Both the position numbers and the translations under genes were made by a program. 64,000 nt of DNA from a candidate division WOR-3 bacterium. GTDB taxonomy: Bacteria > Hydrothermota > Hydrothermia > LBFQ01. The stretch lies in the NCBI GenBank assembly GCA_039802605.1, contig JBDRWW010000002.1, positions 1 to 64,000 of the forward strand, read 5' to 3'. Of the stretch, positions 1 to 64,000 are shown piece by piece (position 1 is the first letter of the stretch; each line of letters begins with the position of its first letter). Below the pieces are notes generated by a model. It did not search any database. It was not told the origin of the DNA and saw nothing but the letters and a program-made list of their open reading frames with translations.

Positions 1-158
1 AACATTTTATCCGTTTCCTTTTGACTCTCAGCAAGTTCTTTTAGTTTCTTATCTGTCTCCTCTTGGCTTTTTGCCAACCTGTCAAGCCTTTCGCCAACAC
101 TATCAAGCCTTTTGCCCACCTCTTTTAGTATTTCCCATATTTCCTGTATTTCGTTCAT
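1..158 (-). CDS. N-terminal part of a coiled-coil repeat protein (DUF3782-like), runs off the window edge
   Basis: Manual translation from ATG at 158: MNEIQEIWEILKEVGKRLDSVGERLDRLAKSQEETDKKLKELAESQKETDKM..., with repeated (A/K)ESQ(E/K)ETD units; TATAAT 9 nt upstream. Not in the ORF track because it is truncated. Confidence 0.6.
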   Translation of the reverse strand, partial: MNEIQEIWEILKEVGKRLDSVGERLDRLAKSQEETDKKLKELAESQKETDKM

Positions 159-213
159 ACAGTGAGAATTATACCTTAGAACGGCATATTTTTCATTGCG
201 CATTCACGGAAAT

Positions 214-1659
214 TTAGGCGGAATTGGAAGGTTGGAGAAGTACATTTTTAAACACCTCGGGTATTTTATCCGCTATTTCCGTTATACGATAAGACCTGTT
301 ATCCAACAAATCCGCCGCCTTTCCGTGTATAAAAACGCCCGACAATGCCGATTCCAAAGGTTTAATACCCTGGGCCAAAAGAGAACCTATTAAACCCGTT
401 AAAACATCCCCGCTACCCCCCTTTGCCAAAGATACATTACCCGTTGGATTTATATAAACATCGCCTTTATGCCCCACTACGGTAGGATTACCCTTTAATA
501 CCAAAACACAAGCGTGATTTCGTGAAAATTCCTTGGCAATTTTTATTCTGTTTTTGTCAATTTCATCGGGTTTTCCGCCGAAAAATTTGGAAAATTCGCC
601 GGGATGTGGTGTTATGATCAAATTCTCCCTATCCAATATATGCGGGAAATCCTTTATGAGTTTTAAACCATCTGCATCAAGGACAACGGGAACATCTGGA
701 TAATCCGATATGAGTTTGTAAGCGGTTTTAAGCATATTTTCGTCCCCGCTTAGGCCGGGTCCTATCGCAAAGGCGGAAGGTTTGAATGGAAAGTTTAAAC
801 TATTAAGGGGTATAACCTCGGGGTATAATATGGTTAAGTTCTCCAAATTTAAAGCGTATATAAGCCCTACCCCTCCCCTTAACGCCCCCAAAAGTGTTAA
901 GTTTAATGCCCCTGGGTATTTCTTTGATCCCGCAAACACCACCAACCTCCCGAATTTCCCTTTATGCTCGTTTCCCAAGGGTTTTGGTATAAATTCCCTT
1001 ATATCAGATTCCTCAATTAAAAAACTTCCAATACCAGCCGGGAAGGGAACACCCAAATCCACAACCACAACCTCACCCGCAAAAACCCTTCCCGGAAATA
1101 ATAAAACCGCCTCCTTTAATGCACCCATACAAACGGTCAAATCCGCCCTAACGCATAAATCCCCAACACTCCCATCACCGGAAACCCCAGAAGGAACATC
1201 AACGCTTACTACAAACTTACCTTCGTTAATTGCACCTATAACCCTTCTGTAATCCCCCTTCAAATCCCCGGAGAAACCCACACCAAAAACCGCATCAACC
1301 ACAACATCCGCCTTAACAATATCGTAAAGCATTTCATCGGAGTATAAGACTATTTCGCAGAGCCCCTTTAACCTTTCCAATTGTATTTTTGATAGGTGTG
1401 ATAATTCCCCGGATGGTATATAAACCTTAACACTTGCGCCCGATAATGAAAGGTATCTGGCGCATACAAGGCCATCACCCCCGTTGTTCCCCTTACCGCA
1501 AACAACCACAACCCTTAAACCCTTTAAATCAAACCTGCTTTTTATAGCCTCATAAACACCCTTTCCCGCTATTTCCATTAGGGTTTCAAGGGAATAACCC
1601 CTTTCTTCCGCAATTCTATCAAAAACCTTTGTATCCTCAAAGGAGAATACCTTACGCAT
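214..1659 (-). CDS. nnr: Bifunctional NAD(P)H-hydrate epimerase/dehydratase (YjeF/Nnr)
   Basis: GKGNNGGDG, DAVFGVG and DVPSG (YjeF_N), plus HKGKFG, TPHPGEF and GGSGDVLTG (carbohydrate kinase-like domain). Confidence 0.95.
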   Translation of the reverse strand: MRKVFSFEDTKVFDRIAEERGYSLETLMEIAGKGVYEAIKSRFDLKGLRVVVVCGKGNNGGDGLVCARYLSLSGASVKVYIPSGELSHLSKIQLERLKGLCEIVLYSDEMLYDIVKADVVVDAVFGVGFSGDLKGDYRRVIGAINEGKFVVSVDVPSGVSGDGSVGDLCVRADLTVCMGALKEAVLLFPGRVFAGEVVVVDLGVPFPAGIGSFLIEESDIREFIPKPLGNEHKGKFGRLVVFAGSKKYPGALNLTLLGALRGGVGLIYALNLENLTILYPEVIPLNSLNFPFKPSAFAIGPGLSGDENMLKTAYKLISDYPDVPVVLDADGLKLIKDFPHILDRENLIITPHPGEFSKFFGGKPDEIDKNRIKIAKEFSRNHACVLVLKGNPTVVGHKGDVYINPTGNVSLAKGGSGDVLTGLIGSLLAQGIKPLESALSGVFIHGKAADLLDNRSYRITEIADKIPEVFKNVLLQPSNSA

Positions 1660-1661
1660 GT

Positions 1662-2141
1662 TTATTCACCCATATTCCTCAAAATTTTATCGTAATGCGT
1701 CCCCTCCCAGTATATTTGTCCGCACTCCTCGCAAACCGCGAATTCGTCATACCTGTTCCAAATAAAGGGATGTACAAACCCCTCCAACTCCCACTTTGAA
1801 ACCATTTTCAGTTTTCCGTTGCATTTTGGGCATCTCGTAAAGGGTTTAGGTTTTAATTTTAAATCCCTTATTATCCCCTTTACTATATCCCACTTATCCC
1901 TTTCGGAATTCTCAACGAAATAAACGCTTAGGCCCCAAGCCTTAGCCAATTTAACCAAATCCCCGTCCGAGGTTATCAAAATCCTCCCATCCCTCAAACA
2001 TTTGGCAACTATCTCTATATCCCTCTCATCCCTGTAATATTCCGTGTCAAAACCGTAAAATCTCAAAACCCTCACCACCTTCCCCAACATCGCATCTACT
2101 CCGAACTTAACCTCATTATTATTTCCCTTGCCACTTCCCAT
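1662..2141 (-). CDS. Mut7-C RNase (PIN-like) domain protein, DUF82
   Basis: VDAMLGKVVRVLRFYGFDT, RCPKCN...CEECGQIYWEGTH zinc ribbon. Exact start uncertain because it overlaps the coaBC end. Confidence 0.88.
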   Translation of the reverse strand: MGSGKGNNNEVKFGVDAMLGKVVRVLRFYGFDTEYYRDERDIEIVAKCLRDGRILITSDGDLVKLAKAWGLSVYFVENSERDKWDIVKGIIRDLKLKPKPFTRCPKCNGKLKMVSKWELEGFVHPFIWNRYDEFAVCEECGQIYWEGTHYDKILRNMGE

Positions 2142-3235
2142 TTTGTCCCCTTAAATTCTCCCAAAACGCCTTTTTGGGATATTAAAACGACTTCCGTTGT
2201 GTCCCCCCCTATTACTTCAACCGGGTTGGCAACTATGTAATCCAAATTCTTCTCAAAGAGTTTTCTTTTGGCCTCTTCAACAAGTTTCCCCCTTTCCTCT
2301 AAGGCAAACCCCACGACTTTACCCCTTTTGTGTTTTGTTATCTCCTTTAAAACATCTAGATTGGGGCTCAATTCCAGTATGATCTTCTCCACTTCTTTCT
2401 TAATCTTACCCTTTTGGTAAGATGGTTTAAAGTCCGATACCGCGGCGGCCATAAAAAGATAATCGTAATCCAAATCCTTTAAAGCGTTATAAAGTTCTTC
2501 AACCGTATAAACCCTGTAAAACTCGTCGGAAGGCGCAACATCAACCCCCCCGCAACCTACCGCCACAACATAACTCCCCAGCGCTTTTAGGTATGTGGCC
2601 AAAGATATACCCATTTTCCCCGATGATTTGTTCGTTATAACCCTAACATCGTCAATGCTTTCCATAGTGCCGCCGTAGGTTATAACAACCCTTTTACCTT
2701 TCCATAAATCCCTCAGCTTTCTTATATCCTCCAAAAAACTCAAAATATCCCCAACCTCAACCATCCTACCCTCACCGTAATCCCCGCTTGCCAATGCCCC
2801 TTCAACCGTTGGAAATACAATATGCCCGAAAGATTTAAGCCTATTAATGTTTTCTTTTAGGATTGGATTCCTCCACATTTCGGTGTGCATGGCCGGTATG
2901 AATACCAAAGGTCCTTTATAGGATGCGGCGGCCGATGTTAGTAAATCATCCGCTATACCGTTGGCAACCTTTCCTATTATGTTATAAGTTGCCGGAACTA
3001 TAACAAAGGTTTCCGCCCACCTTGAAAGGTTTATATGCGTATTCCCTTTAAAGAAATCTTCATCCGTGAAAACTTCGGCGTTTGCCAACTCCTTAAAGGG
3101 TAAAGGTAAAACGAAGTTTAAAGCCCCCTTTGTTAAAATAACCTTTATTTCATAACCCCTTTTATAAAGTTCCCTGCACAATAAAAGGGCCTTATGCGCC
3201 GCTATACTACCGCTTACACCTACGACTACCTTCAA
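2096..3235 (-). CDS. coaBC: Phosphopantothenoylcysteine decarboxylase/ligase
   Basis: GSIAAHK, PAMHTEMW, ESIDDVRVITNKSSGKMG, AAAVSDF, GFALE motifs. Confidence 0.96.
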   Translation of the reverse strand: MKVVVGVSGSIAAHKALLLCRELYKRGYEIKVILTKGALNFVLPLPFKELANAEVFTDEDFFKGNTHINLSRWAETFVIVPATYNIIGKVANGIADDLLTSAAASYKGPLVFIPAMHTEMWRNPILKENINRLKSFGHIVFPTVEGALASGDYGEGRMVEVGDILSFLEDIRKLRDLWKGKRVVITYGGTMESIDDVRVITNKSSGKMGISLATYLKALGSYVVAVGCGGVDVAPSDEFYRVYTVEELYNALKDLDYDYLFMAAAVSDFKPSYQKGKIKKEVEKIILELSPNLDVLKEITKHKRGKVVGFALEERGKLVEEAKRKLFEKNLDYIVANPVEVIGGDTTEVVLISQKGVLGEFKGTKWEVAREIIMRLSSE

Positions 3236-3453
3236 TCCTCACCTTCTACCTCTGTGTAAGGTATCCCTTCACTTATGAACTTATTGGCGGCGATGACCAC
3301 GGGTTCGTCTTCTAGGGAGGTTTTTTCCTTTTCGCTTTTCCTTATAAGATATCTCGCAAACCTTCCTATTAACACCACGGCCTTGTACTTATTGCCCTCC
3401 CTCCTCTCATATTCATCAATATTAAACAAATCCGCAATATTTACCCTTTTCAT
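3232..3453 (-). CDS. rpoZ: RNA polymerase omega subunit (probable)
   Basis: 73 aa with NKYKAVVLIGRFARYL resembling the omega NKYxxVxxxxxRARxL motif; directly upstream of coaBC (common rpoZ-coaBC synteny); AGGAGG SD upstream. Confidence 0.7.
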   Translation of the reverse strand: MKRVNIADLFNIDEYERREGNKYKAVVLIGRFARYLIRKSEKEKTSLEDEPVVIAANKFISEGIPYTEVEGED

Positions 3454-3466
3454 TTTTATACCTCCT

Positions 3467-3793
3467 TTAAATGGGATAACCCATCATCCTTAAAGCCTCT
3501 TTACCTTCCTCGGTCATCCTATCAATTGTCCAGGGCGGATCAAAGGTTATCTCAACTTCAACATCTTCAAATCCCAAATCCCTTATCCTCTCCCTAACCG
3601 CTTCCGCAATGGGTTCCGCTATGGGGCATCCGGGTGCGGTAACGGTCATAAGGACATAGGCGTATTTCTTTTCGGGATCAACTTCCAGGGCATATATTAA
3701 ACCCAAATCCCAAATGTTTATAGGGATTTCGGGGTCGTATATCTCCTTTAACACATCAATTATAGCCTCCTTTGTAAGTTTGTCTTTTGTCAT
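3467..3793 (-). CDS. DUF59/SufT-like metal-sulfur cluster assembly factor
   Basis: DPEIPINIWDLGLIY, TAPGCP and FDPPW motifs. Confidence 0.93.
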   Translation of the reverse strand: MTKDKLTKEAIIDVLKEIYDPEIPINIWDLGLIYALEVDPEKKYAYVLMTVTAPGCPIAEPIAEAVRERIRDLGFEDVEVEITFDPPWTIDRMTEEGKEALRMMGYPI

Positions 3794-3844
3794 AAGTTCG
3801 GAAATTATAAAGTTGTAAATTTTTTCGGGTTTAAAATACTTGCT

Positions 3845-4213
3845 ATGAAAAACTTTGATAAACAGGTAAGGTATAGAAAGGAAGGTGAGTATTGTGTAGT
3901 AAGGTTTTTGGGGAGCCTTGATACCGCTTATAGGGAATCGCTGATAATGTTCTTTGACGATAGGATGAGGGAGGATTGTAAATATTTCATTCTGGATTTT
4001 GAAAAGACGGATTATATGTCATCAACGGTTTGGGGGGCACTTATTACCATAACAAAGCGCGCAAGGGAAAGGGGTGGGGATGTATATCTCTGCGCCGTTC
4101 ATGGACAGTTGGAATCCATATTTAGGATTATGAGGTTTGATAAAATTTTTAAAGTTTATCCGGATGTTTATACTGCTTTGAAGGATTTGGGTTTGGAGAA
4201 TACAGAATCGTAA
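3845..4213 (+). CDS. STAS-domain anti-sigma factor antagonist
   Basis: GSLD...ILDFEKTDYMSSTVWGAL pattern (YxDSxGLG-like phosphoserine motif); 122 aa. Confidence 0.85.
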   Translation: MKNFDKQVRYRKEGEYCVVRFLGSLDTAYRESLIMFFDDRMREDCKYFILDFEKTDYMSSTVWGALITITKRARERGGDVYLCAVHGQLESIFRIMRFDKIFKVYPDVYTALKDLGLENTES

Positions 4214-4215
4214 AG

Positions 4216-5802
4216 ATGTTTGAGGCAAACTATTACCTTTACAAAATCCTGCAAATTATAGGGGATATAGAGGAAATAAAGGGTGAAAACAGGTTTAAGG
4301 TTGAGGCGTATAGGTCTGCATCAAAGAAAATCATAATGTTTCCGGAAGATATAAAATTCCTTTATGAAAGTGAGGGATTAAGGGGGATAAAGGAGAGGTT
4401 AAAGGTTGGGGATGCGATAGCGGAAAAGATAAGGGAATTCCTTGAAACCGGTAAAATCTCAAAGTTTGAGAGTTTATCCCAAGAGGTTCCAATATCCTTA
4501 ACGGAACTTTTAAAAATTAGGGGTATAGGCCCCGCAAAGGTTAGGGAACTTTGGAAAATGGGTATAACATCCATTGACGATTTGGAGGTATTTTTGCAAA
4601 AAGGGGAAGCTAAAAGGGTATTTAAAGATCCTTCAAAGGTTTACGAATACCTTAAATTCTATAAATCGCAAAGGGATTTGCTTTTAATGGGTGAGGCCAT
4701 ACCCCTCGTTAAATCCTTTACATATGAGTACAGGTCGGCCATTGCGGTTGGGGCTTTTAGAAGGGGAGAACCTTTAATAGATGTCCTTGAATTTGCGGTT
4801 AGCGAAGACGATGCCTTTAAATTGGCGGTTTCGGGTAGATTTGAGGGGGGATATTGGCTGTGGGGAGGTGAAAAGATACCCGTGAAGATTCATATATATA
4901 CCGAAGAGGATTTGGGTGAAGTTTTGGTTTATTCAACAGGTCCCGAGGGGCATGTAAAGGCATTATTAAAATTGGGGGATATTAAGGGAGAAACCGAGGA
5001 AGAGGTTTATGATAGGCTTGGATTAAAGTTTATCCACCCCTTCCAGAGGTACGACGGTTCGGAAGTGGATTTGGCCATTGAGGGCAAACTGCCCAAACCG
5101 GTTTTACCAGAGGATATAGTTGGGGATTTTCATGTTCATACTACATTTTCGGACGGATCAATGGAAATTGAAGAGGCGATTTTAAACGCTATAAACAGGG
5201 GATATACGGTTATAGGATTGGCGGATCATTCCCCTTCTTCGGGTTATGCCGGGGGTTTAAACGAGGAGAGGTTAAGGGAGAAATACTTAAAAATTCAGCG
5301 TTTAAGGGAAAAGTATCCTTATATGAAAATCCTTTTTGCAACAGAAGTGGATATAAAATCCGACGGTTCCCTTGATTATCCCGATGAGGTTTTAAAAATG
5401 TTTGATTTGGTAATAGCATCGGTTCATAACTGGAAGGAAGATGAGGATGTTACGCCGAGGATAATATCCGCCTTAAAAAACCCGTATGTTCATATCATCG
5501 CACACCCGAGGGGAAGGGTTCTGAAAAAGAGGCCATCATACATAGTTGACATTGATGAGGTTATGAGGGTTGCGGAAAATGAGGGCAAAGCTTTGGAAAT
5601 AAATGCAAATCCCAAGAGGGTTGATTTAGACGCCTATGCCTTAATGGATTACAAGGGTTATGTTAGTATAAACACGGATGCCCATAGACAATGGGATATG
5701 GATTTTATGTTTTTGGGATGTGCCCAGGCGAGTAGGGCAAGAATACCAAAGGAAAAGGTTTTAAACTGTGAGGAATCCGGCTTTTTGAAGAAAATCGTAT
5801 AA
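4216..5802 (+). CDS. polX: PolX-PHP family protein (polymerase active site apparently degenerate)
   Basis: GENRFKVEAY N-terminus, HhH GIGPAK, TGPEGH, and PHP motifs HVHTTFSDG, DHS, H-P-x-GR, NTDAH. Confidence 0.9.
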   Translation: MFEANYYLYKILQIIGDIEEIKGENRFKVEAYRSASKKIIMFPEDIKFLYESEGLRGIKERLKVGDAIAEKIREFLETGKISKFESLSQEVPISLTELLKIRGIGPAKVRELWKMGITSIDDLEVFLQKGEAKRVFKDPSKVYEYLKFYKSQRDLLLMGEAIPLVKSFTYEYRSAIAVGAFRRGEPLIDVLEFAVSEDDAFKLAVSGRFEGGYWLWGGEKIPVKIHIYTEEDLGEVLVYSTGPEGHVKALLKLGDIKGETEEEVYDRLGLKFIHPFQRYDGSEVDLAIEGKLPKPVLPEDIVGDFHVHTTFSDGSMEIEEAILNAINRGYTVIGLADHSPSSGYAGGLNEERLREKYLKIQRLREKYPYMKILFATEVDIKSDGSLDYPDEVLKMFDLVIASVHNWKEDEDVTPRIISALKNPYVHIIAHPRGRVLKKRPSYIVDIDEVMRVAENEGKALEINANPKRVDLDAYALMDYKGYVSINTDAHRQWDMDFMFLGCAQASRARIPKEKVLNCEESGFLKKIV

Positions 5803-5813
5803 AGCAGAAGTGT

Positions 5814-6137
5814 TTACCCGATGCCTTTAAGGATTTCTTTAATCCTATTTCTAAGGTATTCCTCGCTTGGCAGGGGTAAAAACCTCCCGTTTATGATGTA
5901 TGTCCTGCAACTTAGAGAGTATGGGGGTTTTGCGGTTTCCGGTTGAATATCCTCTCCGTTTATCCTTATTGTTGGGGAACCGGGGAACTTTAACCTTTGG
6001 GCATCACTTTCGGTTTTAACCTCTACTATTTCAATTTCGTATTTCATATTTAATTCCTCCAAAACCCTTTTCAATCTCTCCAATGCCCTATCGTGTGAAG
6101 AGCACCCTTCCCAAAACAAAAACTCAACCTTAACCAT
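5814..6137 (-). CDS. Thioredoxin-fold protein (DUF2703-like)
   Basis: GCSSH at the redox position, FPGSPTIRINGEDI, SCRTY. Confidence 0.7.
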   Translation of the reverse strand: MVKVEFLFWEGCSSHDRALERLKRVLEELNMKYEIEIVEVKTESDAQRLKFPGSPTIRINGEDIQPETAKPPYSLSCRTYIINGRFLPLPSEEYLRNRIKEILKGIG

Positions 6138-6726
6138 TTCTCCTCAAATAATTCACAACATACCTGGCCAAAACATCAACCTCAACATTTATTAAATCTC
6201 CAACCTTCCTAAAAGGAAAAGCCGTGATTTTAAGGGTTTGCGGTATAATCCTAATGGATATTACATTACCCCGAACCCCGTTTACCGTTAGGCTCGTTCC
6301 GTCCAATGCTATTGAACCCTTTTCGGCAACATAAACCATAAGGTTTTCCGGAATTTCAATGTGCAAATTTAAACCGTCATCTCCGTAATCGTCTATTTTT
6401 ACAACTTTTCCGACGCCATCAACATGCCCCAAAACAAAGTGCCCGTCTATCCTATCACCCACTTTTAATGACCTCTCGTAGTTGCAAACATAACCTAAAT
6501 TGATGGTAGATCCAAACTTCGTCCTCCTAAGGGTTTCATCCGATAGAAAAAACAAAGCCATATTGCCCTTATATTCCTCAACCGTTAAGCAAACCCCGTC
6601 TATGGATATAGACTGACCTGTATAGAACCCCTCTAAGTTTTCAAACTCAAACCAAACCCTTTTACCCTTATCGTAATCCTCAAAATTTACTACCTTACAC
6701 CTTCCCTCAACTATACCGGCAAACAT
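6130..6726 (-). CDS. ribE: Riboflavin synthase alpha chain
   Basis: MFAGIVE, GQSISIDGVCLTV, GHFVLGHVDG, KGSIALDGTSLTV, NVEVD. Confidence 0.96.
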   Translation of the reverse strand: MFAGIVEGRCKVVNFEDYDKGKRVWFEFENLEGFYTGQSISIDGVCLTVEEYKGNMALFFLSDETLRRTKFGSTINLGYVCNYERSLKVGDRIDGHFVLGHVDGVGKVVKIDDYGDDGLNLHIEIPENLMVYVAEKGSIALDGTSLTVNGVRGNVISIRIIPQTLKITAFPFRKVGDLINVEVDVLARYVVNYLRRNG

Positions 6727-7178
6727 TATTTAAGGATAAACCTGAGGCCTATTCCGAAAGTTAAACCGGCTCTAACATCCCCCTCCGTTGTAAATCCCAC
6801 AGCGGGGGGAATCTCTATAAACAGATCAAGGGGAACTTCCGTAAATATAAACTCCAGACCGAGAGGGACGAGTATTCCAAAAATGGCTTTGTCTCCGTAC
6901 TTTCCCTGATCTATACCAGCAAAGGCTCCAACACCGAGATAGCCGTTTATAGGTGTTTCCCTTGTTAATAGGGCGTGGAAGAGTAAGGAGCCGCTCACGG
7001 ATAGATCCGCAGGGCCAACAAATCCACCACCACCGACATGAACCTGCAATGCCGAGTTTTGTCCTATACCCCAGAACTTCAAGGAAAGCCCCGTTGGGTC
7101 CCCTATAACTATCCCTATACTTATCCCCGAACTCGGGGTTGTGGTTAATGCGGAAGATGCCAACAAAAGGCTCAGCAT
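6726..7178 (-). CDS. Small outer-membrane beta-barrel protein (DUF3996-like)
   Basis: GIVIGDPTGLSLK, PLGLEF...PLDLFIE, C-terminal GIGLRF amphipathic strand. Confidence 0.7.
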   Translation of the reverse strand: MLSLLLASSALTTTPSSGISIGIVIGDPTGLSLKFWGIGQNSALQVHVGGGGFVGPADLSVSGSLLFHALLTRETPINGYLGVGAFAGIDQGKYGDKAIFGILVPLGLEFIFTEVPLDLFIEIPPAVGFTTEGDVRAGLTFGIGLRFILK

Positions 7179-7225
7179 AATCGGATATTATAAGACCGTT
7201 TTAAACCATTTTATAATTCCCAACC

Positions 7226-8575
7226 GTGCCGAAGAGGGATATCAAAAGGGTTTTAATTGCAAACCGTGGGGAAATCGCTTTGAGAATTATTTACGCTTGT
7301 AAGGAATTGGGGCTTGAAACGGTTGCCATTTACAGCGAGGCGGATGAAAACAGCCTCCACGTGCAGATGGCAGACTATGCGGTTTGCGTTGGAGGTCCTT
7401 ACCCGAAGGACAGTTATTTAAACATCCCCAACATTATAGCGGCCGCAGAGGCTTGGGAGGTTGACGCAATACATCCGGGGTATGGCTTTCTTTCCGAGAG
7501 GGAAGATTTTGCAAGGATAGTTGAGATGCATGGGCTTGTTTTCATAGGCCCAACCCCGGAACAGATAGCAATTATGGGGGATAAGGTTGTGGCGAAGAGG
7601 ACGGTAAAGGAGGCGGGAGTTCCCTTAGTCCCCGGGACGGATAAACCCATAGAGGATGTTAAAGAGGCCAAGAGAATAGCGGCTGAAATCGGCTATCCGG
7701 TTTTATTAAAGGCGGCCGCGGGGGGTGGAGGTAGGGGTATGAGGATAGTGAATTCGGAAGAGGAGATGGAACAAAAATTCCTTTCCGCATCTTCCGAAGC
7801 GGAATCCGCCTTTGGCGATGGGAGGCTATACCTTGAAAAGTTCATAACAAAACCCAAACATATAGAGGTTCAGGTTCTGGGGGATGAGTATGGGAACATT
7901 ACACACCTGTTTGAAAGGGAGTGCTCCCTTCAAAGGAGACACCAAAAGGTGATTGAGGAAGCCCCGAGCCCGTCAATAATGGAAGAACAAAGGAAAAAAC
8001 TCCTTGAATATGCCGTTAAGGCGGCGAAACACATAAATTACCGAAGTGCGGGAACCCTTGAATTCCTAATGGATGAGGATGGGAACTTTTACTTCATAGA
8101 GATGAACACGAGGATTCAGGTGGAACACCCGACAACGGAGATGATAACGGGCGTTGATATCGTAAAGGCTCAAATACTCATAGCAATGGGTGAAAAATTA
8201 CCGGTAAATACGAACGGTTTAAGGATAAACGGGCATTCCATAGAGGCGAGGATAAACGCCGAAGATCCGGAAAACAACTTTGCCCCAAGCCCCGGGAAAA
8301 TAGAACTCCTACACAAACCCGGTGGTCCGGGTGTTAGGGTTGATTCTCATATATATCAAGGCTATAAGATACCTCCGTATTACGATTCCCTAATAGCAAA
8401 GTTGATAACCTGGGGAATAAACAGGGACGAGGCTATAAGTAGGATGAAAAGGGCGCTTTCGGAGTTTGTCATAACCGGCATAAAAACCAACATAAAAATG
8501 CATTTAGACATTATGAACAGGCACGAATTTATAACCGGCAAGTTTTATACGAACAGTTTGGAAAAATGGATATAA
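7226..8575 (+). CDS. accC: Biotin carboxylase
   Basis: ANRGEIA, HPGYGFLSE, GGGGRG, ERECSLQRRHQK, EMNTRIQVEH, YYDSLIAK. Confidence 0.97.
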   Translation: MPKRDIKRVLIANRGEIALRIIYACKELGLETVAIYSEADENSLHVQMADYAVCVGGPYPKDSYLNIPNIIAAAEAWEVDAIHPGYGFLSEREDFARIVEMHGLVFIGPTPEQIAIMGDKVVAKRTVKEAGVPLVPGTDKPIEDVKEAKRIAAEIGYPVLLKAAAGGGGRGMRIVNSEEEMEQKFLSASSEAESAFGDGRLYLEKFITKPKHIEVQVLGDEYGNITHLFERECSLQRRHQKVIEEAPSPSIMEEQRKKLLEYAVKAAKHINYRSAGTLEFLMDEDGNFYFIEMNTRIQVEHPTTEMITGVDIVKAQILIAMGEKLPVNTNGLRINGHSIEARINAEDPENNFAPSPGKIELLHKPGGPGVRVDSHIYQGYKIPPYYDSLIAKLITWGINRDEAISRMKRALSEFVITGIKTNIKMHLDIMNRHEFITGKFYTNSLEKWI

Positions 8576-9318
8576 TACTAAAACCCTTGGAAAGAATAGG
8601 GGATTTTGCCCTGTTTTTCATAAACACGGTTTTGTCCGTTAAGGAAATACATAAAACCTTCGGGGAAATCCTTAGACAGATAGCGGTTATTGGATACGAT
8701 TCCTTGGTAATAGTTGGTGGAAGTTCAACATTTGTGGGTTTGGTTTCCGCAGTTTTAATCTCCTTTCAAATAAAGGATTTTGTGCCCGCAAATGTTATCG
8801 GAATGGGTATATGGAAGGGTGTCATTACGGAGTTGGCCCCGGTTTTAACCGCATTGGTGGTTGCGGGGAGGGTAGGAGGGGGTTTGGCTTCACAGATAGG
8901 TACGATGAGAATAACGGAACAGATAGACGCCTTGGAGGTTATGGGAATAAATCCTTATAGGTTTATAGTCCTTCCGAGGATAATGGGGGGGATAATTTCT
9001 ATTCCCCTTTTAACCGCAATAGCCACATTTATCTCTATATTTGCCGCCTTAATGTTTGCAACATATGTTTATAGCATGCCTTACAACGACCTGGTTAGCG
9101 GTATGAGGATGAGTTATAACAATCAAGACCTGATAGTTGGAGGAGTAAAAGCCATAACATTCGCCACTATAATCTCTTTTATCAGTTGTTATGAGGGTTT
9201 TAGGACGGAAGGGGGTGCAATAGGCGTGGGGCTTTCGGCTATGAGGGCGGTGGTGTATTCCGCCGTTTTAATATTGGCGGCGGACTTTATAATATCCCTT
9301 TACTTCTACGGCAGATGA
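8566..9318 (+). CDS. mlaE: MlaE-family ABC transporter permease
   Basis: ELAPVLTALVVAGRVG, GTMRITEQIDALEVMG, GGAIGVG. Confidence 0.93.
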   Translation: MDIILKPLERIGDFALFFINTVLSVKEIHKTFGEILRQIAVIGYDSLVIVGGSSTFVGLVSAVLISFQIKDFVPANVIGMGIWKGVITELAPVLTALVVAGRVGGGLASQIGTMRITEQIDALEVMGINPYRFIVLPRIMGGIISIPLLTAIATFISIFAALMFATYVYSMPYNDLVSGMRMSYNNQDLIVGGVKAITFATIISFISCYEGFRTEGGAIGVGLSAMRAVVYSAVLILAADFIISLYFYGR

Positions 9319-10601
9319 TAACCGTTTTGTTATCATTACCCAAACTCGTGGTTTTGGTTGTTGTTGATCAGTTTAGATACGATTATCTTTCGGATTTTAA
9401 GGGCAATATCCTTCTTAAAGATGGGTTTATATATACCGATTGCCATCACATGCATATACCTACATATACGGCCGTTGGACACGCTACAATATCAACCGGG
9501 GTTGAACCGAGGATACACGGGATAATTTCAAACTATTGGTATAACCGCAAAACGGGTAAGTATTCCTCACCAGTGGATGACCCGGATTTTGAGAAATCCC
9601 CGAGAAACCTTTCCTTCCCAACCATTGGGGATCATTTAAAGGTAAAATATCCAAAATCAAAGGTTGTTAGCATTTCCTTAAAGGATAGGGCGGCAATATT
9701 ATTGGGTGGATATTTGGCGGATGTCGTCCTTTGGATGGATAAGAACTTTAAATTCACAACTACTGGCTATTACAAAAAACCCCCTTGGTTGGAAGAATAC
9801 AACAAAGGTTTATCAATTAAAAGCGATGAAGACGGGATATTTAAAGGGAATTACGCCCTCTTTGAACTGTTTAAGGAGGCGGTTTTAAGGGAGGAACTGG
9901 GTAAAGACGAATTCCCGGACATAATATTCATAAGTTTTTCATCCTTAGACCTTGCGGGGCATAAATTTGGTCCAAACAGTAATGAGGTAAAGAGGTTGGT
10001 CTTGCAGATGGATACCATAATATCCTCAACGATTGATTTCCTCAACGAAAACATCGGTAAAGGGGAATATGTCTTGATATTTACATCGGATCACGGGGTT
10101 GCGCCCATACCCCAAAGGTTGGGGGGAAGGATAAACAACAAAGAATTGAAAGAGGAATTAAACAAAAAGCTGAAAGAGGAGTTTAAGGTATATCCGGCGA
10201 TTTTGGACATATCCTCCCCTTGGGTTTTCATAGATTATTCAAAGGTTAAAGGGGATAAACTGAAAAGGGTTAAATTGAGGGTAAAGGAGTTGCTTATGGC
10301 TAAGGATTTCGTTTTAAGGGCTTATACATCGGATGAAATAAGGGATATGCAACCAAGGGATTTTATAGACAGTTTGGTAATAAACGGTTTTTATGAAGGT
10401 GTGGGGATAGATGTTGTATATGTTCCAAAACCATACTGGATATTTTCATCCTATGATGATGGAACGAATCACGGTTCCCCATACTTTTACGATACGCATG
10501 TACCCCTGATATTCTACGGTTTGGAAAGGGGAAAGGACCAAAACAGGTGTAGCATAACAATCATTTCAAAGAGGTTAAGGGAAATATTGGAATTACCTTA
10601 G
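9315..10601 (+). CDS. Alkaline phosphatase superfamily (PafA/NPP-like, Thr nucleophile)
   Basis: PKLVVLVVVDQFRYDY, PTYTAVGHATISTG, KDRAAIL, DLAGH, TSDHG, HGSPYFYDTHVP. Confidence 0.92.
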   Translation: MITVLLSLPKLVVLVVVDQFRYDYLSDFKGNILLKDGFIYTDCHHMHIPTYTAVGHATISTGVEPRIHGIISNYWYNRKTGKYSSPVDDPDFEKSPRNLSFPTIGDHLKVKYPKSKVVSISLKDRAAILLGGYLADVVLWMDKNFKFTTTGYYKKPPWLEEYNKGLSIKSDEDGIFKGNYALFELFKEAVLREELGKDEFPDIIFISFSSLDLAGHKFGPNSNEVKRLVLQMDTIISSTIDFLNENIGKGEYVLIFTSDHGVAPIPQRLGGRINNKELKEELNKKLKEEFKVYPAILDISSPWVFIDYSKVKGDKLKRVKLRVKELLMAKDFVLRAYTSDEIRDMQPRDFIDSLVINGFYEGVGIDVVYVPKPYWIFSSYDDGTNHGSPYFYDTHVPLIFYGLERGKDQNRCSITIISKRLREILELP

Positions 10602-10823
10602 AATTAGGGACAGAACTGTGGTAAAGAATATAATTAATGCGAAAATAACCCAAAACCCGAGTTTCCCGCGCAATGTAAAAACGACAAGGATATATACGGT
10701 TAAAGGGGCAAATGCCCATATATGCAATCCCAAACGATAACCAAAGAGTGAAAGCATTATCCCAACCAAAACCATTAGCAATGGCAACCTACTCATCAAA
10801 AAAGAGTAAAATATAGTTTGCAA
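10593..10823 (-). CDS. Small hypothetical membrane protein (start possibly ATG at 10795)
   Basis: Almost entirely hydrophobic; fills the gap and is coupled to the cytochrome c stop. Confidence 0.55.
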   Translation of the reverse strand: MQTIFYSFLMSRLPLLMVLVGIMLSLFGYRLGLHIWAFAPLTVYILVVFTLRGKLGFWVIFALIIFFTTVLSLILR

Positions 10824-11325
10824 CGGCCTCTTTATCCTCGTCGGTTAGTATATCCTTGAAAGAATACATGTTTGTTCCCGGTATCCCTTTGTTTAAGATT
10901 TTAATCGTGGTGCCGGGTAATGGGTTAAACTTCGTAAAGTCCGGAGGTGGTGGAACGGTATTCCCCAAACCCTTTCCATCCCCATTTATTCCATGACAAG
11001 GGGAGCACACATTTTCATAAACATACCTGCCCCTCATTATTAAAGAAGTATCAACTTTCACACCTTTTGCCGAAATATTTTCTATATACTTGGCCAATTC
11101 ATAGATCTCCTTTTCGCTTAAATCGTTAAAAGGGGTCATCGCAGTCCCCTCAACCCCTTCTTTTAAGATTTTAACCACATATTCGGCCTTTATCCTGTAA
11201 TCTTTGAACAATGGGGCTGGTGGAATTAAGTTGTTGTTATCCCTATGGCAGGTTATACACCTCTGATTATACAAAACCTCCCCCAAACTAACCCTTTGAC
11301 CCAAACCGAAAAGGACTATAAACAT
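10789..11325 (-). CDS. Di-heme class I c-type cytochrome
   Basis: Two CxxCH motifs (CITCH, CSPCH), each followed by a G-T-x-M distal ligand segment (GTAMTPF, GTNMYSF). Confidence 0.92.
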   Translation of the reverse strand: MFIVLFGLGQRVSLGEVLYNQRCITCHRDNNNLIPPAPLFKDYRIKAEYVVKILKEGVEGTAMTPFNDLSEKEIYELAKYIENISAKGVKVDTSLIMRGRYVYENVCSPCHGINGDGKGLGNTVPPPPDFTKFNPLPGTTIKILNKGIPGTNMYSFKDILTDEDKEAVANYILLFFDE

Positions 11326-13352
11326 TAACTTTCGGATGGTAAAAACTCAATATTCTTTATCGTATATGTCGCCCTACCCTGTGAGGCCGATCTGAGTTCT
11401 CCGGCCAAATCAAACGTTTGCTTTAACGGTATTAAAACCTCTACGATCTGAACTCCATATTCTTCGTATATGTTTTTGATTTCACCACCCAATGCCCTCA
11501 GCTTTTCTATTACATTTCCCAGATATTCGGATGGTGTCATAACGGATATATAAGCGTAGGGTTCAAGGAGTTGGGGCTTTGCCTTTTCTATGGCTTCTGT
11601 TAAAGCTTTAACCGCCGCCGCCCTTATACCCAGTGGGGTAAATGTTGGGTCTTGTGGAACTTTAAACCTTGCCTTAACCTTTATCATGGGATAGCCCATT
11701 AATGGCCCGAATTCTACAACCTCTTCAAAGGATGATTTGATAGCCTCATATATTTCGGGGGACACCTCTCCAATAACTTCAAAGATGTTTTCACTCCAAG
11801 GTTCAACATCAACTTCAACCTCACCCCTATGAACCACCTCTGCCGTTTCCTTTCTAAATTCACCCTTGGCACTTCCCCTTGTCGTTATGGTTTCTCTATA
11901 AGATACATACGGCTTACCCGTCCTAACCTCTATGCCGAAATCCCTTGTCAGCCTGTCTATAACTATATCCAAGTGCAACTTACCCATACCGGTTAGTATA
12001 AACTGTCCGGTTGATTCGTCCTTCTTAACCCTTAAAGATGGATCCTCAACGGCAAAGATCTTTAATATTTCCTCCAATTGGGATTCGTCCGTGCTAACCT
12101 TTGGTTCCACGGCTATGGATACCAAGGGTTCGGGGAAGGGAATCCTGTCAAGCTCAACGGGTTCATCCGCAACCGTGAGGGTATCTCCGGTTATGGTTTT
12201 ATCGGATAATCCAACCAGGGCAACTATATCACCGGCCTCCGCCTTTTGTAGTTGTTCTTTTCTGTTTGCGTGCATCCTGTAAATCCTCGTAGCCCTCATC
12301 TCCTCACCGGTTCTCGGATTGTACAGTTTCGTCATGAATGTTATTTCGCCCCTATAAACCCTGACATAAAAGTATTTGTTTTTCCCTTTGGGATCAACCT
12401 GTATTTTAAACACCTGGGCGACGGTTTTGCCCTTGCCCGTCTCAATATAAACATCCCCACCCTTTAATTTCCCGTGCACGGGTGGGACATCAAGGGGTGA
12501 GGGCAAGAGCTCTACTATTGCATCCATTAGGGGTTGTATCCCCTTATTTTTTAATGCGGAACCTACAAAAACCGGAAAGATATTGTTTTCTAAAACCCCT
12601 TTCCTCAAAGCCGATTTAACCTTTTCAGGAGGTACAAACCCTTTTTCCTCATATATCTCCAATATTTCCGGGTCGTATTCGGATGCCCTCAAAACGATTT
12701 CTTCATAATAGGACAAACCCTCTTTATCAAATTCGTAGTCCTCCACCCTGTACTTCTCACCCGTTTCATCAATATCCCAGATGTACCTTTTACCTTCAAC
12801 AAGGTGTATAACGCCGATAAAGTCTTTTTCTACACCTATGGGAAGGGTTATTAGGAGGGGTTCTACATTTAACTTTTTCCTCATACCCTCTAAAACCCTT
12901 CTGAAATCCGCACCCATCCTATCCATTTTGTTTATAAAAACTATTCTCGGAACCTTATACCTCTCCGCCTGCCTCCAAACCGTTTCACTTTGCGGCTCAA
13001 CACCCTCAACCGCGCTGAATATGACAACGAGACCGTCAAGGACTTTTAAAGATCTCTCAACCTCAATAGTAAAATCTATGTGTCCGGGTGTGTCTATTAT
13101 GTTTATTTGGTATCCCTTCCAATAACAGGTTGTAGCGGCGGAGGTGATGGTTATACCCCTTTCCTTCTCCTGGATCATCCAGTCGGTTGTGGCCGTTCCC
13201 TCATCAACACTTCCCAGTCTATGGGTTTTACCCGTATAATACAAAACCCTTTCCGTAGTGGTGGTCTTTCCCGCGTCAATGTGCGCAATAAAACCTATGT
13301 TTCTAACCTTTGAAAGGTCAATGCCGGTTTCCTCTTTTAGCGCCTTCTTCAT
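11325..13352 (-). CDS. fusA: Elongation factor G family protein (divergent domain IV, possible EF-G2 paralog)
   Basis: [43 protein letters not shown]. Confidence 0.93.
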
Positions 13353-13357
13353 GCCCC

Positions 13358-13495
13358 TTATACCGTAAGCCTCTTCCTCCCCTTCTTGCGCCTCCTCTTT
13401 AAAACTTTTCTACCCCCCGGTGTCCTCATCCTCGCCAAAAACCCGTGCTTCCTCTTCCTTTTACGCCAAGAGGGCTTGTTGTAAGTTATTGACAT
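13358..13495 (-). CDS. rpmH: 50S ribosomal protein L34
   Basis: Manual translation (below the ORF-track cutoff): [45 protein letters not shown], the classic L34 signature. Confidence 0.97.
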
Positions 13496-13598
13496 AAGTG
13501 GGAATTATAAAGTTGAAGGGTTTTTGCCTAGATTTATCCGCATGGGGATGAACTTTTTACCCGTTGAAATTAATTGCCAACAACCTTAAAATACCCAT

Positions 13599-15011
13599 AT
13601 GGCAAGGATACTTTTGATTTTTTGCCTTGTGCCTACGGTTGCCCTTGGCCAATCTTTGCCGCCTTTTAGGGCCGCAAACTCCACATGGATGATGCATCAA
13701 GGGGCGACATATCTAACAGGTCTCCAACTCTTAAAAGGCGCCGTAGTGGGTCCCAATGTGAAATGTACGGATGACTCCTTGAATAGGGTAGCGATTGGGG
13801 ATCCATTGGTTGCCGATATAAACGGCGATGGACTGAACGAAATAGTTATATTAACTCCGGGACAAATTTATGCTTTTAGGGGAACGGACTGCTCAATTAT
13901 ATGGTCTCGTTCTATTCTGGGAAGTCATACCCCAGCAATAGGGGATTTAAACCCGTCAATACCCGGACTTGAAATAGTTGTAGTTTATATTACGTTCATG
14001 TCCTAAGCGGAACGGATGGTAGTGAAATATGGTATCAGAGTTACTTAAACGTTTACTCTCCCCCAAGCGTAGCGGATGTGGATGGGGATGGATTTGCGGA
14101 GATTTTTATAAGTACCGATTATACCTTAGACGCCATATACGCGCTAAGGGGCACGGATGGAAGCGTTATATGGTCTCGTCCGATAGGCGGAACTCGCGGG
14201 AACATAGCCATAGGTGATATAAACAACGATGGTGATTATGAGCTGGTGACATTCGCAAATGCCGGTGTTCTGGTTCTTAGAGCCACGGACGGTTCAACCC
14301 TTTGGCACTATTACACTGGGTCGTTTGGAGAAGTATCCCTCGGCGATTTGGATAACGATGGATATTTGGAAATTGTGGCAAATGTAAACCGATATGTACC
14401 CGATTCGGTTTTCCCGCCAACCGACTCCATGAAGGTTTATGTTTTAAGGAATAATGGAGTATTATAAACTCGCCAACCATAGGCGATATAAACGGTGATG
14501 GTATATTGGATGTGGTTGTTGGAGCTTATGACCATCATGAAATGGCTGGCTATGTGTATGGCCTACGGGGTGATAACGGTTATCCCATATTAAACGAGAT
14601 CATCGGTATATCACCTAATGATAGTATGCCTTCAATAAAACTGGGGGATATTGAATTTATTCTTCGGATTATTTTAAGGGTTTATCAATAGCGGATGTAG
14701 ATAACGATGGGTGTTCGGAAATAATAGCAACAACAAGATTTATGAGCCCCCTTACTTTTTATGTTTTTGATTCCCCAACACCCGTTTCAAGCTGTGGCAC
14801 TTTGGGATATGGCGAAGCCTTTGGGAATAAATCACCGCATATAAAATTTTCCGTTATGGCGGTTAAGGGAGGGGTTATAGTGGAAACGGATAAAGCCTAT
14901 GAGATTGGGGTATATAACGCATCGGGCAAACTCATAAAGGTTATTAAGGTAAGCGGAAAGGGATTTATAAAATGGCGGTTGTCAAACCTTAAAACATCAT
15001 ATCCTTTATAA
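13599..15011 (+). pseudogene. FG-GAP-repeat secreted protein with T9SS-like CTD, split by at least 3 frame breaks
   Basis: Signal peptide, then repeated DxNGDG/DxDNDG motifs spread over ORFs 13599-14006, 14078-14467, 14506-14691 and 14742-15011. Repeats continue in shifted frames across the junctions (e.g. HVLSGTDGSEIW...SVADVDGDG; SPTIGDINGDG; SIADVDNDG). VYNASGKLIK CTD remnant. Confidence 0.8.
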
Positions 15012-15012
15012 T

Positions 15013-16059
15013 ATGCATCCTATGCTAATGTTATCCCTTTACCTAATTTCCGCCGATGGTGATACATTGGAGAGGTCAAGGGAAGAAATAGCAAAGTTTG
15101 CCGCATCGCAGTGTATATTGGGGTGCGCCGCATACCCAGTAGCAACAGCGATATTTGTTGGAGCGTATACCGAAAATTGGGATTACGCAGGATGTACGGG
15201 TTTGATGACACCCCTGGCATGCCTAACCGCAAGTGGAGTTTATGCCCTCTCATCCCCAATTAAAAAACCTATGGCCGCCGCATCCTTTACGGGTGCAATA
15301 GACGGCGCTTTATGGTCTTTACTAATTTATGGGAATATTGTCTTTTGGGGAAATTATTATGACGACGGTAAAAAACTCTTTTCAACGCTTATACTTTTTG
15401 GTTTATCGGGTGGAAACCTAGCGGGACTATATTCGGGATACCTTGGGGGTTCGGAAGGTGCATACATTTTGAAAACATATTCGGCCTTTTATGTACCCTA
15501 TACATATTTCCAAGCAAAGAGGTTAATCTTGGGAAACTTTGCGGGGAATTATTCGGAAGACGAATTTAAGGTGGATCTCTCAATTGCAATGGCCTTATCC
15601 ATAGGTGGGGGATTGGGAACATACTATTTAACAAAGGACAATTATGAAATTACCGGTGGAGACGCCATTTTTATAGGGGCAAATGTTATAAAGGGTGCGG
15701 TAATTCTTGAAACGCCCATAAAACTCGTTTATATAAACACAAATCCTATTTCGCAGGATTTTAACCCGATGTTATTCAGCGGCGCTTTTGTTTACTACGA
15801 TGACCCAATATACGACAGGCTTTCAGCGGCAGCGTATTTAAGCGGTATGGCCTTGGGGGCATACATATCCTATAAAATCGCAAAGAAGAAGGACCTAAAC
15901 ATATTGGAAGGCCTTGTTTATTCCACCGTTCCAATTTTCGCATATTACGCCGGTATGGCCCCTTGGATAGTTTTGAGAGAAGACTATTATAGGATTATGC
16001 CCTTAGTTCAGGTTTCCTTTGATGTTGGGGCATCTTACCTGCTATATAAACTGTTTTGA
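15013..16059 (+). CDS. Hypothetical multi-pass/Gly-rich membrane protein (start probably ATG 15022)
   Basis: 348-aa ORF with many hydrophobic Gly/Ala-rich helices; no family recognised. Confidence 0.7.
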   Translation: MHPMLMLSLYLISADGDTLERSREEIAKFAASQCILGCAAYPVATAIFVGAYTENWDYAGCTGLMTPLACLTASGVYALSSPIKKPMAAASFTGAIDGALWSLLIYGNIVFWGNYYDDGKKLFSTLILFGLSGGNLAGLYSGYLGGSEGAYILKTYSAFYVPYTYFQAKRLILGNFAGNYSEDEFKVDLSIAMALSIGGGLGTYYLTKDNYEITGGDAIFIGANVIKGAVILETPIKLVYINTNPISQDFNPMLFSGAFVYYDDPIYDRLSAAAYLSGMALGAYISYKIAKKKDLNILEGLVYSTVPIFAYYAGMAPWIVLREDYYRIMPLVQVSFDVGASYLLYKLF

Positions 16060-17499
16060 GAATATTAAAAAGGCAACCCTACCCCTTGAAGGATAGCCCT
16101 CAATAAAGTAGTTCCTACGGTTTAAAAGGTTATCAATTCCAAAGGCTAAACTATACCCTTTAATGCCAAAGTTCAAGGATATGTCTAGGTTTAGTATGTA
16201 ATCAACAAAACGGGTGTTTGCCGGGTTTGTGAATCTCGGGTCAATGTACAAGAGGGAGAGGGAAAAAATTTTATAATTGAGGAGAACGGAATATGTATTC
16301 CTCGGCCTGTAAACCATCCTATTGCCGTTATCGTAATACGCGTAAAGTCTATCGTATTTAAACCTTAAAAATCCAAATCTACCGTAGAGGGAAATCCCCC
16401 ATATGTTCCCCGCCGAGGAGTTTTCCGGCCTCCAAATTCCCCCCACATTCCTCCACTCTATTATATCCCAAACCCTTCTGAAAAACCCGGATATTTGCAA
16501 ACCCTTAAATTCAAACTCCGAACCTATTGTAAATGTTTTTTCGTTTTTTAAGTTGGGATTACCCTCGGCACCCGAACCCCTCCAATACAACTCGTCAAAG
16601 GATGGAATGCGGTTTGAAAGGGAAAGGTTAAATGCCGAATGTTTAAATGGGATATTCAAGAAACTTCCAAAACCCACCCTTCTCCCATCATACCAAACAT
16701 TTCCCGAAATATAGCCGTTAAAGACATAAAGGTTTTTTCCGAGGTATATTAGTGGGCGGATTTTTTCCCCAATGTTTGAGCTCCTTATACCTTCCGCATA
16801 TGTTAAGATTTTATATCCCAAAACATCCCATTTATAACCCGCCCGCAAATTCGTATGGTAAGAGTATATGAATTTATCCCTCCATTCCCTTCCGAGGATT
16901 AAAATGTTGAAATCCCCATAACCCATAGCAACCCTTATATCCGTTTGTACTCCGGAAAGTTGGGGGAAGCCCTCCATCCCCGAAGTCCTCTTCCTTGAAA
17001 CCCTTAAATCCCCAAAACCCCTATCGTATAAAAACACCCCTTCGGCATAAAAAAGGCTATCCCTACCACCCGTTAAATTCCCCAAATCAAAACCCCCATA
17101 TTCGCCCTTATACCCAAAGGAAAATCCCCCAAAACCGTTTAAAAAGCCGTAATATTCCCTTCCCTGGGTATAAGAAAAGTTCAGGTTCCCGTAAATTGAA
17201 TAAGGGGAAAATCCACCCTCATAAACGGATAGATTGCCGAACAAGAAGGGGGAAATATCGGTTAAGTCCGCATATGAGTTTTGGGGTTGATTTATCAAAA
17301 TACCGTTTAAAAAAACCGCATTCCCCTTTGGATGCCCACCTTTTAAAGAGATTCCGGAAAGGTCGGCATAAGACCCATAAGTAAATCCATAGGAAAAGGG
17401 TAAGGTGGAGGCCATAACCCATAGGGGCTTATTGTATTCGAGCGTTATTGTATCCCCTAAGGGGGCCTCCACCAAAATTTCCGGAAGGAAGAAACTCAC
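16042..17499 (-). CDS. Compact TonB-dependent receptor, probably BtuB-like
   Basis: TonB-box-like LPEILVEA, plug motif SLKGG...VFLNGILIN, GNPNLKNE, IDNLLN..Y.IEGYPSRGR C-terminus; lies in a cobalamin-riboswitch operon. Confidence 0.85.
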   Translation of the reverse strand: MSFFLPEILVEAPLGDTITLEYNKPLWVMASTLPFSYGFTYGSYADLSGISLKGGHPKGNAVFLNGILINQPQNSYADLTDISPFLFGNLSVYEGGFSPYSIYGNLNFSYTQGREYYGFLNGFGGFSFGYKGEYGGFDLGNLTGGRDSLFYAEGVFLYDRGFGDLRVSRKRTSGMEGFPQLSGVQTDIRVAMGYGDFNILILGREWRDKFIYSYHTNLRAGYKWDVLGYKILTYAEGIRSSNIGEKIRPLIYLGKNLYVFNGYISGNVWYDGRRVGFGSFLNIPFKHSAFNLSLSNRIPSFDELYWRGSGAEGNPNLKNEKTFTIGSEFEFKGLQISGFFRRVWDIIEWRNVGGIWRPENSSAGNIWGISLYGRFGFLRFKYDRLYAYYDNGNRMVYRPRNTYSVLLNYKIFSLSLLYIDPRFTNPANTRFVDYILNLDISLNFGIKGYSLAFGIDNLLNRRNYFIEGYPSRGRVAFLIFSKQFI

Positions 17500-18617
17500 C
17501 TCTTTATAACCTTCTTAACTTTCCCGTTATCCCCGACAAAGAAATAAACCCCGGTTCCTATGGGTTTAACAACCCTCCTACCCGTTATATCATAAACCGC
17601 TTTTATGTTTTCGTAGGATTTATGGGCGTATTCCTTCGCCGAGAGCGTATTCGGCGATAGGGTCATTGATATGGGTCCAACATCAACAGTAGCGGTATGT
17701 TCTACGGAATTCGTGTTTCTGTTGAAAACTATTATATTCCCGTTTGATATGTAATCACCCGCGGCGATTATAAAAATCCTCTCGTTATAAATCTCCCCTT
17801 CGGAGAAACCGTAATAAGAACCCAAGGGTAGGGGTATAAAGGCCCTGCTTGAAGGTGTGAAATAACCCGCCCAGGAGTATCCCAAAGCCAAAAGTGTATC
17901 GGTATTAACATACTTTAAAAAGCCTATGTTTTGAGGTGTTGGTGTGCTATCAAGGATTGCCAGAGGATTTGTTGAGATTAAATAAACCTTTCGCGTTGTG
18001 GCATCAAACCAATCCCCACCTGAAACAAAGGCGGTATCCGTTCCGTAGAATTCCATATAAAGGAGGTTTATCCCAAACTTCAAGGAATCAACTATATTTC
18101 CTAGGGTATCAATCTTGTATAGGGTTGATGTATCCGTTTTAAAGCTATCCCTGTTATAACCCGTTGATATCGCGTAAAAGTATCCACCGTTAAACCCCAC
18201 ATATTGCGGACTCCTCCAAACCCTTAGGCCCCAAACCATACCCTTTGTGGTTAAATCGTATAGGACAAGGCTATCGGAAGCCCATAGTGAGATGAGGATT
18301 TTGTTGTTGTTGATAACAGCCGAATAGGGGTTTGAGGAGGGGTTTAAGGTTATACTATCAACCAAGAATGGGTAGTTGTCGTCTTGGAGGATGTATATCT
18401 TGCCGTTTCCGGAACTTACCGTGTAAAGGTATCCCGAAGAGTACAAAACCTTGTTTAGGGTGGAGCCATGCGGCTCTATACCGTTTCGCAGGGTGAAGGG
18501 TGGGGATGCGTTCATTATTGAGATTGAACCCGGCGAAGACCAAATGCTATGAACCACAACAACCCTTTGCGCAAAAAGTGGCAAAGACAAAAGCATTAAA
18601 GAAAATAACCTTTTCAT
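17496..18617 (-). CDS. YncE/BtuG-like beta-propeller with T9SS-like C-terminal domain
   Basis: True start MKRLFSLMLLSLPLFAQ at 18617 (the ORF-track extension runs through the riboswitch); propeller repeats (SNPYS, RSPQY, VGPISM); CTD VYDITGRRV...GVYFFV...KKVIK. Confidence 0.8.
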   Translation of the reverse strand: MKRLFSLMLLSLPLFAQRVVVVHSIWSSPGSISIMNASPPFTLRNGIEPHGSTLNKVLYSSGYLYTVSSGNGKIYILQDDNYPFLVDSITLNPSSNPYSAVINNNKILISLWASDSLVLYDLTTKGMVWGLRVWRSPQYVGFNGGYFYAISTGYNRDSFKTDTSTLYKIDTLGNIVDSLKFGINLLYMEFYGTDTAFVSGGDWFDATTRKVYLISTNPLAILDSTPTPQNIGFLKYVNTDTLLALGYSWAGYFTPSSRAFIPLPLGSYYGFSEGEIYNERIFIIAAGDYISNGNIIVFNRNTNSVEHTATVDVGPISMTLSPNTLSAKEYAHKSYENIKAVYDITGRRVVKPIGTGVYFFVGDNGKVKKVIKR

Positions 18618-18681
18618 AGTTTTCCTTTTAACGCTTAAAACCTTACCCCGGGCGGCGAGCCCCGGCACCGCCCTAAGAGGC

Positions 18682-18825
18682 CCTCCCGGGCAGGTCTTCC
18701 GGCTCGCGGGCAATCTACTCCCCGGCCTTCCCACCCCTAAGGGCAGTGGCCTTTATGGGTTTCGCTCCCGCTCACGGCCGCCGGGACGGCTCCCGATTTT
18801 CACGGGATTCCCTCAGCCCGGGAGG
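18682..18825 (-). ncRNA. Cobalamin riboswitch
   Basis: Minus strand: AGGGAAtcccGTGaaAATcggg...GCCACTG...GGGAAGGC...gAGCCgGAAGACCTGCC (B12 box); closing stem cctcccggg/cccgggagg; upstream of btuG/btuB-like genes. Confidence 0.93.
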
Positions 18826-18869
18826 TGGATATTATAAGGGGGTGCTTTACCCGTCTTTATAATTTCCGC

Positions 18870-19262
18870 TTGAAAGTCCTCTTTTTATGTGTTGGGAACT
18901 CTTGTAGGTCGCAGATGGCGGAGGGGTTTGCAAAAAAGTATTTTAAAAATTGGGAGATTTATTCCGCAGGCTCAAAACCCGCCGGTTATGTCCATCCTCT
19001 GGCGGTTGAGGTTATGAAGGAAAAGGGCATAGACATATCAAACCAGAGGTCAAAGGGGATATGGGAATTGCCGAATTATGAATGGGATTTGGTTGTTTTG
19101 GTATGTTCCGATGAGGAGTGCCCCTACATACCCGGTAAGAATATTGAGGTTTGGGGGATAGAGGACCCCATAGGAAGGGATATAGGGTTTTACCGTAAGG
19201 TTAGGGATGAAATAGAGAAAAGGGTTTTAGAGTTGGCAAAATATGGTAATAAGGAGGGTTAG
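18870..19262 (+). CDS. arsC: Arsenate reductase ArsC (LMW-PTP family)
   Basis: FLCVGNSCRSQMAEG, SAGS, CPYIP, WGIEDP. Start set at TTG 18870, just after a TATAAT. Confidence 0.92.
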   Translation: MKVLFLCVGNSCRSQMAEGFAKKYFKNWEIYSAGSKPAGYVHPLAVEVMKEKGIDISNQRSKGIWELPNYEWDLVVLVCSDEECPYIPGKNIEVWGIEDPIGRDIGFYRKVRDEIEKRVLELAKYGNKEG

Positions 19263-21663
19263 GTTAAAAAACTTTAAAGCCCATGCGAATTTTGATAGGG
19301 AGTTTGGAAAATTTACGATAATATTGGGCAGGAATAATGCGGGCAAGAGCACAATCCTTGAAGCTATTTATAAAGCCCTATACTCGGATAATAAGGGTTT
19401 TGGAACGGGTTATATAAGGAGGGGGGAAAGGGAGTTTGTGATAAACATCCAATTTTCGGATGGTTATGAGGTGGAAGTTATATATCCGGGAACAAAGGCG
19501 GCAAAGGTTTATGGGAATAACGGAATTTTAACCTTAAAAGAACTTAGGAGAATCCTAAGGTTTCCGGAAGATGACGAAACCTTCAAGTTTTTGGTGATGT
19601 TTGAACAGGGGAGTTTAGACGAGTTTGACAGCAGAACATACGAAAGGGTTAGAAAAATTTTAAAATTGGATTTTGCGAATGAAATTATCAAGGCGGCGGA
19701 TGGGGTTATAAGGGATTTAAAGAAGGTAATGGATAACGCCGAAAAGAAGATCCATCCGGGTGTATTCCACGCCAAGAGGGTTTTAAGGAGTTTAAAGTTG
19801 GAGTTGGAAGAGTGTAGGTGTGGTATAAAAAGGTTGGAGAGGTTTTCCAATAGGATACAAAGGAAAATATTTGAGCTTGAAGGGCAAAGGGATGAGATCA
19901 GAAGGGAAATAGAAGTTTTGGAAAAACTTAAAGGTGAGAGGGAAAGGAAAACCGGAATGTTAGAGGTTTTAAGGAAGAGAAAGGGGGAGATTGAAGGGAA
20001 GATTTTGGAGTTTGAGAGGACTTTTCCGCAAAACCTTCCAAAGGATAGGGAAATACTAAAAGCCATAAGTGAATACATTAAAAACGCGAAAACATTTAGG
20101 GAAAACCTTGAAAAGGCCAAAGAATACGAAAGGTTGAGGGGGGAGTATGAAAACATAAAAAACGATTATATGGAAAGGGCGCAAAATCTCGGAAAAACAA
20201 TAGAATATTTGAGGGGTTTTTACTCGGATTTGAAAAGGGTTGTGGAAACCCTTACGGGCATTCCGGAAGGCCTTATCGGTAAAACCCTTGAAGAATTAAA
20301 TGCCGAAATGGAAAACTTGAAGGCGGAGAGGGATAAGGTTATGTCGGAAATTGGACATTTTCAAAAGAGGTTGGAGAGTTTAAAAGATGCGGGTGATAGG
20401 TGTCCCGTATGCGGAGAATCCATGCCTTCCGAAAAGAGGGATAAACTAATAAAGGAAAGCCGTCAAATCCTAATGGAATTGGGCGAAAGGGAAAAGCGGA
20501 TAAGGGATAAGATAAAAGCCTTAGAAAAAAACATTCAAAAGCTAAACGAGTTAAGCGTTTATTTAAAAGCCTTGGAGGATAAACTCTCTGAATGCCCGGA
20601 ATCCTTAAAGGATAAGGCCCAAATTTGGGTTGCAAATGCGCTTAAAAACCCACAAAATGTTTTAAAAGATGTTGGGGAATTTGGTAAGGGTTTGCGTTCG
20701 GAGTTGGAGGAATTGGAGGGCAATTTTAAGGTTAAACAGGGGGAATACGAAAGGAGATTAAAGGAACTTGAAGAATCTTACGGGATATGTTTGGCATCAA
20801 AAAAAGAACTTGAAAGGATAACAAAGATGTACCCAAATATTGAAGATATTTCAAGGGGTTTGGATGAAGGGACCGTTGAAGAAAGTCTTAGGAAACTTGA
20901 AGAATACGAGAGGAATAAAGGGGAGATAGAAAAAACCATTAAAGAGTTGGAGGAAATACAAAAAACCCTTGAAGGTGAGGAGTTTAAGGATTTGGACAAT
21001 AGGTTAAACGGCGCCAAGGAAGTTTTAAGGGAAGTTGAAGAAAGGATTAACTCCTTAAGGGCCGAGAGGGAAGGGATAATAAACGGGATCAGGGGCTTAG
21101 AGGGTAGAATATACGAAAAACAACCGAAGTACGAGGAATTAAAGAAAACCGTTAGGGAATTTGAAGAGGCCAAAGAGGGTATAGAAAGGGTTTCAAGGTT
21201 TAAATACGCCGTTGAGGAGGCAAAGAAGACATTTATAAACTTGGCCAAGTTGGAGTTTGAGAAGGCTTTAAACATATATTTCTTGGATAGGTTTGGCTTC
21301 TCAAACAGATATACAAGAATAGAAGTTGATGAAAACTTTGAACCCGTATTCCATACCAGGGAAGGGAGTGTTATAAGTAGGGGTAGGAGTTTATCCGTAA
21401 ACGAGGTGGGTTTAAGTGGGGGTGAGAGGACGGCTTTGGGGCTTGCTTATAGGTTGGCCTTGAGGGAACTAATTGGGGATATTCCAAAAATTCTTTTATT
21501 GGATGAACCGACAACGCATATGGATGCGGATAGGAGGCTTGCGGTTTGGGGTATTTTAAAGGATATAGCGGAAAGGGATAATATTCAGATAATAGCGGTA
21601 ACCCACGACGATGCGGTTGAAGATGTCGTAGAAAGGGAAAACATAATAAGGCTCGCATCGTAA
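19243..21663 (+). CDS. Rad50/SbcC-type SMC ATPase
   Basis: Walker A GRNNAGKS, Q-loop FEQG, long coiled coil with CPVC zinc hook, LSGGE signature, LLLDEPT, VTH. Confidence 0.93.
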   Translation: MVIRRVRLKNFKAHANFDREFGKFTIILGRNNAGKSTILEAIYKALYSDNKGFGTGYIRRGEREFVINIQFSDGYEVEVIYPGTKAAKVYGNNGILTLKELRRILRFPEDDETFKFLVMFEQGSLDEFDSRTYERVRKILKLDFANEIIKAADGVIRDLKKVMDNAEKKIHPGVFHAKRVLRSLKLELEECRCGIKRLERFSNRIQRKIFELEGQRDEIRREIEVLEKLKGERERKTGMLEVLRKRKGEIEGKILEFERTFPQNLPKDREILKAISEYIKNAKTFRENLEKAKEYERLRGEYENIKNDYMERAQNLGKTIEYLRGFYSDLKRVVETLTGIPEGLIGKTLEELNAEMENLKAERDKVMSEIGHFQKRLESLKDAGDRCPVCGESMPSEKRDKLIKESRQILMELGEREKRIRDKIKALEKNIQKLNELSVYLKALEDKLSECPESLKDKAQIWVANALKNPQNVLKDVGEFGKGLRSELEELEGNFKVKQGEYERRLKELEESYGICLASKKELERITKMYPNIEDISRGLDEGTVEESLRKLEEYERNKGEIEKTIKELEEIQKTLEGEEFKDLDNRLNGAKEVLREVEERINSLRAEREGIINGIRGLEGRIYEKQPKYEELKKTVREFEEAKEGIERVSRFKYAVEEAKKTFINLAKLEFEKALNIYFLDRFGFSNRYTRIEVDENFEPVFHTREGSVISRGRSLSVNEVGLSGGERTALGLAYRLALRELIGDIPKILLLDEPTTHMDADRRLAVWGILKDIAERDNIQIIAVTHDDAVEDVVERENIIRLAS

Positions 21664-21689
21664 TAAATCCCACCTTAAAATATGCGACA

Positions 21690-23807
21690 ATGTTAATGCT
21701 TTTAATATCCGCGCCGCCGCCGGATGAGATTAAGAGGTTGGAGGAGATAAAAGATTACTTTGAGGAAGCCGAGAGGGTTTCCGGGGTTTCAAAGGATGTT
21801 TTAATGGCCGTTTCATACGCCCTAACGAAATATTATCACCACATACCCAAGGAGGGCGAAATACCGCAATACGGGATAATGGGGATTTTCAATTTGAGCG
21901 AGGCGGAAAGGTTTTCCGGAATAAATAGGGAAAAGATAATCAATAATCCAAGGGATAACATCATAGCGGGTGCAAAACTTATAAGGCACTATATGGAAGT
22001 TTGCGGTGGGGATTTGCAATGCGCTTTGAGGAATTACGGGCCAAAGGGCGCGGAGAACGCATTCGCGATGGATGTTTTGAAGCTCCTGAAAAACGGTTTA
22101 GAATACCCCGTATTATCAATAAAACCACATACCGAAATAAACATAAAGGATACCGAAAAAAGCGGTTTTAAACCCTTGGCTTGCCCCCCTGGGCCCGAAT
22201 ACCCATTAGTTGACAGGTGGGATCAGGCGGACCCTTCAAACTTTACGGCGAGTTCAAGGCCGAGCAGTTATCCAATACATAAAATAATCGTCCATACAAC
22301 GGAAGGGTCGTATTACGGTGCCATATCCTGGTTTAAAAACCCCTCTTCAAATGTTAGCGCGCATTATGTTTTGAGGTCTTCGGATGGGGAGGCCACACAA
22401 ATGGTTTGCCATAAGGATATAGCATGGCACGCGGGAAATTGGTATTACAATACGAGGTCAATAGGTATAGAGCACGAGGGATATGTATCGCAAAACGGTT
22501 GGTACACGGATACGGTTTTAAAGAAATCCGCATATATAAGCAGAATGTCCATAACAACCTTTGGGTTTTCACTAAATCACGATACGATAAACGGGATAAT
22601 GGGGCACAATGAGGTACCCGGAGCAACCCATACAGACCCCGGAGCGTACTGGGACTGGCTTTACTATATGGCATTGGTTGAAGGTTTAAGGGTTTCGGAT
22701 ACGCTGGTTGATAACTTAACAACGGGTTTTAGGAGGGGTGGCCCTTATGAGTATTGGTGGTTTGATTCCGGCAACGGATACGGAACGGTTTATTCCCTTG
22801 GGAATTATAGGCACACTTGGTACACATATACAACAACCGGCTCCGTTGTGAATTGGGCCAGATGGACACCAAACCTACCCAGAACGGGTTTGTACGAGGT
22901 AAAGGTTTATATACCTTCCGGGTACAACGCCTATGTTAGGTATAGGGTTTATCATCAGGGGAGTATAACGGATGTTTGGATAAATCAGTCCCTATACTCA
23001 AATCAATGGGTTAGCCTCGGAACATACACCTTTGATGCGGGTTATTCCATAAACAACGCTTTAACCCTTGGGGATACATCAGACGCTTCCGGAAGGAAAA
23101 TAGCATTTGACGCCGCCGTTTGGATATACAGGGGGCCTTCGGGTTGCGGGGATGTGGTTGTGGATGATGGGGATCCGAATTGGTATCCCTTTGGAAGTTG
23201 GTATCTGAGTTCTTATTCGGGTTATAACGGGGATTATAGGTATGCTAATGTTGGAGGAACGCCTGACTCCGCTTTATGGGTTTCTTCCCTTCCATGTTCC
23301 GGGGGATGGAAGGTTTATGCATGGGTTAGGAAGGGAACGAACAGGACCACACAAGCCCATTACAGAATAAGAACAATACACGGCGATACGAGTTTATACC
23401 TTAATCAATACGGTTCCTCCTCGGATACCGGTTGGTTTTACTTGGGAAGCGTTTGCGCGGATACATTCCTGGTTAAACTTTACGACAATGCCCCGGATGG
23501 TAGCGTTGTCATAGCAGACGGTATAATGTTCAGGAGGGATACGAGCATTTCGTGTTATACGGATGTATCCGAATCCGAGGTTGAAGAGAATATAGATATA
23601 AGGTTTGAGAGGGGTTATATAAATGTCTTGGTTCCTACGAGGACGGATTTAACCCTTAAAGTCTTCTCTGCCGATGGTAGGGCGTTGGTTAAGGAAGAAT
23701 ACAAAGGGGTAAGGGGTTGGGTTAAATATCCCTTCAAGCATAGGGGTGTTTTCTTCGTTGTGGTTGAATGGAAGTATGGTTATAAAGTTAAGAAGTTCAT
23801 CCCTTAG
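21690..23807 (+). CDS. Secreted N-acetylmuramoyl-L-alanine amidase (Amidase_2) with two golvesin/Xly-like carbohydrate-binding modules and T9SS-like CTD
   Basis: IIVHTTEG, SAHY, AWHAGN, SIGIEHEG, GHNEVPGATHTDPG; two VDN/VDD...W..LG.Y...AD modules; VFSADGR...GVFFV...KKFI CTD. Confidence 0.88.
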   Translation: MLMLLISAPPPDEIKRLEEIKDYFEEAERVSGVSKDVLMAVSYALTKYYHHIPKEGEIPQYGIMGIFNLSEAERFSGINREKIINNPRDNIIAGAKLIRHYMEVCGGDLQCALRNYGPKGAENAFAMDVLKLLKNGLEYPVLSIKPHTEINIKDTEKSGFKPLACPPGPEYPLVDRWDQADPSNFTASSRPSSYPIHKIIVHTTEGSYYGAISWFKNPSSNVSAHYVLRSSDGEATQMVCHKDIAWHAGNWYYNTRSIGIEHEGYVSQNGWYTDTVLKKSAYISRMSITTFGFSLNHDTINGIMGHNEVPGATHTDPGAYWDWLYYMALVEGLRVSDTLVDNLTTGFRRGGPYEYWWFDSGNGYGTVYSLGNYRHTWYTYTTTGSVVNWARWTPNLPRTGLYEVKVYIPSGYNAYVRYRVYHQGSITDVWINQSLYSNQWVSLGTYTFDAGYSINNALTLGDTSDASGRKIAFDAAVWIYRGPSGCGDVVVDDGDPNWYPFGSWYLSSYSGYNGDYRYANVGGTPDSALWVSSLPCSGGWKVYAWVRKGTNRTTQAHYRIRTIHGDTSLYLNQYGSSSDTGWFYLGSVCADTFLVKLYDNAPDGSVVIADGIMFRRDTSISCYTDVSESEVEENIDIRFERGYINVLVPTRTDLTLKVFSADGRALVKEEYKGVRGWVKYPFKHRGVFFVVVEWKYGYKVKKFIP

Positions 23808-23816
23808 AATCACGGG

Positions 23817-24974
23817 TTGAAGTTTGAGGATATAAGGGGGCTTTTAAGGGAATTAAGGGAAAGGTGGGATATATATTTAGTTGGGGGGGTTCTTAGGGAT
23901 TGGGTTTTAAAGGACTATAAAGATTTCCTCGCTAAGGATTGCGATTTCGTATTAATAGGTGGTATAAGGGAATTAAAGGAGGTGGTGGATTTTTTAAAGG
24001 ATAAGGGGTTTGTGTTAAAAAAGTTTTCACAATTTGGAACAGCGGAAATGCTGTTTAAAGGGGTAAATTTTGATATCGCCATTTGTAGGAAAGAGATTTA
24101 TGATTATCCGGGAGCGTTGCCCAAGGTTGAGTTTGTTAAAAATTTAGAGGTGGATGTTTTGCGGAGAGACTTTACGGCAAACGCATTATACTTTGACGGG
24201 GAAAGGATAATCGATTTTGTTAAAGGTTTGGATGATATAAGGGAAAGGGTTTTAAGGCCTTTGGCATCCTTTTCCGACGATCCTACGAGGATTCTTAGGG
24301 GGATAAGGTATAAGAACCTTTTGGGGTTCGATTATGCGGATGAATTTTTTAAATTCCTTGAAGATGGTAGGGGGTATATAAAAAATGTTTCTTACCAAAG
24401 GCTTTTAAACGAGTTGAGGATCACATCCAAAATACCAAAAAAAGCATTTTATAAAGCCTTTAAGGAGATGGTGGAATTTGATGTCCTGTTTTGGATTGGG
24501 GAAACACCAAGGGATATTTATAAAAAGTGGAAAGGCTTTTATGTTGGAAAACCCAATAAATACCGTTGGGTTATCCTTTTGGCACCTTTTGTAAAGGGGG
24601 GATTACCCCTTGAAGGTGAAGAAATGTCGGCAATTGATGTATTAAAACTGCCGGATGTTGAAAATAACATAGAAAGAATACACGAAGCGTTTTCCAACCG
24701 AAGGGACCTAGACATATTAACATACGCGAATTGGAAGGGTAAGGATAAGAGGATTTTTAGGTTTTATTTGCGGGTTAAAAACAAGGTAAAAATAACCCTA
24801 TACCCCATTGAAGAGAGGGTTAAAAGTTTTCGTAAAGTTTTGAAATCCTTAGGGTTGGAAATACCGGAACCGGAATTCCTGTATTACAAACCGGAAAAAC
24901 CGCAGGAAAATAGGGGGTTAAAGGTGAAAATTGAATCTTACATTTTAGGGGCTTTGTTTGGTATCTTGGGTTAA
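23817..24974 (+). CDS. cca: tRNA nucleotidyltransferase (class II CCA/A-adding type)
   Basis: YLVGGVLRD, DCD, RKEIYDYPGALPKV, RRDFTANA, DDPTRILRG. Confidence 0.88.
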   Translation: MKFEDIRGLLRELRERWDIYLVGGVLRDWVLKDYKDFLAKDCDFVLIGGIRELKEVVDFLKDKGFVLKKFSQFGTAEMLFKGVNFDIAICRKEIYDYPGALPKVEFVKNLEVDVLRRDFTANALYFDGERIIDFVKGLDDIRERVLRPLASFSDDPTRILRGIRYKNLLGFDYADEFFKFLEDGRGYIKNVSYQRLLNELRITSKIPKKAFYKAFKEMVEFDVLFWIGETPRDIYKKWKGFYVGKPNKYRWVILLAPFVKGGLPLEGEEMSAIDVLKLPDVENNIERIHEAFSNRRDLDILTYANWKGKDKRIFRFYLRVKNKVKITLYPIEERVKSFRKVLKSLGLEIPEPEFLYYKPEKPQENRGLKVKIESYILGALFGILG

Positions 24975-25025
24975 TAAGATGCAAGGGCTGGGACTTTTAG
25001 CATTCCACCTTAGAATATCTACCTT

Positions 25026-25517
25026 ATGAAAATGCCAAAATTTAAATTGAAGGGCACGGATGAGAGGTTTTACACAGATGAGGATATAAAGGGGAAATAC
25101 GGTTCGGTTATTATATTCTGGTGTAATCACTGTCCGTATGTAAAGGCTTGGGAAAGCGAGGTGTTGAGGATAGTAAATCAATACAAGGATAAGTTTGGCT
25201 TTGCATTTATAAACTCAAACGACCCAAACAAATACCCCGAAGATTCATTTGAAAACATGAAAAAGAAGGACTATCCGGTACCATACCTGTTTGATGAAAC
25301 ACAGGAAGTTGCAAAAACATTTGGAGCCGAAAGGACACCGCATGTTTTCGTTTTTGATATAGAAGGGAATCTGGTTTATAAGGGTGCCCCGGATGACGAC
25401 TACGAGGGAAATCCGAAAAAACGCTATTTAGTTGAGGTTTTGGAGGCCTTAATAAAAGGGGAAAAGCCCCCGTATAGCGAAACGCCCGCAGTTGGATGTA
25501 CTATAAAGTGGAAATAA
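25026..25517 (+). CDS. Thioredoxin/AhpC-TSA family protein
   Basis: FWCNHCPYV, INSND..YPEDS, AERTP, GCTIKW. Confidence 0.92.
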   Translation: MKMPKFKLKGTDERFYTDEDIKGKYGSVIIFWCNHCPYVKAWESEVLRIVNQYKDKFGFAFINSNDPNKYPEDSFENMKKKDYPVPYLFDETQEVAKTFGAERTPHVFVFDIEGNLVYKGAPDDDYEGNPKKRYLVEVLEALIKGEKPPYSETPAVGCTIKWK

Positions 25518-25521
25518 GATA

Positions 25522-26298
25522 CTATCTATCCTGAAAGTTTGGCCTCCTCTTCTCCTTAAAGGCTTTAATTCCCTCCTTTTTATCTTCCGTTTCGCACAAT
25601 TCTGCAAACAAACGGGCTTCAAGGTCAAGGCCTTCGCCCAAACTAAGGTCTTCACCCTCATAAACCGCCCTTAGCGCCGCCCTTATTGACGGCAATCCCT
25701 TTTGTGCTATCCTCTTTGCGAAATCCTTAGAAGCCATTATAACCTTATCCGAGGGGACAACGGCATCAACGAGGCCTATACGGAAAGCCTCCTGAGCCGC
25801 TATCTGCTCGCCCGTAAGTATCAACCTTAAAGCGTTAGACCTCCCCACCAACCTAGTAAGCCTTTGGGTTCCACCCATTCCCGGTATTATCCCCAGGTTT
25901 ATTTCCGGTTGCCCGAATTTTGCCTTATCCCCCGCTATCCTAAAAGTGCAGGCCAAAGCCAACTCCAAACCACCACCAAGACATAGGGAATGTATAGCCG
26001 CTATTGATGGTTTTCCAAGGCTTTCAAGTTTGTTTGCTATACTCTGGGCCTGCTTAACCACCCCGTAAGCCTCTTCCTTTGTGTTCAGCTTTTCTATTTC
26101 GTTTATATCCGCACCCGCTATCCACGCTATTTGACCAGCCGCTGCAAGTATTACAACCTTTACCTCGTCGTTATCCCTTAACTCATCAAGGGCCTTGTCC
26201 AACTCCTCCATAACAGCCCTTGAAAGGGCATTAACCGGAGGATTTTCTATTACCAATGTGGCTATTCTATCCTCAACGCTATACCTGACATATGCCAT
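25522..26298 (-). CDS. Enoyl-CoA hydratase/isomerase
   Basis: NPPVNAL, AGADI, GGGLELALAC, GQPEINLGIIPG.GGTQRL. Confidence 0.94.
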   Translation of the reverse strand: MAYVRYSVEDRIATLVIENPPVNALSRAVMEELDKALDELRDNDEVKVVILAAAGQIAWIAGADINEIEKLNTKEEAYGVVKQAQSIANKLESLGKPSIAAIHSLCLGGGLELALACTFRIAGDKAKFGQPEINLGIIPGMGGTQRLTRLVGRSNALRLILTGEQIAAQEAFRIGLVDAVVPSDKVIMASKDFAKRIAQKGLPSIRAALRAVYEGEDLSLGEGLDLEARLFAELCETEDKKEGIKAFKEKRRPNFQDR

Positions 26299-26364
26299 AG
26301 GTGGGTATTTTACGCCCGTTATACCTTTGATATTTAAAGTTTGTCGCCTTTATAATCTTTACTC

Positions 26365-27687
26365 ATGGAATTTAGGCTTGACGGCATTGTGAACATAAAT
26401 TACGGTAAATGCGGGATAGGAAAGATAAACTTGGAGTTAAAGCCTTTGGGTAAGTGTAGCAGGTGCAAGAAAAACGAGGCTATTATAAACCTGGCATACG
26501 CAAGACAAAGACTTTGTAAAGATTGTTTTAACGATTTCTTCGTTAATAGGGTTAGGAGGGTTGTAGAAGAGTTTAGAATGTTTAAACCCGGTGAGAGGGT
26601 TGCCGTGGCGGTTTCGGGTGGTAAGGATAGCGTTGCCCTACTCCACGCCCTAAAAAAGGCCTTTCCACAACAAGATATATACGCCTTTTACATAAACCTC
26701 GGAATAAAATATTACTCGGATCACCTTGAAAAGAAGGTAATAGAGCTTGCGGAAATGGTCGGTGTCCCCATAGAGATATACAACTTAAAGGAAAAAGAAG
26801 GTTATACCATAGACGATTTTCTACTAACAAAGTATAAGAACAAGATGTGCTCGGTTTGTGGGGCAATAAAGAGGAATATTTTTACGATGCTGGCGGTAAA
26901 GGTAAATGCGGATGCGGTTGCAACGGGGCACAACCTTGACGATACCGTTTCAACAATGATGTCTTTATTCTTTGCGGGGGATTTTGAAGGTATAGCGAGG
27001 TTAAAACCCGTATTAAAACCATTAATAAAGGGACAGCCAAGAAAGATAAAACCCTTAATAACAACCCCCGAAATTGAGGATTTATATTATGTGGCCTTAA
27101 ACGAACTTCCGGTTCAGGAATGCGGTTGCCCTCATGGGGAATTTACACCGATTAAGGGCATGAAAAAATGGCTTGACGAAATGGAAAAGGAACAACCGGA
27201 TATAAAGTTTAGGCTCCTATCCGTATTCAGAAGGAAGTTTATCCCATTGGTGGATAGGGGATTAGGTGAAGAAGGCGTTGAAGGGGTTAGGGCATGTACG
27301 GTTTGCGGAATGCCCTCATCATCCGAAGTATGCTCAAAGTGTAGGAGGGTTATGGAGTTGATGGAAATCAAGGAAAGGAGAGGAGAAATTAAGATGGAAA
27401 TAACATTTGAGGAGTTGGAAAGGTTAAGGGAGAAAGAAGGGGTTGTTTTACTTGATGTTAGGGATAGAAAAGAGTACGAGGTTTATACCCTTGAAGGGGC
27501 TATAAATATCCCCGCGGATGAGATACAGAAAAGGTGGAAAGAACTCTTAAAGTATAAGAGAACGCATAAGGTTGTTGTGTTTTGCAATGCCGGAAGGAGC
27601 AGTTATGCCGTGGCGGTGAAGTTGAGGAATTTGGGTTTTGATGCCTATAACTTAAAGGGTGGTATAATAAGCCATATTCAACCTTAA
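26365..27687 (+). CDS. ttuA: TtuA/Ncs6-type tRNA 2-thiolase fused to a C-terminal rhodanese domain
   Basis: N-terminal CxxC...CxxC zinc finger, SGGKDS PP-loop, CSVC, TGHNLDD, CPH, C-terminal CxxC..CxxC finger; then LLDVR...GAINIP...VFCNAGRSS...NLKGG rhodanese. The N-terminal ~20 aa are uncertain. Confidence 0.87.
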   Translation: MEFRLDGIVNINYGKCGIGKINLELKPLGKCSRCKKNEAIINLAYARQRLCKDCFNDFFVNRVRRVVEEFRMFKPGERVAVAVSGGKDSVALLHALKKAFPQQDIYAFYINLGIKYYSDHLEKKVIELAEMVGVPIEIYNLKEKEGYTIDDFLLTKYKNKMCSVCGAIKRNIFTMLAVKVNADAVATGHNLDDTVSTMMSLFFAGDFEGIARLKPVLKPLIKGQPRKIKPLITTPEIEDLYYVALNELPVQECGCPHGEFTPIKGMKKWLDEMEKEQPDIKFRLLSVFRRKFIPLVDRGLGEEGVEGVRACTVCGMPSSSEVCSKCRRVMELMEIKERRGEIKMEITFEELERLREKEGVVLLDVRDRKEYEVYTLEGAINIPADEIQKRWKELLKYKRTHKVVVFCNAGRSSYAVAVKLRNLGFDAYNLKGGIISHIQP

Positions 27688-27699
27688 AATCCCCAACTC

Positions 27700-28872
27700 A
27701 TGGAGGAGAGGAAATCCGTAAAAGAGGTAAAGATAACCATAAACAGGGAAGACTTGGAAAAATACGAGGACGAGGCGGCAAAAAGGTTGGCAAAGAGGGT
27801 TAGGGTTCAGGGATTTAGGCCCGGTAAAGCACCCGTTGATATAGTGAAGAGACTGTACAAGGATAGGATAGTGGAAGAGGCTTTGGAAGAGGCATTAAAC
27901 AAGGAGGTCAATAAACTAATAGAAGAAAACCGGTGGAAGATTATAACAAGGCCGAGGATAAAGGCGCAAGATCAGAACGATTCCACTTATGAATTCACGG
28001 TTGAGTTTGAGATAATACCGGAATTCAGCATACCCGACCTATCATCAATAACGGTAAAAAAGAGGATAAAGAGGGTAAAGGATTCGGATGTTGAGGAGAG
28101 GATAAACGCTTATAAGGAGGAGAATGCCCAATTAAAGGCGGTTGAAAGGGAGATAAGAGGGGGTGATGTAGTTTTGGCCCAGTATATTTTTAGGGATAAA
28201 GAGGGTAAAGAGGGTAAGCCGAAAAGGGCGAGGATAATTGTAAAATCCGATGAATTGGACGAAGACCTTTATAACGCGCTTATAGGCAAAAGGGCCGGCG
28301 ATGTGGTTGAACTTGAAGTGGAGGATGGAACGGAAATATACAAAATCCAAAATGTATACGAAAAAATATACCCAGACGATCAGGAAATAGCGGAATTGTT
28401 GGGATACACATCCCTTGATGAGATGAGGGAAAAGATAAAGGAACAACTCGTTGAGGAGTTTAACGAACAAGCCGAAGCGGAACTTGAAAACAATATTATA
28501 AACGAGATATACAAACTCTCACCCTTTGACCCCCCACCAACCTTGGTAGCACAAATATATTCGGATATAAGGAACCAGTTGGCCGGTAAAGTTCCACCGG
28601 ATGAGTTGGAACAAACCGCTCAACAGTTGGCGGTATTCAGGGCAATAACCGAAATAATCCTGTTAAGACTCATAGAGGAGAGGAACATAGATGTGACGGA
28701 AGAGGATATAATAAACTACCTTCGGGAAGATGGGGAAAAGAACCCGGAAGAATTCTTAGAAAAGGCGAAGAAAAGGGGGAAACTCGAAGAGTTGAAATCG
28801 CGGTATTTGATAAGGAAGGCCTTTGATTACCTAAAAAATACCGTTAAAATTGAACCGGAGCTTGTGGAATGA
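27700..28872 (+). CDS. tig: Trigger factor
   Basis: GFRPGKAP ribosome-binding signature; precedes clpP-clpX. Confidence 0.92.
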
Positions 28873-29489
28873 AAAGGTTTTCACAATATGTACCCGTTGT
28901 TATAGAGCAGGAGGGCAGGTACGAGAGGGCTTATGACATATATTCCCGCCTATTAAAGGATAGGATTATATTCCTAACGACTCCGATAGATGACCATGTT
29001 GCGGGTTTAATAGTTGCCCAGATGTTATTCCTTGAAACCCAAGACCCCGAAAAGGAGATATACTTTTATATAAACTCACCGGGGGGGTATGTAACCGCCG
29101 GTTTGGCAATATACGATACCATGCAGTATATAAAGCCACCCGTCGTTACCGTATGCGTTGGTATGGCGGCCTCAATGGCGGCCGTCCTCTTGGCGGGGGG
29201 GCATAAGGGTAAAAGGTTAATACTACCGCATTCGAGGGTTATGATCCACCAACCTTGGGGAGGGGCGCAAGGGCAAGCAACCGATATAGAGATAGAGGCG
29301 AAAGAAATAAGCAGGTTAAAGCGCATGTTAAACGAGATATTGGCAAAGCACACGGGACAACCTTTAAAAAAGATTGAAAGGGATACGGACAGAAACTTTT
29401 ACATGTCGGCCGAGGAAGCGGTTGAATACGGAATTGTTGATAAAATTGTGGAGCCGAGGAAGGTATGGGAAAGTCCCCCAATAGAGTAA
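28869..29489 (+). CDS. clpP: ClpP protease
   Basis: [30 protein letters not shown]. Confidence 0.98.
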
Positions 29490-30688
29490 GGTGTTCCTTT
29501 TGCGGGAATTTTGTTGAAAAGGGGAAGTATTTCAGCGGGAACGGTGCCGTTATATGTTATCACTGCGTTGAAACCGCCTTTTATATGATAGAGGAACAAT
29601 TAATAGAGGAGAGGGAGCAGTATAACAGGATACCTTTGCCAACCCCATCGGAAATAAAAGCCTTCCTTGACAAATATGTAATCGGACAGGAGCACGCCAA
29701 AAAGGTTATATCCGTAGCCGTTTATAACCATTACAAAAGGATATCCCTAAAACACCGTTACCCCGAAATGGAGAAGGCTAATATCCTCCTTTTGGGTCCA
29801 AGCGGTTCGGGTAAAACCCTAATAGCAAAAACCCTTGCAAAACTCTTACATGTACCCTTTGCGATATACGACGCCACACCATTAACCGAGGCGGGATATG
29901 TTGGTGAGGATGTTGAAAACATACTTTTAAGGCTTATACAAAATGCAAATTACGATATAGAAAGCGCCGAAAAGGGTATAGTTTTCCTCGATGAGGTTGA
30001 TAAGTTGGCGAGGAAATCCGACAGCCCTTCCATAACAAGGGATGTATCCGGGGAAGGTGTTCAACAGGCGCTGTTGAAAATAATAGAGGGTACAATTGCA
30101 AATGTGCCACCGCAGGGTGGGAGAAAGCACCCCGAGCAGGCTTACATTAGGATTGATACCACTGATATACTCTTTATATTCGGCGGGGCATTTGAGGGTT
30201 TGGAAAAGATAATTAAGCAAAGGCTTGGCAAAAAAAGCATAGGGTTTAAGGTTGAAGAGGGTGAAAATGGGGTATTTGATGAAAACTACGAACTCCTTAA
30301 ACACACAACACCCGAAGACCTAATAAAGTTTGGCCTTATACCCGAATTTGTTGGGAGAATACCAATAATAGTACCTTTACACGCCTTAACGGAGGAACAT
30401 TTGGTTGATATACTGACAAAGCCCAAGAATGCCTTAATAAAGCAGTTTCAGGTGTTCTTTGAGGCCGAGGATGTTAAACTTGAATTCGCCCCCGAAGCCT
30501 ATAGGACAATAGCCAGAAAGGCCTTACAGAGGGGAACGGGTGCAAGGGGTTTAAGGGCGATATTGGAAGAAATTTTAATGGATGTTATGTTTGAACTCCC
30601 AAGCATAAAGGATAGGGTTGAGAGCGTGTATGTTGATGAGAATTTAAGGGTTGTGCTTATACCGAGGAAAAGGAAAAAATCCGCTTAG
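29465..30688 (+). CDS. clpX: ClpX ATPase
   Basis: CSFC..CYHC zinc-binding domain, [29 protein letters not shown] loop, GARGLR. Confidence 0.98.
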
Positions 30689-31488
30689 GGCATACCCTCA
30701 ACCCTTACAAAATGGTTTAAAGGTCCATAACCCTTCCCTATCCCGAAGGATTGCCTTATGGCTTCCGTAATATACCTTTTTGCGACTTCTATGGATGTTA
30801 TTATGTCATAACCCCAGGCGAGCATGGATGTTATGGCAGAAGAATAAGTGCAACCCGTTCCGTGGGTGTTTCTTGTATAAACCCTATCCGCTCCGAATTC
30901 GTAAAATTCGAAGCCGTTGTATAAAATATCAATGGAATACTTACCTTCCAAATGTCCACCCTTGATTAAGACACTTTTCGGGCCGTAATCCATAATGTAT
31001 TTGGCCGCTTCCTTCATATCCCTTAAATTCCTTATGCTTCTTTTCGTAAGGGCTTCCGCCTCCGGAATATTGGGCGTTATTACGGTTGCAAGGGGTAAGA
31101 TCTTTTTTATAAGGGCCTCTTCCGCATCCGGCCTTAACAATGGATCTCCGCCTTTTGCCCTCATCACCGGATCCACGACGAGTTTTGTTATGTTGTTTTT
31201 TATAATACTTTCCGCAACCGCCGAGATTATATCCGCATTTGAAAGCATTCCCGTTTTTGCCGCATCAACCCCTATATCCTCACAAACCACATCTATTTGC
31301 TTCTGAACGGTTTCCGGTGGCAAATCATAAATTTCAAAAACACCCAAGGTATTCTGCGCGGTTATTGAGGTTATGGCGCTCATTCCAAAAACCTTAAAGG
31401 CCGTAAACGTTTTTAAATCCGCCTGAATTCCCGCACCACCCCCACTGTCCGAACCCGCTATCGTTAATGCCTTTGGTACCATTTTCAA
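30685..31488 (-). CDS. thiD: Hydroxymethylpyrimidine/phosphomethylpyrimidine kinase
   Basis: [36 protein letters not shown]. Confidence 0.96.
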
Positions 31489-32063
31489 GCCCTGTTTATC
31501 TTTATACTATCTATACCTTCCGCGATAACGTGGAGTATGAACCTGTGTATTTCCTGTACCCTTTGGGTGGAATTGGATGGGACCTTTATTAAAACATCTA
31601 TGGCGTCAATGTTATTAACCGTTGGGTTTTCGGCACCGGTAAGGTAAACGGTCTTAACGCCTATTTTGTGGGCAAACTCAACGGCATTGTTAACGCTTTT
31701 TGATTTTCCGGATGTTGAAATGGCAACCAGGACATCCCCGGGATTTGCCAAAGCCTCTATCTGCCTGAGGAAGACGTTTTCATAACCGTAATCGTTGGAT
31801 AACGCGGTTAATAATATGCTGTCGGATGTTAAGGAGATCGCCGGAAGACCCAACCTATCGCTCTTAAACCTTCCAACTATTTCGGCAGCAAAGTGCTGGG
31901 CATCCGACGCGCTACCGCCATTCCCACAGGTTAAAATCTTTCCACCCTTACTCAAACCCTCAAGCATTATGTTTATGGCCCTGTATATCAAAGGTTCCAA
32001 GGGTTTTATTGACTTTACCACATATTCCAACTCCTTATAAGCCTCCTCCCATATGTTTTTCAT
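31485..32063 (-). CDS. gmhA: Phosphoheptose isomerase (SIS domain)
   Basis: GNGGSASDAQH, NDYGY, ISTSGKS, QEIH. Confidence 0.94.
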   Translation of the reverse strand: MKNIWEEAYKELEYVVKSIKPLEPLIYRAINIMLEGLSKGGKILTCGNGGSASDAQHFAAEIVGRFKSDRLGLPAISLTSDSILLTALSNDYGYENVFLRQIEALANPGDVLVAISTSGKSKSVNNAVEFAHKIGVKTVYLTGAENPTVNNIDAIDVLIKVPSNSTQRVQEIHRFILHVIAEGIDSIKINRA

Positions 32064-32076
32064 AAAGGTGTGTATT

Positions 32077-32710
32077 TTATCGTAGAATGACTTTTAGGGT
32101 TGATAAAACATCCCCCTCAACACCGCTTGTGGTTATTACAAATTCCCACTTTTCACCGCTGATATACTTTCCCCTTCTGGGGTCATAAATATGGGGTTTA
32201 TTATCCCTTAAAGAGGAAGAGGATGAAACGAAAACATCCTTAAATGTTAGCATTTCCCCATTTGGAAGGCGGATTTTCCATACACCCTTCCCGTATATGC
32301 TACTTCCCCCAAAGTTTATAAGGAAACTATCGAGTTTAAGCCCTTTTGATACCGATACGAAAACATCCAAGGCAAAACCCTTTGCTATACCCCCCGGGTC
32401 AAAGGAACATCCCTTCGGGAAATACCAAATCCCCTTTTCCAACCTTTTGGGAAAACCCCTACCCTTATAAAAGGGATTAAAAATCCCTTCGGTTTTTTTG
32501 TAATAATAAATTGATAAAACCAGAAGGCTATCCGTTAAACTATCGACATAAAACCCACCCCTCCCAAAACCCCCTCCAAAGTTTATCCATCTCATTTGCC
32601 AATGAAAAAACCGTATCCGCAAAGGCTTCCGCATCTTCACCGTAAACCTCAATTTCAAGTATTGTACCCATAACAAACTGCGCCCTCAAAAGGCAAATAA
32701 GGATACTCAT
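32077..32710 (-). pseudogene. apbE: ApbE-family FAD:protein FMN transferase, frameshifted near 32545-32575
   Basis: Manual translation from ATG 32710 gives MSILICLLRAQFVMGTILEIEV...WRGFWEGWVLCR* (ApbE MGT motif). The rest (TEGIFNP, DPGGIAKGFALD, INFGG, SSSS, HIYDPRRG, DVLST) is in another frame. Confidence 0.78.
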
Positions 32711-33177
32711 AAAAACATATCAATTAAAACTTTTGCCCCCATTATCAGGATACCCGGCAAAAACAACAGGGTGCTTAAAGGTTTGATATACACAATCCAG
32801 AAAGGAAAGAATTTTATAAGCCAAGGGGAGAGTATGAAACCCAAGAGACCTATAAATGTAAGGTTTATTATGGCGGATTTTAACTTTTGGCTTGTGTTTG
32901 AATACGAGAAAAATACCGAGAACACGAAGGCTATTAAAGGTGATATAAAGGAATGGAAATGGGAAACCTCCGCCAATTCAAGTACCGATTTTCCGAACTT
33001 CATTTCCGAAGGATTTCCCTTATAGTAATCCATCAACCTGTGTAAAAACCCGCTTAACGGGGAATGGGAAACCGTTTGATCAACGATAATGAAGGCAAAG
33101 AGGAAGCCAAGAATTGTAAAAGCGTAAAGCCATAAAAACGAAACCTTTATGCCAGATGGTAAATCCTTTAACTTCAT
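32707..33177 (-). CDS. Hypothetical 4-TM membrane protein with His-containing motif
   Basis: Hydrophobic helices, YYKGN and LAEVSHFHSF motifs; translationally coupled in the FMN-binding/apbE operon. Confidence 0.7.
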   Translation of the reverse strand: MKLKDLPSGIKVSFLWLYAFTILGFLFAFIIVDQTVSHSPLSGFLHRLMDYYKGNPSEMKFGKSVLELAEVSHFHSFISPLIAFVFSVFFSYSNTSQKLKSAIINLTFIGLLGFILSPWLIKFFPFWIVYIKPLSTLLFLPGILIMGAKVLIDMFL

Positions 33178-33662
33178 TTCCCGAATACCATATCGTAAAG
33201 GAACAATATCCTCTTTACACCCGCGGTAATTGACTTTACGGATATTGTGGCTCCTGGGATGTTTCTTATAACTTTTCCGTGGGCTAAGTCGTCTTCCTTA
33301 CCCTTGCCCTCAAACTGTTTTAAAAAGGTTTTTTCCTTTATCTCCCACCCGTACTTTTCCCTGTATATCAGAATTTCCACGGCTTTTACCTTACCCTTAT
33401 CATCCAAAACCACCATATATGTTATGGGCATATGCTTTCCCTTTATATCGTCTATAACAAGGGTTGTATATAACTCTCCGCCTTTATATCCCCTGTAAAA
33501 ACGCAAAACTTTACGGGAAAAAGGGGGATGACCCCACCTCCTCAAACTGTCGTTTATCCCCTTATCAACCCTTACATCCACGGTATCAACCCTTTCGCAA
33601 CATTTCAGGTATTTCTCCATTAGGTGTAGGGAATCTATGTAAAACTGGGAGATCGGCATCAT
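33174..33662 (-). CDS. FMN-binding domain protein (flavinylation substrate)
   Basis: GKHMPITYMV, YREKYGWEI...FLKQFEGK and the IPGATIS flavinylation motif. Confidence 0.88.
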   Translation of the reverse strand: MMPISQFYIDSLHLMEKYLKCCERVDTVDVRVDKGINDSLRRWGHPPFSRKVLRFYRGYKGGELYTTLVIDDIKGKHMPITYMVVLDDKGKVKAVEILIYREKYGWEIKEKTFLKQFEGKGKEDDLAHGKVIRNIPGATISVKSITAGVKRILFLYDMVFGK

Positions 33663-34418
33663 AACAGTATGCCCATTATAAGGCGGAAGTTAAAACTCTC
33701 GTGTTCATCAAGTACCCTTGTTATCTGCGGATAAAGACCTGCCGTTATCCAGAACTTGGTATGGGAGTAGTGTATTACCGGACCTATGAATAGGGCAAAG
33801 TGCTCCGCGTTTCCGGAAGGGAAAACCTTATCCGGCCACTCGCTATGAGACCAACCCTCAAAGCCTACTGAAAAACTTCTATCACCTATGGGGAATTTAT
33901 ACACCAATCCACCGGTTATTGAAAACTCGGCTTCCCTTTCAATTTCATCGTACCCCTCGCGCTCAAACTCCGTTTCACCGATAATATTAGAAGCCAACTG
34001 AAAGTTCCCTATATTCTTGGAGAGTAAGAGCTTGACTTCTCCCTTTACCTCGTGGCCGTAATAGTATAACTCTCCATAAAACCCAAATGGGGGTAACCTG
34101 TAAATCCAGGCCCAAGCCAATCCTTTAAAGGATGTTTTATTAACATTTTGACCGTCTGGATAGGCGATAAACTCCTTTCCAAAATCGAGGTATATATCCG
34201 TACTCAGGTTTGGCGTGAAGGCATGTTCCAATTCAAGCCTTAGGTCCTGCGCGGAATAAAACTGACCTTCCCTACCTTGTTTTATCGTTAACCAGGTTTC
34301 AAACTCCGTGAAACCGCTCGGCAGGAGATCCGTATCGTATGTGTATAGGAATAACCTCTCATGCCCCCAAAGGCCAAAGGAGTGCCGGTAAAACGCTTAA
34401 ATAAATTATTCTTTTCAT
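33659..34418 (-). pseudogene. Outer-membrane beta-barrel protein (DUF6662-like), frameshifted by a 7-bp tandem duplication in the signal peptide
   Basis: ATG 34418 gives MKRIIYLSVLPALLWPLGA*. Removing one copy of ccaaagg (34367-34380) restores MKRIIYLSVLPALLWGHERLFLYTYDTDLLPSGFTEFETW...LELEHAFTPNL, continuous with ORF 33659-34231. Confidence 0.8.
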
Positions 34419-34440
34419 AGGTTGGGTATTTTTTGGTTGT

Positions 34441-34465
34441 AATCCTGACTAAAAAGGTCAAGATT
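34441..34465. promoter_or_regulatory. Imperfect palindrome, candidate Rrf2/IscR-type operator
   Basis: AATCCTGACTAAAAAGGTCAAGATT (TGAC-N7-GTCA with paired flanks), 22 nt upstream of the operon start and overlapping a TTGACC on the minus strand. Confidence 0.45.
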
Positions 34466-34616
34466 TACGAGTAAGTTGCAATTGCATATGGTGGCACATA
34501 ATTTATGCCAACAACCCATATAATTGAGGAATTGAAACATCGCCGGGATCCGGCGTATTAAGAGAAGCCGTGGCTTAGGCCGCACGCATCGGCAAATATA
34601 ACTAAAAAAACCTCTG

Positions 34617-35996
34617 CTATTTTACAATTACTTTTTTAGCCTTGTTCTCATTAACTATGAAATAAACCCCCGAAGACCGCGCACCGCTTCTTCTCCTACC
34701 CAACACATCGTATATCGCTCCATCCTTATAAACCTTGCCATATCGTTTGCTTTTAATTCCCAATTTTCTTATTGGCATAACGGCTACATATATATCAAGA
34801 TGAGAAGAAGTATCTCGCAAATCACCCCAAGCAACATAAATTGCTGTATCCCCCAAGGCACAACTCAAAAAGTCGTTGCCCGACGAGGTTAGAATGGTAT
34901 CGTATTCAGAGGGTTGCCCGGAAACAACGAAATTTCTTCCAAAGGTATTGCCGCCGTCAAACGAAATCGTTCCGTATATTTCAAAAGGTACCGCTCTACC
35001 CATACCTCCATTTCTCCTATCCCTCCAAAAGAAAGCCACCACACTATCTTTAGCACACCCCCAAAGCATATCCTGATAAACACCGTTTACAGGAGTATCA
35101 TCGTTTAATCTGAAAGGGGTAGTCCATGTGTCACCTCCATCACCGCTAACTTGGGCAACGGCATCCGGATCTCCAAATGTTCCATCTATGCGGGTGGCTA
35201 TTATTTTGCCATTTGCGGGTATTACGATTAGAGGAGAACCAATTTTTAACAGGGTATCCGCCACTATAGACCGTGGCAAAAGGGCGGATATTTCTTTATA
35301 CCTGAATGTAAAACCTCCATCGGTACTTATCGCAAGCATATGGCGGGGAAGGGGATAATGGGATGGGTTATAGGAAAAATATCCTATATATATTATGCTG
35401 TCTCCCCAGAGGGCTATTTGACCCATACTACGGACCTGAGAGGGGAAGTTAGTGGAATCTCCTATGGGAATAAGGGGAGACCAAGTAAGACCCCCATCGT
35501 GAGAGTATTTAAGGTACAAATAATATGGAGGGGTAGCCCCCGCGATTTTAGCCTCCATAGTGGTGATATAAAGGTTATTCCCGGAAACCGTTAACCAAGG
35601 CCTGTCTATAGGAAAATCCGGCGCTTCATCGTACCGTATTATTACCCGGGGAGAATACCATGTTGAACCACCATCGGTTGAAACTGTAAGTACTACAAAC
35701 CCAGAATCCAGACTATAATCTACATATACCAAGTATAAAGTTCCGTCTTCGGAAAAAGCCATGGTGGGATCCGCGGATCTAAATCCGCCTACCACATGGG
35801 GCATAATACGAACACTTGACCAAGTAATTCCACCATCATAAGAAGACCGCACCGCTATGAACGATGTTCCAAACATCCCCTTTATCCACGCCACAACTAC
35901 ATTGTTTGGATTCGTAGGATTTACGGCCACTACCGGTTCCCCATCAAAGGCAGGGGAGTTGGATAGATTTACTTCATAAAATGTAAGGAGCAACAT
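34617..35996 (-). CDS. BNR/Asp-box (sialidase-like) beta-propeller with T9SS-like CTD
   Basis: Repeated S-x-D-G-G-x-T-W/F boxes (SYDGGITW, STDGGSTW, SHDGGLTW, STDGGFTF, SGDGGDTW, SFDGGNTF); IYDVLGRR...GVYFIV...KKVIVK. Confidence 0.88.
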   Translation of the reverse strand: MLLLTFYEVNLSNSPAFDGEPVVAVNPTNPNNVVVAWIKGMFGTSFIAVRSSYDGGITWSSVRIMPHVVGGFRSADPTMAFSEDGTLYLVYVDYSLDSGFVVLTVSTDGGSTWYSPRVIIRYDEAPDFPIDRPWLTVSGNNLYITTMEAKIAGATPPYYLYLKYSHDGGLTWSPLIPIGDSTNFPSQVRSMGQIALWGDSIIYIGYFSYNPSHYPLPRHMLAISTDGGFTFRYKEISALLPRSIVADTLLKIGSPLIVIPANGKIIATRIDGTFGDPDAVAQVSGDGGDTWTTPFRLNDDTPVNGVYQDMLWGCAKDSVVAFFWRDRRNGGMGRAVPFEIYGTISFDGGNTFGRNFVVSGQPSEYDTILTSSGNDFLSCALGDTAIYVAWGDLRDTSSHLDIYVAVMPIRKLGIKSKRYGKVYKDGAIYDVLGRRRSGARSSGVYFIVNENKAKKVIVK

Positions 35997-36047
35997 TCAA
36001 TATTAGATCCCGAAATGTTCCACTTTCCTCCTTACAATAGCAAACTT

Positions 36048-37010
36048 ATGAACGAAATCTTGCTAACTGTAATTATAGGTGCCGTTATTATACTTTTATT
36101 ACTCGGCCTATTCTTAAACCTAAAATCCGAAATGAGACAGGAAATTACTAATTTAAATCAGAGAGTAGATAACTTTATCCTACAATTCGGACAAATATCC
36201 GAATCAATTTCGGGAAATGTCAATCAAAAGATGGATAGTTTAATTATACAACTCAATCAGATAACCGAAAGCACAAATAGGAGGGTTGATAACCTTAACA
36301 ATATTCTAACGGAACTTACGAAAAGTATCGGCCAAGAATTCAGGGGAAGATTTGGGGAAATTATGCTTGAAAGGTTGATAGAAGACCTACTTCCGAAGTC
36401 TTATTACGAATTTCAATTTCAATTGGGAAACGGTGTAAAGGTTGATGCGGTTATAAAGTTTCCAAATCCGAATAAAGTTTTACCCATAGACTCAAAATTC
36501 CCTCTTAGTAATTATGAGAAAATGCTGTCATCGGAAAACGATAAGGACAGGAAAAAATATAGGGATGAATTTGTACGCGATGTGAAAAAACGGTGTGAAG
36601 AGATCTCCGACAGGTATATACAACCACACAACGGAACTTTTGATTTCGCCTTTATGTTTATACCATCCGAAAGCATTTATTATGAAATCATTTCCGGGGA
36701 TGATGGTGAGGAAACCCTTAGGTATATGCTGGACAGGAAGGTTATACCAACTTCACCTACAACGCTATACTTTCACCTTTTAATGTTTATGAATCATTTC
36801 AGGATTTGGGAAATACAAAGGAATGTAGGGAAAATAATAGATATGTTATCGGGCTTGGAGAATGAGTTCAAAAACCTACAAAGCGAATTTGAAACCCTCG
36901 GGGGACACCTTAATCGCGCACAATCAAAGTATGCGCAACTAAACGACAAATTTCAACGCTTCAACCTATTAATTGAAAACCTCACAAGAAACGAATTACT
37001 CAACCCTTAG
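36048..37010 (+). CDS. rmuC: DNA recombination protein RmuC
   Basis: N-terminal TM, RGRFGEIML, VDAVI, PIDSKFPL, TFDFAFMFIPSE. Start set at ATG 36048 after TACAAT. Confidence 0.92.
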   Translation: MNEILLTVIIGAVIILLLLGLFLNLKSEMRQEITNLNQRVDNFILQFGQISESISGNVNQKMDSLIIQLNQITESTNRRVDNLNNILTELTKSIGQEFRGRFGEIMLERLIEDLLPKSYYEFQFQLGNGVKVDAVIKFPNPNKVLPIDSKFPLSNYEKMLSSENDKDRKKYRDEFVRDVKKRCEEISDRYIQPHNGTFDFAFMFIPSESIYYEIISGDDGEETLRYMLDRKVIPTSPTTLYFHLLMFMNHFRIWEIQRNVGKIIDMLSGLENEFKNLQSEFETLGGHLNRAQSKYAQLNDKFQRFNLLIENLTRNELLNP

Positions 37011-38018
37011 AACGACCTTTCCAAAAGGTGAAAAACTTTCAAGTATTCTATGTCCTTCCTTTGCATCCTTTAAATCCAAAACCGTATGGACAACGGGCTT
37101 TAATTTTCCCTCATTTACAAACCTTATAACTTTGAAAAGCACACCCTTGCTACCCATAGTTGAGCCTATTAAGGACACCTGCCTGTAAAATATATGCCTT
37201 AAATCAATGTTTGCGCTGTATCCAGAAGTTGCCCCGTATATCACCACCTTGCCGCCCCACTTGGTTATGTTTATTAGTTTTTGTATGTTTTCTTTACCCG
37301 AATGGTCAATCACCAAATCAACCCTTCCGAACTTTTCAATAACAACTTTTTCAAAATCCTCCTTTTTCCTGTTTATAACAAAATCCGCACCGAGTTTATA
37401 AGCCTTTTCAACCTTTTCATCGGAACCCACCGTAGTTATTACATAAGCGTTATAGAGTTTTGCTATTTGAACGGCGGCGCTACCAACCCCACCACCGGCC
37501 GATGTTATAAAAACCAAATCACCGGGTTTAACTTCCCCCTTTTCAACAACCGCTTGCCAAGCGGTTAAAAACACCAAGGGTATGGCGCTGGCCTCTTCAA
37601 AGGATAGTTTTTCGGGAAACGGTAGGACATTTTCCTGGGGTATCTTAACATACTGGGCATATCCGCCCCATATATGCTCCCCAAGGATTTTATAATCCTT
37701 ACATAGGTTATCCTTACCGGATAAGCACATATCACACTTTCCACAACTAACACCAGGGGAGACGAGAACCTTTTGACCCAATTTTACCCCCTCAACCCCC
37801 TCCCCCACCTTTTCCACAACCCCGGCTATATCGCTTCCCAAAATATGGGGCATTTTTAATTTTGGATATACACCCCTTCTAACCCATACATCCAAGTGGT
37901 TTAAGGATACCGCCTTAACCCTAACCAAAATTTCATTGGGTCCTATCTTGGGTTCCGGTAGTTCTCCGTATTTCAGAACATTTAAATCTCCGAACTCTTC
38001 AATATAAACCGCCTTCAT
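36996..38018 (-). CDS. Zinc-binding alcohol dehydrogenase/quinone oxidoreductase family
   Basis: SLNHLD, LGSDIAG, CGKCDMC...C structural zinc site, GGGVG, GSTMG. Confidence 0.92.
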
Positions 38019-40381
38019 TCCTCACCCTCCACAATTACAACATCGGCAATCCTATCCCCATCCGAAAGGTTTATAAGCTTAACGCCCTTTGCCGTTCGCG
38101 AATAAAGGGGTATATCCTTCAACTTTATCCTATTCACTATACCCTTTTCCGTAAGGATTACGCATTCGTTGTTATCAACCTGTGGGAATTTCATAAAGGA
38201 GAATATCTTTCCCGATGTTATATAAACCCCGGTTTTTCTGCCCCTTTTCATAAGCGGAATTTCATCAACCTTTAACCTTTTGGCATAACCGTCTTCGGTG
38301 ATAACCATTATTTCATCCGTTTCTTTTACGGGTAATGCGGTTAAAGGCTCACCCTTTATTGTCAATACCCCTTTACTACCCCTTGATAACAGGGGAATCT
38401 CATCAACTTTAACCCTGTAAGCCTTCCCGTTTTTGGATGCTATGACAACCTGATCCTCGTCCAAAATCGTATATACGCTCGCAACCCCTTCCTTTGAAAT
38501 GCTCGTCCCCATCCTACCCTTTAATACATCGGAAAGTTTAACCCTCTTTATTTTACCCGCCTTTGACAGAATAACCAACTGGTATTTTTCGGGGTTTTCG
38601 GGTATTGGGAATGTCCATACAACCCTTTCATCCCTTTCAAGGTTCTTAAAGAAATTCCTCAAAGATTTACCCTTTGCGTTAAAAGAGGTTTCCGGAATTT
38701 CATAAGCCTTTAACCAATAAACCGAACCCCTATCGGTTATAATGGCAACGGTATCATGTGTAGAACAGTAGGTTATGGCGGATGGTATATCGTCCTCGTA
38801 AAACTTTATTGCGGTTTTTCCGCTTGTCCTCCTGTTTAAGAGTTTAAAAGACCTTAAAGGCAACCTCTTCGCATACCCACCCCTTGTAAAGATTAAAACC
38901 ACATCTTCCTCTTTTATAAGCGATTCAATATCAACATCCTCTACCTCTTGGCGGAGTATAACCGTTCTCCTCTTATCTCCGTATTTTTTCTTTATCTCCT
39001 CAAATTCCCCGATCATCACATCTTTTAGCACCTCCTCGTTTTCGAGTATTGACCTGTAATACTTTATATCCTTTTCAAGTTTTTCCCTTTCATCCAATAG
39101 GTTTTTGAGTTGCAGTTTTGTTAGCGATGATAAGCGCATTTCAAGGATGCTGTTGGCTTGTATTTCGGTAAAGCCCAAGGATATTAATCCGTTTCTCGCT
39201 TCCTCCGTGGTTTCGGATTCCCTTATGGTTTTTATTACCGTATCCATTATGTCCATAGCCTTTATGAGGCCTTCAACGATTTCAAGCCTGTGTAAAGCCT
39301 TCCTCAAACGGTAATTTGTCCTCCTTATAACGACATTTTTCCGGTGTTCAAGGTATATACTCAAAGCATCCTTTAAGTTTAGGAGTTTTGGCTGGACGCC
39401 CACGAGGGCGAGCATGTTAATTGAATATGTCTTTTGTATGTTTGAGTATTTCAAAAGTTGGTTTTCAACAACGGAAGGGTCTGCCCCCTTCTTCAAAACT
39501 ATTACAACCCTTAGACCTTCTTTATCGCTTTCATCCCTCAAATCCGCTATTCCCTCAACTTTACCCGCCCTTACCAATTCGGCTATTTGCTTTATTAAAT
39601 CCGCCTTTTTAACCTCATAAGGGATTTCCGTTATGACTATCTTGTTATTATCAACCTTGTATTTTGCCCTTATTGTTATTTTCCCCTGACCGGTTTTATA
39701 GGCCTCAACGAGTCCGGAATATCCGAGGATATAACCACCCGTTGGGAAATCGGGGCCCTTAACGATCTTTATAAGTTCATCAATTGTTATATCCGGGTTT
39801 TTTACCATTGCAATGCAGGCGTCCATAAGTTCGGTTAGGTTGTGGGGTGGGATGTTTGTGGCCATACCAACCGCTATACCGGACGAGCCATTTGCCAAAA
39901 GGTTTGGGAATTTTGATGCCAATATTACGGGTTCTTTGTATTGCCCGTCAAAGTTTGGAACAAAATCAACGGTATCCTCGTCTATTTCTCCAATAACTTC
40001 AAGGGCTATATCGTTAAGCCTCGCCTCCGTATAACGGTATGCGGATGGCGGGTCGCCGTCTATGGAGCCGAAGTTTCCCTGCCCCTGAATTAGGGGGTAT
40101 CTCATGCTGAAATCTTGCGCCAACCTAACCAAAGCTTCATAAACCGCCTGGTCTCCGTGGGGGTGATATTTTCCGATAACCTCACCTACGACGGTTGCGG
40201 ATTTTCTAAAAGGACGATTTGGTAAAAGGTTTAATTCACGCATTGCGTAAAGGATACGCCTCTGGACGGGCTTTAAACCATCCCTCGCATCGGGTATAGC
40301 CCTACCAACTATTACGCTAACCGCATAATCCAAATAACTACTTTTAAGTTCCTCTTCAAGCTCCGCTTCCAATAACTTCAT
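38015..40381 (-). CDS. gyrA: Type IIA topoisomerase subunit A (GyrA/ParC family)
   Basis: [23 protein letters not shown] catalytic Tyr, GPDFPTGG, six-blade C-terminal pinwheel. Confidence 0.9.
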
Positions 40382-40536
40382 ACGGGAGTGGGAATTTTAA
40401 GGGTGGAGGGTTGCTTATAGTCAAGGGTTTAAACGCTTTTTGTGGAAGGTTTGCGGGAATTTTTGCCCTATCCGTTGTTCCATATAAAAATCGGCAGTCG
40501 TTAAAATCGTCGATGCTTCAACTTTAAAATTTACGG

Positions 40537-40995
40537 ATGATTGCGGTATTATACCCGAGGGATGATAAGTTGGCTATGGAGATAGCCATAAAGGTGGGTT
40601 TGGATTATGACAATGTATATGTTGCACCTACATACAGGATAAGGGAAAAAAATGTTTTAAGCGAGTTGGAGAAGGCCGAATACGGGATAATGTTGATTTT
40701 TGATCCAAAGGTTGGAATTGATGAAAAAACCAATAAAAGGTTTAATTTTTTGAAAGATAGGGTTAAAAAGATGTTCGTCATAATCCCTGATGTTTTGAAA
40801 ACAAATGTTAAGGCCAATGGGAAAATAGAATTCGTGGAGTTTAGGAGCAACGACTATAACGATTTGATTTCCAAGTTAAACGCTTTGGTGAATAGGTTAA
40901 ATTCGGAAAAGGTACAATCGGAAAACTTTATTTTACTCCTTTTGGTAATTGTTTTCATAATAGCCCTTTTAATAACAATCAAAACCTCAAAGTAA
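40537..40995 (+). CDS. Hypothetical alpha/beta (TIR-like?) protein with C-terminal TM helix
   Basis: 152 aa with alternating beta/alpha pattern and terminal FILLLLVIVFIIALLITI; TAAAAT 6 nt upstream. Confidence 0.65.
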   Translation: MIAVLYPRDDKLAMEIAIKVGLDYDNVYVAPTYRIREKNVLSELEKAEYGIMLIFDPKVGIDEKTNKRFNFLKDRVKKMFVIIPDVLKTNVKANGKIEFVEFRSNDYNDLISKLNALVNRLNSEKVQSENFILLLLVIVFIIALLITIKTSK

Positions 40996-41493
40996 ATGCG
41001 AATTGTGGTTATTGATTCCGATGTTTTAATAGATATTGAAAATATCGTTTCAACTAGCCGCGAGATTTTGAGGAAAGTAATAAAAACTTTTCTAATATCT
41101 TTTTGCGGGGCGAATTATATTTTGATACCCAAGACCGTAAGTAAAGAGGTGGGCGAACGCATAATTCAAAACTTACATTATTATTCCAACGACTTTGTAG
41201 GTTTTGAGATTTGCGAGATTTCAAATCAAAGGGAAATTGAAAACCTGGTTAATAGGTTTTTTAAGGTTGTAAAGGCTAGCAAAGAACACCGGGGAGAAGC
41301 CGATGCTATAAATCAGATTTTAAAAATTGGGAAGATGGATAACAAAACCAAAATAAAACGATATGGTTCCAATAGAATTGAACTTATATTTGTATCCGGA
41401 GATAAAGGGGCTTTAAATGTTGCGGAAAATTTGGGGATAGAGTTTATAAACTGGAAGGTTATTAAACCGTATTTAATGGAGATTTCAAGATAA
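40996..41493 (+). CDS. PIN-domain nuclease-like protein
   Basis: IVVIDSDVLI...V..EV...HRGEADAI...FVSGDKGA, the acidic PIN tetrad (DUF3368-like). Confidence 0.75.
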   Translation: MRIVVIDSDVLIDIENIVSTSREILRKVIKTFLISFCGANYILIPKTVSKEVGERIIQNLHYYSNDFVGFEICEISNQREIENLVNRFFKVVKASKEHRGEADAINQILKIGKMDNKTKIKRYGSNRIELIFVSGDKGALNVAENLGIEFINWKVIKPYLMEISR

Positions 41494-44400
41494 TCCACCT
41501 TCAATTAGTTTAACCTCCTCTTCTGTTAAGCCGTAGAGTTTATAGACAATCTCATCTATTTGTTTTTCAATGGCTTTGACCTCTTCCCGTTTTTGCTTGT
41601 TTGTTTCGTAATCGGGAGATTGGGTTAAGGAGAGGATTTTATCCACAAGGTCAACAATTGGTTTTTGTTGTGATTCGGAAATTTTGGGAATGGGAATGCG
41701 TTCTACATATTGATTGGAAAGCAGAAAGCCCTTATCGGCATATTGATGAACATAAGTTTTAACATAATAATCAATGGGGCGAGAATTTAGCACACCTATT
41801 AAAAAGCGAAGATTATTCCCAACCATAAAAGCCATAGAGTCAAGAACATACATACCCTTCGGTGTTAAACAAAACGCGAATTGTTGAGTCACCCTTTGCC
41901 ACACAATCTTTTCCTTTTCAAATTCTTTTAGAAAATCATCTGTTGGATTGTTATCAAGTTCAAGCCAGTGGTGTTGGCCGGGGTAATCTTTATTTTCATT
42001 GTTTTTTCCACCCCTCGTATAGCGACATTGTCCCCTTGCTTTGAGTTGCTTTTCGTATTTTGATAAATGTTCTACAACAGATGGATAAAGATGTGCTTCT
42101 TTATAAAAACCGAATTTTGCCAAAATCACCCACAACCCCGCCCATTTATATCTCCACTTTTCTATATCTCTACCTCTCAAAACCGGCTTGATTATCTCTT
42201 CTGTCCTCTTTCTCTCTTCCTCTGTTTTGCAATTAGCGAGGATTTTGTTTCTCGTTTCCGTATCAATAATAAACGCTTCGTTAAAACCTGTTTTTATTCC
42301 AAAATAAATTTTCACCCTCCAATCCTTCAAAGGTTTCCCAACCTTCTCAATCTTCTCTTTTAATCTCAGAACCCTCAAATCCTCAATTATGAAAATGTTT
42401 TCCGTAAATGCAACATTCTGAGGAACTAAGAACTTGTTTTTGTTGAAGTATTCAAAAATGCTTACGGTTTCCTTTCCCCTCTCTTGATATTCTTTAATTT
42501 CCTCGTATTCCAGGCCTTCCGTAAAAACCAAATCCCTATCCACAACCTTACAAACCTCAACATTGTGGTCGTTATTTGGCTTCTCCTTTTTTATTATGAA
42601 AATCGCCGTATCAACCGTAGCATCCTTGAAAACCCTATAACCTGCAAAATCTATTACCTTGACGATTTTGAAGTTGTTGGAAATATACCTCCTCAAATCC
42701 TTGCCATAAGATGCCCTCATAAATTTGTTTGATGTTATTAAACCCAAATATCCGCCATTCTTCAAAAGACTAAGCCCCCTTTCGTAGAAATAAACATATA
42801 TATCCGCCCTACTATTAAAGGTGTTTTTGAAAAATTTCTCCAAAGACTCCTTAAAACCCTTTAACCTCTCCTGCCTTATATAGGGCGGATTTCCCAGAAC
42901 AACATCAAAGCCATCCTTCGCATCCGGAAACTCAATTATGAAGTGGAAAGGCTTTAAGTTTAAATCCAATTTTGGGATTTCCTCGTTTAACTTTTCCCTA
43001 AATTCAACTATTCCCCTTTCAAATTGTTTATAAATCTCTTCACTCCTTTCAACCTCTTCAATGGTGGCATCGTTTAATTCGTCTATGGTTTTAATGAGGT
43101 GCTGTAATTTTTGAAAGGCCGGTGATTTCCCAAACCAATCCAGTGGTTGAAGCCCATGACCATAAACACTATTTCCAACCTTTATATGGTGGTCTAAGAA
43201 TGTTAAGGGTAATCCGGTGGAAAATGTATGAAGCCATAGAGATACTTTTGCCAATTCGGTGGCAAGGGGGTTTATATCAACACCATAAACGCAACGCTTT
43301 AAGACAATCCTTTTTATCGTGTTTTCATCGTAATCCGCAAATCTGCTTTTATATTCCATCTCCTCTTCAAACCTGTTTATAACCATTAAAATCCTATCCA
43401 CCAAAAAATTAACAACTTCAACCAGAAAATGCCCACTTCCAACAGCAGGGTCAAGAACCTTTAAACTCAAAATCCTCTCAACGGGGTCGTTCATCCTCTT
43501 CAACTCCTCCCTCATCTCCCTCGCACTTTTATCCCTTATTCTTCCGTTTTCCTCAACCTTTGGGTCTAGATTTAACCTCTTAAACTCCTTTAACAGTTCC
43601 TCCTTTCCCATCCCTTCAATCCTTTCAAAATCCCTCTTGGTGTCCTGTATAATCTCGTTAATCTTTAAGCCCAATGTGTTCTCAACTATGAATTTAACCA
43701 CAAAATCGGGCGTGTAATAAACCCCTTCCATCTTCCTCGTAGTGCTTTTACCCTCACCCTTCTCCAAAAACAAACCATCGCGATTAACCTTTAAGTCATA
43801 TTCCAAAACCGTCTCGTAAATACTTCCCAAATTCCTAACCGAAAGCGTCCTGTAATTTATATAATTTCCCTCGTAATACGATAAAGCCCCCAAAACCTCC
43901 GCAATTACCCTATCGCTTAGCCTATATTTATCAAAGAATTCGTCGCTTCTAAACAAACCGCCGTTATACTTCGGAAAGTTTAAATTTTCATCCCCCTCGT
44001 CCATCATTTTGAAAGCCGCTTTTAAGTCTTCCCAAAGAGTATATGACTTATCCGAAAAATTCTTCCCATTTACTTCCTTCCTCAACTTCCTCGTACTATA
44101 ACTGCCTAGGTCTAACAAGCCCCTATCCTCCGCATAGAAAAGGAATAAAAGCCTATACAAAAGGATTAGGGTTTTTTCCTTCAAAACCTGTAAGTTCTTC
44201 TCCCCCTGTTTGTAAAACTCCCCCGCTATTAAAGGTATAACCTCATAGAAAACCTTTTTTGTCAAATCCTCCGAAACCCTGAAACGATAACCCTCGCTCA
44301 TGTATATAGCCTTTTCCAGGTTATCTGGAAAATTTTTTGCATTTAGCAAATGATAGTACAGCGAAAATGATTTTATGTTTTTTTCGTTGTTGAATATGTC

Positions 44401-44889
44401 GTTTTTTGCCAAGGCCGAAAAGTCAAACTCAACATAATCTTCAAGCTTCCCCTCGTAATAAATCCTATACCTAAGTCCATCGGTTAAAACACCAAACCTT
44501 ATGGTTTTCCTAATTTCATAATCAACGAGGTAGTTTTTAACTTGCCTCGCCGGACTTCTTCCACCACTTGCCTTATCAAAATCCACCCCTATCCTTTTGG
44601 CCTCAATTAGCAATACGGGTTTTCCATCCTTATAAACCTCAATGTCCGGCCTGAACCCGCCGCTCCTACCGCCTTCCCTATGCCAATCATCATAACCTAG
44701 TATATCTATAAAAACGGGTCTCAATATGTGATCGACAACATCGGCCTCGTTTTTAACCCTGTTTAGAGCCGTTTTTATAACCCCCTTGAAAGCCTCAAAC
44801 CCGTCCTTATACTTGTCTTTAATTTCATTGTATATAAGTTCTAAGATGAACTCGCTTAAAAGGTTTCCGCTTAGGCCCGTCAAGGACAT
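41485..44889 (-). CDS. Type IIG (Eco57I-like) restriction-modification enzyme
   Basis: RPD...IEAK nuclease, LLYRLLFLFYAED, YNGGLF, GVYYTP, LDPAVGSGHFL, GNPPY (N6-adenine MTase), TaqI_C-like TRD, IDEIVYKLYGL tail. Confidence 0.93.
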   Translation of the reverse strand: MSLTGLSGNLLSEFILELIYNEIKDKYKDGFEAFKGVIKTALNRVKNEADVVDHILRPVFIDILGYDDWHREGGRSGGFRPDIEVYKDGKPVLLIEAKRIGVDFDKASGGRSPARQVKNYLVDYEIRKTIRFGVLTDGLRYRIYYEGKLEDYVEFDFSALAKNDIFNNEKNIKSFSLYYHLLNAKNFPDNLEKAIYMSEGYRFRVSEDLTKKVFYEVIPLIAGEFYKQGEKNLQVLKEKTLILLYRLLFLFYAEDRGLLDLGSYSTRKLRKEVNGKNFSDKSYTLWEDLKAAFKMMDEGDENLNFPKYNGGLFRSDEFFDKYRLSDRVIAEVLGALSYYEGNYINYRTLSVRNLGSIYETVLEYDLKVNRDGLFLEKGEGKSTTRKMEGVYYTPDFVVKFIVENTLGLKINEIIQDTKRDFERIEGMGKEELLKEFKRLNLDPKVEENGRIRDKSAREMREELKRMNDPVERILSLKVLDPAVGSGHFLVEVVNFLVDRILMVINRFEEEMEYKSRFADYDENTIKRIVLKRCVYGVDINPLATELAKVSLWLHTFSTGLPLTFLDHHIKVGNSVYGHGLQPLDWFGKSPAFQKLQHLIKTIDELNDATIEEVERSEEIYKQFERGIVEFREKLNEEIPKLDLNLKPFHFIIEFPDAKDGFDVVLGNPPYIRQERLKGFKESLEKFFKNTFNSRADIYVYFYERGLSLLKNGGYLGLITSNKFMRASYGKDLRRYISNNFKIVKVIDFAGYRVFKDATVDTAIFIIKKEKPNNDHNVEVCKVVDRDLVFTEGLEYEEIKEYQERGKETVSIFEYFNKNKFLVPQNVAFTENIFIIEDLRVLRLKEKIEKVGKPLKDWRVKIYFGIKTGFNEAFIIDTETRNKILANCKTEEERKRTEEIIKPVLRGRDIEKWRYKWAGLWVILAKFGFYKEAHLYPSVVEHLSKYEKQLKARGQCRYTRGGKNNENKDYPGQHHWLELDNNPTDDFLKEFEKEKIVWQRVTQQFAFCLTPKGMYVLDSMAFMVGNNLRFLIGVLNSRPIDYYVKTYVHQYADKGFLLSNQYVERIPIPKISESQQKPIVDLVDKILSLTQSPDYETNKQKREEVKAIEKQIDEIVYKLYGLTEEEVKLIEGGLS

Positions 44890-44899
44890 TTATACAAAA

Positions 44900-44983
44900 T
44901 GCCGGGAGCGGGACTCGAACCCGCACGGGACTAAGCCCACTGGATCCTAAGTCCAGCGCGTCTGCCAATTCCGCCACCCCGGC
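44900..44983 (-). tRNA. tRNA-Leu(TAG)
   Basis: GCCGGGGTGGCGGAATTGGCAGACGCGCTGGAC-TTAGGA-TCCAG, long variable arm, GGTTCGAGTCC, CCCGGCA end; CCA not encoded. Confidence 0.97.
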
Positions 44984-45056
44984 AAGGCGAATATTATAAA
45001 GATGATAAAACCACCTTAAAACTTTAAGAATTAGCGTTTAACCCGGTTTCTTCGGA

Positions 45057-46397
45057 TTACTTTCCTAGTTCCGCCAAAACCCTCCTAACCTCTTCCCTAG
45101 CCCTTTTCGCATCCTGGACGAATTTCTCAACAAGGTTCATAGGGCAGAATGGACCACACATTGAACATGCAACGGTTTTTGATGCCCTCTGCTCAAATAT
45201 CTCCCTTGCCTTTTTGGGGTCTAACGCTAATGAGAGTTGCGCCTCCCAATCCAAGGCGTACCTGGCCCTTGACATCGCCAAATCCCATTCGGCCGCACCC
45301 TTAACACCCTTTGCTATATCCGCAACATGGGCCGCTATCTTGAATGCTATTACTCCTTCCCTTACATGTTCAACCGTTGGTAACCCCAAGTGTTCGGCGG
45401 GTGTTATATAACACAGCATATCCGCACCCGCCCATCCTGCAACCGCACCGCCTATTGCCCCCGCTATGTGATCCCAACCGGCCGCCACATCCGTTGGAAG
45501 CATTCCGAGGATATAAAACGGAGCCCCCTTTGTTATCTTCTTTTGGGCTATAACCTGAGCCTGGATCTCGTTTAAGGGCACATGCCCCGGACCCTCCACC
45601 ATCACCTGAACGCCCGCATCCCTACACCTATCAACGAGCTCACCCAAAACCAAAAGTTCGTGTATTTGAGGCCTATCAAAACTATCCGCTATGCTTCCGG
45701 GCCTTAGGGAATCGCCGAGGCTAACCGTAACATCGTATGTGCGCATTATATCAAGTATATCGTCAAACCTTTCAAGCAAGGGGTTTTCCCTATTGTGATA
45801 CATCATCCAAGCGGCCAACAAACCACCACCCCTGGAAACAACCCAAGTCGTCCTTCCCTGATTCTTCATAAACCTTAAACCTTCAAGGGTTATACCGGCG
45901 TGTATGGTCATAAAATCAACTCCATCCCTTGCATGCGTCTCTATGGCCTCTATGAAATCGTCGGGTTCAAGGTCAAAAACCGAGCCCTTTTTCTTCGCCG
46001 CATCAAATTCCGCCTCATAAACCGGAACACTACCGAGGGGAACTTCGCATATTTCCATTAAAGCCCTTCTTATAGCCCTTAAATCTCCACCTGTTGATAA
46101 GTCCATAACCGTATCCGCACCGGCTTCAACGGCGACCAAAAGTTTTTGCTTTTCCTCCTCCACATCCACATAATCAAAAGATGTTCCGATATTGGCATTA
46201 ACCTTAGTCTTTAAACCCTTGCCTATTCCTACGAGTTTTCTCAGGTTCTTTGAAAGGTGTATTTTGTTTGCCGGGATAACTATTTCCCCACGGGCCACAC
46301 CCTCCATTATAACCCTCGGGTCAAGCCCCTCAACATCTGCAACATATTCCATTTCGGGGGTAATTATACCCCTCTTTGCCGCTTCCAATTGCGTCAT
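45057..46397 (-). CDS. thiC: Phosphomethylpyrimidine synthase
   Basis: KVNANIGTS, DTVMDLSTG, SRGG, EGPGHVP, EHLGLP, CSMCGPFC. Confidence 0.97.
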   Translation of the reverse strand: MTQLEAAKRGIITPEMEYVADVEGLDPRVIMEGVARGEIVIPANKIHLSKNLRKLVGIGKGLKTKVNANIGTSFDYVDVEEEKQKLLVAVEAGADTVMDLSTGGDLRAIRRALMEICEVPLGSVPVYEAEFDAAKKKGSVFDLEPDDFIEAIETHARDGVDFMTIHAGITLEGLRFMKNQGRTTWVVSRGGGLLAAWMMYHNRENPLLERFDDILDIMRTYDVTVSLGDSLRPGSIADSFDRPQIHELLVLGELVDRCRDAGVQVMVEGPGHVPLNEIQAQVIAQKKITKGAPFYILGMLPTDVAAGWDHIAGAIGGAVAGWAGADMLCYITPAEHLGLPTVEHVREGVIAFKIAAHVADIAKGVKGAAEWDLAMSRARYALDWEAQLSLALDPKKAREIFEQRASKTVACSMCGPFCPMNLVEKFVQDAKRAREEVRRVLAELGK

Positions 46398-46441
46398 ATT
46401 TTTATCTCCTTTGGGGGGCGCGATGGCCCCCCATTTTACCC

Positions 46442-47215
46442 TTAAACTTTAACCTCTAAGTTCTCCAAAACCAAACGCGCAGCCTTCTTTCCGGAAAGGA
46501 GCATTCCGCCGAATGTTGGCCCCATCCTGTTAAGTCCGAAGGTTTCCGCAACGGCCATTCCGCACACTATTAGGCCGGGATATACCTCGGTTGTGTATTC
46601 AACCACCGCATCTTCCGAAGCATTCACATTCATGGCCCCTAATCCCTTTATCTCAACCAGACCCCTGTTCGCCAACTTCTTAACCGCTACGGCGTCGTGT
46701 CCGGATGCATCTATTACGAACTTCCCTTCAAGGGCTATGGGGTCAACGCAGGTTATAGACCTCGGCAATGCCCTTACGGGGCTCCAATTCACAACCACAC
46801 CCGATACCCTGTTATCCTTTACGACTAAGTCGTCTAAGAATGTTAGTTGTAGGAAACGAACACCGCTTTCGGCCGCCGCTGCTATTAACTTTGAGGCTGC
46901 TAAGGGTCCATACGCCGCGTATAAGCCGTCTTCAACCTCCTCGTATCTCACCCCTATCTCGTCAAATATCTCGTTTGCGGGATGGCGCACCGTGACGGTG
47001 TTCATAAAGTATCCACCGAGCCAGAAGCCACCTCCGAGGTAGTTGTTCTGCTCAATTACGAATACCTTTAATCCGGCCTTGGCGAGTTCGTAAGATGCTA
47101 CTAATCCCGAAGGACCCGCACCTATCACAAACACATCCGCGTTTAAAGCCTCGGAGAGGTATATAGCCTTACTAATTGCTGCTTCGCTTATGCCTTTAAA
47201 TATTCCGTTTTTCAT
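46442..47215 (-). CDS. thi4: Thi4-family thiazole synthase (Cys-type)
   Basis: GAGPSGL, GGGFWLGG, TCVDP, DASGHD, RMGPTFGGMLLSG; under a TPP riboswitch with thiC. Confidence 0.94.
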   Translation of the reverse strand: MKNGIFKGISEAAISKAIYLSEALNADVFVIGAGPSGLVASYELAKAGLKVFVIEQNNYLGGGFWLGGYFMNTVTVRHPANEIFDEIGVRYEEVEDGLYAAYGPLAASKLIAAAAESGVRFLQLTFLDDLVVKDNRVSGVVVNWSPVRALPRSITCVDPIALEGKFVIDASGHDAVAVKKLANRGLVEIKGLGAMNVNASEDAVVEYTTEVYPGLIVCGMAVAETFGLNRMGPTFGGMLLSGKKAARLVLENLEVKV

Positions 47216-47275
47216 GGCTTCCCTACTTTTCTATATTGTATTAAACCTACCGGGGAGCCTTGGAACCTGATGGAA

Positions 47276-47375
47276 GGGCACCTTCCCTACGCCGGTATTA
47301 CCCGGATCAGGTTCCAAGGGTTGGACCCATTCGGGTCCTCTCAGCCGGGGCTTGCCCCCAGCACCCCCGGTGCCC
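47276..47375 (-). ncRNA. TPP riboswitch
   Basis: Minus strand: gggcaccGGGGTGC...GCTGAGA...ACCCTTGGAACCTGATCCGGGTAATACCGGCGTAGGGAAggtgccc; upstream of thi4-thiC. Confidence 0.97.
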
Positions 47376-47385
47376 GTAATGGGTA

Positions 47386-47775
47386 TTATAAGGGTGTCTT
47401 TTTTATCCTGTTTATGAAGGATTTAACCTTGGATAGTAAATCCACCATTTCTAAAAGTTCTGCCTCCGAAATCCTTTCGTACTCATGGGCTATGAGGTTT
47501 CTTAAAAATATAAGCCTTTTGGTGTAATTGAGTTCATCCTTTGTTATAATTCCCGCTTTATAAAGTATCTCAAATATTTCCCTGTAAGTTGATGGATAAC
47601 CCAGCATTTTCTTGCCCACCAAATATTCCCCAATTTCTATAAGGGAATTTACCGCCTGAAAGCATTCCATAGCCAAGGTGTTGTAGATTAAGTAGTCCGA
47701 AATGTCCTTATTTTTAAGTTTTAACGCCCCATTTAAATGCCTTTCAAACCTTAAAACGGCCTTTGACAATCTCAT
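47386..47775 (-). CDS. hepT: HepT-like HEPN ribonuclease toxin (DUF86)
   Basis: RNLIAHEY (Rx4H plus downstream Tyr), P.TYREIF..L...GII. Confidence 0.9.
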   Translation of the reverse strand: MRLSKAVLRFERHLNGALKLKNKDISDYLIYNTLAMECFQAVNSLIEIGEYLVGKKMLGYPSTYREIFEILYKAGIITKDELNYTKRLIFLRNLIAHEYERISEAELLEMVDLLSKVKSFINRIKKTPL

Positions 47776-48137
47776 TTTAGGATTTCCCTTTCCAAAAACC
47801 TATAAAGTCTTGCGTGTTCCAAGTAATCCCTTATGACCCTAAACCTTATTTCCCCCAAGAATTCTTCGTCGGCAACATATATTTCTTTCCCATACTTTAA
47901 AACTTCGTATTGTATATATACCGGCAATCTGTGGAACAGCACGACATCCACATTCCTTGAATATAAACTCCCTATATCCGCCTCATCCCATCTATCCGGT
48001 TCTTTCAGTATCACCGCAATATCAACATCGGATAAAGGCTTTTCTTCACCCCTTGCAAAAGAACCAAAAATATAAATCGCCACGGTTTTTGGATGTTTCT
48101 TTATGATTTCTATTATCTTTTCAACCTCAGTAGGCAT
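47772..48137 (-). CDS. mntA: Minimal nucleotidyltransferase antitoxin (MntA-like)
   Basis: FGSFARG...SDVDIAV...VDVV; overlaps the HEPN gene start (ATGA). Confidence 0.9.
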   Translation of the reverse strand: MPTEVEKIIEIIKKHPKTVAIYIFGSFARGEEKPLSDVDIAVILKEPDRWDEADIGSLYSRNVDVVLFHRLPVYIQYEVLKYGKEIYVADEEFLGEIRFRVIRDYLEHARLYRFLEREILK

Positions 48138-48211
48138 AAGGGGATTATAAAGTTGAAGCGTAATTATGATTACTCCGCAAACAGACCTTACCCCCTTATA
48201 ATATCCACATT

Positions 48212-49771
48212 ATGGTAGGTATGCTATTCATAATTGCCGGCGGAGGACCCGATGGATATGGGTATTACTGGTTTGATAACGGTGATGGGGTGCCTTTTGA
48301 GTGGTATGACCTGCAAAATCCACCCTCATGGGCGTATGTCCCTATAATGGATTCCGCGGATGGTACATTGGCAAATGCCATGTGGATACCAACCTCTGCA
48401 CAAACGAGGATAACGGGAGGTGACGAGCAGTATAACAACTCACAAACCCTACCCTTTAATATTACATATTTTGGAAATACCATACCCGCGGGTTCTAATT
48501 TTACAATCTCAACAAACGGTTGGCTTGCATTCGCTTCATACACTTCACCATACCTTTCAAACACATCGTTTCCAAATCCCGCCTTACCAAACAACATAAT
48601 AGCACCTTTTTGGGATGACCTCGCGAGTAGGGTATGGGTGGGTGTAATAAATGATATAAGGACATATTGGCCACTCTGGCCCGATTCAACGGCCGCTTTG
48701 GTTATAACATGGGATAGTGCGGGTTATTGGTTATCCTCCGACTCAAAGGTTGCGGAATTTCAGGTTGTAATACTTGATACCACGGATCCGAACGGGAACA
48801 ACATAATTGCGTTTATATACAAATCCCCATTGGTTGGAACGGCTACGAGAAGCGCATCCATAGGGTTTGAAAATTCAACGGGCACAATGGGGAATGCTTA
48901 CACGGGAGTTTTAAGCGTTGGTACAACACCTTCCGCAACAAACTTTAACCCCGGTGTGGTCGTATTCAACTCGGCTTATATACCGGGTGACTCCGATGTT
49001 GTGTTTTTGGGTAGCGGTGATGAGTACTTATTCACATACAATTTGCCCTTTGATGTCAAGTTTTATGGCACAACATACGCCGCCGGTTCTCCGGTAAAGA
49101 TATCAACAAATGGTTTCATATCCTTTGATGCGAGTATAACATCACCTTATTTGAGTAATTCTTCCATACCTTCAACATTGTCGCCCAACGCTTTATTGGC
49201 AATATGGTGGGATGATAATGTTGTTGATGGGGCGATAAAGACAAAGGTTATAGGAACGGCGCCGAATAGGAAATGGGTTGTTAGGTGGGAGAGGGTTAGG
49301 AGGTATGGGGGTTCAGGTGGCACGGCGGATTTTGAGGTTATAGTTTATGAGGATACAACATCAACGGGCGACAACAAAATAGTATTCTCCTACAACGATA
49401 CAAACTTTGGGTCTTCAACACCAAGTGCCACCATAGGTATAGAGAATCAAACGGGTTCCATTGGATTACCCTATACGGGTAGCAGGATAACCGGGACACA
49501 ACCGAACATATCCGCAATACTTGATAGCACATCTATATTATACCAAACCGAAATCTTCACATCCGTTTCGGAAAGGGCTAATATGTTTAGCGTGTTCATA
49601 ACAAAAGAGGGTGTGAAAGTTATCGGAAAGGCCAATGTGGATGTTTACAACGCCATTGGTAAAAAGGTTTTATCTTCAACTGTTGAGAATTCCACTTTAA
49701 AACTTGAAGACCTTCCAAGGGGTATATACTTCATACGCGTAGGAGACAAAACCTATAAGTTTATCAGGTAA
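48212..49771 (+). CDS. Secreted protein with two tandem NIDO-like domains and T9SS-like CTD
   Basis: GGPDGYGY start; duplicated LPF...F/YG...ISTNG...SPYLSN...PN...A.(F/W)WDD...A(S/T)IG.EN.TG; VYNAIGKKV...LPRGIYFIR...KF. Confidence 0.82.
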   Translation: MVGMLFIIAGGGPDGYGYYWFDNGDGVPFEWYDLQNPPSWAYVPIMDSADGTLANAMWIPTSAQTRITGGDEQYNNSQTLPFNITYFGNTIPAGSNFTISTNGWLAFASYTSPYLSNTSFPNPALPNNIIAPFWDDLASRVWVGVINDIRTYWPLWPDSTAALVITWDSAGYWLSSDSKVAEFQVVILDTTDPNGNNIIAFIYKSPLVGTATRSASIGFENSTGTMGNAYTGVLSVGTTPSATNFNPGVVVFNSAYIPGDSDVVFLGSGDEYLFTYNLPFDVKFYGTTYAAGSPVKISTNGFISFDASITSPYLSNSSIPSTLSPNALLAIWWDDNVVDGAIKTKVIGTAPNRKWVVRWERVRRYGGSGGTADFEVIVYEDTTSTGDNKIVFSYNDTNFGSSTPSATIGIENQTGSIGLPYTGSRITGTQPNISAILDSTSILYQTEIFTSVSERANMFSVFITKEGVKVIGKANVDVYNAIGKKVLSSTVENSTLKLEDLPRGIYFIRVGDKTYKFIR

Positions 49772-49778
49772 TACAAAC

Positions 49779-49802
49779 GGGGGAGGGGGAAACCCTTCCC
49801 CC
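49779..49802 (+). terminator. GC-rich hairpin after the 48212-49771 gene
   Basis: GGGGGAGGG-GGAAA-CCCTTCCCCC stem-loop 8 nt after the stop; weak U-tail. Confidence 0.4.
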
Positions 49803-49819
49803 TTATAATATCATCTCGC

Positions 49820-49892
49820 GGGGCCGTAGCTCAATTGGCAGAGCAGCGGACTCATAATCCGTGGGTTGGGGGTTCGAGTCCCTCCGGCCCCA
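49820..49892 (+). tRNA. tRNA with CAT anticodon (Ile2/lysidine or elongator Met; not initiator)
   Basis: GGGGCCG-TAGCTCAATTGGCAGAGC-AGCGGA-CTCATAA-TCCGT...GGTTCGAGTCC-CGGCCCC-A. G1-C72 is paired and the three consecutive anticodon-stem G-C pairs of fMet tRNA are absent; CCA not encoded. Confidence 0.93.
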
Positions 49893-50342
49893 CTTCTGGT
49901 TTCGTTTGATAAACATAAAAACCTCTTAAAACTTTTTCGGGAATTCAGGGATAACGAGGAAAAATACGATAAGGTTTTAAAGGAGTTTGAGAACTTTTTA
50001 AACCTCGAAGAGGAGCCCATAACTTATAGGGCTATGGCCTTTGATGTTTTGAGAACGGCGGCATTAGAAAATCCCAGGGATTTAAGGTATGAACCATATA
50101 TAAGGAGACTCGTGGAAAAACTTTTGAGGTTTAAAACTTTAAGAAAACACCTCATTTACGATTTTGAGTATTTGTTCGGGGAGTATTTCTATTCGGAACA
50201 CATATACCCAATAGCCCTAATCTTTTGGAATACCCTAAACGAATTGGGCGCATACGATTCTTTGGAAAGAATAAAGAAAGAAATCCTATCATCGCGGGTT
50301 GAGGATTGGATAAATAGGGCAAAGGATATGGGTATATTATGA
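49893..50342 (+). CDS. Hypothetical alpha-helical protein (start uncertain; ORF-track start lies inside the tRNA)
   Basis: Open frame with genome-typical codon and amino-acid usage, coupled to the next gene by ATGA. Confidence 0.6.
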   Translation, partial: LLVSFDKHKNLLKLFREFRDNEEKYDKVLKEFENFLNLEEEPITYRAMAFDVLRTAALENPRDLRYEPYIRRLVEKLLRFKTLRKHLIYDFEYLFGEYFYSEHIYPIALIFWNTLNELGAYDSLERIKKEILSSRVEDWINRAKDMGIL

Positions 50343-50875
50343 TACAGTTGGGAATTGCCCTTTTGCTGTTCCTTATACACTTGTACTATGCGCATTTTAA
50401 AAGGGATTTGAGGCCGGGGGCGATAGCCATAATATTCATGCACTTGTTTGCAATATGGGGGATATTTTCCATTTTTGGGAATATAAAGGGTGCTATAATA
50501 AGCGTAATAGTAATAACCGCTTTGATGGGTATATCCACGATTGTTTATATTTTTCAGAACCTCAGGCTTTCGGATGAAAGGTTAAAGTTTAAAAGGGAGG
50601 TTGATGAACTTTATGAGAGGGTATGGGAAATCGTTGAGGGTTATGGCGACCCTTTTGAGTTTATAAAGGATTTTGATAGGGTATGGATTTTATCCAAAAC
50701 ACTTGGGGATGATGAGGATAAGGAAAAACTTGAAAAAATATTGGTAATAATCCAAAACCGTAGGGATGTATTTGCCTTAGAAGAAATTTATCAATACGCC
50801 CTTAAGAAAGGAATACCCAAGAAAAGGTGGTGGTTTTACCTTTGGGAGTTGGAAAGGAATGCGACCAATATTTGA
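50339..50875 (+). CDS. Hypothetical protein, 3 N-terminal TM helices plus soluble helical domain
   Basis: Hydrophobic N-terminal 70 aa; ends IPKKRWWFYLWE. Confidence 0.65.
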   Translation: MIQLGIALLLFLIHLYYAHFKRDLRPGAIAIIFMHLFAIWGIFSIFGNIKGAIISVIVITALMGISTIVYIFQNLRLSDERLKFKREVDELYERVWEIVEGYGDPFEFIKDFDRVWILSKTLGDDEDKEKLEKILVIIQNRRDVFALEEIYQYALKKGIPKKRWWFYLWELERNATNI

Positions 50876-51737
50876 AAGTGTCTATCCCGTCTTTTACGAA
50901 TACGCAAAGAAGAGACTTAAAATCGTTAAAGAATTGGGAGATTTCTTTATAATAAGGAAGGCTGGCAAAAATCTAAGGCTTCACTTTGCAATTGACGATT
51001 TCATAGATTGGTGGGATTACGATATCGAACCGAAAGTGTTGGAGAGTTGGCTTAAAGAGGAGGTTTATACAAAGGCCATTTTTAAATGGTTACCGGAAAA
51101 TTCAAAGTTTAAACAAGCCCTTGAAAATTTACCTTTAAAACCCGATAAGGTTTATGAAGGCAAGGTTTATTACTTAAACCTTGAAGAAATTAACGATGAA
51201 GACAAACTCCTAAAAAATATTACTAAAAATCGCCGTAGGGATTTAAAAAATATGATAAATAGGTTAAACAAAGCGGGAAGTTGGAATATGTTTTCAGCAG
51301 ATATAAACGACATTTGGGATGAAATGATAAGGTTTATAAACCTCAGATTTCCAAACAGCCCTTTTAAAGATAAAGTTTTTTCCGAAACCGTAAAAAATGC
51401 CCTGTCAAGTTTGAAAAAGGGTGTATGGGCTTTAAGGTTAAATAACCAAAACATTGCCTATTCCATAGTTTTAGAGGATAAAGGTATAGCATACTGGTAC
51501 TTAAAAGCCTTTAACCCAGAGTTTTCATACTTTTCCCCTGCAAAAATTTTACTTTACAAAATGATTTTACACTATCAAAAGATAGGTTTCAAAGAGTTTA
51601 ACTTTATGAAGGGTGAAAGTCAATATAAGGAATGGTGGGCAAAGGATTACAAAAAGATTTACAGATGCGAATACCTAAACCCTTCAATTCTCAAAAGGGC
51701 TATTAGTATTTTTATAAGCGGTATAAACCTCGTGTAA
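50859..51737 (+). CDS. GNAT-family acetyltransferase (CelD/BcsL-like)
   Basis: YWYLKAFNPEFSYFSPAKILL...FNFMKGESQYKEWWA. Confidence 0.8.
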   Translation: MRPIFESVYPVFYEYAKKRLKIVKELGDFFIIRKAGKNLRLHFAIDDFIDWWDYDIEPKVLESWLKEEVYTKAIFKWLPENSKFKQALENLPLKPDKVYEGKVYYLNLEEINDEDKLLKNITKNRRRDLKNMINRLNKAGSWNMFSADINDIWDEMIRFINLRFPNSPFKDKVFSETVKNALSSLKKGVWALRLNNQNIAYSIVLEDKGIAYWYLKAFNPEFSYFSPAKILLYKMILHYQKIGFKEFNFMKGESQYKEWWAKDYKKIYRCEYLNPSILKRAISIFISGINLV

Positions 51738-52589
51738 TGTTCCGGGTTTGTATCCCTTATCAATTATTGCCGGTATAATGTTTTCCAAATTCTTCCTTGT
51801 AAATTCTGCATCATAAGGGCTTAAACCCGGTATTACCTCCATATTGTGCATAAACATGTTTAAAACCATATCGCCAAATGTTTTTTCCAAATCCTCAACG
51901 AGTTTTAGCATACTTTTATAATCAAACAAAGAAGGCCTAAGCCATATGGGTCCAAATCTTGAAACCACTTTTCTAAACCTCCCCCACCCGTAAAATGGCG
52001 TATTCCTCAAAACCTTAAAGAGGTTCCAGTTTTTAGTATAAGATGTTATGGGCACTTCAAGTATGTTTTTAACAAAATATGGGATTGGGGGAATGGGGGG
52101 ATGTCCGAAGGAATAAGGTGTTATACTTGAATCAACCGTATAACCCAATTTTTCCAAAAAATCAAATGTTCTATCCGTTATTGAAAACCTACCCGCCCTA
52201 TAAGATGCGGGACGGAATCCGAATACATTTATAAATAAATCTGTAAGATTTTTTAATTTTTGATATTCCACTTCATCATCGTAATTCTCGGCCTTTTCAT
52301 CGGTTTTATAAGCATTTGGGTTTGAAAGGGGTTCAAGGAATTCCCCGTGCAAATGAGTCCCCAATTCCGCCCCGCTTTTTTCAACATCCTTTAAAATCTC
52401 AACGCTTTTATCATCCCCCATAACCTCCGGACTTATAAGGTATGTGGCTTTAATCTTGTGCTTTTCAAACAATGGTTGTAAGTATTCCCCCACCCCCTTA
52501 TATATACCGACAAAGGAGAGGGGTCTTATTATTTCCCAGTTCCTCCCCTTATCGCACTCCGTGTCTATGGATATAACGAAGAGTTTCAA
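51684..52589 (-). CDS. Polysaccharide deacetylase (WalW-like)
   Basis: ISIDTECD, ELGTHLH, SYRAGRF, VDSSITP, FMHNME. Start set at TTG 52589 after TACAAT. Confidence 0.85.
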   Translation of the reverse strand: MKLFVISIDTECDKGRNWEIIRPLSFVGIYKGVGEYLQPLFEKHKIKATYLISPEVMGDDKSVEILKDVEKSGAELGTHLHGEFLEPLSNPNAYKTDEKAENYDDEVEYQKLKNLTDLFINVFGFRPASYRAGRFSITDRTFDFLEKLGYTVDSSITPYSFGHPPIPPIPYFVKNILEVPITSYTKNWNLFKVLRNTPFYGWGRFRKVVSRFGPIWLRPSLFDYKSMLKLVEDLEKTFGDMVLNMFMHNMEVIPGLSPYDAEFTRKNLENIIPAIIDKGYKPGTLHEVYTAYKNTNSPFEN

Positions 52590-52615
52590 ATAAAGTATTG
52601 TAAAGGGGAAAATTT

Positions 52616-55600
52616 TCATTTTACCAATACCTTCCAAACCCTTGAACCCTCACCACTCGTAATTTTAACCATATAGACGCCCTTAGGATATGTCAGATCA
52701 ACCTCAACGCCGTTTAACCCTTCAAACTCCCCAACCATCCTACCCGCTACGGAATAAACCTTAACCCTTATAAGCCCCTTTCCGAAAACCCTTAAAGTTC
52801 TCCTGCTTATCTCAACATCGGTTTTCCTTTGCGTATTTCCCGCAACACCGCTTGTTGTTATATCGTTATCCATCCTTATAGGCGAGTTTGTGGCCCATGC
52901 GTTAAACCTAAACATATCCCATATGGGGTTGCTCCTTGAAACTTCCCAAGAGAATAGCATGTTCCCATAAATGGGTGCGAATAGGTATGATTTGCCACCG
53001 TAGGTTATCATGGTTGGGGCGGAGACGACGGAATAGTTTCTGTACTTATTGTTATCGGAAAGGTTTATGGGGAAGCCCTTATAGTTTTTACCTCCAAGGG
53101 AATAAGCGTTCAAATATCCGTGGGAGTTTGATATTAGTATTTCCTGTTTGCCGTCGTTGTCTATATCAACCACAATCGGATGCCTGATAGTCGGATACAA
53201 TTCCCTTATCGTATCAAGCATAACCAGCTGATCACCAACCCACTTATACACACCCAACTGTATATTGTTATAGAAAGCCAATTCATACTTTCCATCCCCA
53301 TCAAAATCAACGGGTATGCAATAGGAGTTTGGATAATACGCGGAAGAATCCCTAAGGAGTATATCGCCGTTTTTGGATATTATATAATTTCTATGTCCGC
53401 ATACCACTATCTCCGCATCCCCATCAAAGTTCATATCCCATACGAATAGGTGCCTCGTATAATGCATCCCTATGGGTGCCTTTAGAACTACGGGAAAACC
53501 GGGTTTTTCGTTAAGGTTTTTATCCAACATATAAACCAGTGTATCCGTTTTGAATACTATCTCCCAATTTCCATCCCCATCAAAGTCGTATGTAGCGGGG
53601 AAGGAAAGCATATACCAGGGCTCGGATATAATAAACCTGCGATAAGAATATACACTTCCATCCGTAGTATCCAAAACATACATCCCACCACCTCCGGAAA
53701 TCGCAACAACATAAGCTTTATCCATATCAAGCATAGAGGCCATTAAGAATTTCGGAGTGGTATCGCTTTCTCCACCGTTGAGTTTTGTATTCCACTTAAC
53801 CGTGCCGTCGTATTTTATCATTCTAACATAACCGTCTTCCGTCCCTACGACTATATAATGGCCTATTACTATCGGGGTTGTTGTGATCCTTGTGGGAAGG
53901 TTTATAGTGTTTATATTGTTTCCGTAAAAATCAAGGATGTAGAGTTTGTTAAATGCAGATGCAATTACTATTTCCGGCTCCGATGTTGATGGTATCAGTT
54001 GAGACACTATCGGCGATGAGTTTTCCGGATATTCGCTTCCGGAATTCTTTATGAGTTCAATATCCAGTGCAAACCTCATTCTTGGGTTGGCCCTGAGGGT
54101 TATAGTATCCGAAGGAGGCCCTTCAATTCCTCCAACTACGGGTGTTATGAAAAATGCGTGGTCTTCAAAGTCGTTTAATGGTATTTCCACTCTACCACCC
54201 TTAACCGTGGCTATGCTTAATGGAAAGTTATCCATATAAACCTTCCACCTTACAGTTGTATCCCCTCCAACCCATGCCAAGGATATACCGTTTGTTGTGG
54301 GTTCTCCGAATATGCTGTCCGCCCTAAGATTAACCGTATCTATAACTATTTTCACATCACCCTGAAATACCTTCCCGTTGTATATGTAAAATCTCAAACT
54401 ATCCCCCAAATTTGCCTTAACCTTGAACATCCATCTATAAAGGGATGAAGAGTTTGGCATCAAAGGTGGGAATTCTTTAACGTTATGCCTTTCCTCCAAG
54501 CCTTTGGCATATGTATTTATAACCCTTGTAATCTTTATCGTATCACTAACCGTTTCACCCAAGTTTATGAAGTCAAACATTAACAGAATACTATCCCCCA
54601 CCGGGTACCATTTGGCGGACCTGAAAACAATCCTTGAAACCCTCGGCTTTATTGTCGCTTTATAAACCCCATCGCCGTAATGTATTGTGAAGTTTGTTGG
54701 GGAATCTTCCGTAAATTCAACCAGATATTCAACTTTTGTGGTGGAGTTTGCTTTGATGGTTATGGTTCCGGGTTGGAGTAGTATCCTCGCTTTATCCGAT
54801 GAAAGTATAGGCCTTATAATCACATCTTTGTTCCCTATATTTGAAAATACTGCTATATACGCTATCAACCCTTACATAGTTTCCCGAAAATACGCTTGTG
54901 AAGCTGTCTATCTTTAAAGGTTGTCCCTCCACATTCACACCCCAATAAACTTTATTACCCCTTGGGACATTGTATGTAAGCATAACCTCGCCGTTTTCAT
55001 CGGTATAACCTTTGCTTACAACCCTTCCGCCATCCGTTATAACAACCTTTGCCCCAACAATCGGGGATTTATCGGGCTTATAAACCCAGAATTTGACCTT
55101 TCCGTCCATTACGGTTGTTTTAACCTTGAAGGGTGAAGATTTATCCGTAAATACCCTAACAAGGGGATCCCCCACCAAATGATAGGAAAATGTTAAGTAT
55201 CTATAAAGCGGGGAGTAATAGGCCACGGAACTCAAATAAATTTTCATAACATTGAAGAGATAACCCACCGTTGGGGGTTCCTTTGAGGTATTCAGACTGT
55301 CGTAAAATACCCAATACAGGGAATAAACGGACATGGTAAAATCCGCCTTAGAAGAACCTATAGAGGCCGCGGCTTTACCCCTCATTACAAATTCCTTACC
55401 TACGGAACTTGAAAAGGGCTCGTTTCCAAAGCAGGCCGCAAGACCCACAACCGAAAGGTTTGTGTTTTCTATGTTATCCACATCGCCGTATTCAAAAACA
55501 TCGTTATAATATAGATTCCTATTCACCAAAACCCTATGGTTTGCATGCATTAAGAAAAACGCAACGGCTGGGTTTGTTGAACTTATACTGTCCGTTATAA

Positions 55601-56659
55601 CCCTTGAATCCTTCTCGCATACGAACTTAATGTTGCTCCTCGGAAATGAAGTTAGCCTTTGTGAGAGGTCGTAAATTGATATACAACCATCAGCGCTGTC
55701 TTCGGGTACTGTTGGAGAGCCGAAGAGGTTTGCCGAGAAGAAATTAAAGGAATAGTCGGAATTTGATACATATGTTTGGTGTTTTATAACCGTTTGGACA
55801 TATACTTCAACCTCTTGGGGTGTTGTTGCTGGAAACCTACCAACCACAATATCCGGTACAAAATCCACAGAATCCATATCCCCATACCAATAGTTTCCGT
55901 CCGTATTCCAATCCCCATCAAGGGCGGCGTAATAAAAGTCCGTTAAAACGGTATTTCCGTAGGCTATTTCATATGGCCCACTGAAAAGTGGCACATAAGA
56001 CCTCAAAGGGGGTATTTTGTAAGCATCCGCACCTATTAAAACCGCCGAAATCCCCCAATTACTATAAGCAAACTTTAAGAAGTTGCGAATCTTTTCCTGT
56101 ATCCCGTTGCCCTCAAAATTTTGATTTATCCATTCAACGGTAAATATTTTCCCATTAAAACCTTCAAGGGAATGCAGGTTTATTAAGGGGACATTATACC
56201 AAGGCCCGCAAAAACCCTTCCCCATATTTTCGGGTTTGAGTATTTTGGTTTATCGTATCTGTACGATGAATTAACCGTTATTACATCAAACTCAACCTCC
56301 TCTACGAGATAGGTTTTCCCGTTTATCACCTTTATAGCGGGTACCAAAACGAAAGCCAAATTATGCCCCCTGAAAAACCCTTGATTTCCGAGAAAGGCTG
56401 AGTTTTGGGGATAAGTCTCGGGTAGATTTCCCATTATGCTTATCGTATCTATAACCTTGGCAAAGCGTATTGGATAGTTTATATGCCTTAACCTCTCGCG
56501 CTTAATCCTAATTTCAGACACCCTTTCGTTATCCCTAAGGTTTATGACCATAACCTTTACGGGAATTTCGGGGTATCCGGGCCCTTTTGCCCATAGGGGG
56601 AGTTTATTTATCTCCCCCTCCTCTACGGCAGCCGTGAATGTTGTGATTATCCACATCAT
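52616..56659 (-). pseudogene. Gingipain-like C25 cysteine peptidase with propeptide, FG-GAP repeats and T9SS-like CTD, split into three ORFs
   Basis: 56183-56659 propeptide (PGYPEIP); 54792-56225 C25 core (IRNFLK, VLIGAD, TDFYYAALDG, VGRFP, His MHAN, Cys AACF, YHLVGDP); 52616-54868 DFDGDG repeats, GFP, VYSVAGR...GVYMV. The ORFs overlap out of frame. Confidence 0.8.
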
Positions 56660-56791
56660 AGACCACTATGTTATACATATTGCTGCATGCGTTCAAGAGG
56701 TTGAATTTTTAAGCCGATTTTTCCCTTGTTGAAACCGGCAAGCAAACGGAGTATAATGTAATGGGATTTTTTACCGTTTTATAATTCCCTC

Positions 56792-57365
56792 TTGTTAAGG
56801 GTTTTGTTGGGTTTTATCTTGGCGTCGGCATTTTGGGGATTTGCCTTTAAAGGACCTCTAAACTTTTGGCTCGGAATATTTATAGCGGCTATTGTAATAA
56901 TTTCATTCGCACTGACCGATAGAAAAACCCTTAGGATTATCCGCCCGGCAAAGGGAGACTTTATGGTGGGCGTAGTTTCCGGAATAGTTATATTTTCGCT
57001 CTTCTTCGTAATATCGCTCATAACGGGGAAATTTTTTCCAGAACTTTATGCTTTTGTTGAGGATGTAAAGGCCTTAAAACACCTGGCGCCAATTCACATA
57101 ACATTTCCGGTTGCAATGTTTGTATCAATAAGTGAAGAGGTTTTTTGGAGGGGGTTTATACAGAGGAGGTTAATGGAAGAATTTGGTAAGTTAAAGGGTT
57201 ATATATTTGCCGTTGTTTTGTATTCCTTGGGGCATGTTTTTACATTCAACTTGGCGTTAATCGTTGCGGCACTCGGGGCTGGGGCATTTTGGGGGTTTTT
57301 ATTCCTATGGAGGAGGGATTTAACTCCCCTTATAATATCCCACATAACCTGGGATGTTATGCTCT

Positions 57366-57382
<17 letters not shown>
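56792..57382 (+). CDS. CPBP (CAAX/Abi) intramembrane metalloprotease
   Basis: SEEVFWRGFIQ, YSLGH, ISHITWD; multiple TM helices. Confidence 0.9.
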
Positions 57383-60690
<3,308 letters not shown>

Positions 60691-60744
60691 AGCGGGGTAT
60701 TATAATGGGGTAATATTTTGATCTTCCGTAGAATTACCACCCAT

Positions 60745-61662
60745 TTGAAAATAGTTTATTTTGGAAGCGGTGAAGTTTCAAAGGGTGTTTTGGAAAACCT
60801 TTTAAGTTTTGTTAAGCCTTTGGCCGTTATAACCAAGCCCGATGCCCCAAAGGGGAGGGGGAAAAGGGTTTTACCGACTCCGGTAAAGGAACTTGCCATA
60901 TCCAAGGGTATTAAGGTGTTAACCCCAAAATCGTTAAAAGATGGGGGATTTTTAAGCGAATTAAAGGCACTAAATCCGGATTTTATAATGCTTGCGGATT
61001 ATGGGGGAATACTTCCAAAAGAAGTGCTTGAAATTCCGAGATTGTACCCCCTTTGCTTTCATCCCTCCCCATTGCCGAAATACAGGGGTGCATCACCCAT
61101 TGAAAGGGCTTTTTTTAATTGTGATGATTTCTTGGGTTTGACGGTTTTCGTCATGAACGAAAAGATTGACGAGGGGGAAATCGTTATGCAGGATAAAATT
61201 CCTTTAAACCCTTGTGAAAACACAAAAGGGGAAGTTCTACCCGAAATTACAAAAAGGGGGGCTAAAATGCTTTACGATTCCGCAAATATGATATTGGAAG
61301 GGTTTAGGAATTTCAAACCGCAAATTGGAGAATCTTCCTATGCCCCGAGATTAAAAAGGGAAGAGGAATTTATAAATCCCAATGAAGGTGTAAAGAGAAC
61401 CGTGGGGAAGATTAACGGGCTATCTCCAAAACCCGGGGCGAGGTATGTTTGGAGGGGTAAAAACTTAAAACTATTAAAGGCAAGGCCTTATCGGGATGGG
61501 TTTATAAAGGGTGATATAGGGGAATTCTTTTACGAAAAGGGGGAGAAAAAATTGCTCCTTATTTGTTCGGATGGGTGTGCGGAAATAATAACGGTTAAGG
61601 TTGAGGGGAAAAATCCAATAAGCGGATACGATTTTGCAAACGGTTATTTAAAACAACCTTAA
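60745..61662 (+). CDS. fmt: Methionyl-tRNA formyltransferase
   Basis: VITKPDAPKGRG, HPSPLPKYRGASPI, DEG, SYAP, LSPKPGA. Start set at TTG 60745. Confidence 0.92.
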   Translation: MKIVYFGSGEVSKGVLENLLSFVKPLAVITKPDAPKGRGKRVLPTPVKELAISKGIKVLTPKSLKDGGFLSELKALNPDFIMLADYGGILPKEVLEIPRLYPLCFHPSPLPKYRGASPIERAFFNCDDFLGLTVFVMNEKIDEGEIVMQDKIPLNPCENTKGEVLPEITKRGAKMLYDSANMILEGFRNFKPQIGESSYAPRLKREEEFINPNEGVKRTVGKINGLSPKPGARYVWRGKNLKLLKARPYRDGFIKGDIGEFFYEKGEKKLLLICSDGCAEIITVKVEGKNPISGYDFANGYLKQP

Positions 61663-61672
61663 AATTCCAACT

Positions 61673-61930
61673 ATGTTAAGGTGGTTATCGGCTTTTTTAA
61701 TTCTCTTTATAGGTTGTGCCACCGTACCCAAGGGTTATGTTAAAAGGGTTGAGAAATTGGAAAGGGAAGTTGATAGTTTGAGGATGGAGATAAAGAGGTT
61801 GAAGGAGGTTGCAAGAGCTTTGGCCGACAGTACGGAAAAATCCGAAGAGTATTACAATCAAATTTACGATTACATATACAAGGAGTACGAGAGGAGGGGA
61901 AGCCCAATAAGACCATCAAAGGCAAAATAA
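61673..61930 (+). CDS. Small coiled-coil lipoprotein
   Basis: Lipobox FIG-C after a hydrophobic stretch, followed by a heptad coiled coil. Confidence 0.75.
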   Translation: MLRWLSAFLILFIGCATVPKGYVKRVEKLEREVDSLRMEIKRLKEVARALADSTEKSEEYYNQIYDYIYKEYERRGSPIRPSKAK

Positions 61931-61931
61931 T

Positions 61932-62732
61932 TTGGAAATACTAAACAATATAAGTTCCCAAAGATACAACAACCTTTTGGAGTTTTTGGCCTTTTTGGGT
62001 GTTTATGACGATGAGGAAAGGTTGAGAGTTTATAAGGAACTGATTGAAGGGGTAGGAGTTAAGGATAAGGTTGTTGTGGAACTCGGGGCGGGTTTTGGAT
62101 ACTTATCGGTTTTTGCATCGGAAATGGGGGCAAGGCGCGTTTATGCCGTTGAAAGAAACCCTTATGTTTTCAAAATTTTGAAAAAGAATGTTAAAGGATA
62201 CAAGAATATCCAACCCATAAAAGCCGACGCCTTAAAGTTCGATCCGGGGGAGGAAGTTGATGTTTTAATACACGACTTTTACGGCCCCCTACTCTACGAC
62301 GAATCCCTTTACATACTTGATAACTTAAAGTTTAAACCAAAAGCGGTTATACCGAACGGTGGGGTTTTAAAATGTGGGGTTTTGGAACTTGAAAGGATAG
62401 GAGACCCTACGGTTGATATAGATGTTTTAAAGACCTTCAAAAACATTTTGGTGGCGGATCTGTTTGATTATTACATTAAACCCAAAAGGGAGTTTTTGGT
62501 GGCGAGTTGGGAATTCGGTAAGGGTTTAAAAACCTTTCAACCCGAAATTCCTAAAACCGGTGAGGTTTTGGTTTTCTGGTTGGAGATTTTACACAACGGT
62601 AAGACCTTATGCTCTTCGTACGATTGCAGAAATTGGCCACTTGTGTTTACATACAACCAAGGTGGAAGGTTTATCCTTAAATTTTCTTGGCGGGGTGATT
62701 ATTCCGTTGTGCGTTTTGGGTGGATTACCTAA
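61932..62732 (+). CDS. Class I SAM-dependent methyltransferase, PRMT-like
   Basis: DEERLRVY, VVELGAGFGYLSVFA...GARRVYAVE, VDVLIHDFYGPLLYDE, VIP. Confidence 0.8.
   Translation: MEILNNISSQRYNNLLEFLAFLGVYDDEERLRVYKELIEGVGVKDKVVVELGAGFGYLSVFASEMGARRVYAVERNPYVFKILKKNVKGYKNIQPIKADALKFDPGEEVDVLIHDFYGPLLYDESLYILDNLKFKPKAVIPNGGVLKCGVLELERIGDPTVDIDVLKTFKNILVADLFDYYIKPKREFLVASWEFGKGLKTFQPEIPKTGEVLVFWLEILHNGKTLCSSYDCRNWPLVFTYNQGGRFILKFSWRGDYSVVRFGWIT

Positions 62733-64000: not shown

Follow-up and report, generated by a model that had tools for sequence, protein, structure and literature searches.

Classical Sec signals cleaved by signal peptidase I are 18-30 residues long and comprise n-, h-, and c-regions. 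E. coli mutants with a neutral n-region show that Sec functions without basic residues there, and the altered SecY or SecE of the prlA and prlG suppressors tolerates badly truncated signals. Leaderless mRNAs with a -10 box just 5′ of the AUG are known in Deinococcus-Thermus and Actinobacteria. To our knowledge, the SRP targeting machine is supposed to be universal. Streptococcus mutans lives without Ffh and FtsY (PMC8546722), and suppressors allow SRP-independent growth of E. coli (PMC7844537; bioRxiv 10.1101/2021.01.06.425660, the same work as PMC8299109); the available parts of these sources indicate that SRP-free bacterial life is possible if other routes or slower translation compensate (PMC8546722, PMC7844537, PMC8299109). 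Signal peptides of Bacteroidetes follow a Q-rule that, according to the available parts of two papers, does not extend to the whole FCB group (PMC5837995, PMC10653852).

Here we analyzed a 64,000-nucleotide stretch (the window) of a hot-spring bacterium with a small genome of 1.65 Mb. In our reading, 8-11 apolar, uncharged residues take the place of a normal signal peptide in most proteins that must be exported in this host and its relatives. Our literature search found no published description of such leaders.

Ten short N-termini in the window

A first-pass annotation had listed ten exported proteins with ultra-short, uncharged leaders. The ORF reading confirmed all ten starts, and eight of the ten examples hold, with a Pfam search of the window proteins confirming domains that begin right behind the leader. 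They include a small beta-barrel-like protein of 150 aa (6726..7178, minus strand; leader MLSLLLASSA; weak DUF3996 match, E 4.8e-4, below the cut-off), a PafA-like phosphatase (9315..10601, plus strand; MITVLLSL, then conserved PKLVV...VDQFRYDY; Pfam Phosphodiest from residue 12), and a dihaem c-type cytochrome with a short leader (10789..11325, minus strand; Pfam Cytochrome_CBB3 from residue 12), whose ATG overlaps the stop of an EF-G-like gene by 1 nt. Pfam also supports an Amidase_2/Golvesin_C surface protein (21690..23807, plus strand; MLMLLISA), a BNR-repeat protein (BNR_2; 34617..35996, minus strand; MLLLTFY) with a stop codon directly upstream, and a NIDO-domain T9SS cargo with a Por_Secre_tail (48212..49771, plus strand; MVGMLFIIAGG). 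The ApbE-like gene (32077..32710, minus strand; MSILICLL) is frameshifted in this assembly and was read in three frames; in the relative G002 it is a single 219-aa open frame. What had been called a C25 propeptide does carry the leader, MMWIITTFTAAV, but is actually the N-terminus of a PorU-like Peptidase_C25 gene of about 1385 aa with a T9SS tail (52616..56659, minus strand), recognized by tblastn of an intact 1395-aa paralog, whose alignment is broken into three collinear segments (frames 1, 3, and 1) by two frameshifts near 56190 and 54845. The gene is intact in G002 and has the same leader, MMWIIATFTTAV.

Two examples did not stand. The FMN_bind protein (33174..33662, minus strand; Pfam) was rejected, as its N-terminus, MMPISQFYIDSL, is not a hydrophobic leader. 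The TonB-receptor-like barrel (16042..17499, minus strand; GTG start, weak Plug match) has an odd start and is almost leaderless in the window's genus: only SFF precedes the conserved LPEILVEA, and a canonical start is absent from that position in three of five orthologs of the genus. In the sister genus, the leader has 8 aa, MLQILLSQ, and is followed by YVMPPVEV. The N-terminal length of the phosphatase was compared with that of its homologs: the anchor Asp lies at residue 18-20 in the window's lineage and at 31-47 in 25 homologs with classical signals. It lies at 11-12 in four close homologs without any leader, suggesting that some members of this class may simply be cytoplasmic.

Normal signal peptides had also been reported in the window, and all four are present. 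They are MARILLIFCLVPTVALGQ (13599..14006, plus strand; ORF reading), in a gene whose body falls in a mis-assembled repeat region where independent contigs have extra letters at 13992, 14463-14466, 14654, and 14960-14971; MKRLFSLMLLSLPLFAQ (17496..18617, minus strand; ORF reading); MKRIIYLSVLPALLW on a frameshifted barrel-like protein (33659..34418, minus strand); and the lipoprotein signal MLRWLSAFLILFIGC (61673..61720, plus strand; ORF reading). A 7-nt direct duplication (CCTTTGG twice) near 34360 separates the signal at 34418 from the rest of its protein; in G002 the frame continues uninterrupted. The protein at 17496..18617 matches no Pfam family at E <= 0.01 and is not among the 19 PF18962 matches of the genome; judged by eye, its C-terminus resembles a T9SS sorting tail.

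Genome-wide census and start positions

A strict rule (Met plus 6-12 apolar residues, no Lys or Arg) finds short leaders on 108 of 1543 ORFs genome-wide, including TolC, BamA, c-type cytochromes, and T9SS cargo, and a loose rule finds 160 of 1543, from a crude ORF set (earliest start following each stop, chosen greedily by length) and with rules that also pick up some cytoplasmic proteins, such as the GlmS-like MCGIVG. Short leaders are enriched on exported families beyond chance. Among the 19 proteins chosen by their C-terminal T9SS domain and not by their N-terminus, nine have a short leader by the loose rule (versus 160/1543; Fisher p = 4e-5) and six by the strict rule (versus 108/1543; p = 0.0013). 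In short-leader proteins the OEP/TolC domain match starts at residue 13 and the Omp85 POTRA match at residue 10. Classical MKR signals are retained in the same genome on lipoproteins and about 20 other proteins.

An in-frame stop lies no more than 5 codons upstream in 55 of the 108 strict ORFs and no more than 12 codons in 85. At the window loci, this distance is 0 codons for the BNR protein (35996), 2 for C25 (56659), 3 for the 7178 barrel and ApbE (32710), 5 for the TonB receptor (17499), 7 for cytochrome c (11325), 9 for the FMN protein (33662), 14 for NIDO (48212), 23 for the amidase (21690), and 37 for PafA (9315). Hidden full-length signals were sought in these intervals, and nothing signal-peptide-like was found between upstream stop and start at any of the ten loci. 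Only 47 nt separate the start at 7178 from the divergent gene at 7226. An independent 29.9-kb contig from another study spans 6634-25000 and has no indel at 7178, 9315, 11325, 17499, or 21690, and G002 carries the same leaders as the window genome and lacks the four frameshifts seen in three window genes. We read the short N-termini as true starts, neither annotation nor assembly artefacts.

The 108 strict ORFs have TAnAAT 5-11 nt upstream (47), an SD-like motif 4-12 nt upstream (25), both (2), or neither (34). Genome-wide, TAnAAT ends 6-10 nt 5′ of the start in 386 of 1334 ORFs, and the remaining spacings between 0 and 34 yield 0-13 each. In the window's order, roughly 30% of start codons (30% and 32%) have such a -10-like box in front of them, versus 6-11% in four other genomes of the phylum, which suggests leaderless mRNAs. 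In the window, a TATAAT hexamer (7187..7192, minus strand) stands 8 nt before the ATG at 7178 and is likely the -10 box of a leaderless or near-leaderless mRNA; TAAAAT (21676-21681, plus strand) lies 8 nt before the amidase ATG and TATAAT (48197-48202, plus strand) 9 nt before the NIDO ATG. This spacing of 8-9 nt compares with 6-7 nt at the normal genes 13599 and 61673. A two-hexamer promoter scan did no better than shuffles (43 found, 49.5 expected), so the leaderless reading is carried by the -10 hexamer by itself. RNA contigs aligned to the window mark no transcript ends. As short leaders also occur on SD-led genes, they are not mechanically tied to leaderless mRNAs.

Orthologs, leader composition, and the Sec machinery

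Across TolC, BamA, and dihaem cytochrome c orthologs, the predicted leaders are conserved in character and not in sequence, which supports the minimal targeting signal proposed at first. TolC was followed at 30 loci in 30 class genomes, the window's included: Lys or Arg occurs within the first 8 residues in only 3/30, the leader is 8-9 aa long at 12/12 loci of the family and 10-11 aa at 7/7 loci of the sister family, and its sequence varies (MMWVIAVLE, MILLLVSLD, MTLVLLSFT, MLNIILNLIE) behind a GGAGG-type SD just upstream. BamA begins with MITLLVSLN in the window's genome, has 9-15 aa leaders elsewhere in the class, and has classical signals in family f23. Leader length follows a gradient: it is 8-9 aa within the family of the window's bacterium, 10-11 aa in the sister family, and 11-19 aa in the remainder of the class, where leaders are mostly uncharged; several other classes of the phylum have classical signals, as illustrated by MFLAITSY followed by ILIPMDETQTDHLR in the window's genome versus MKKIFIILIFISLKIYPY followed by IFIPMDEEQSDHLR in a counterpart from another class. 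Among the cytochrome c orthologs of the family, nine of 11 have uncharged leaders of 9-11 aa and two have a classical lipoprotein-type signal, MNSYHQKGKILLILALWGC, so that the two forms can replace each other on one protein.

A typical leader consists of Met and 6-9 apolar residues, often with Ile, Leu, or Met at position 2 and Trp at 3, followed by a polar residue that is often Gln, Asp, or Glu and seldom Lys or Arg. With about 6-9 residues, the apolar stretch equals or falls short of the shortest h-regions that function in E. coli, which weighs against working Sec signals. The first polar residue falls at position 8-10 in 75 of 118 leaders; it is Gln in 33/118, a five-fold enrichment over a background share of 5.5%, and Lys or Arg in 20/118 versus 38.5%. 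Trp occupies residue 3 in 30/118 (59 of 1543 ORFs have it there, and the proteome Trp frequency is 1.3%). The residue before the first polar one is Ala, Gly, or Ser in 37/118 and Leu, Val, Ile, or Phe in 56/118; with small residues in the minority at this position, the leaders show no clear canonical AxA site that would locate the cleavage point. In this genome, classical signals likewise terminate in ...FAQ or ...YAQ.

A modified SecA, SRP, or signal peptidase had been suspected. SecA, SecY, YidC, and one LepB, with SSSM and KR motifs, are present in the window's genome and look ordinary; SRP has been lost outright rather than altered. Searches of 31 class genomes found no Ffh, FtsY, or 4.5S RNA in any of them, whereas these components occur in other classes of the phylum. 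Profile searches found the SRP_SPB domain in 0/31 class genomes and 80/151 phylum genomes, and the SRP54 GTPase domain in 99/151 phylum genomes and nowhere in the class, save weak matches (E about 1e-6) in four of five genomes of family f3. The sole SRP54 GTPase-domain match of the window's genome was rejected as Ffh or FtsY, since it is RadA. Searches for SRP components by tblastn and custom HMMs found nothing, and the SRP RNA model RF00169 matched 0/31 class genomes versus four of five Ffh-bearing genomes of the phylum. Two clades of this one phylum are naturally without SRP in all genomes searched. Family f23 is SRP-less yet has classical BamA signals, and the SRP-bearing family f12 has BamA signals that are uncharged but of normal length, so SRP loss and leader type do not strictly co-vary. 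In the window's lineage, SecY has a long branch (0.70 versus a median of 0.18). Compared with 29 other sequences of the phylum, it departs at four positions that are otherwise near-invariant, two of them presumably in the loop that binds the ribosome, SecA, and FtsY. The SecY contrast identified no plug or pore change, with lineage-specific changes only at those four positions.

Explanations and comparison with described systems

We consider it probable that the leaders are minimal Sec signals without an n-region in an SRP-less lineage. They would most likely be working Sec-type signal peptides whose basic n-region has been lost together with roughly half of the h-region; the hydrophobic stub would be recognized independently of SRP, with SecA/SecYEG the probable receptor, the free N-terminus and Trp may replace the anchoring role of the lost lysines, and cleavage by the single LepB would fall just ahead of the first polar residue, in the way the Gln rule describes for Bacteroidota. 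The export route, the cleavage, and any causal tie to SRP loss are what we infer from sequence.

It is unlikely, though not negligibly so, that the leaders represent a new targeting code and not a degenerate Sec signal, in which an M-[ILMV]-W-[ILV]-[ILV]-type motif would be read by an SRP replacement, or by SecA or a ribosome-bound factor adapted to this role, perhaps while leaderless mRNAs are being translated, with or without cleavage. The Trp at residue 3, the sharp bounds of 8-10 residues, the absence of all three SRP components from the class, and the branch length and four deviant positions of SecY fit such a code. However, no candidate factor was identified, Trp is a preference and not a rule, orthologs exchange short for classical signals, which argues for one shared pathway, and f23 retains classical signals without SRP. 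We also find it rather doubtful that the leaders stay uncleaved, as short hydrophobic tags or part of the mature fold, with a translocon as lax as prl suppressor alleles and export driven mainly by the mature domain. The unclear -3/-1 pattern would be expected, as would leaders that dwindle to near nothing in the TonB receptor and the PafA-like homologs, but Gln, Asp, and Glu are enriched directly behind the leader, classical signals share the ...AQ ending, LepB is kept, and no lineage-specific change was flagged beyond the four SecY positions.

Mis-set starts, whether from hidden non-canonical upstream starts or frameshifts, and assembly errors truncating normal signal peptides are a very improbable source of the pattern and are largely refuted. 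The assembly does carry errors or mutations, with its frameshifted genes, letters missing at 13.6-15.0 kb, and the severed signal at 34418, and three TonB-receptor orthologs lack a canonical start; against this stand in-frame stops 0-5 codons upstream in about half of the strict set, SD or -10 elements at the proper distance, gaps such as that at 7178 with no signal-like ORF upstream, and the result of checking close relatives for normal-length leaders, as class orthologs of TolC, G002, and independent contigs all have the same short starts. That the lineage has relocated these proteins or is losing them is hardly credible: the genome is small and several window genes are broken, but BamA, TolC, c-type cytochromes whose CxxCH motifs are intact, and T9SS cargo bearing sorting tails are known to be unable to function in the cytoplasm, and the genes are conserved across the class.

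Compared with described systems, the window's order resembles bacteria with leaderless mRNAs in having TAnAAT end 6-10 nt ahead of about 30% of starts. SRP independence in S. mutans and E. coli, as described in the available parts of those reports, comes from engineered deletions, whereas Ffh, FtsY, and 4.5S RNA are naturally missing here, and the YidC of the window's lineage is without a long basic C-terminal tail. The Bacteroidota Q-rule signals, as far as the available parts of PMC5837995 and PMC10653852 describe them, are similar in the Gln right after the leader, found here on short and classical signals alike, and in the presence of T9SS cargo, but the leaders here are far shorter; the Gln enrichment matches the rule as given in the available part of PMC5837995. 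The plant-type glutaminyl cyclase model PF05096 has no match in the window's genome but matches nothing in Bacteroides either, which makes its absence uninformative. The E. coli signal and prl mutants are laboratory mutants of reduced efficiency, whereas in the lineage studied here the short form occurs naturally and predominates. Like classical Sec signals, the leaders are N-terminal and hydrophobic, vary in sequence while keeping their character among orthologs, occur on periplasmic, outer-membrane, and secreted proteins alongside SecA, SecY, and LepB, and are swapped with classical signals between orthologs; they differ in having no basic n-region, a total length of 8-11 aa, roughly what a normal h-region spans by itself, no clear preference for small residues at -1/-3, and a common Trp at residue 3.

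Start sites and assembly in the window

The first-pass annotation had proposed that ten genes of the window encode proteins with ultra-short, uncharged and apolar N-terminal leaders, and when each start was re-read, all ten were found at the correct coordinates. An in-frame stop codon lies immediately upstream of the BNR gene (35996, − strand; 0 codons), 2 codons upstream of the C25 gene (56659, −), 3 upstream of both the OMP (7178, −) and ApbE (32710, −), 5 upstream of the TonB-receptor-like gene (17499, −), 7 upstream of cytochrome c (11325, −), 9 upstream of the FMN-binding gene (33662, −), and 14, 23 and 37 upstream of the NIDO (48212, +), amidase (21690, +) and PafA-like (9315, +) genes, respectively. 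The longer open stretches contain nothing signal-like and correspond to the tail of the upstream gene or to a promoter region, and hidden upstream starts are ruled out by the positions of the stops. Another genetic code was set aside, since table 11 leaves the long ORFs unbroken. The first Pfam domain follows directly behind the leader, from residue 12 for both Phosphodiest and Cytochrome_CBB3. The cytochrome c gene begins within the stop codon of a 675-aa EF-G-like gene, its ATG sharing one base (11325) with that gene's TAA; for a periplasmic cytochrome this is an unusual operon neighbour.

The FMN_bind protein at 33662 had to be withdrawn as an example, as its N-terminus, MMPISQFYIDSL, is non-hydrophobic. 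For the TonB-receptor-like protein the start at 17499 stands and the leader itself is poor, with a GTG and three apolar residues ahead of a conserved LPEILVEA. This GTG is common to two of five orthologs from the same genus, the other three having no canonical start at that place, and four orthologs from the sister genus begin with clear leaders of 8 aa (MLQILLSQ, MFHIFLLQ, MLGIFVLQ and MFHLLTLQ) followed by YV.PPVEV. The GTG overlaps the TGA of the upstream gene (17496-17499), which carries a classical signal and has a C-terminus that is tail-like by eye and gave no Pfam match. The gene at 56659 has the start assigned to it and a different identity, being the N-terminus of one ~1385-aa PorU-like gene instead of a C25 propeptide.

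Four frameshifts, at ~34360, ~32590, ~56190 and ~54845, interrupt three − strand genes of the window. The PorU-like C25 gene is broken twice, and its three collinear pieces (frames 1, 3 and 1) align to an intact 1395-aa paralog on contig C20; ApbE (32710) is likewise split by a frameshift, and in the barrel protein at 34418 a 7-nt direct duplication (CCTTTGG) cuts the classical signal from the body. In a relative with 91% identity (G002), the PorU-like, ApbE and barrel genes are each one open frame with N-termini identical to those of the window's genome (G000). The four frameshifts are either assembly errors or recent inactivation.

Whether assembly errors account for the short leaders was checked independently with contigs from three DNA runs of other studies, compared over 5001-25000. 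A 29,880-nt contig spanning 6634-25000 differed from the window at 13 bases, with zero indels at the five starts located there, and one run had a compensating +1/−1 pair at 7170/7173, within the OMP leader. Relative to the three independent runs, 19, 39, 61 and 34 letters are missing from the window at 13992, 14463-14466, 14654/14655 and 14960-14971. The assembly of 13900-15000 seems to have collapsed inside a repeat-rich gene, which explains why ORFs 13599-14006 and 14078-14467 are fragmentary. The assembly is locally faulty in this gene (13.9-15.0 kb) and the starts are unaffected. An RNA run (X20, share 0.12) yielded only eight short contigs on 5001-25000, in which neither transcript ends nor expression could be read. 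Almost all public runs that contain the window are labelled as hot-springs metagenomes, including nearly all of the 18 runs with at least half of the sampled words of 5001-15000; the 20 runs containing this stretch come from 11 studies, and eight of the rows may be the source sample.

The sequence context of the starts suggests a second peculiarity. TAnAAT ends 6, 7, 8, 9 or 10 nt before the start in 51, 61, 139, 109 and 26 ORFs, respectively (386 of 1334 in sum), with 0-13 ORFs at any other spacing from 0 to 34 nt. The motif lies 5-11 nt upstream of 30% of ORFs in G000 and 32% in one sister-family genome; in four further genomes, drawn from the class or the phylum, the share is 6-11%. In the window it precedes short-leader ATGs by 8-9 nt at 7187-7192 (−) for the OMP at 7178, 21676-21681 (+) for the amidase at 21690 and 48197-48202 (+) for the NIDO gene at 48212, and it precedes classical-signal starts by 6-7 nt at 13587-13592 (+) for 13599 and 61660-61665 (+) for 61673. 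A two-hexamer sigma-70 scan of 40001-60000 returned 43 sites against 49.5 expected from shuffles, giving no support for a −35 element there. Judged from this spacing, leaderless or near-leaderless transcription is likely widespread in the order to which the window belongs. Because SD-led genes such as TolC can have short leaders too, short leaders and leaderless transcription are not mechanically tied.

Short uncharged leaders in the genome and in related lineages

The 1.65-Mb genome (23 contigs, 41% G+C, estimated completeness 90%), in which the window is C2:1-64000, was surveyed with a crude ORF calling that took the first ATG, GTG or TTG after a stop, greedily by length, and of the resulting 1679 ORFs we used the 1543 that were at least 100 aa long and off the contig edges. 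The first automatic leader classes were too noisy and were superseded by stricter rules. The strict rule required that residues 2-7 be apolar or small, that at least five of residues 2-8 be I, L, V, F, M or W, and that the first D, E, K, R, Q, N or H occur at or before residue 14. Under the strict rule 108 of the 1543 ORFs have a short uncharged leader, with ATG as start codon in 86, TTG in 14 and GTG in 8. The upstream in-frame stop lies within 3 codons in 36 of them, within 5 in 55, within 8 in 71 and within 12 in 85, and further than 12 codons away in 23. TAnAAT (5-11 nt upstream) was found in 47, an SD-like word (4-12 nt) in 25, both in 2 and neither in 34.

A set of 118 ORFs passed the first two criteria. 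Polar residues first appear at position 8, 9 or 10 in 75 of these, meaning that the apolar run ends at residue 7-9, 6-8 residues after Met1, where a usual h-region has about 7-15. Across all 118, this first polar residue is most often Q (33), followed by D (27), E (19), N (16), R (11), K (9) and H (3); against background shares of 5.5% for Q and 38.5% for K plus R, Gln after the leader is enriched about five-fold, short of a majority. Trp stands at residue 3 in 30 of the 118 (MIW.., MMW.., MVW..), compared with 59 of all 1543 ORFs and a proteome Trp content of 1.3%. The residue before the first polar one is A, G or S in 37 of the 118, with the first polar residue taken as the anchor, from which the true site may differ. 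The leaders have no basic n-region, the absence of K and R following from the construction of the set, nor a Tat twin-arginine motif (zero Arg), nor a recognizable lipobox, Cys being outside the seven commonest residues at leader positions 2-13.

Classical signals were confirmed in the same genome. About 20 SPase I-type signals (e.g., MKRLFLVLSIIPAVVFAQ and MKKVLLVFGFASPLFAQ) were counted by eye from 75 rows that also include cytoplasmic proteins, and a crude rule found 48 lipobox ORFs with a basic MKR n-region and h-regions of 12-15 residues; most non-lipoproteins have no basic n-region. A few lipobox leaders are also uncharged and short, such as MILAVYWFSGC (contig C7, 74883, −).

Pfam-checked members with short leaders include two OEP proteins, one of them of the TolC family with its domain starting at residue 13, an Omp85/BamA-like protein whose POTRA begins at residue 10, two Redoxin-fold proteins, and one peptidase each of the M16 and M28 families. 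A test independent of the N-terminus used 19 matches to the T9SS sorting domain PF18962. Under a loose rule 9 of the 19 have a leader, compared with 160 of 1543 ORFs (p = 4e-5, with one mis-picked overlapping ORF scored as a miss), and under the strict rule 6 of 19 do, compared with 108 of 1543 (p = 0.0013); by eye, 12 of the 19 start with an uncharged apolar stub, 4 with a classical or long signal and 3 are unclear. Leaders are N-terminal on families with extracytoplasmic homologs, namely OEP, Omp85/POTRA, cytochrome c and Por_Secre_tail cargo.

Orthologs in related genomes have similar leaders. TolC-family matches were found in all 31 genomes of the class, and 30 loci were read. The 12 loci from the window's family have 8-9-aa leaders (e.g., MMWVIAVLE, MIWFIATIE, MIFILSLE, MILLLVSLD, MTLVLLSFT, MILTLSMV, MMLLAVAII, MIWLFSLT and MLLLVCMP), with a GGAGG-like run of Gly codons directly upstream and a conserved L-[TS]-E-[DE] behind. 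Leaders are 10-11 aa long at seven loci of the sister family (e.g., MLNIILNLIE and MINIIFNLLE) and 11-19 aa at the remaining 11 loci of the class. Only 3 of the 30 have K or R within the first eight residues (MRRFIVSIGIFVGWSLA, MNRFFLTPFLLVGWLAA and MLKLIFLISQ). BamA, matched in 58 of 61 phylum genomes and also read at 30 loci, begins with MITLLVSLN in G000 and has leaders of 9-15 aa in the rest of the class, three with Lys at position 3. In other classes it has classical forms (MHKRLFILLF..., MRICGILWVL... and one lipoprotein form) and uncharged forms of normal length (MISLLHLLTLFLIGTGTA and the GTG-started MVFLTVIVILGQVAPG).

At nine of 11 family loci the dihaem cytochrome c has an uncharged leader of 9-11 aa. 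The other two loci start at a TTG with MNSYHQKGKILLILALWGC, a longer signal whose C-terminal half lines up with the short leader. Ortholog pairs drawn from 120-200-kb samples of five other genomes repeat this contrast; for example, MFLAITSY precedes ILIPMDETQTDHLR in G000, whereas MKKIFIILIFISLKIYPY precedes IFIPMDEEQSDHLR in another class. For PafA-like proteins, 35 of 120 listed homologs were read, using the Asp of VDQFRYDY as an anchor. This Asp is residue 18-20 in five sequences of G000's lineage and 11-12 in four close leaderless homologs. In 25 others, each with a basic n-region, it is residue 31-47; one sequence did not match the anchor. Across TolC, BamA and cytochrome c orthologs the leader sequence turns over fast and its hydrophobic character is conserved. 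The observation is confirmed and is much broader than the window.

Export machinery and SRP

The first-pass annotation had also suggested a modified SecA, SRP or signal peptidase, which is partly borne out: SecA, SecY, YidC and LepB look ordinary, and on the SRP side the change is an absence, Ffh, FtsY and 4.5S RNA having been found in none of the 31 genomes of the class. G000 encodes a 978-aa SecA, a SecY (best PDB match 3DL8, E = 5e-123), a YidC that does not have a long basic C-terminal tail, and one signal peptidase I (223 aa) that has a single membrane span at its N-terminus and carries the Ser and Lys motifs. The SRP M-domain (PF02978) had zero matches in G000 and in all 31 class genomes, among them a 3-contig genome with 100% completeness, whereas it was found in 80 of 151 genomes of the phylum sample, each at about E = 1e-31 to 1e-37. 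The split is clean by family, with zero matches in the class (ten families) or in any of f10, f16, f20 and f22-f25, and matches in f11-f15, f17-f19, f21, f26 and f29-f31, as well as in 10 of 12 genomes of five further families (f-numbers denote families within the phylum).

The SRP54-type GTPase (PF00448) was matched in 99 of 151 phylum genomes, usually with two hits, Ffh and FtsY, whose E-values were about 1e-65 to 1e-76. Within the class, 27 genomes of nine families had no match and 4 of 5 f3 genomes had a weak one (about 1e-6); f16, f20 and f24 had one match each at about 1e-40. The sole PF00448 match in G000 is RadA. Searching G000 by tblastn with six Ffh proteins of the phylum returned nothing under E = 0.008, and custom HMMs, based on four Ffh and four FtsY sequences from the phylum, reached at best E = 0.0013 (16 bits) in its six-frame translation. 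The 4.5S RNA model (RF00169) had no match in the 31 class genomes and matched 4 of 5 Ffh-bearing genomes of the phylum; as positive controls on known genomes, the SRP protein models scored 14/14 and the RNA model 12/14. A second clade of the phylum also appears without Ffh by the protein models PF02978 and PF00448.

In a 30-genome SecY tree, the rows without SRP form two well-supported groups, one being the class (11 rows, support 100/99) and the other 9 rows from f10, f16, f20 and f23-f25 (support 97/99). SRP loss needs two changes on this tree, a number matched by 0 of 500 label shuffles; the tree is based on a single gene and midpoint-rooted, and the kin on it are not independent. SecY of G000 (contig C2, 107320-108651) is on a long branch (0.70 vs. 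a median of 0.18). The SecY proteins of the two short-leader families (n = 19) differ from 29 other phylum sequences at four near-invariant positions, two of them within RRVPISYAKRTVGLSP (the RRVPISYAKR... loop), which we take to be the cytoplasmic TM6-TM7 loop that contacts the ribosome, SecA and FtsY in E. coli. Only one SecY position separates SRP-less from SRP-bearing genomes.

A proposed variant Sec signal and its relation to known systems

Here we show where these leaders start, that they are conserved and that they are present on proteins that are non-functional in the cytoplasm. The proposal of a minimal targeting signal gains support from conserved starts on families of exported type, from which export itself is predicted. 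We class the leaders as variant Sec signal peptides; they do not have the basic n-region that defines the type, and their h-region sits at the lower limit. The stubs are probably export signals on the same Sec route as classical signals, because both types occur on orthologs, because short and classical signals both end before Gln, and because a standard SecA/SecYEG/LepB set is present without a competing SRP. The free amino terminus together with the frequent Trp3 may hold the N-terminus at the cytoplasmic interface, replacing the lysines.

An explanation of the short leaders by the loss of SRP would have to account for the fact that this loss is older and wider than the ultra-short leaders and does not predict them. 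Family f23 is SRP-less and has classical signals, and f12 has SRP and uncharged signals; therefore, we regard the loss of SRP as no more than a permissive background and not as a demonstrated cause. That a class of free-living diderm hot-spring bacteria discarded SRP, and that one of its orders rewrote the export signal as an 8-10-residue uncharged N-terminal code (M-hydrophobic-W-hydrophobic...) read outside the textbook n-region/SRP/SecA logic, strikes us as rather unlikely when taken as a whole.

If true, this lineage would be a natural experiment in re-wired protein targeting, with most of its secretome out of sight of standard predictors.

Most exported proteins of this lineage would probably be overlooked by signal-peptide predictors and in secretome surveys, and such omissions would skew how the metabolism and ecology of these hot-spring genomes are read. 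A dominant form with ~6-8 apolar residues and no basic n-region would also set a natural lower bound on the Sec signal, which bears on substrate recognition by SecA, SecYEG and signal peptidase, and the series from classical to uncharged to ultra-short signals offers a comparative system for the co-evolution of targeting signals and machinery. To our knowledge, Ffh, FtsY and 4.5S RNA are treated as universal and used as marker genes, and their loss in two clades of one phylum is, as far as we know, undescribed. It makes the targeting of membrane proteins in these clades a directly testable question, and SRP absence in the two clades merits a separate follow-up.

Among known systems, prl suppressors and neutral n-region mutants are close to what we describe. 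Full-text literature searches, which left subscription journals mostly outside, returned no description of a lineage with short or uncharged signal peptides or of natural SRP loss in a lineage. The model of plant-type glutaminyl cyclase (PF05096) had no match in G000, and it is uninformative, as it had none in Bacteroides either. In the parts of the literature available to us, the nearest described cases are S. mutans engineered to be SRP-less and suppressor strains of E. coli (PMC8546722, PMC7844537), along with the Q-rule of Bacteroidetes (PMC5837995). The Q-rule places Gln at +1 of most SPase I substrates; in the leaders described here, 33 of 118 have Gln as their first polar residue, an enrichment of about five-fold.
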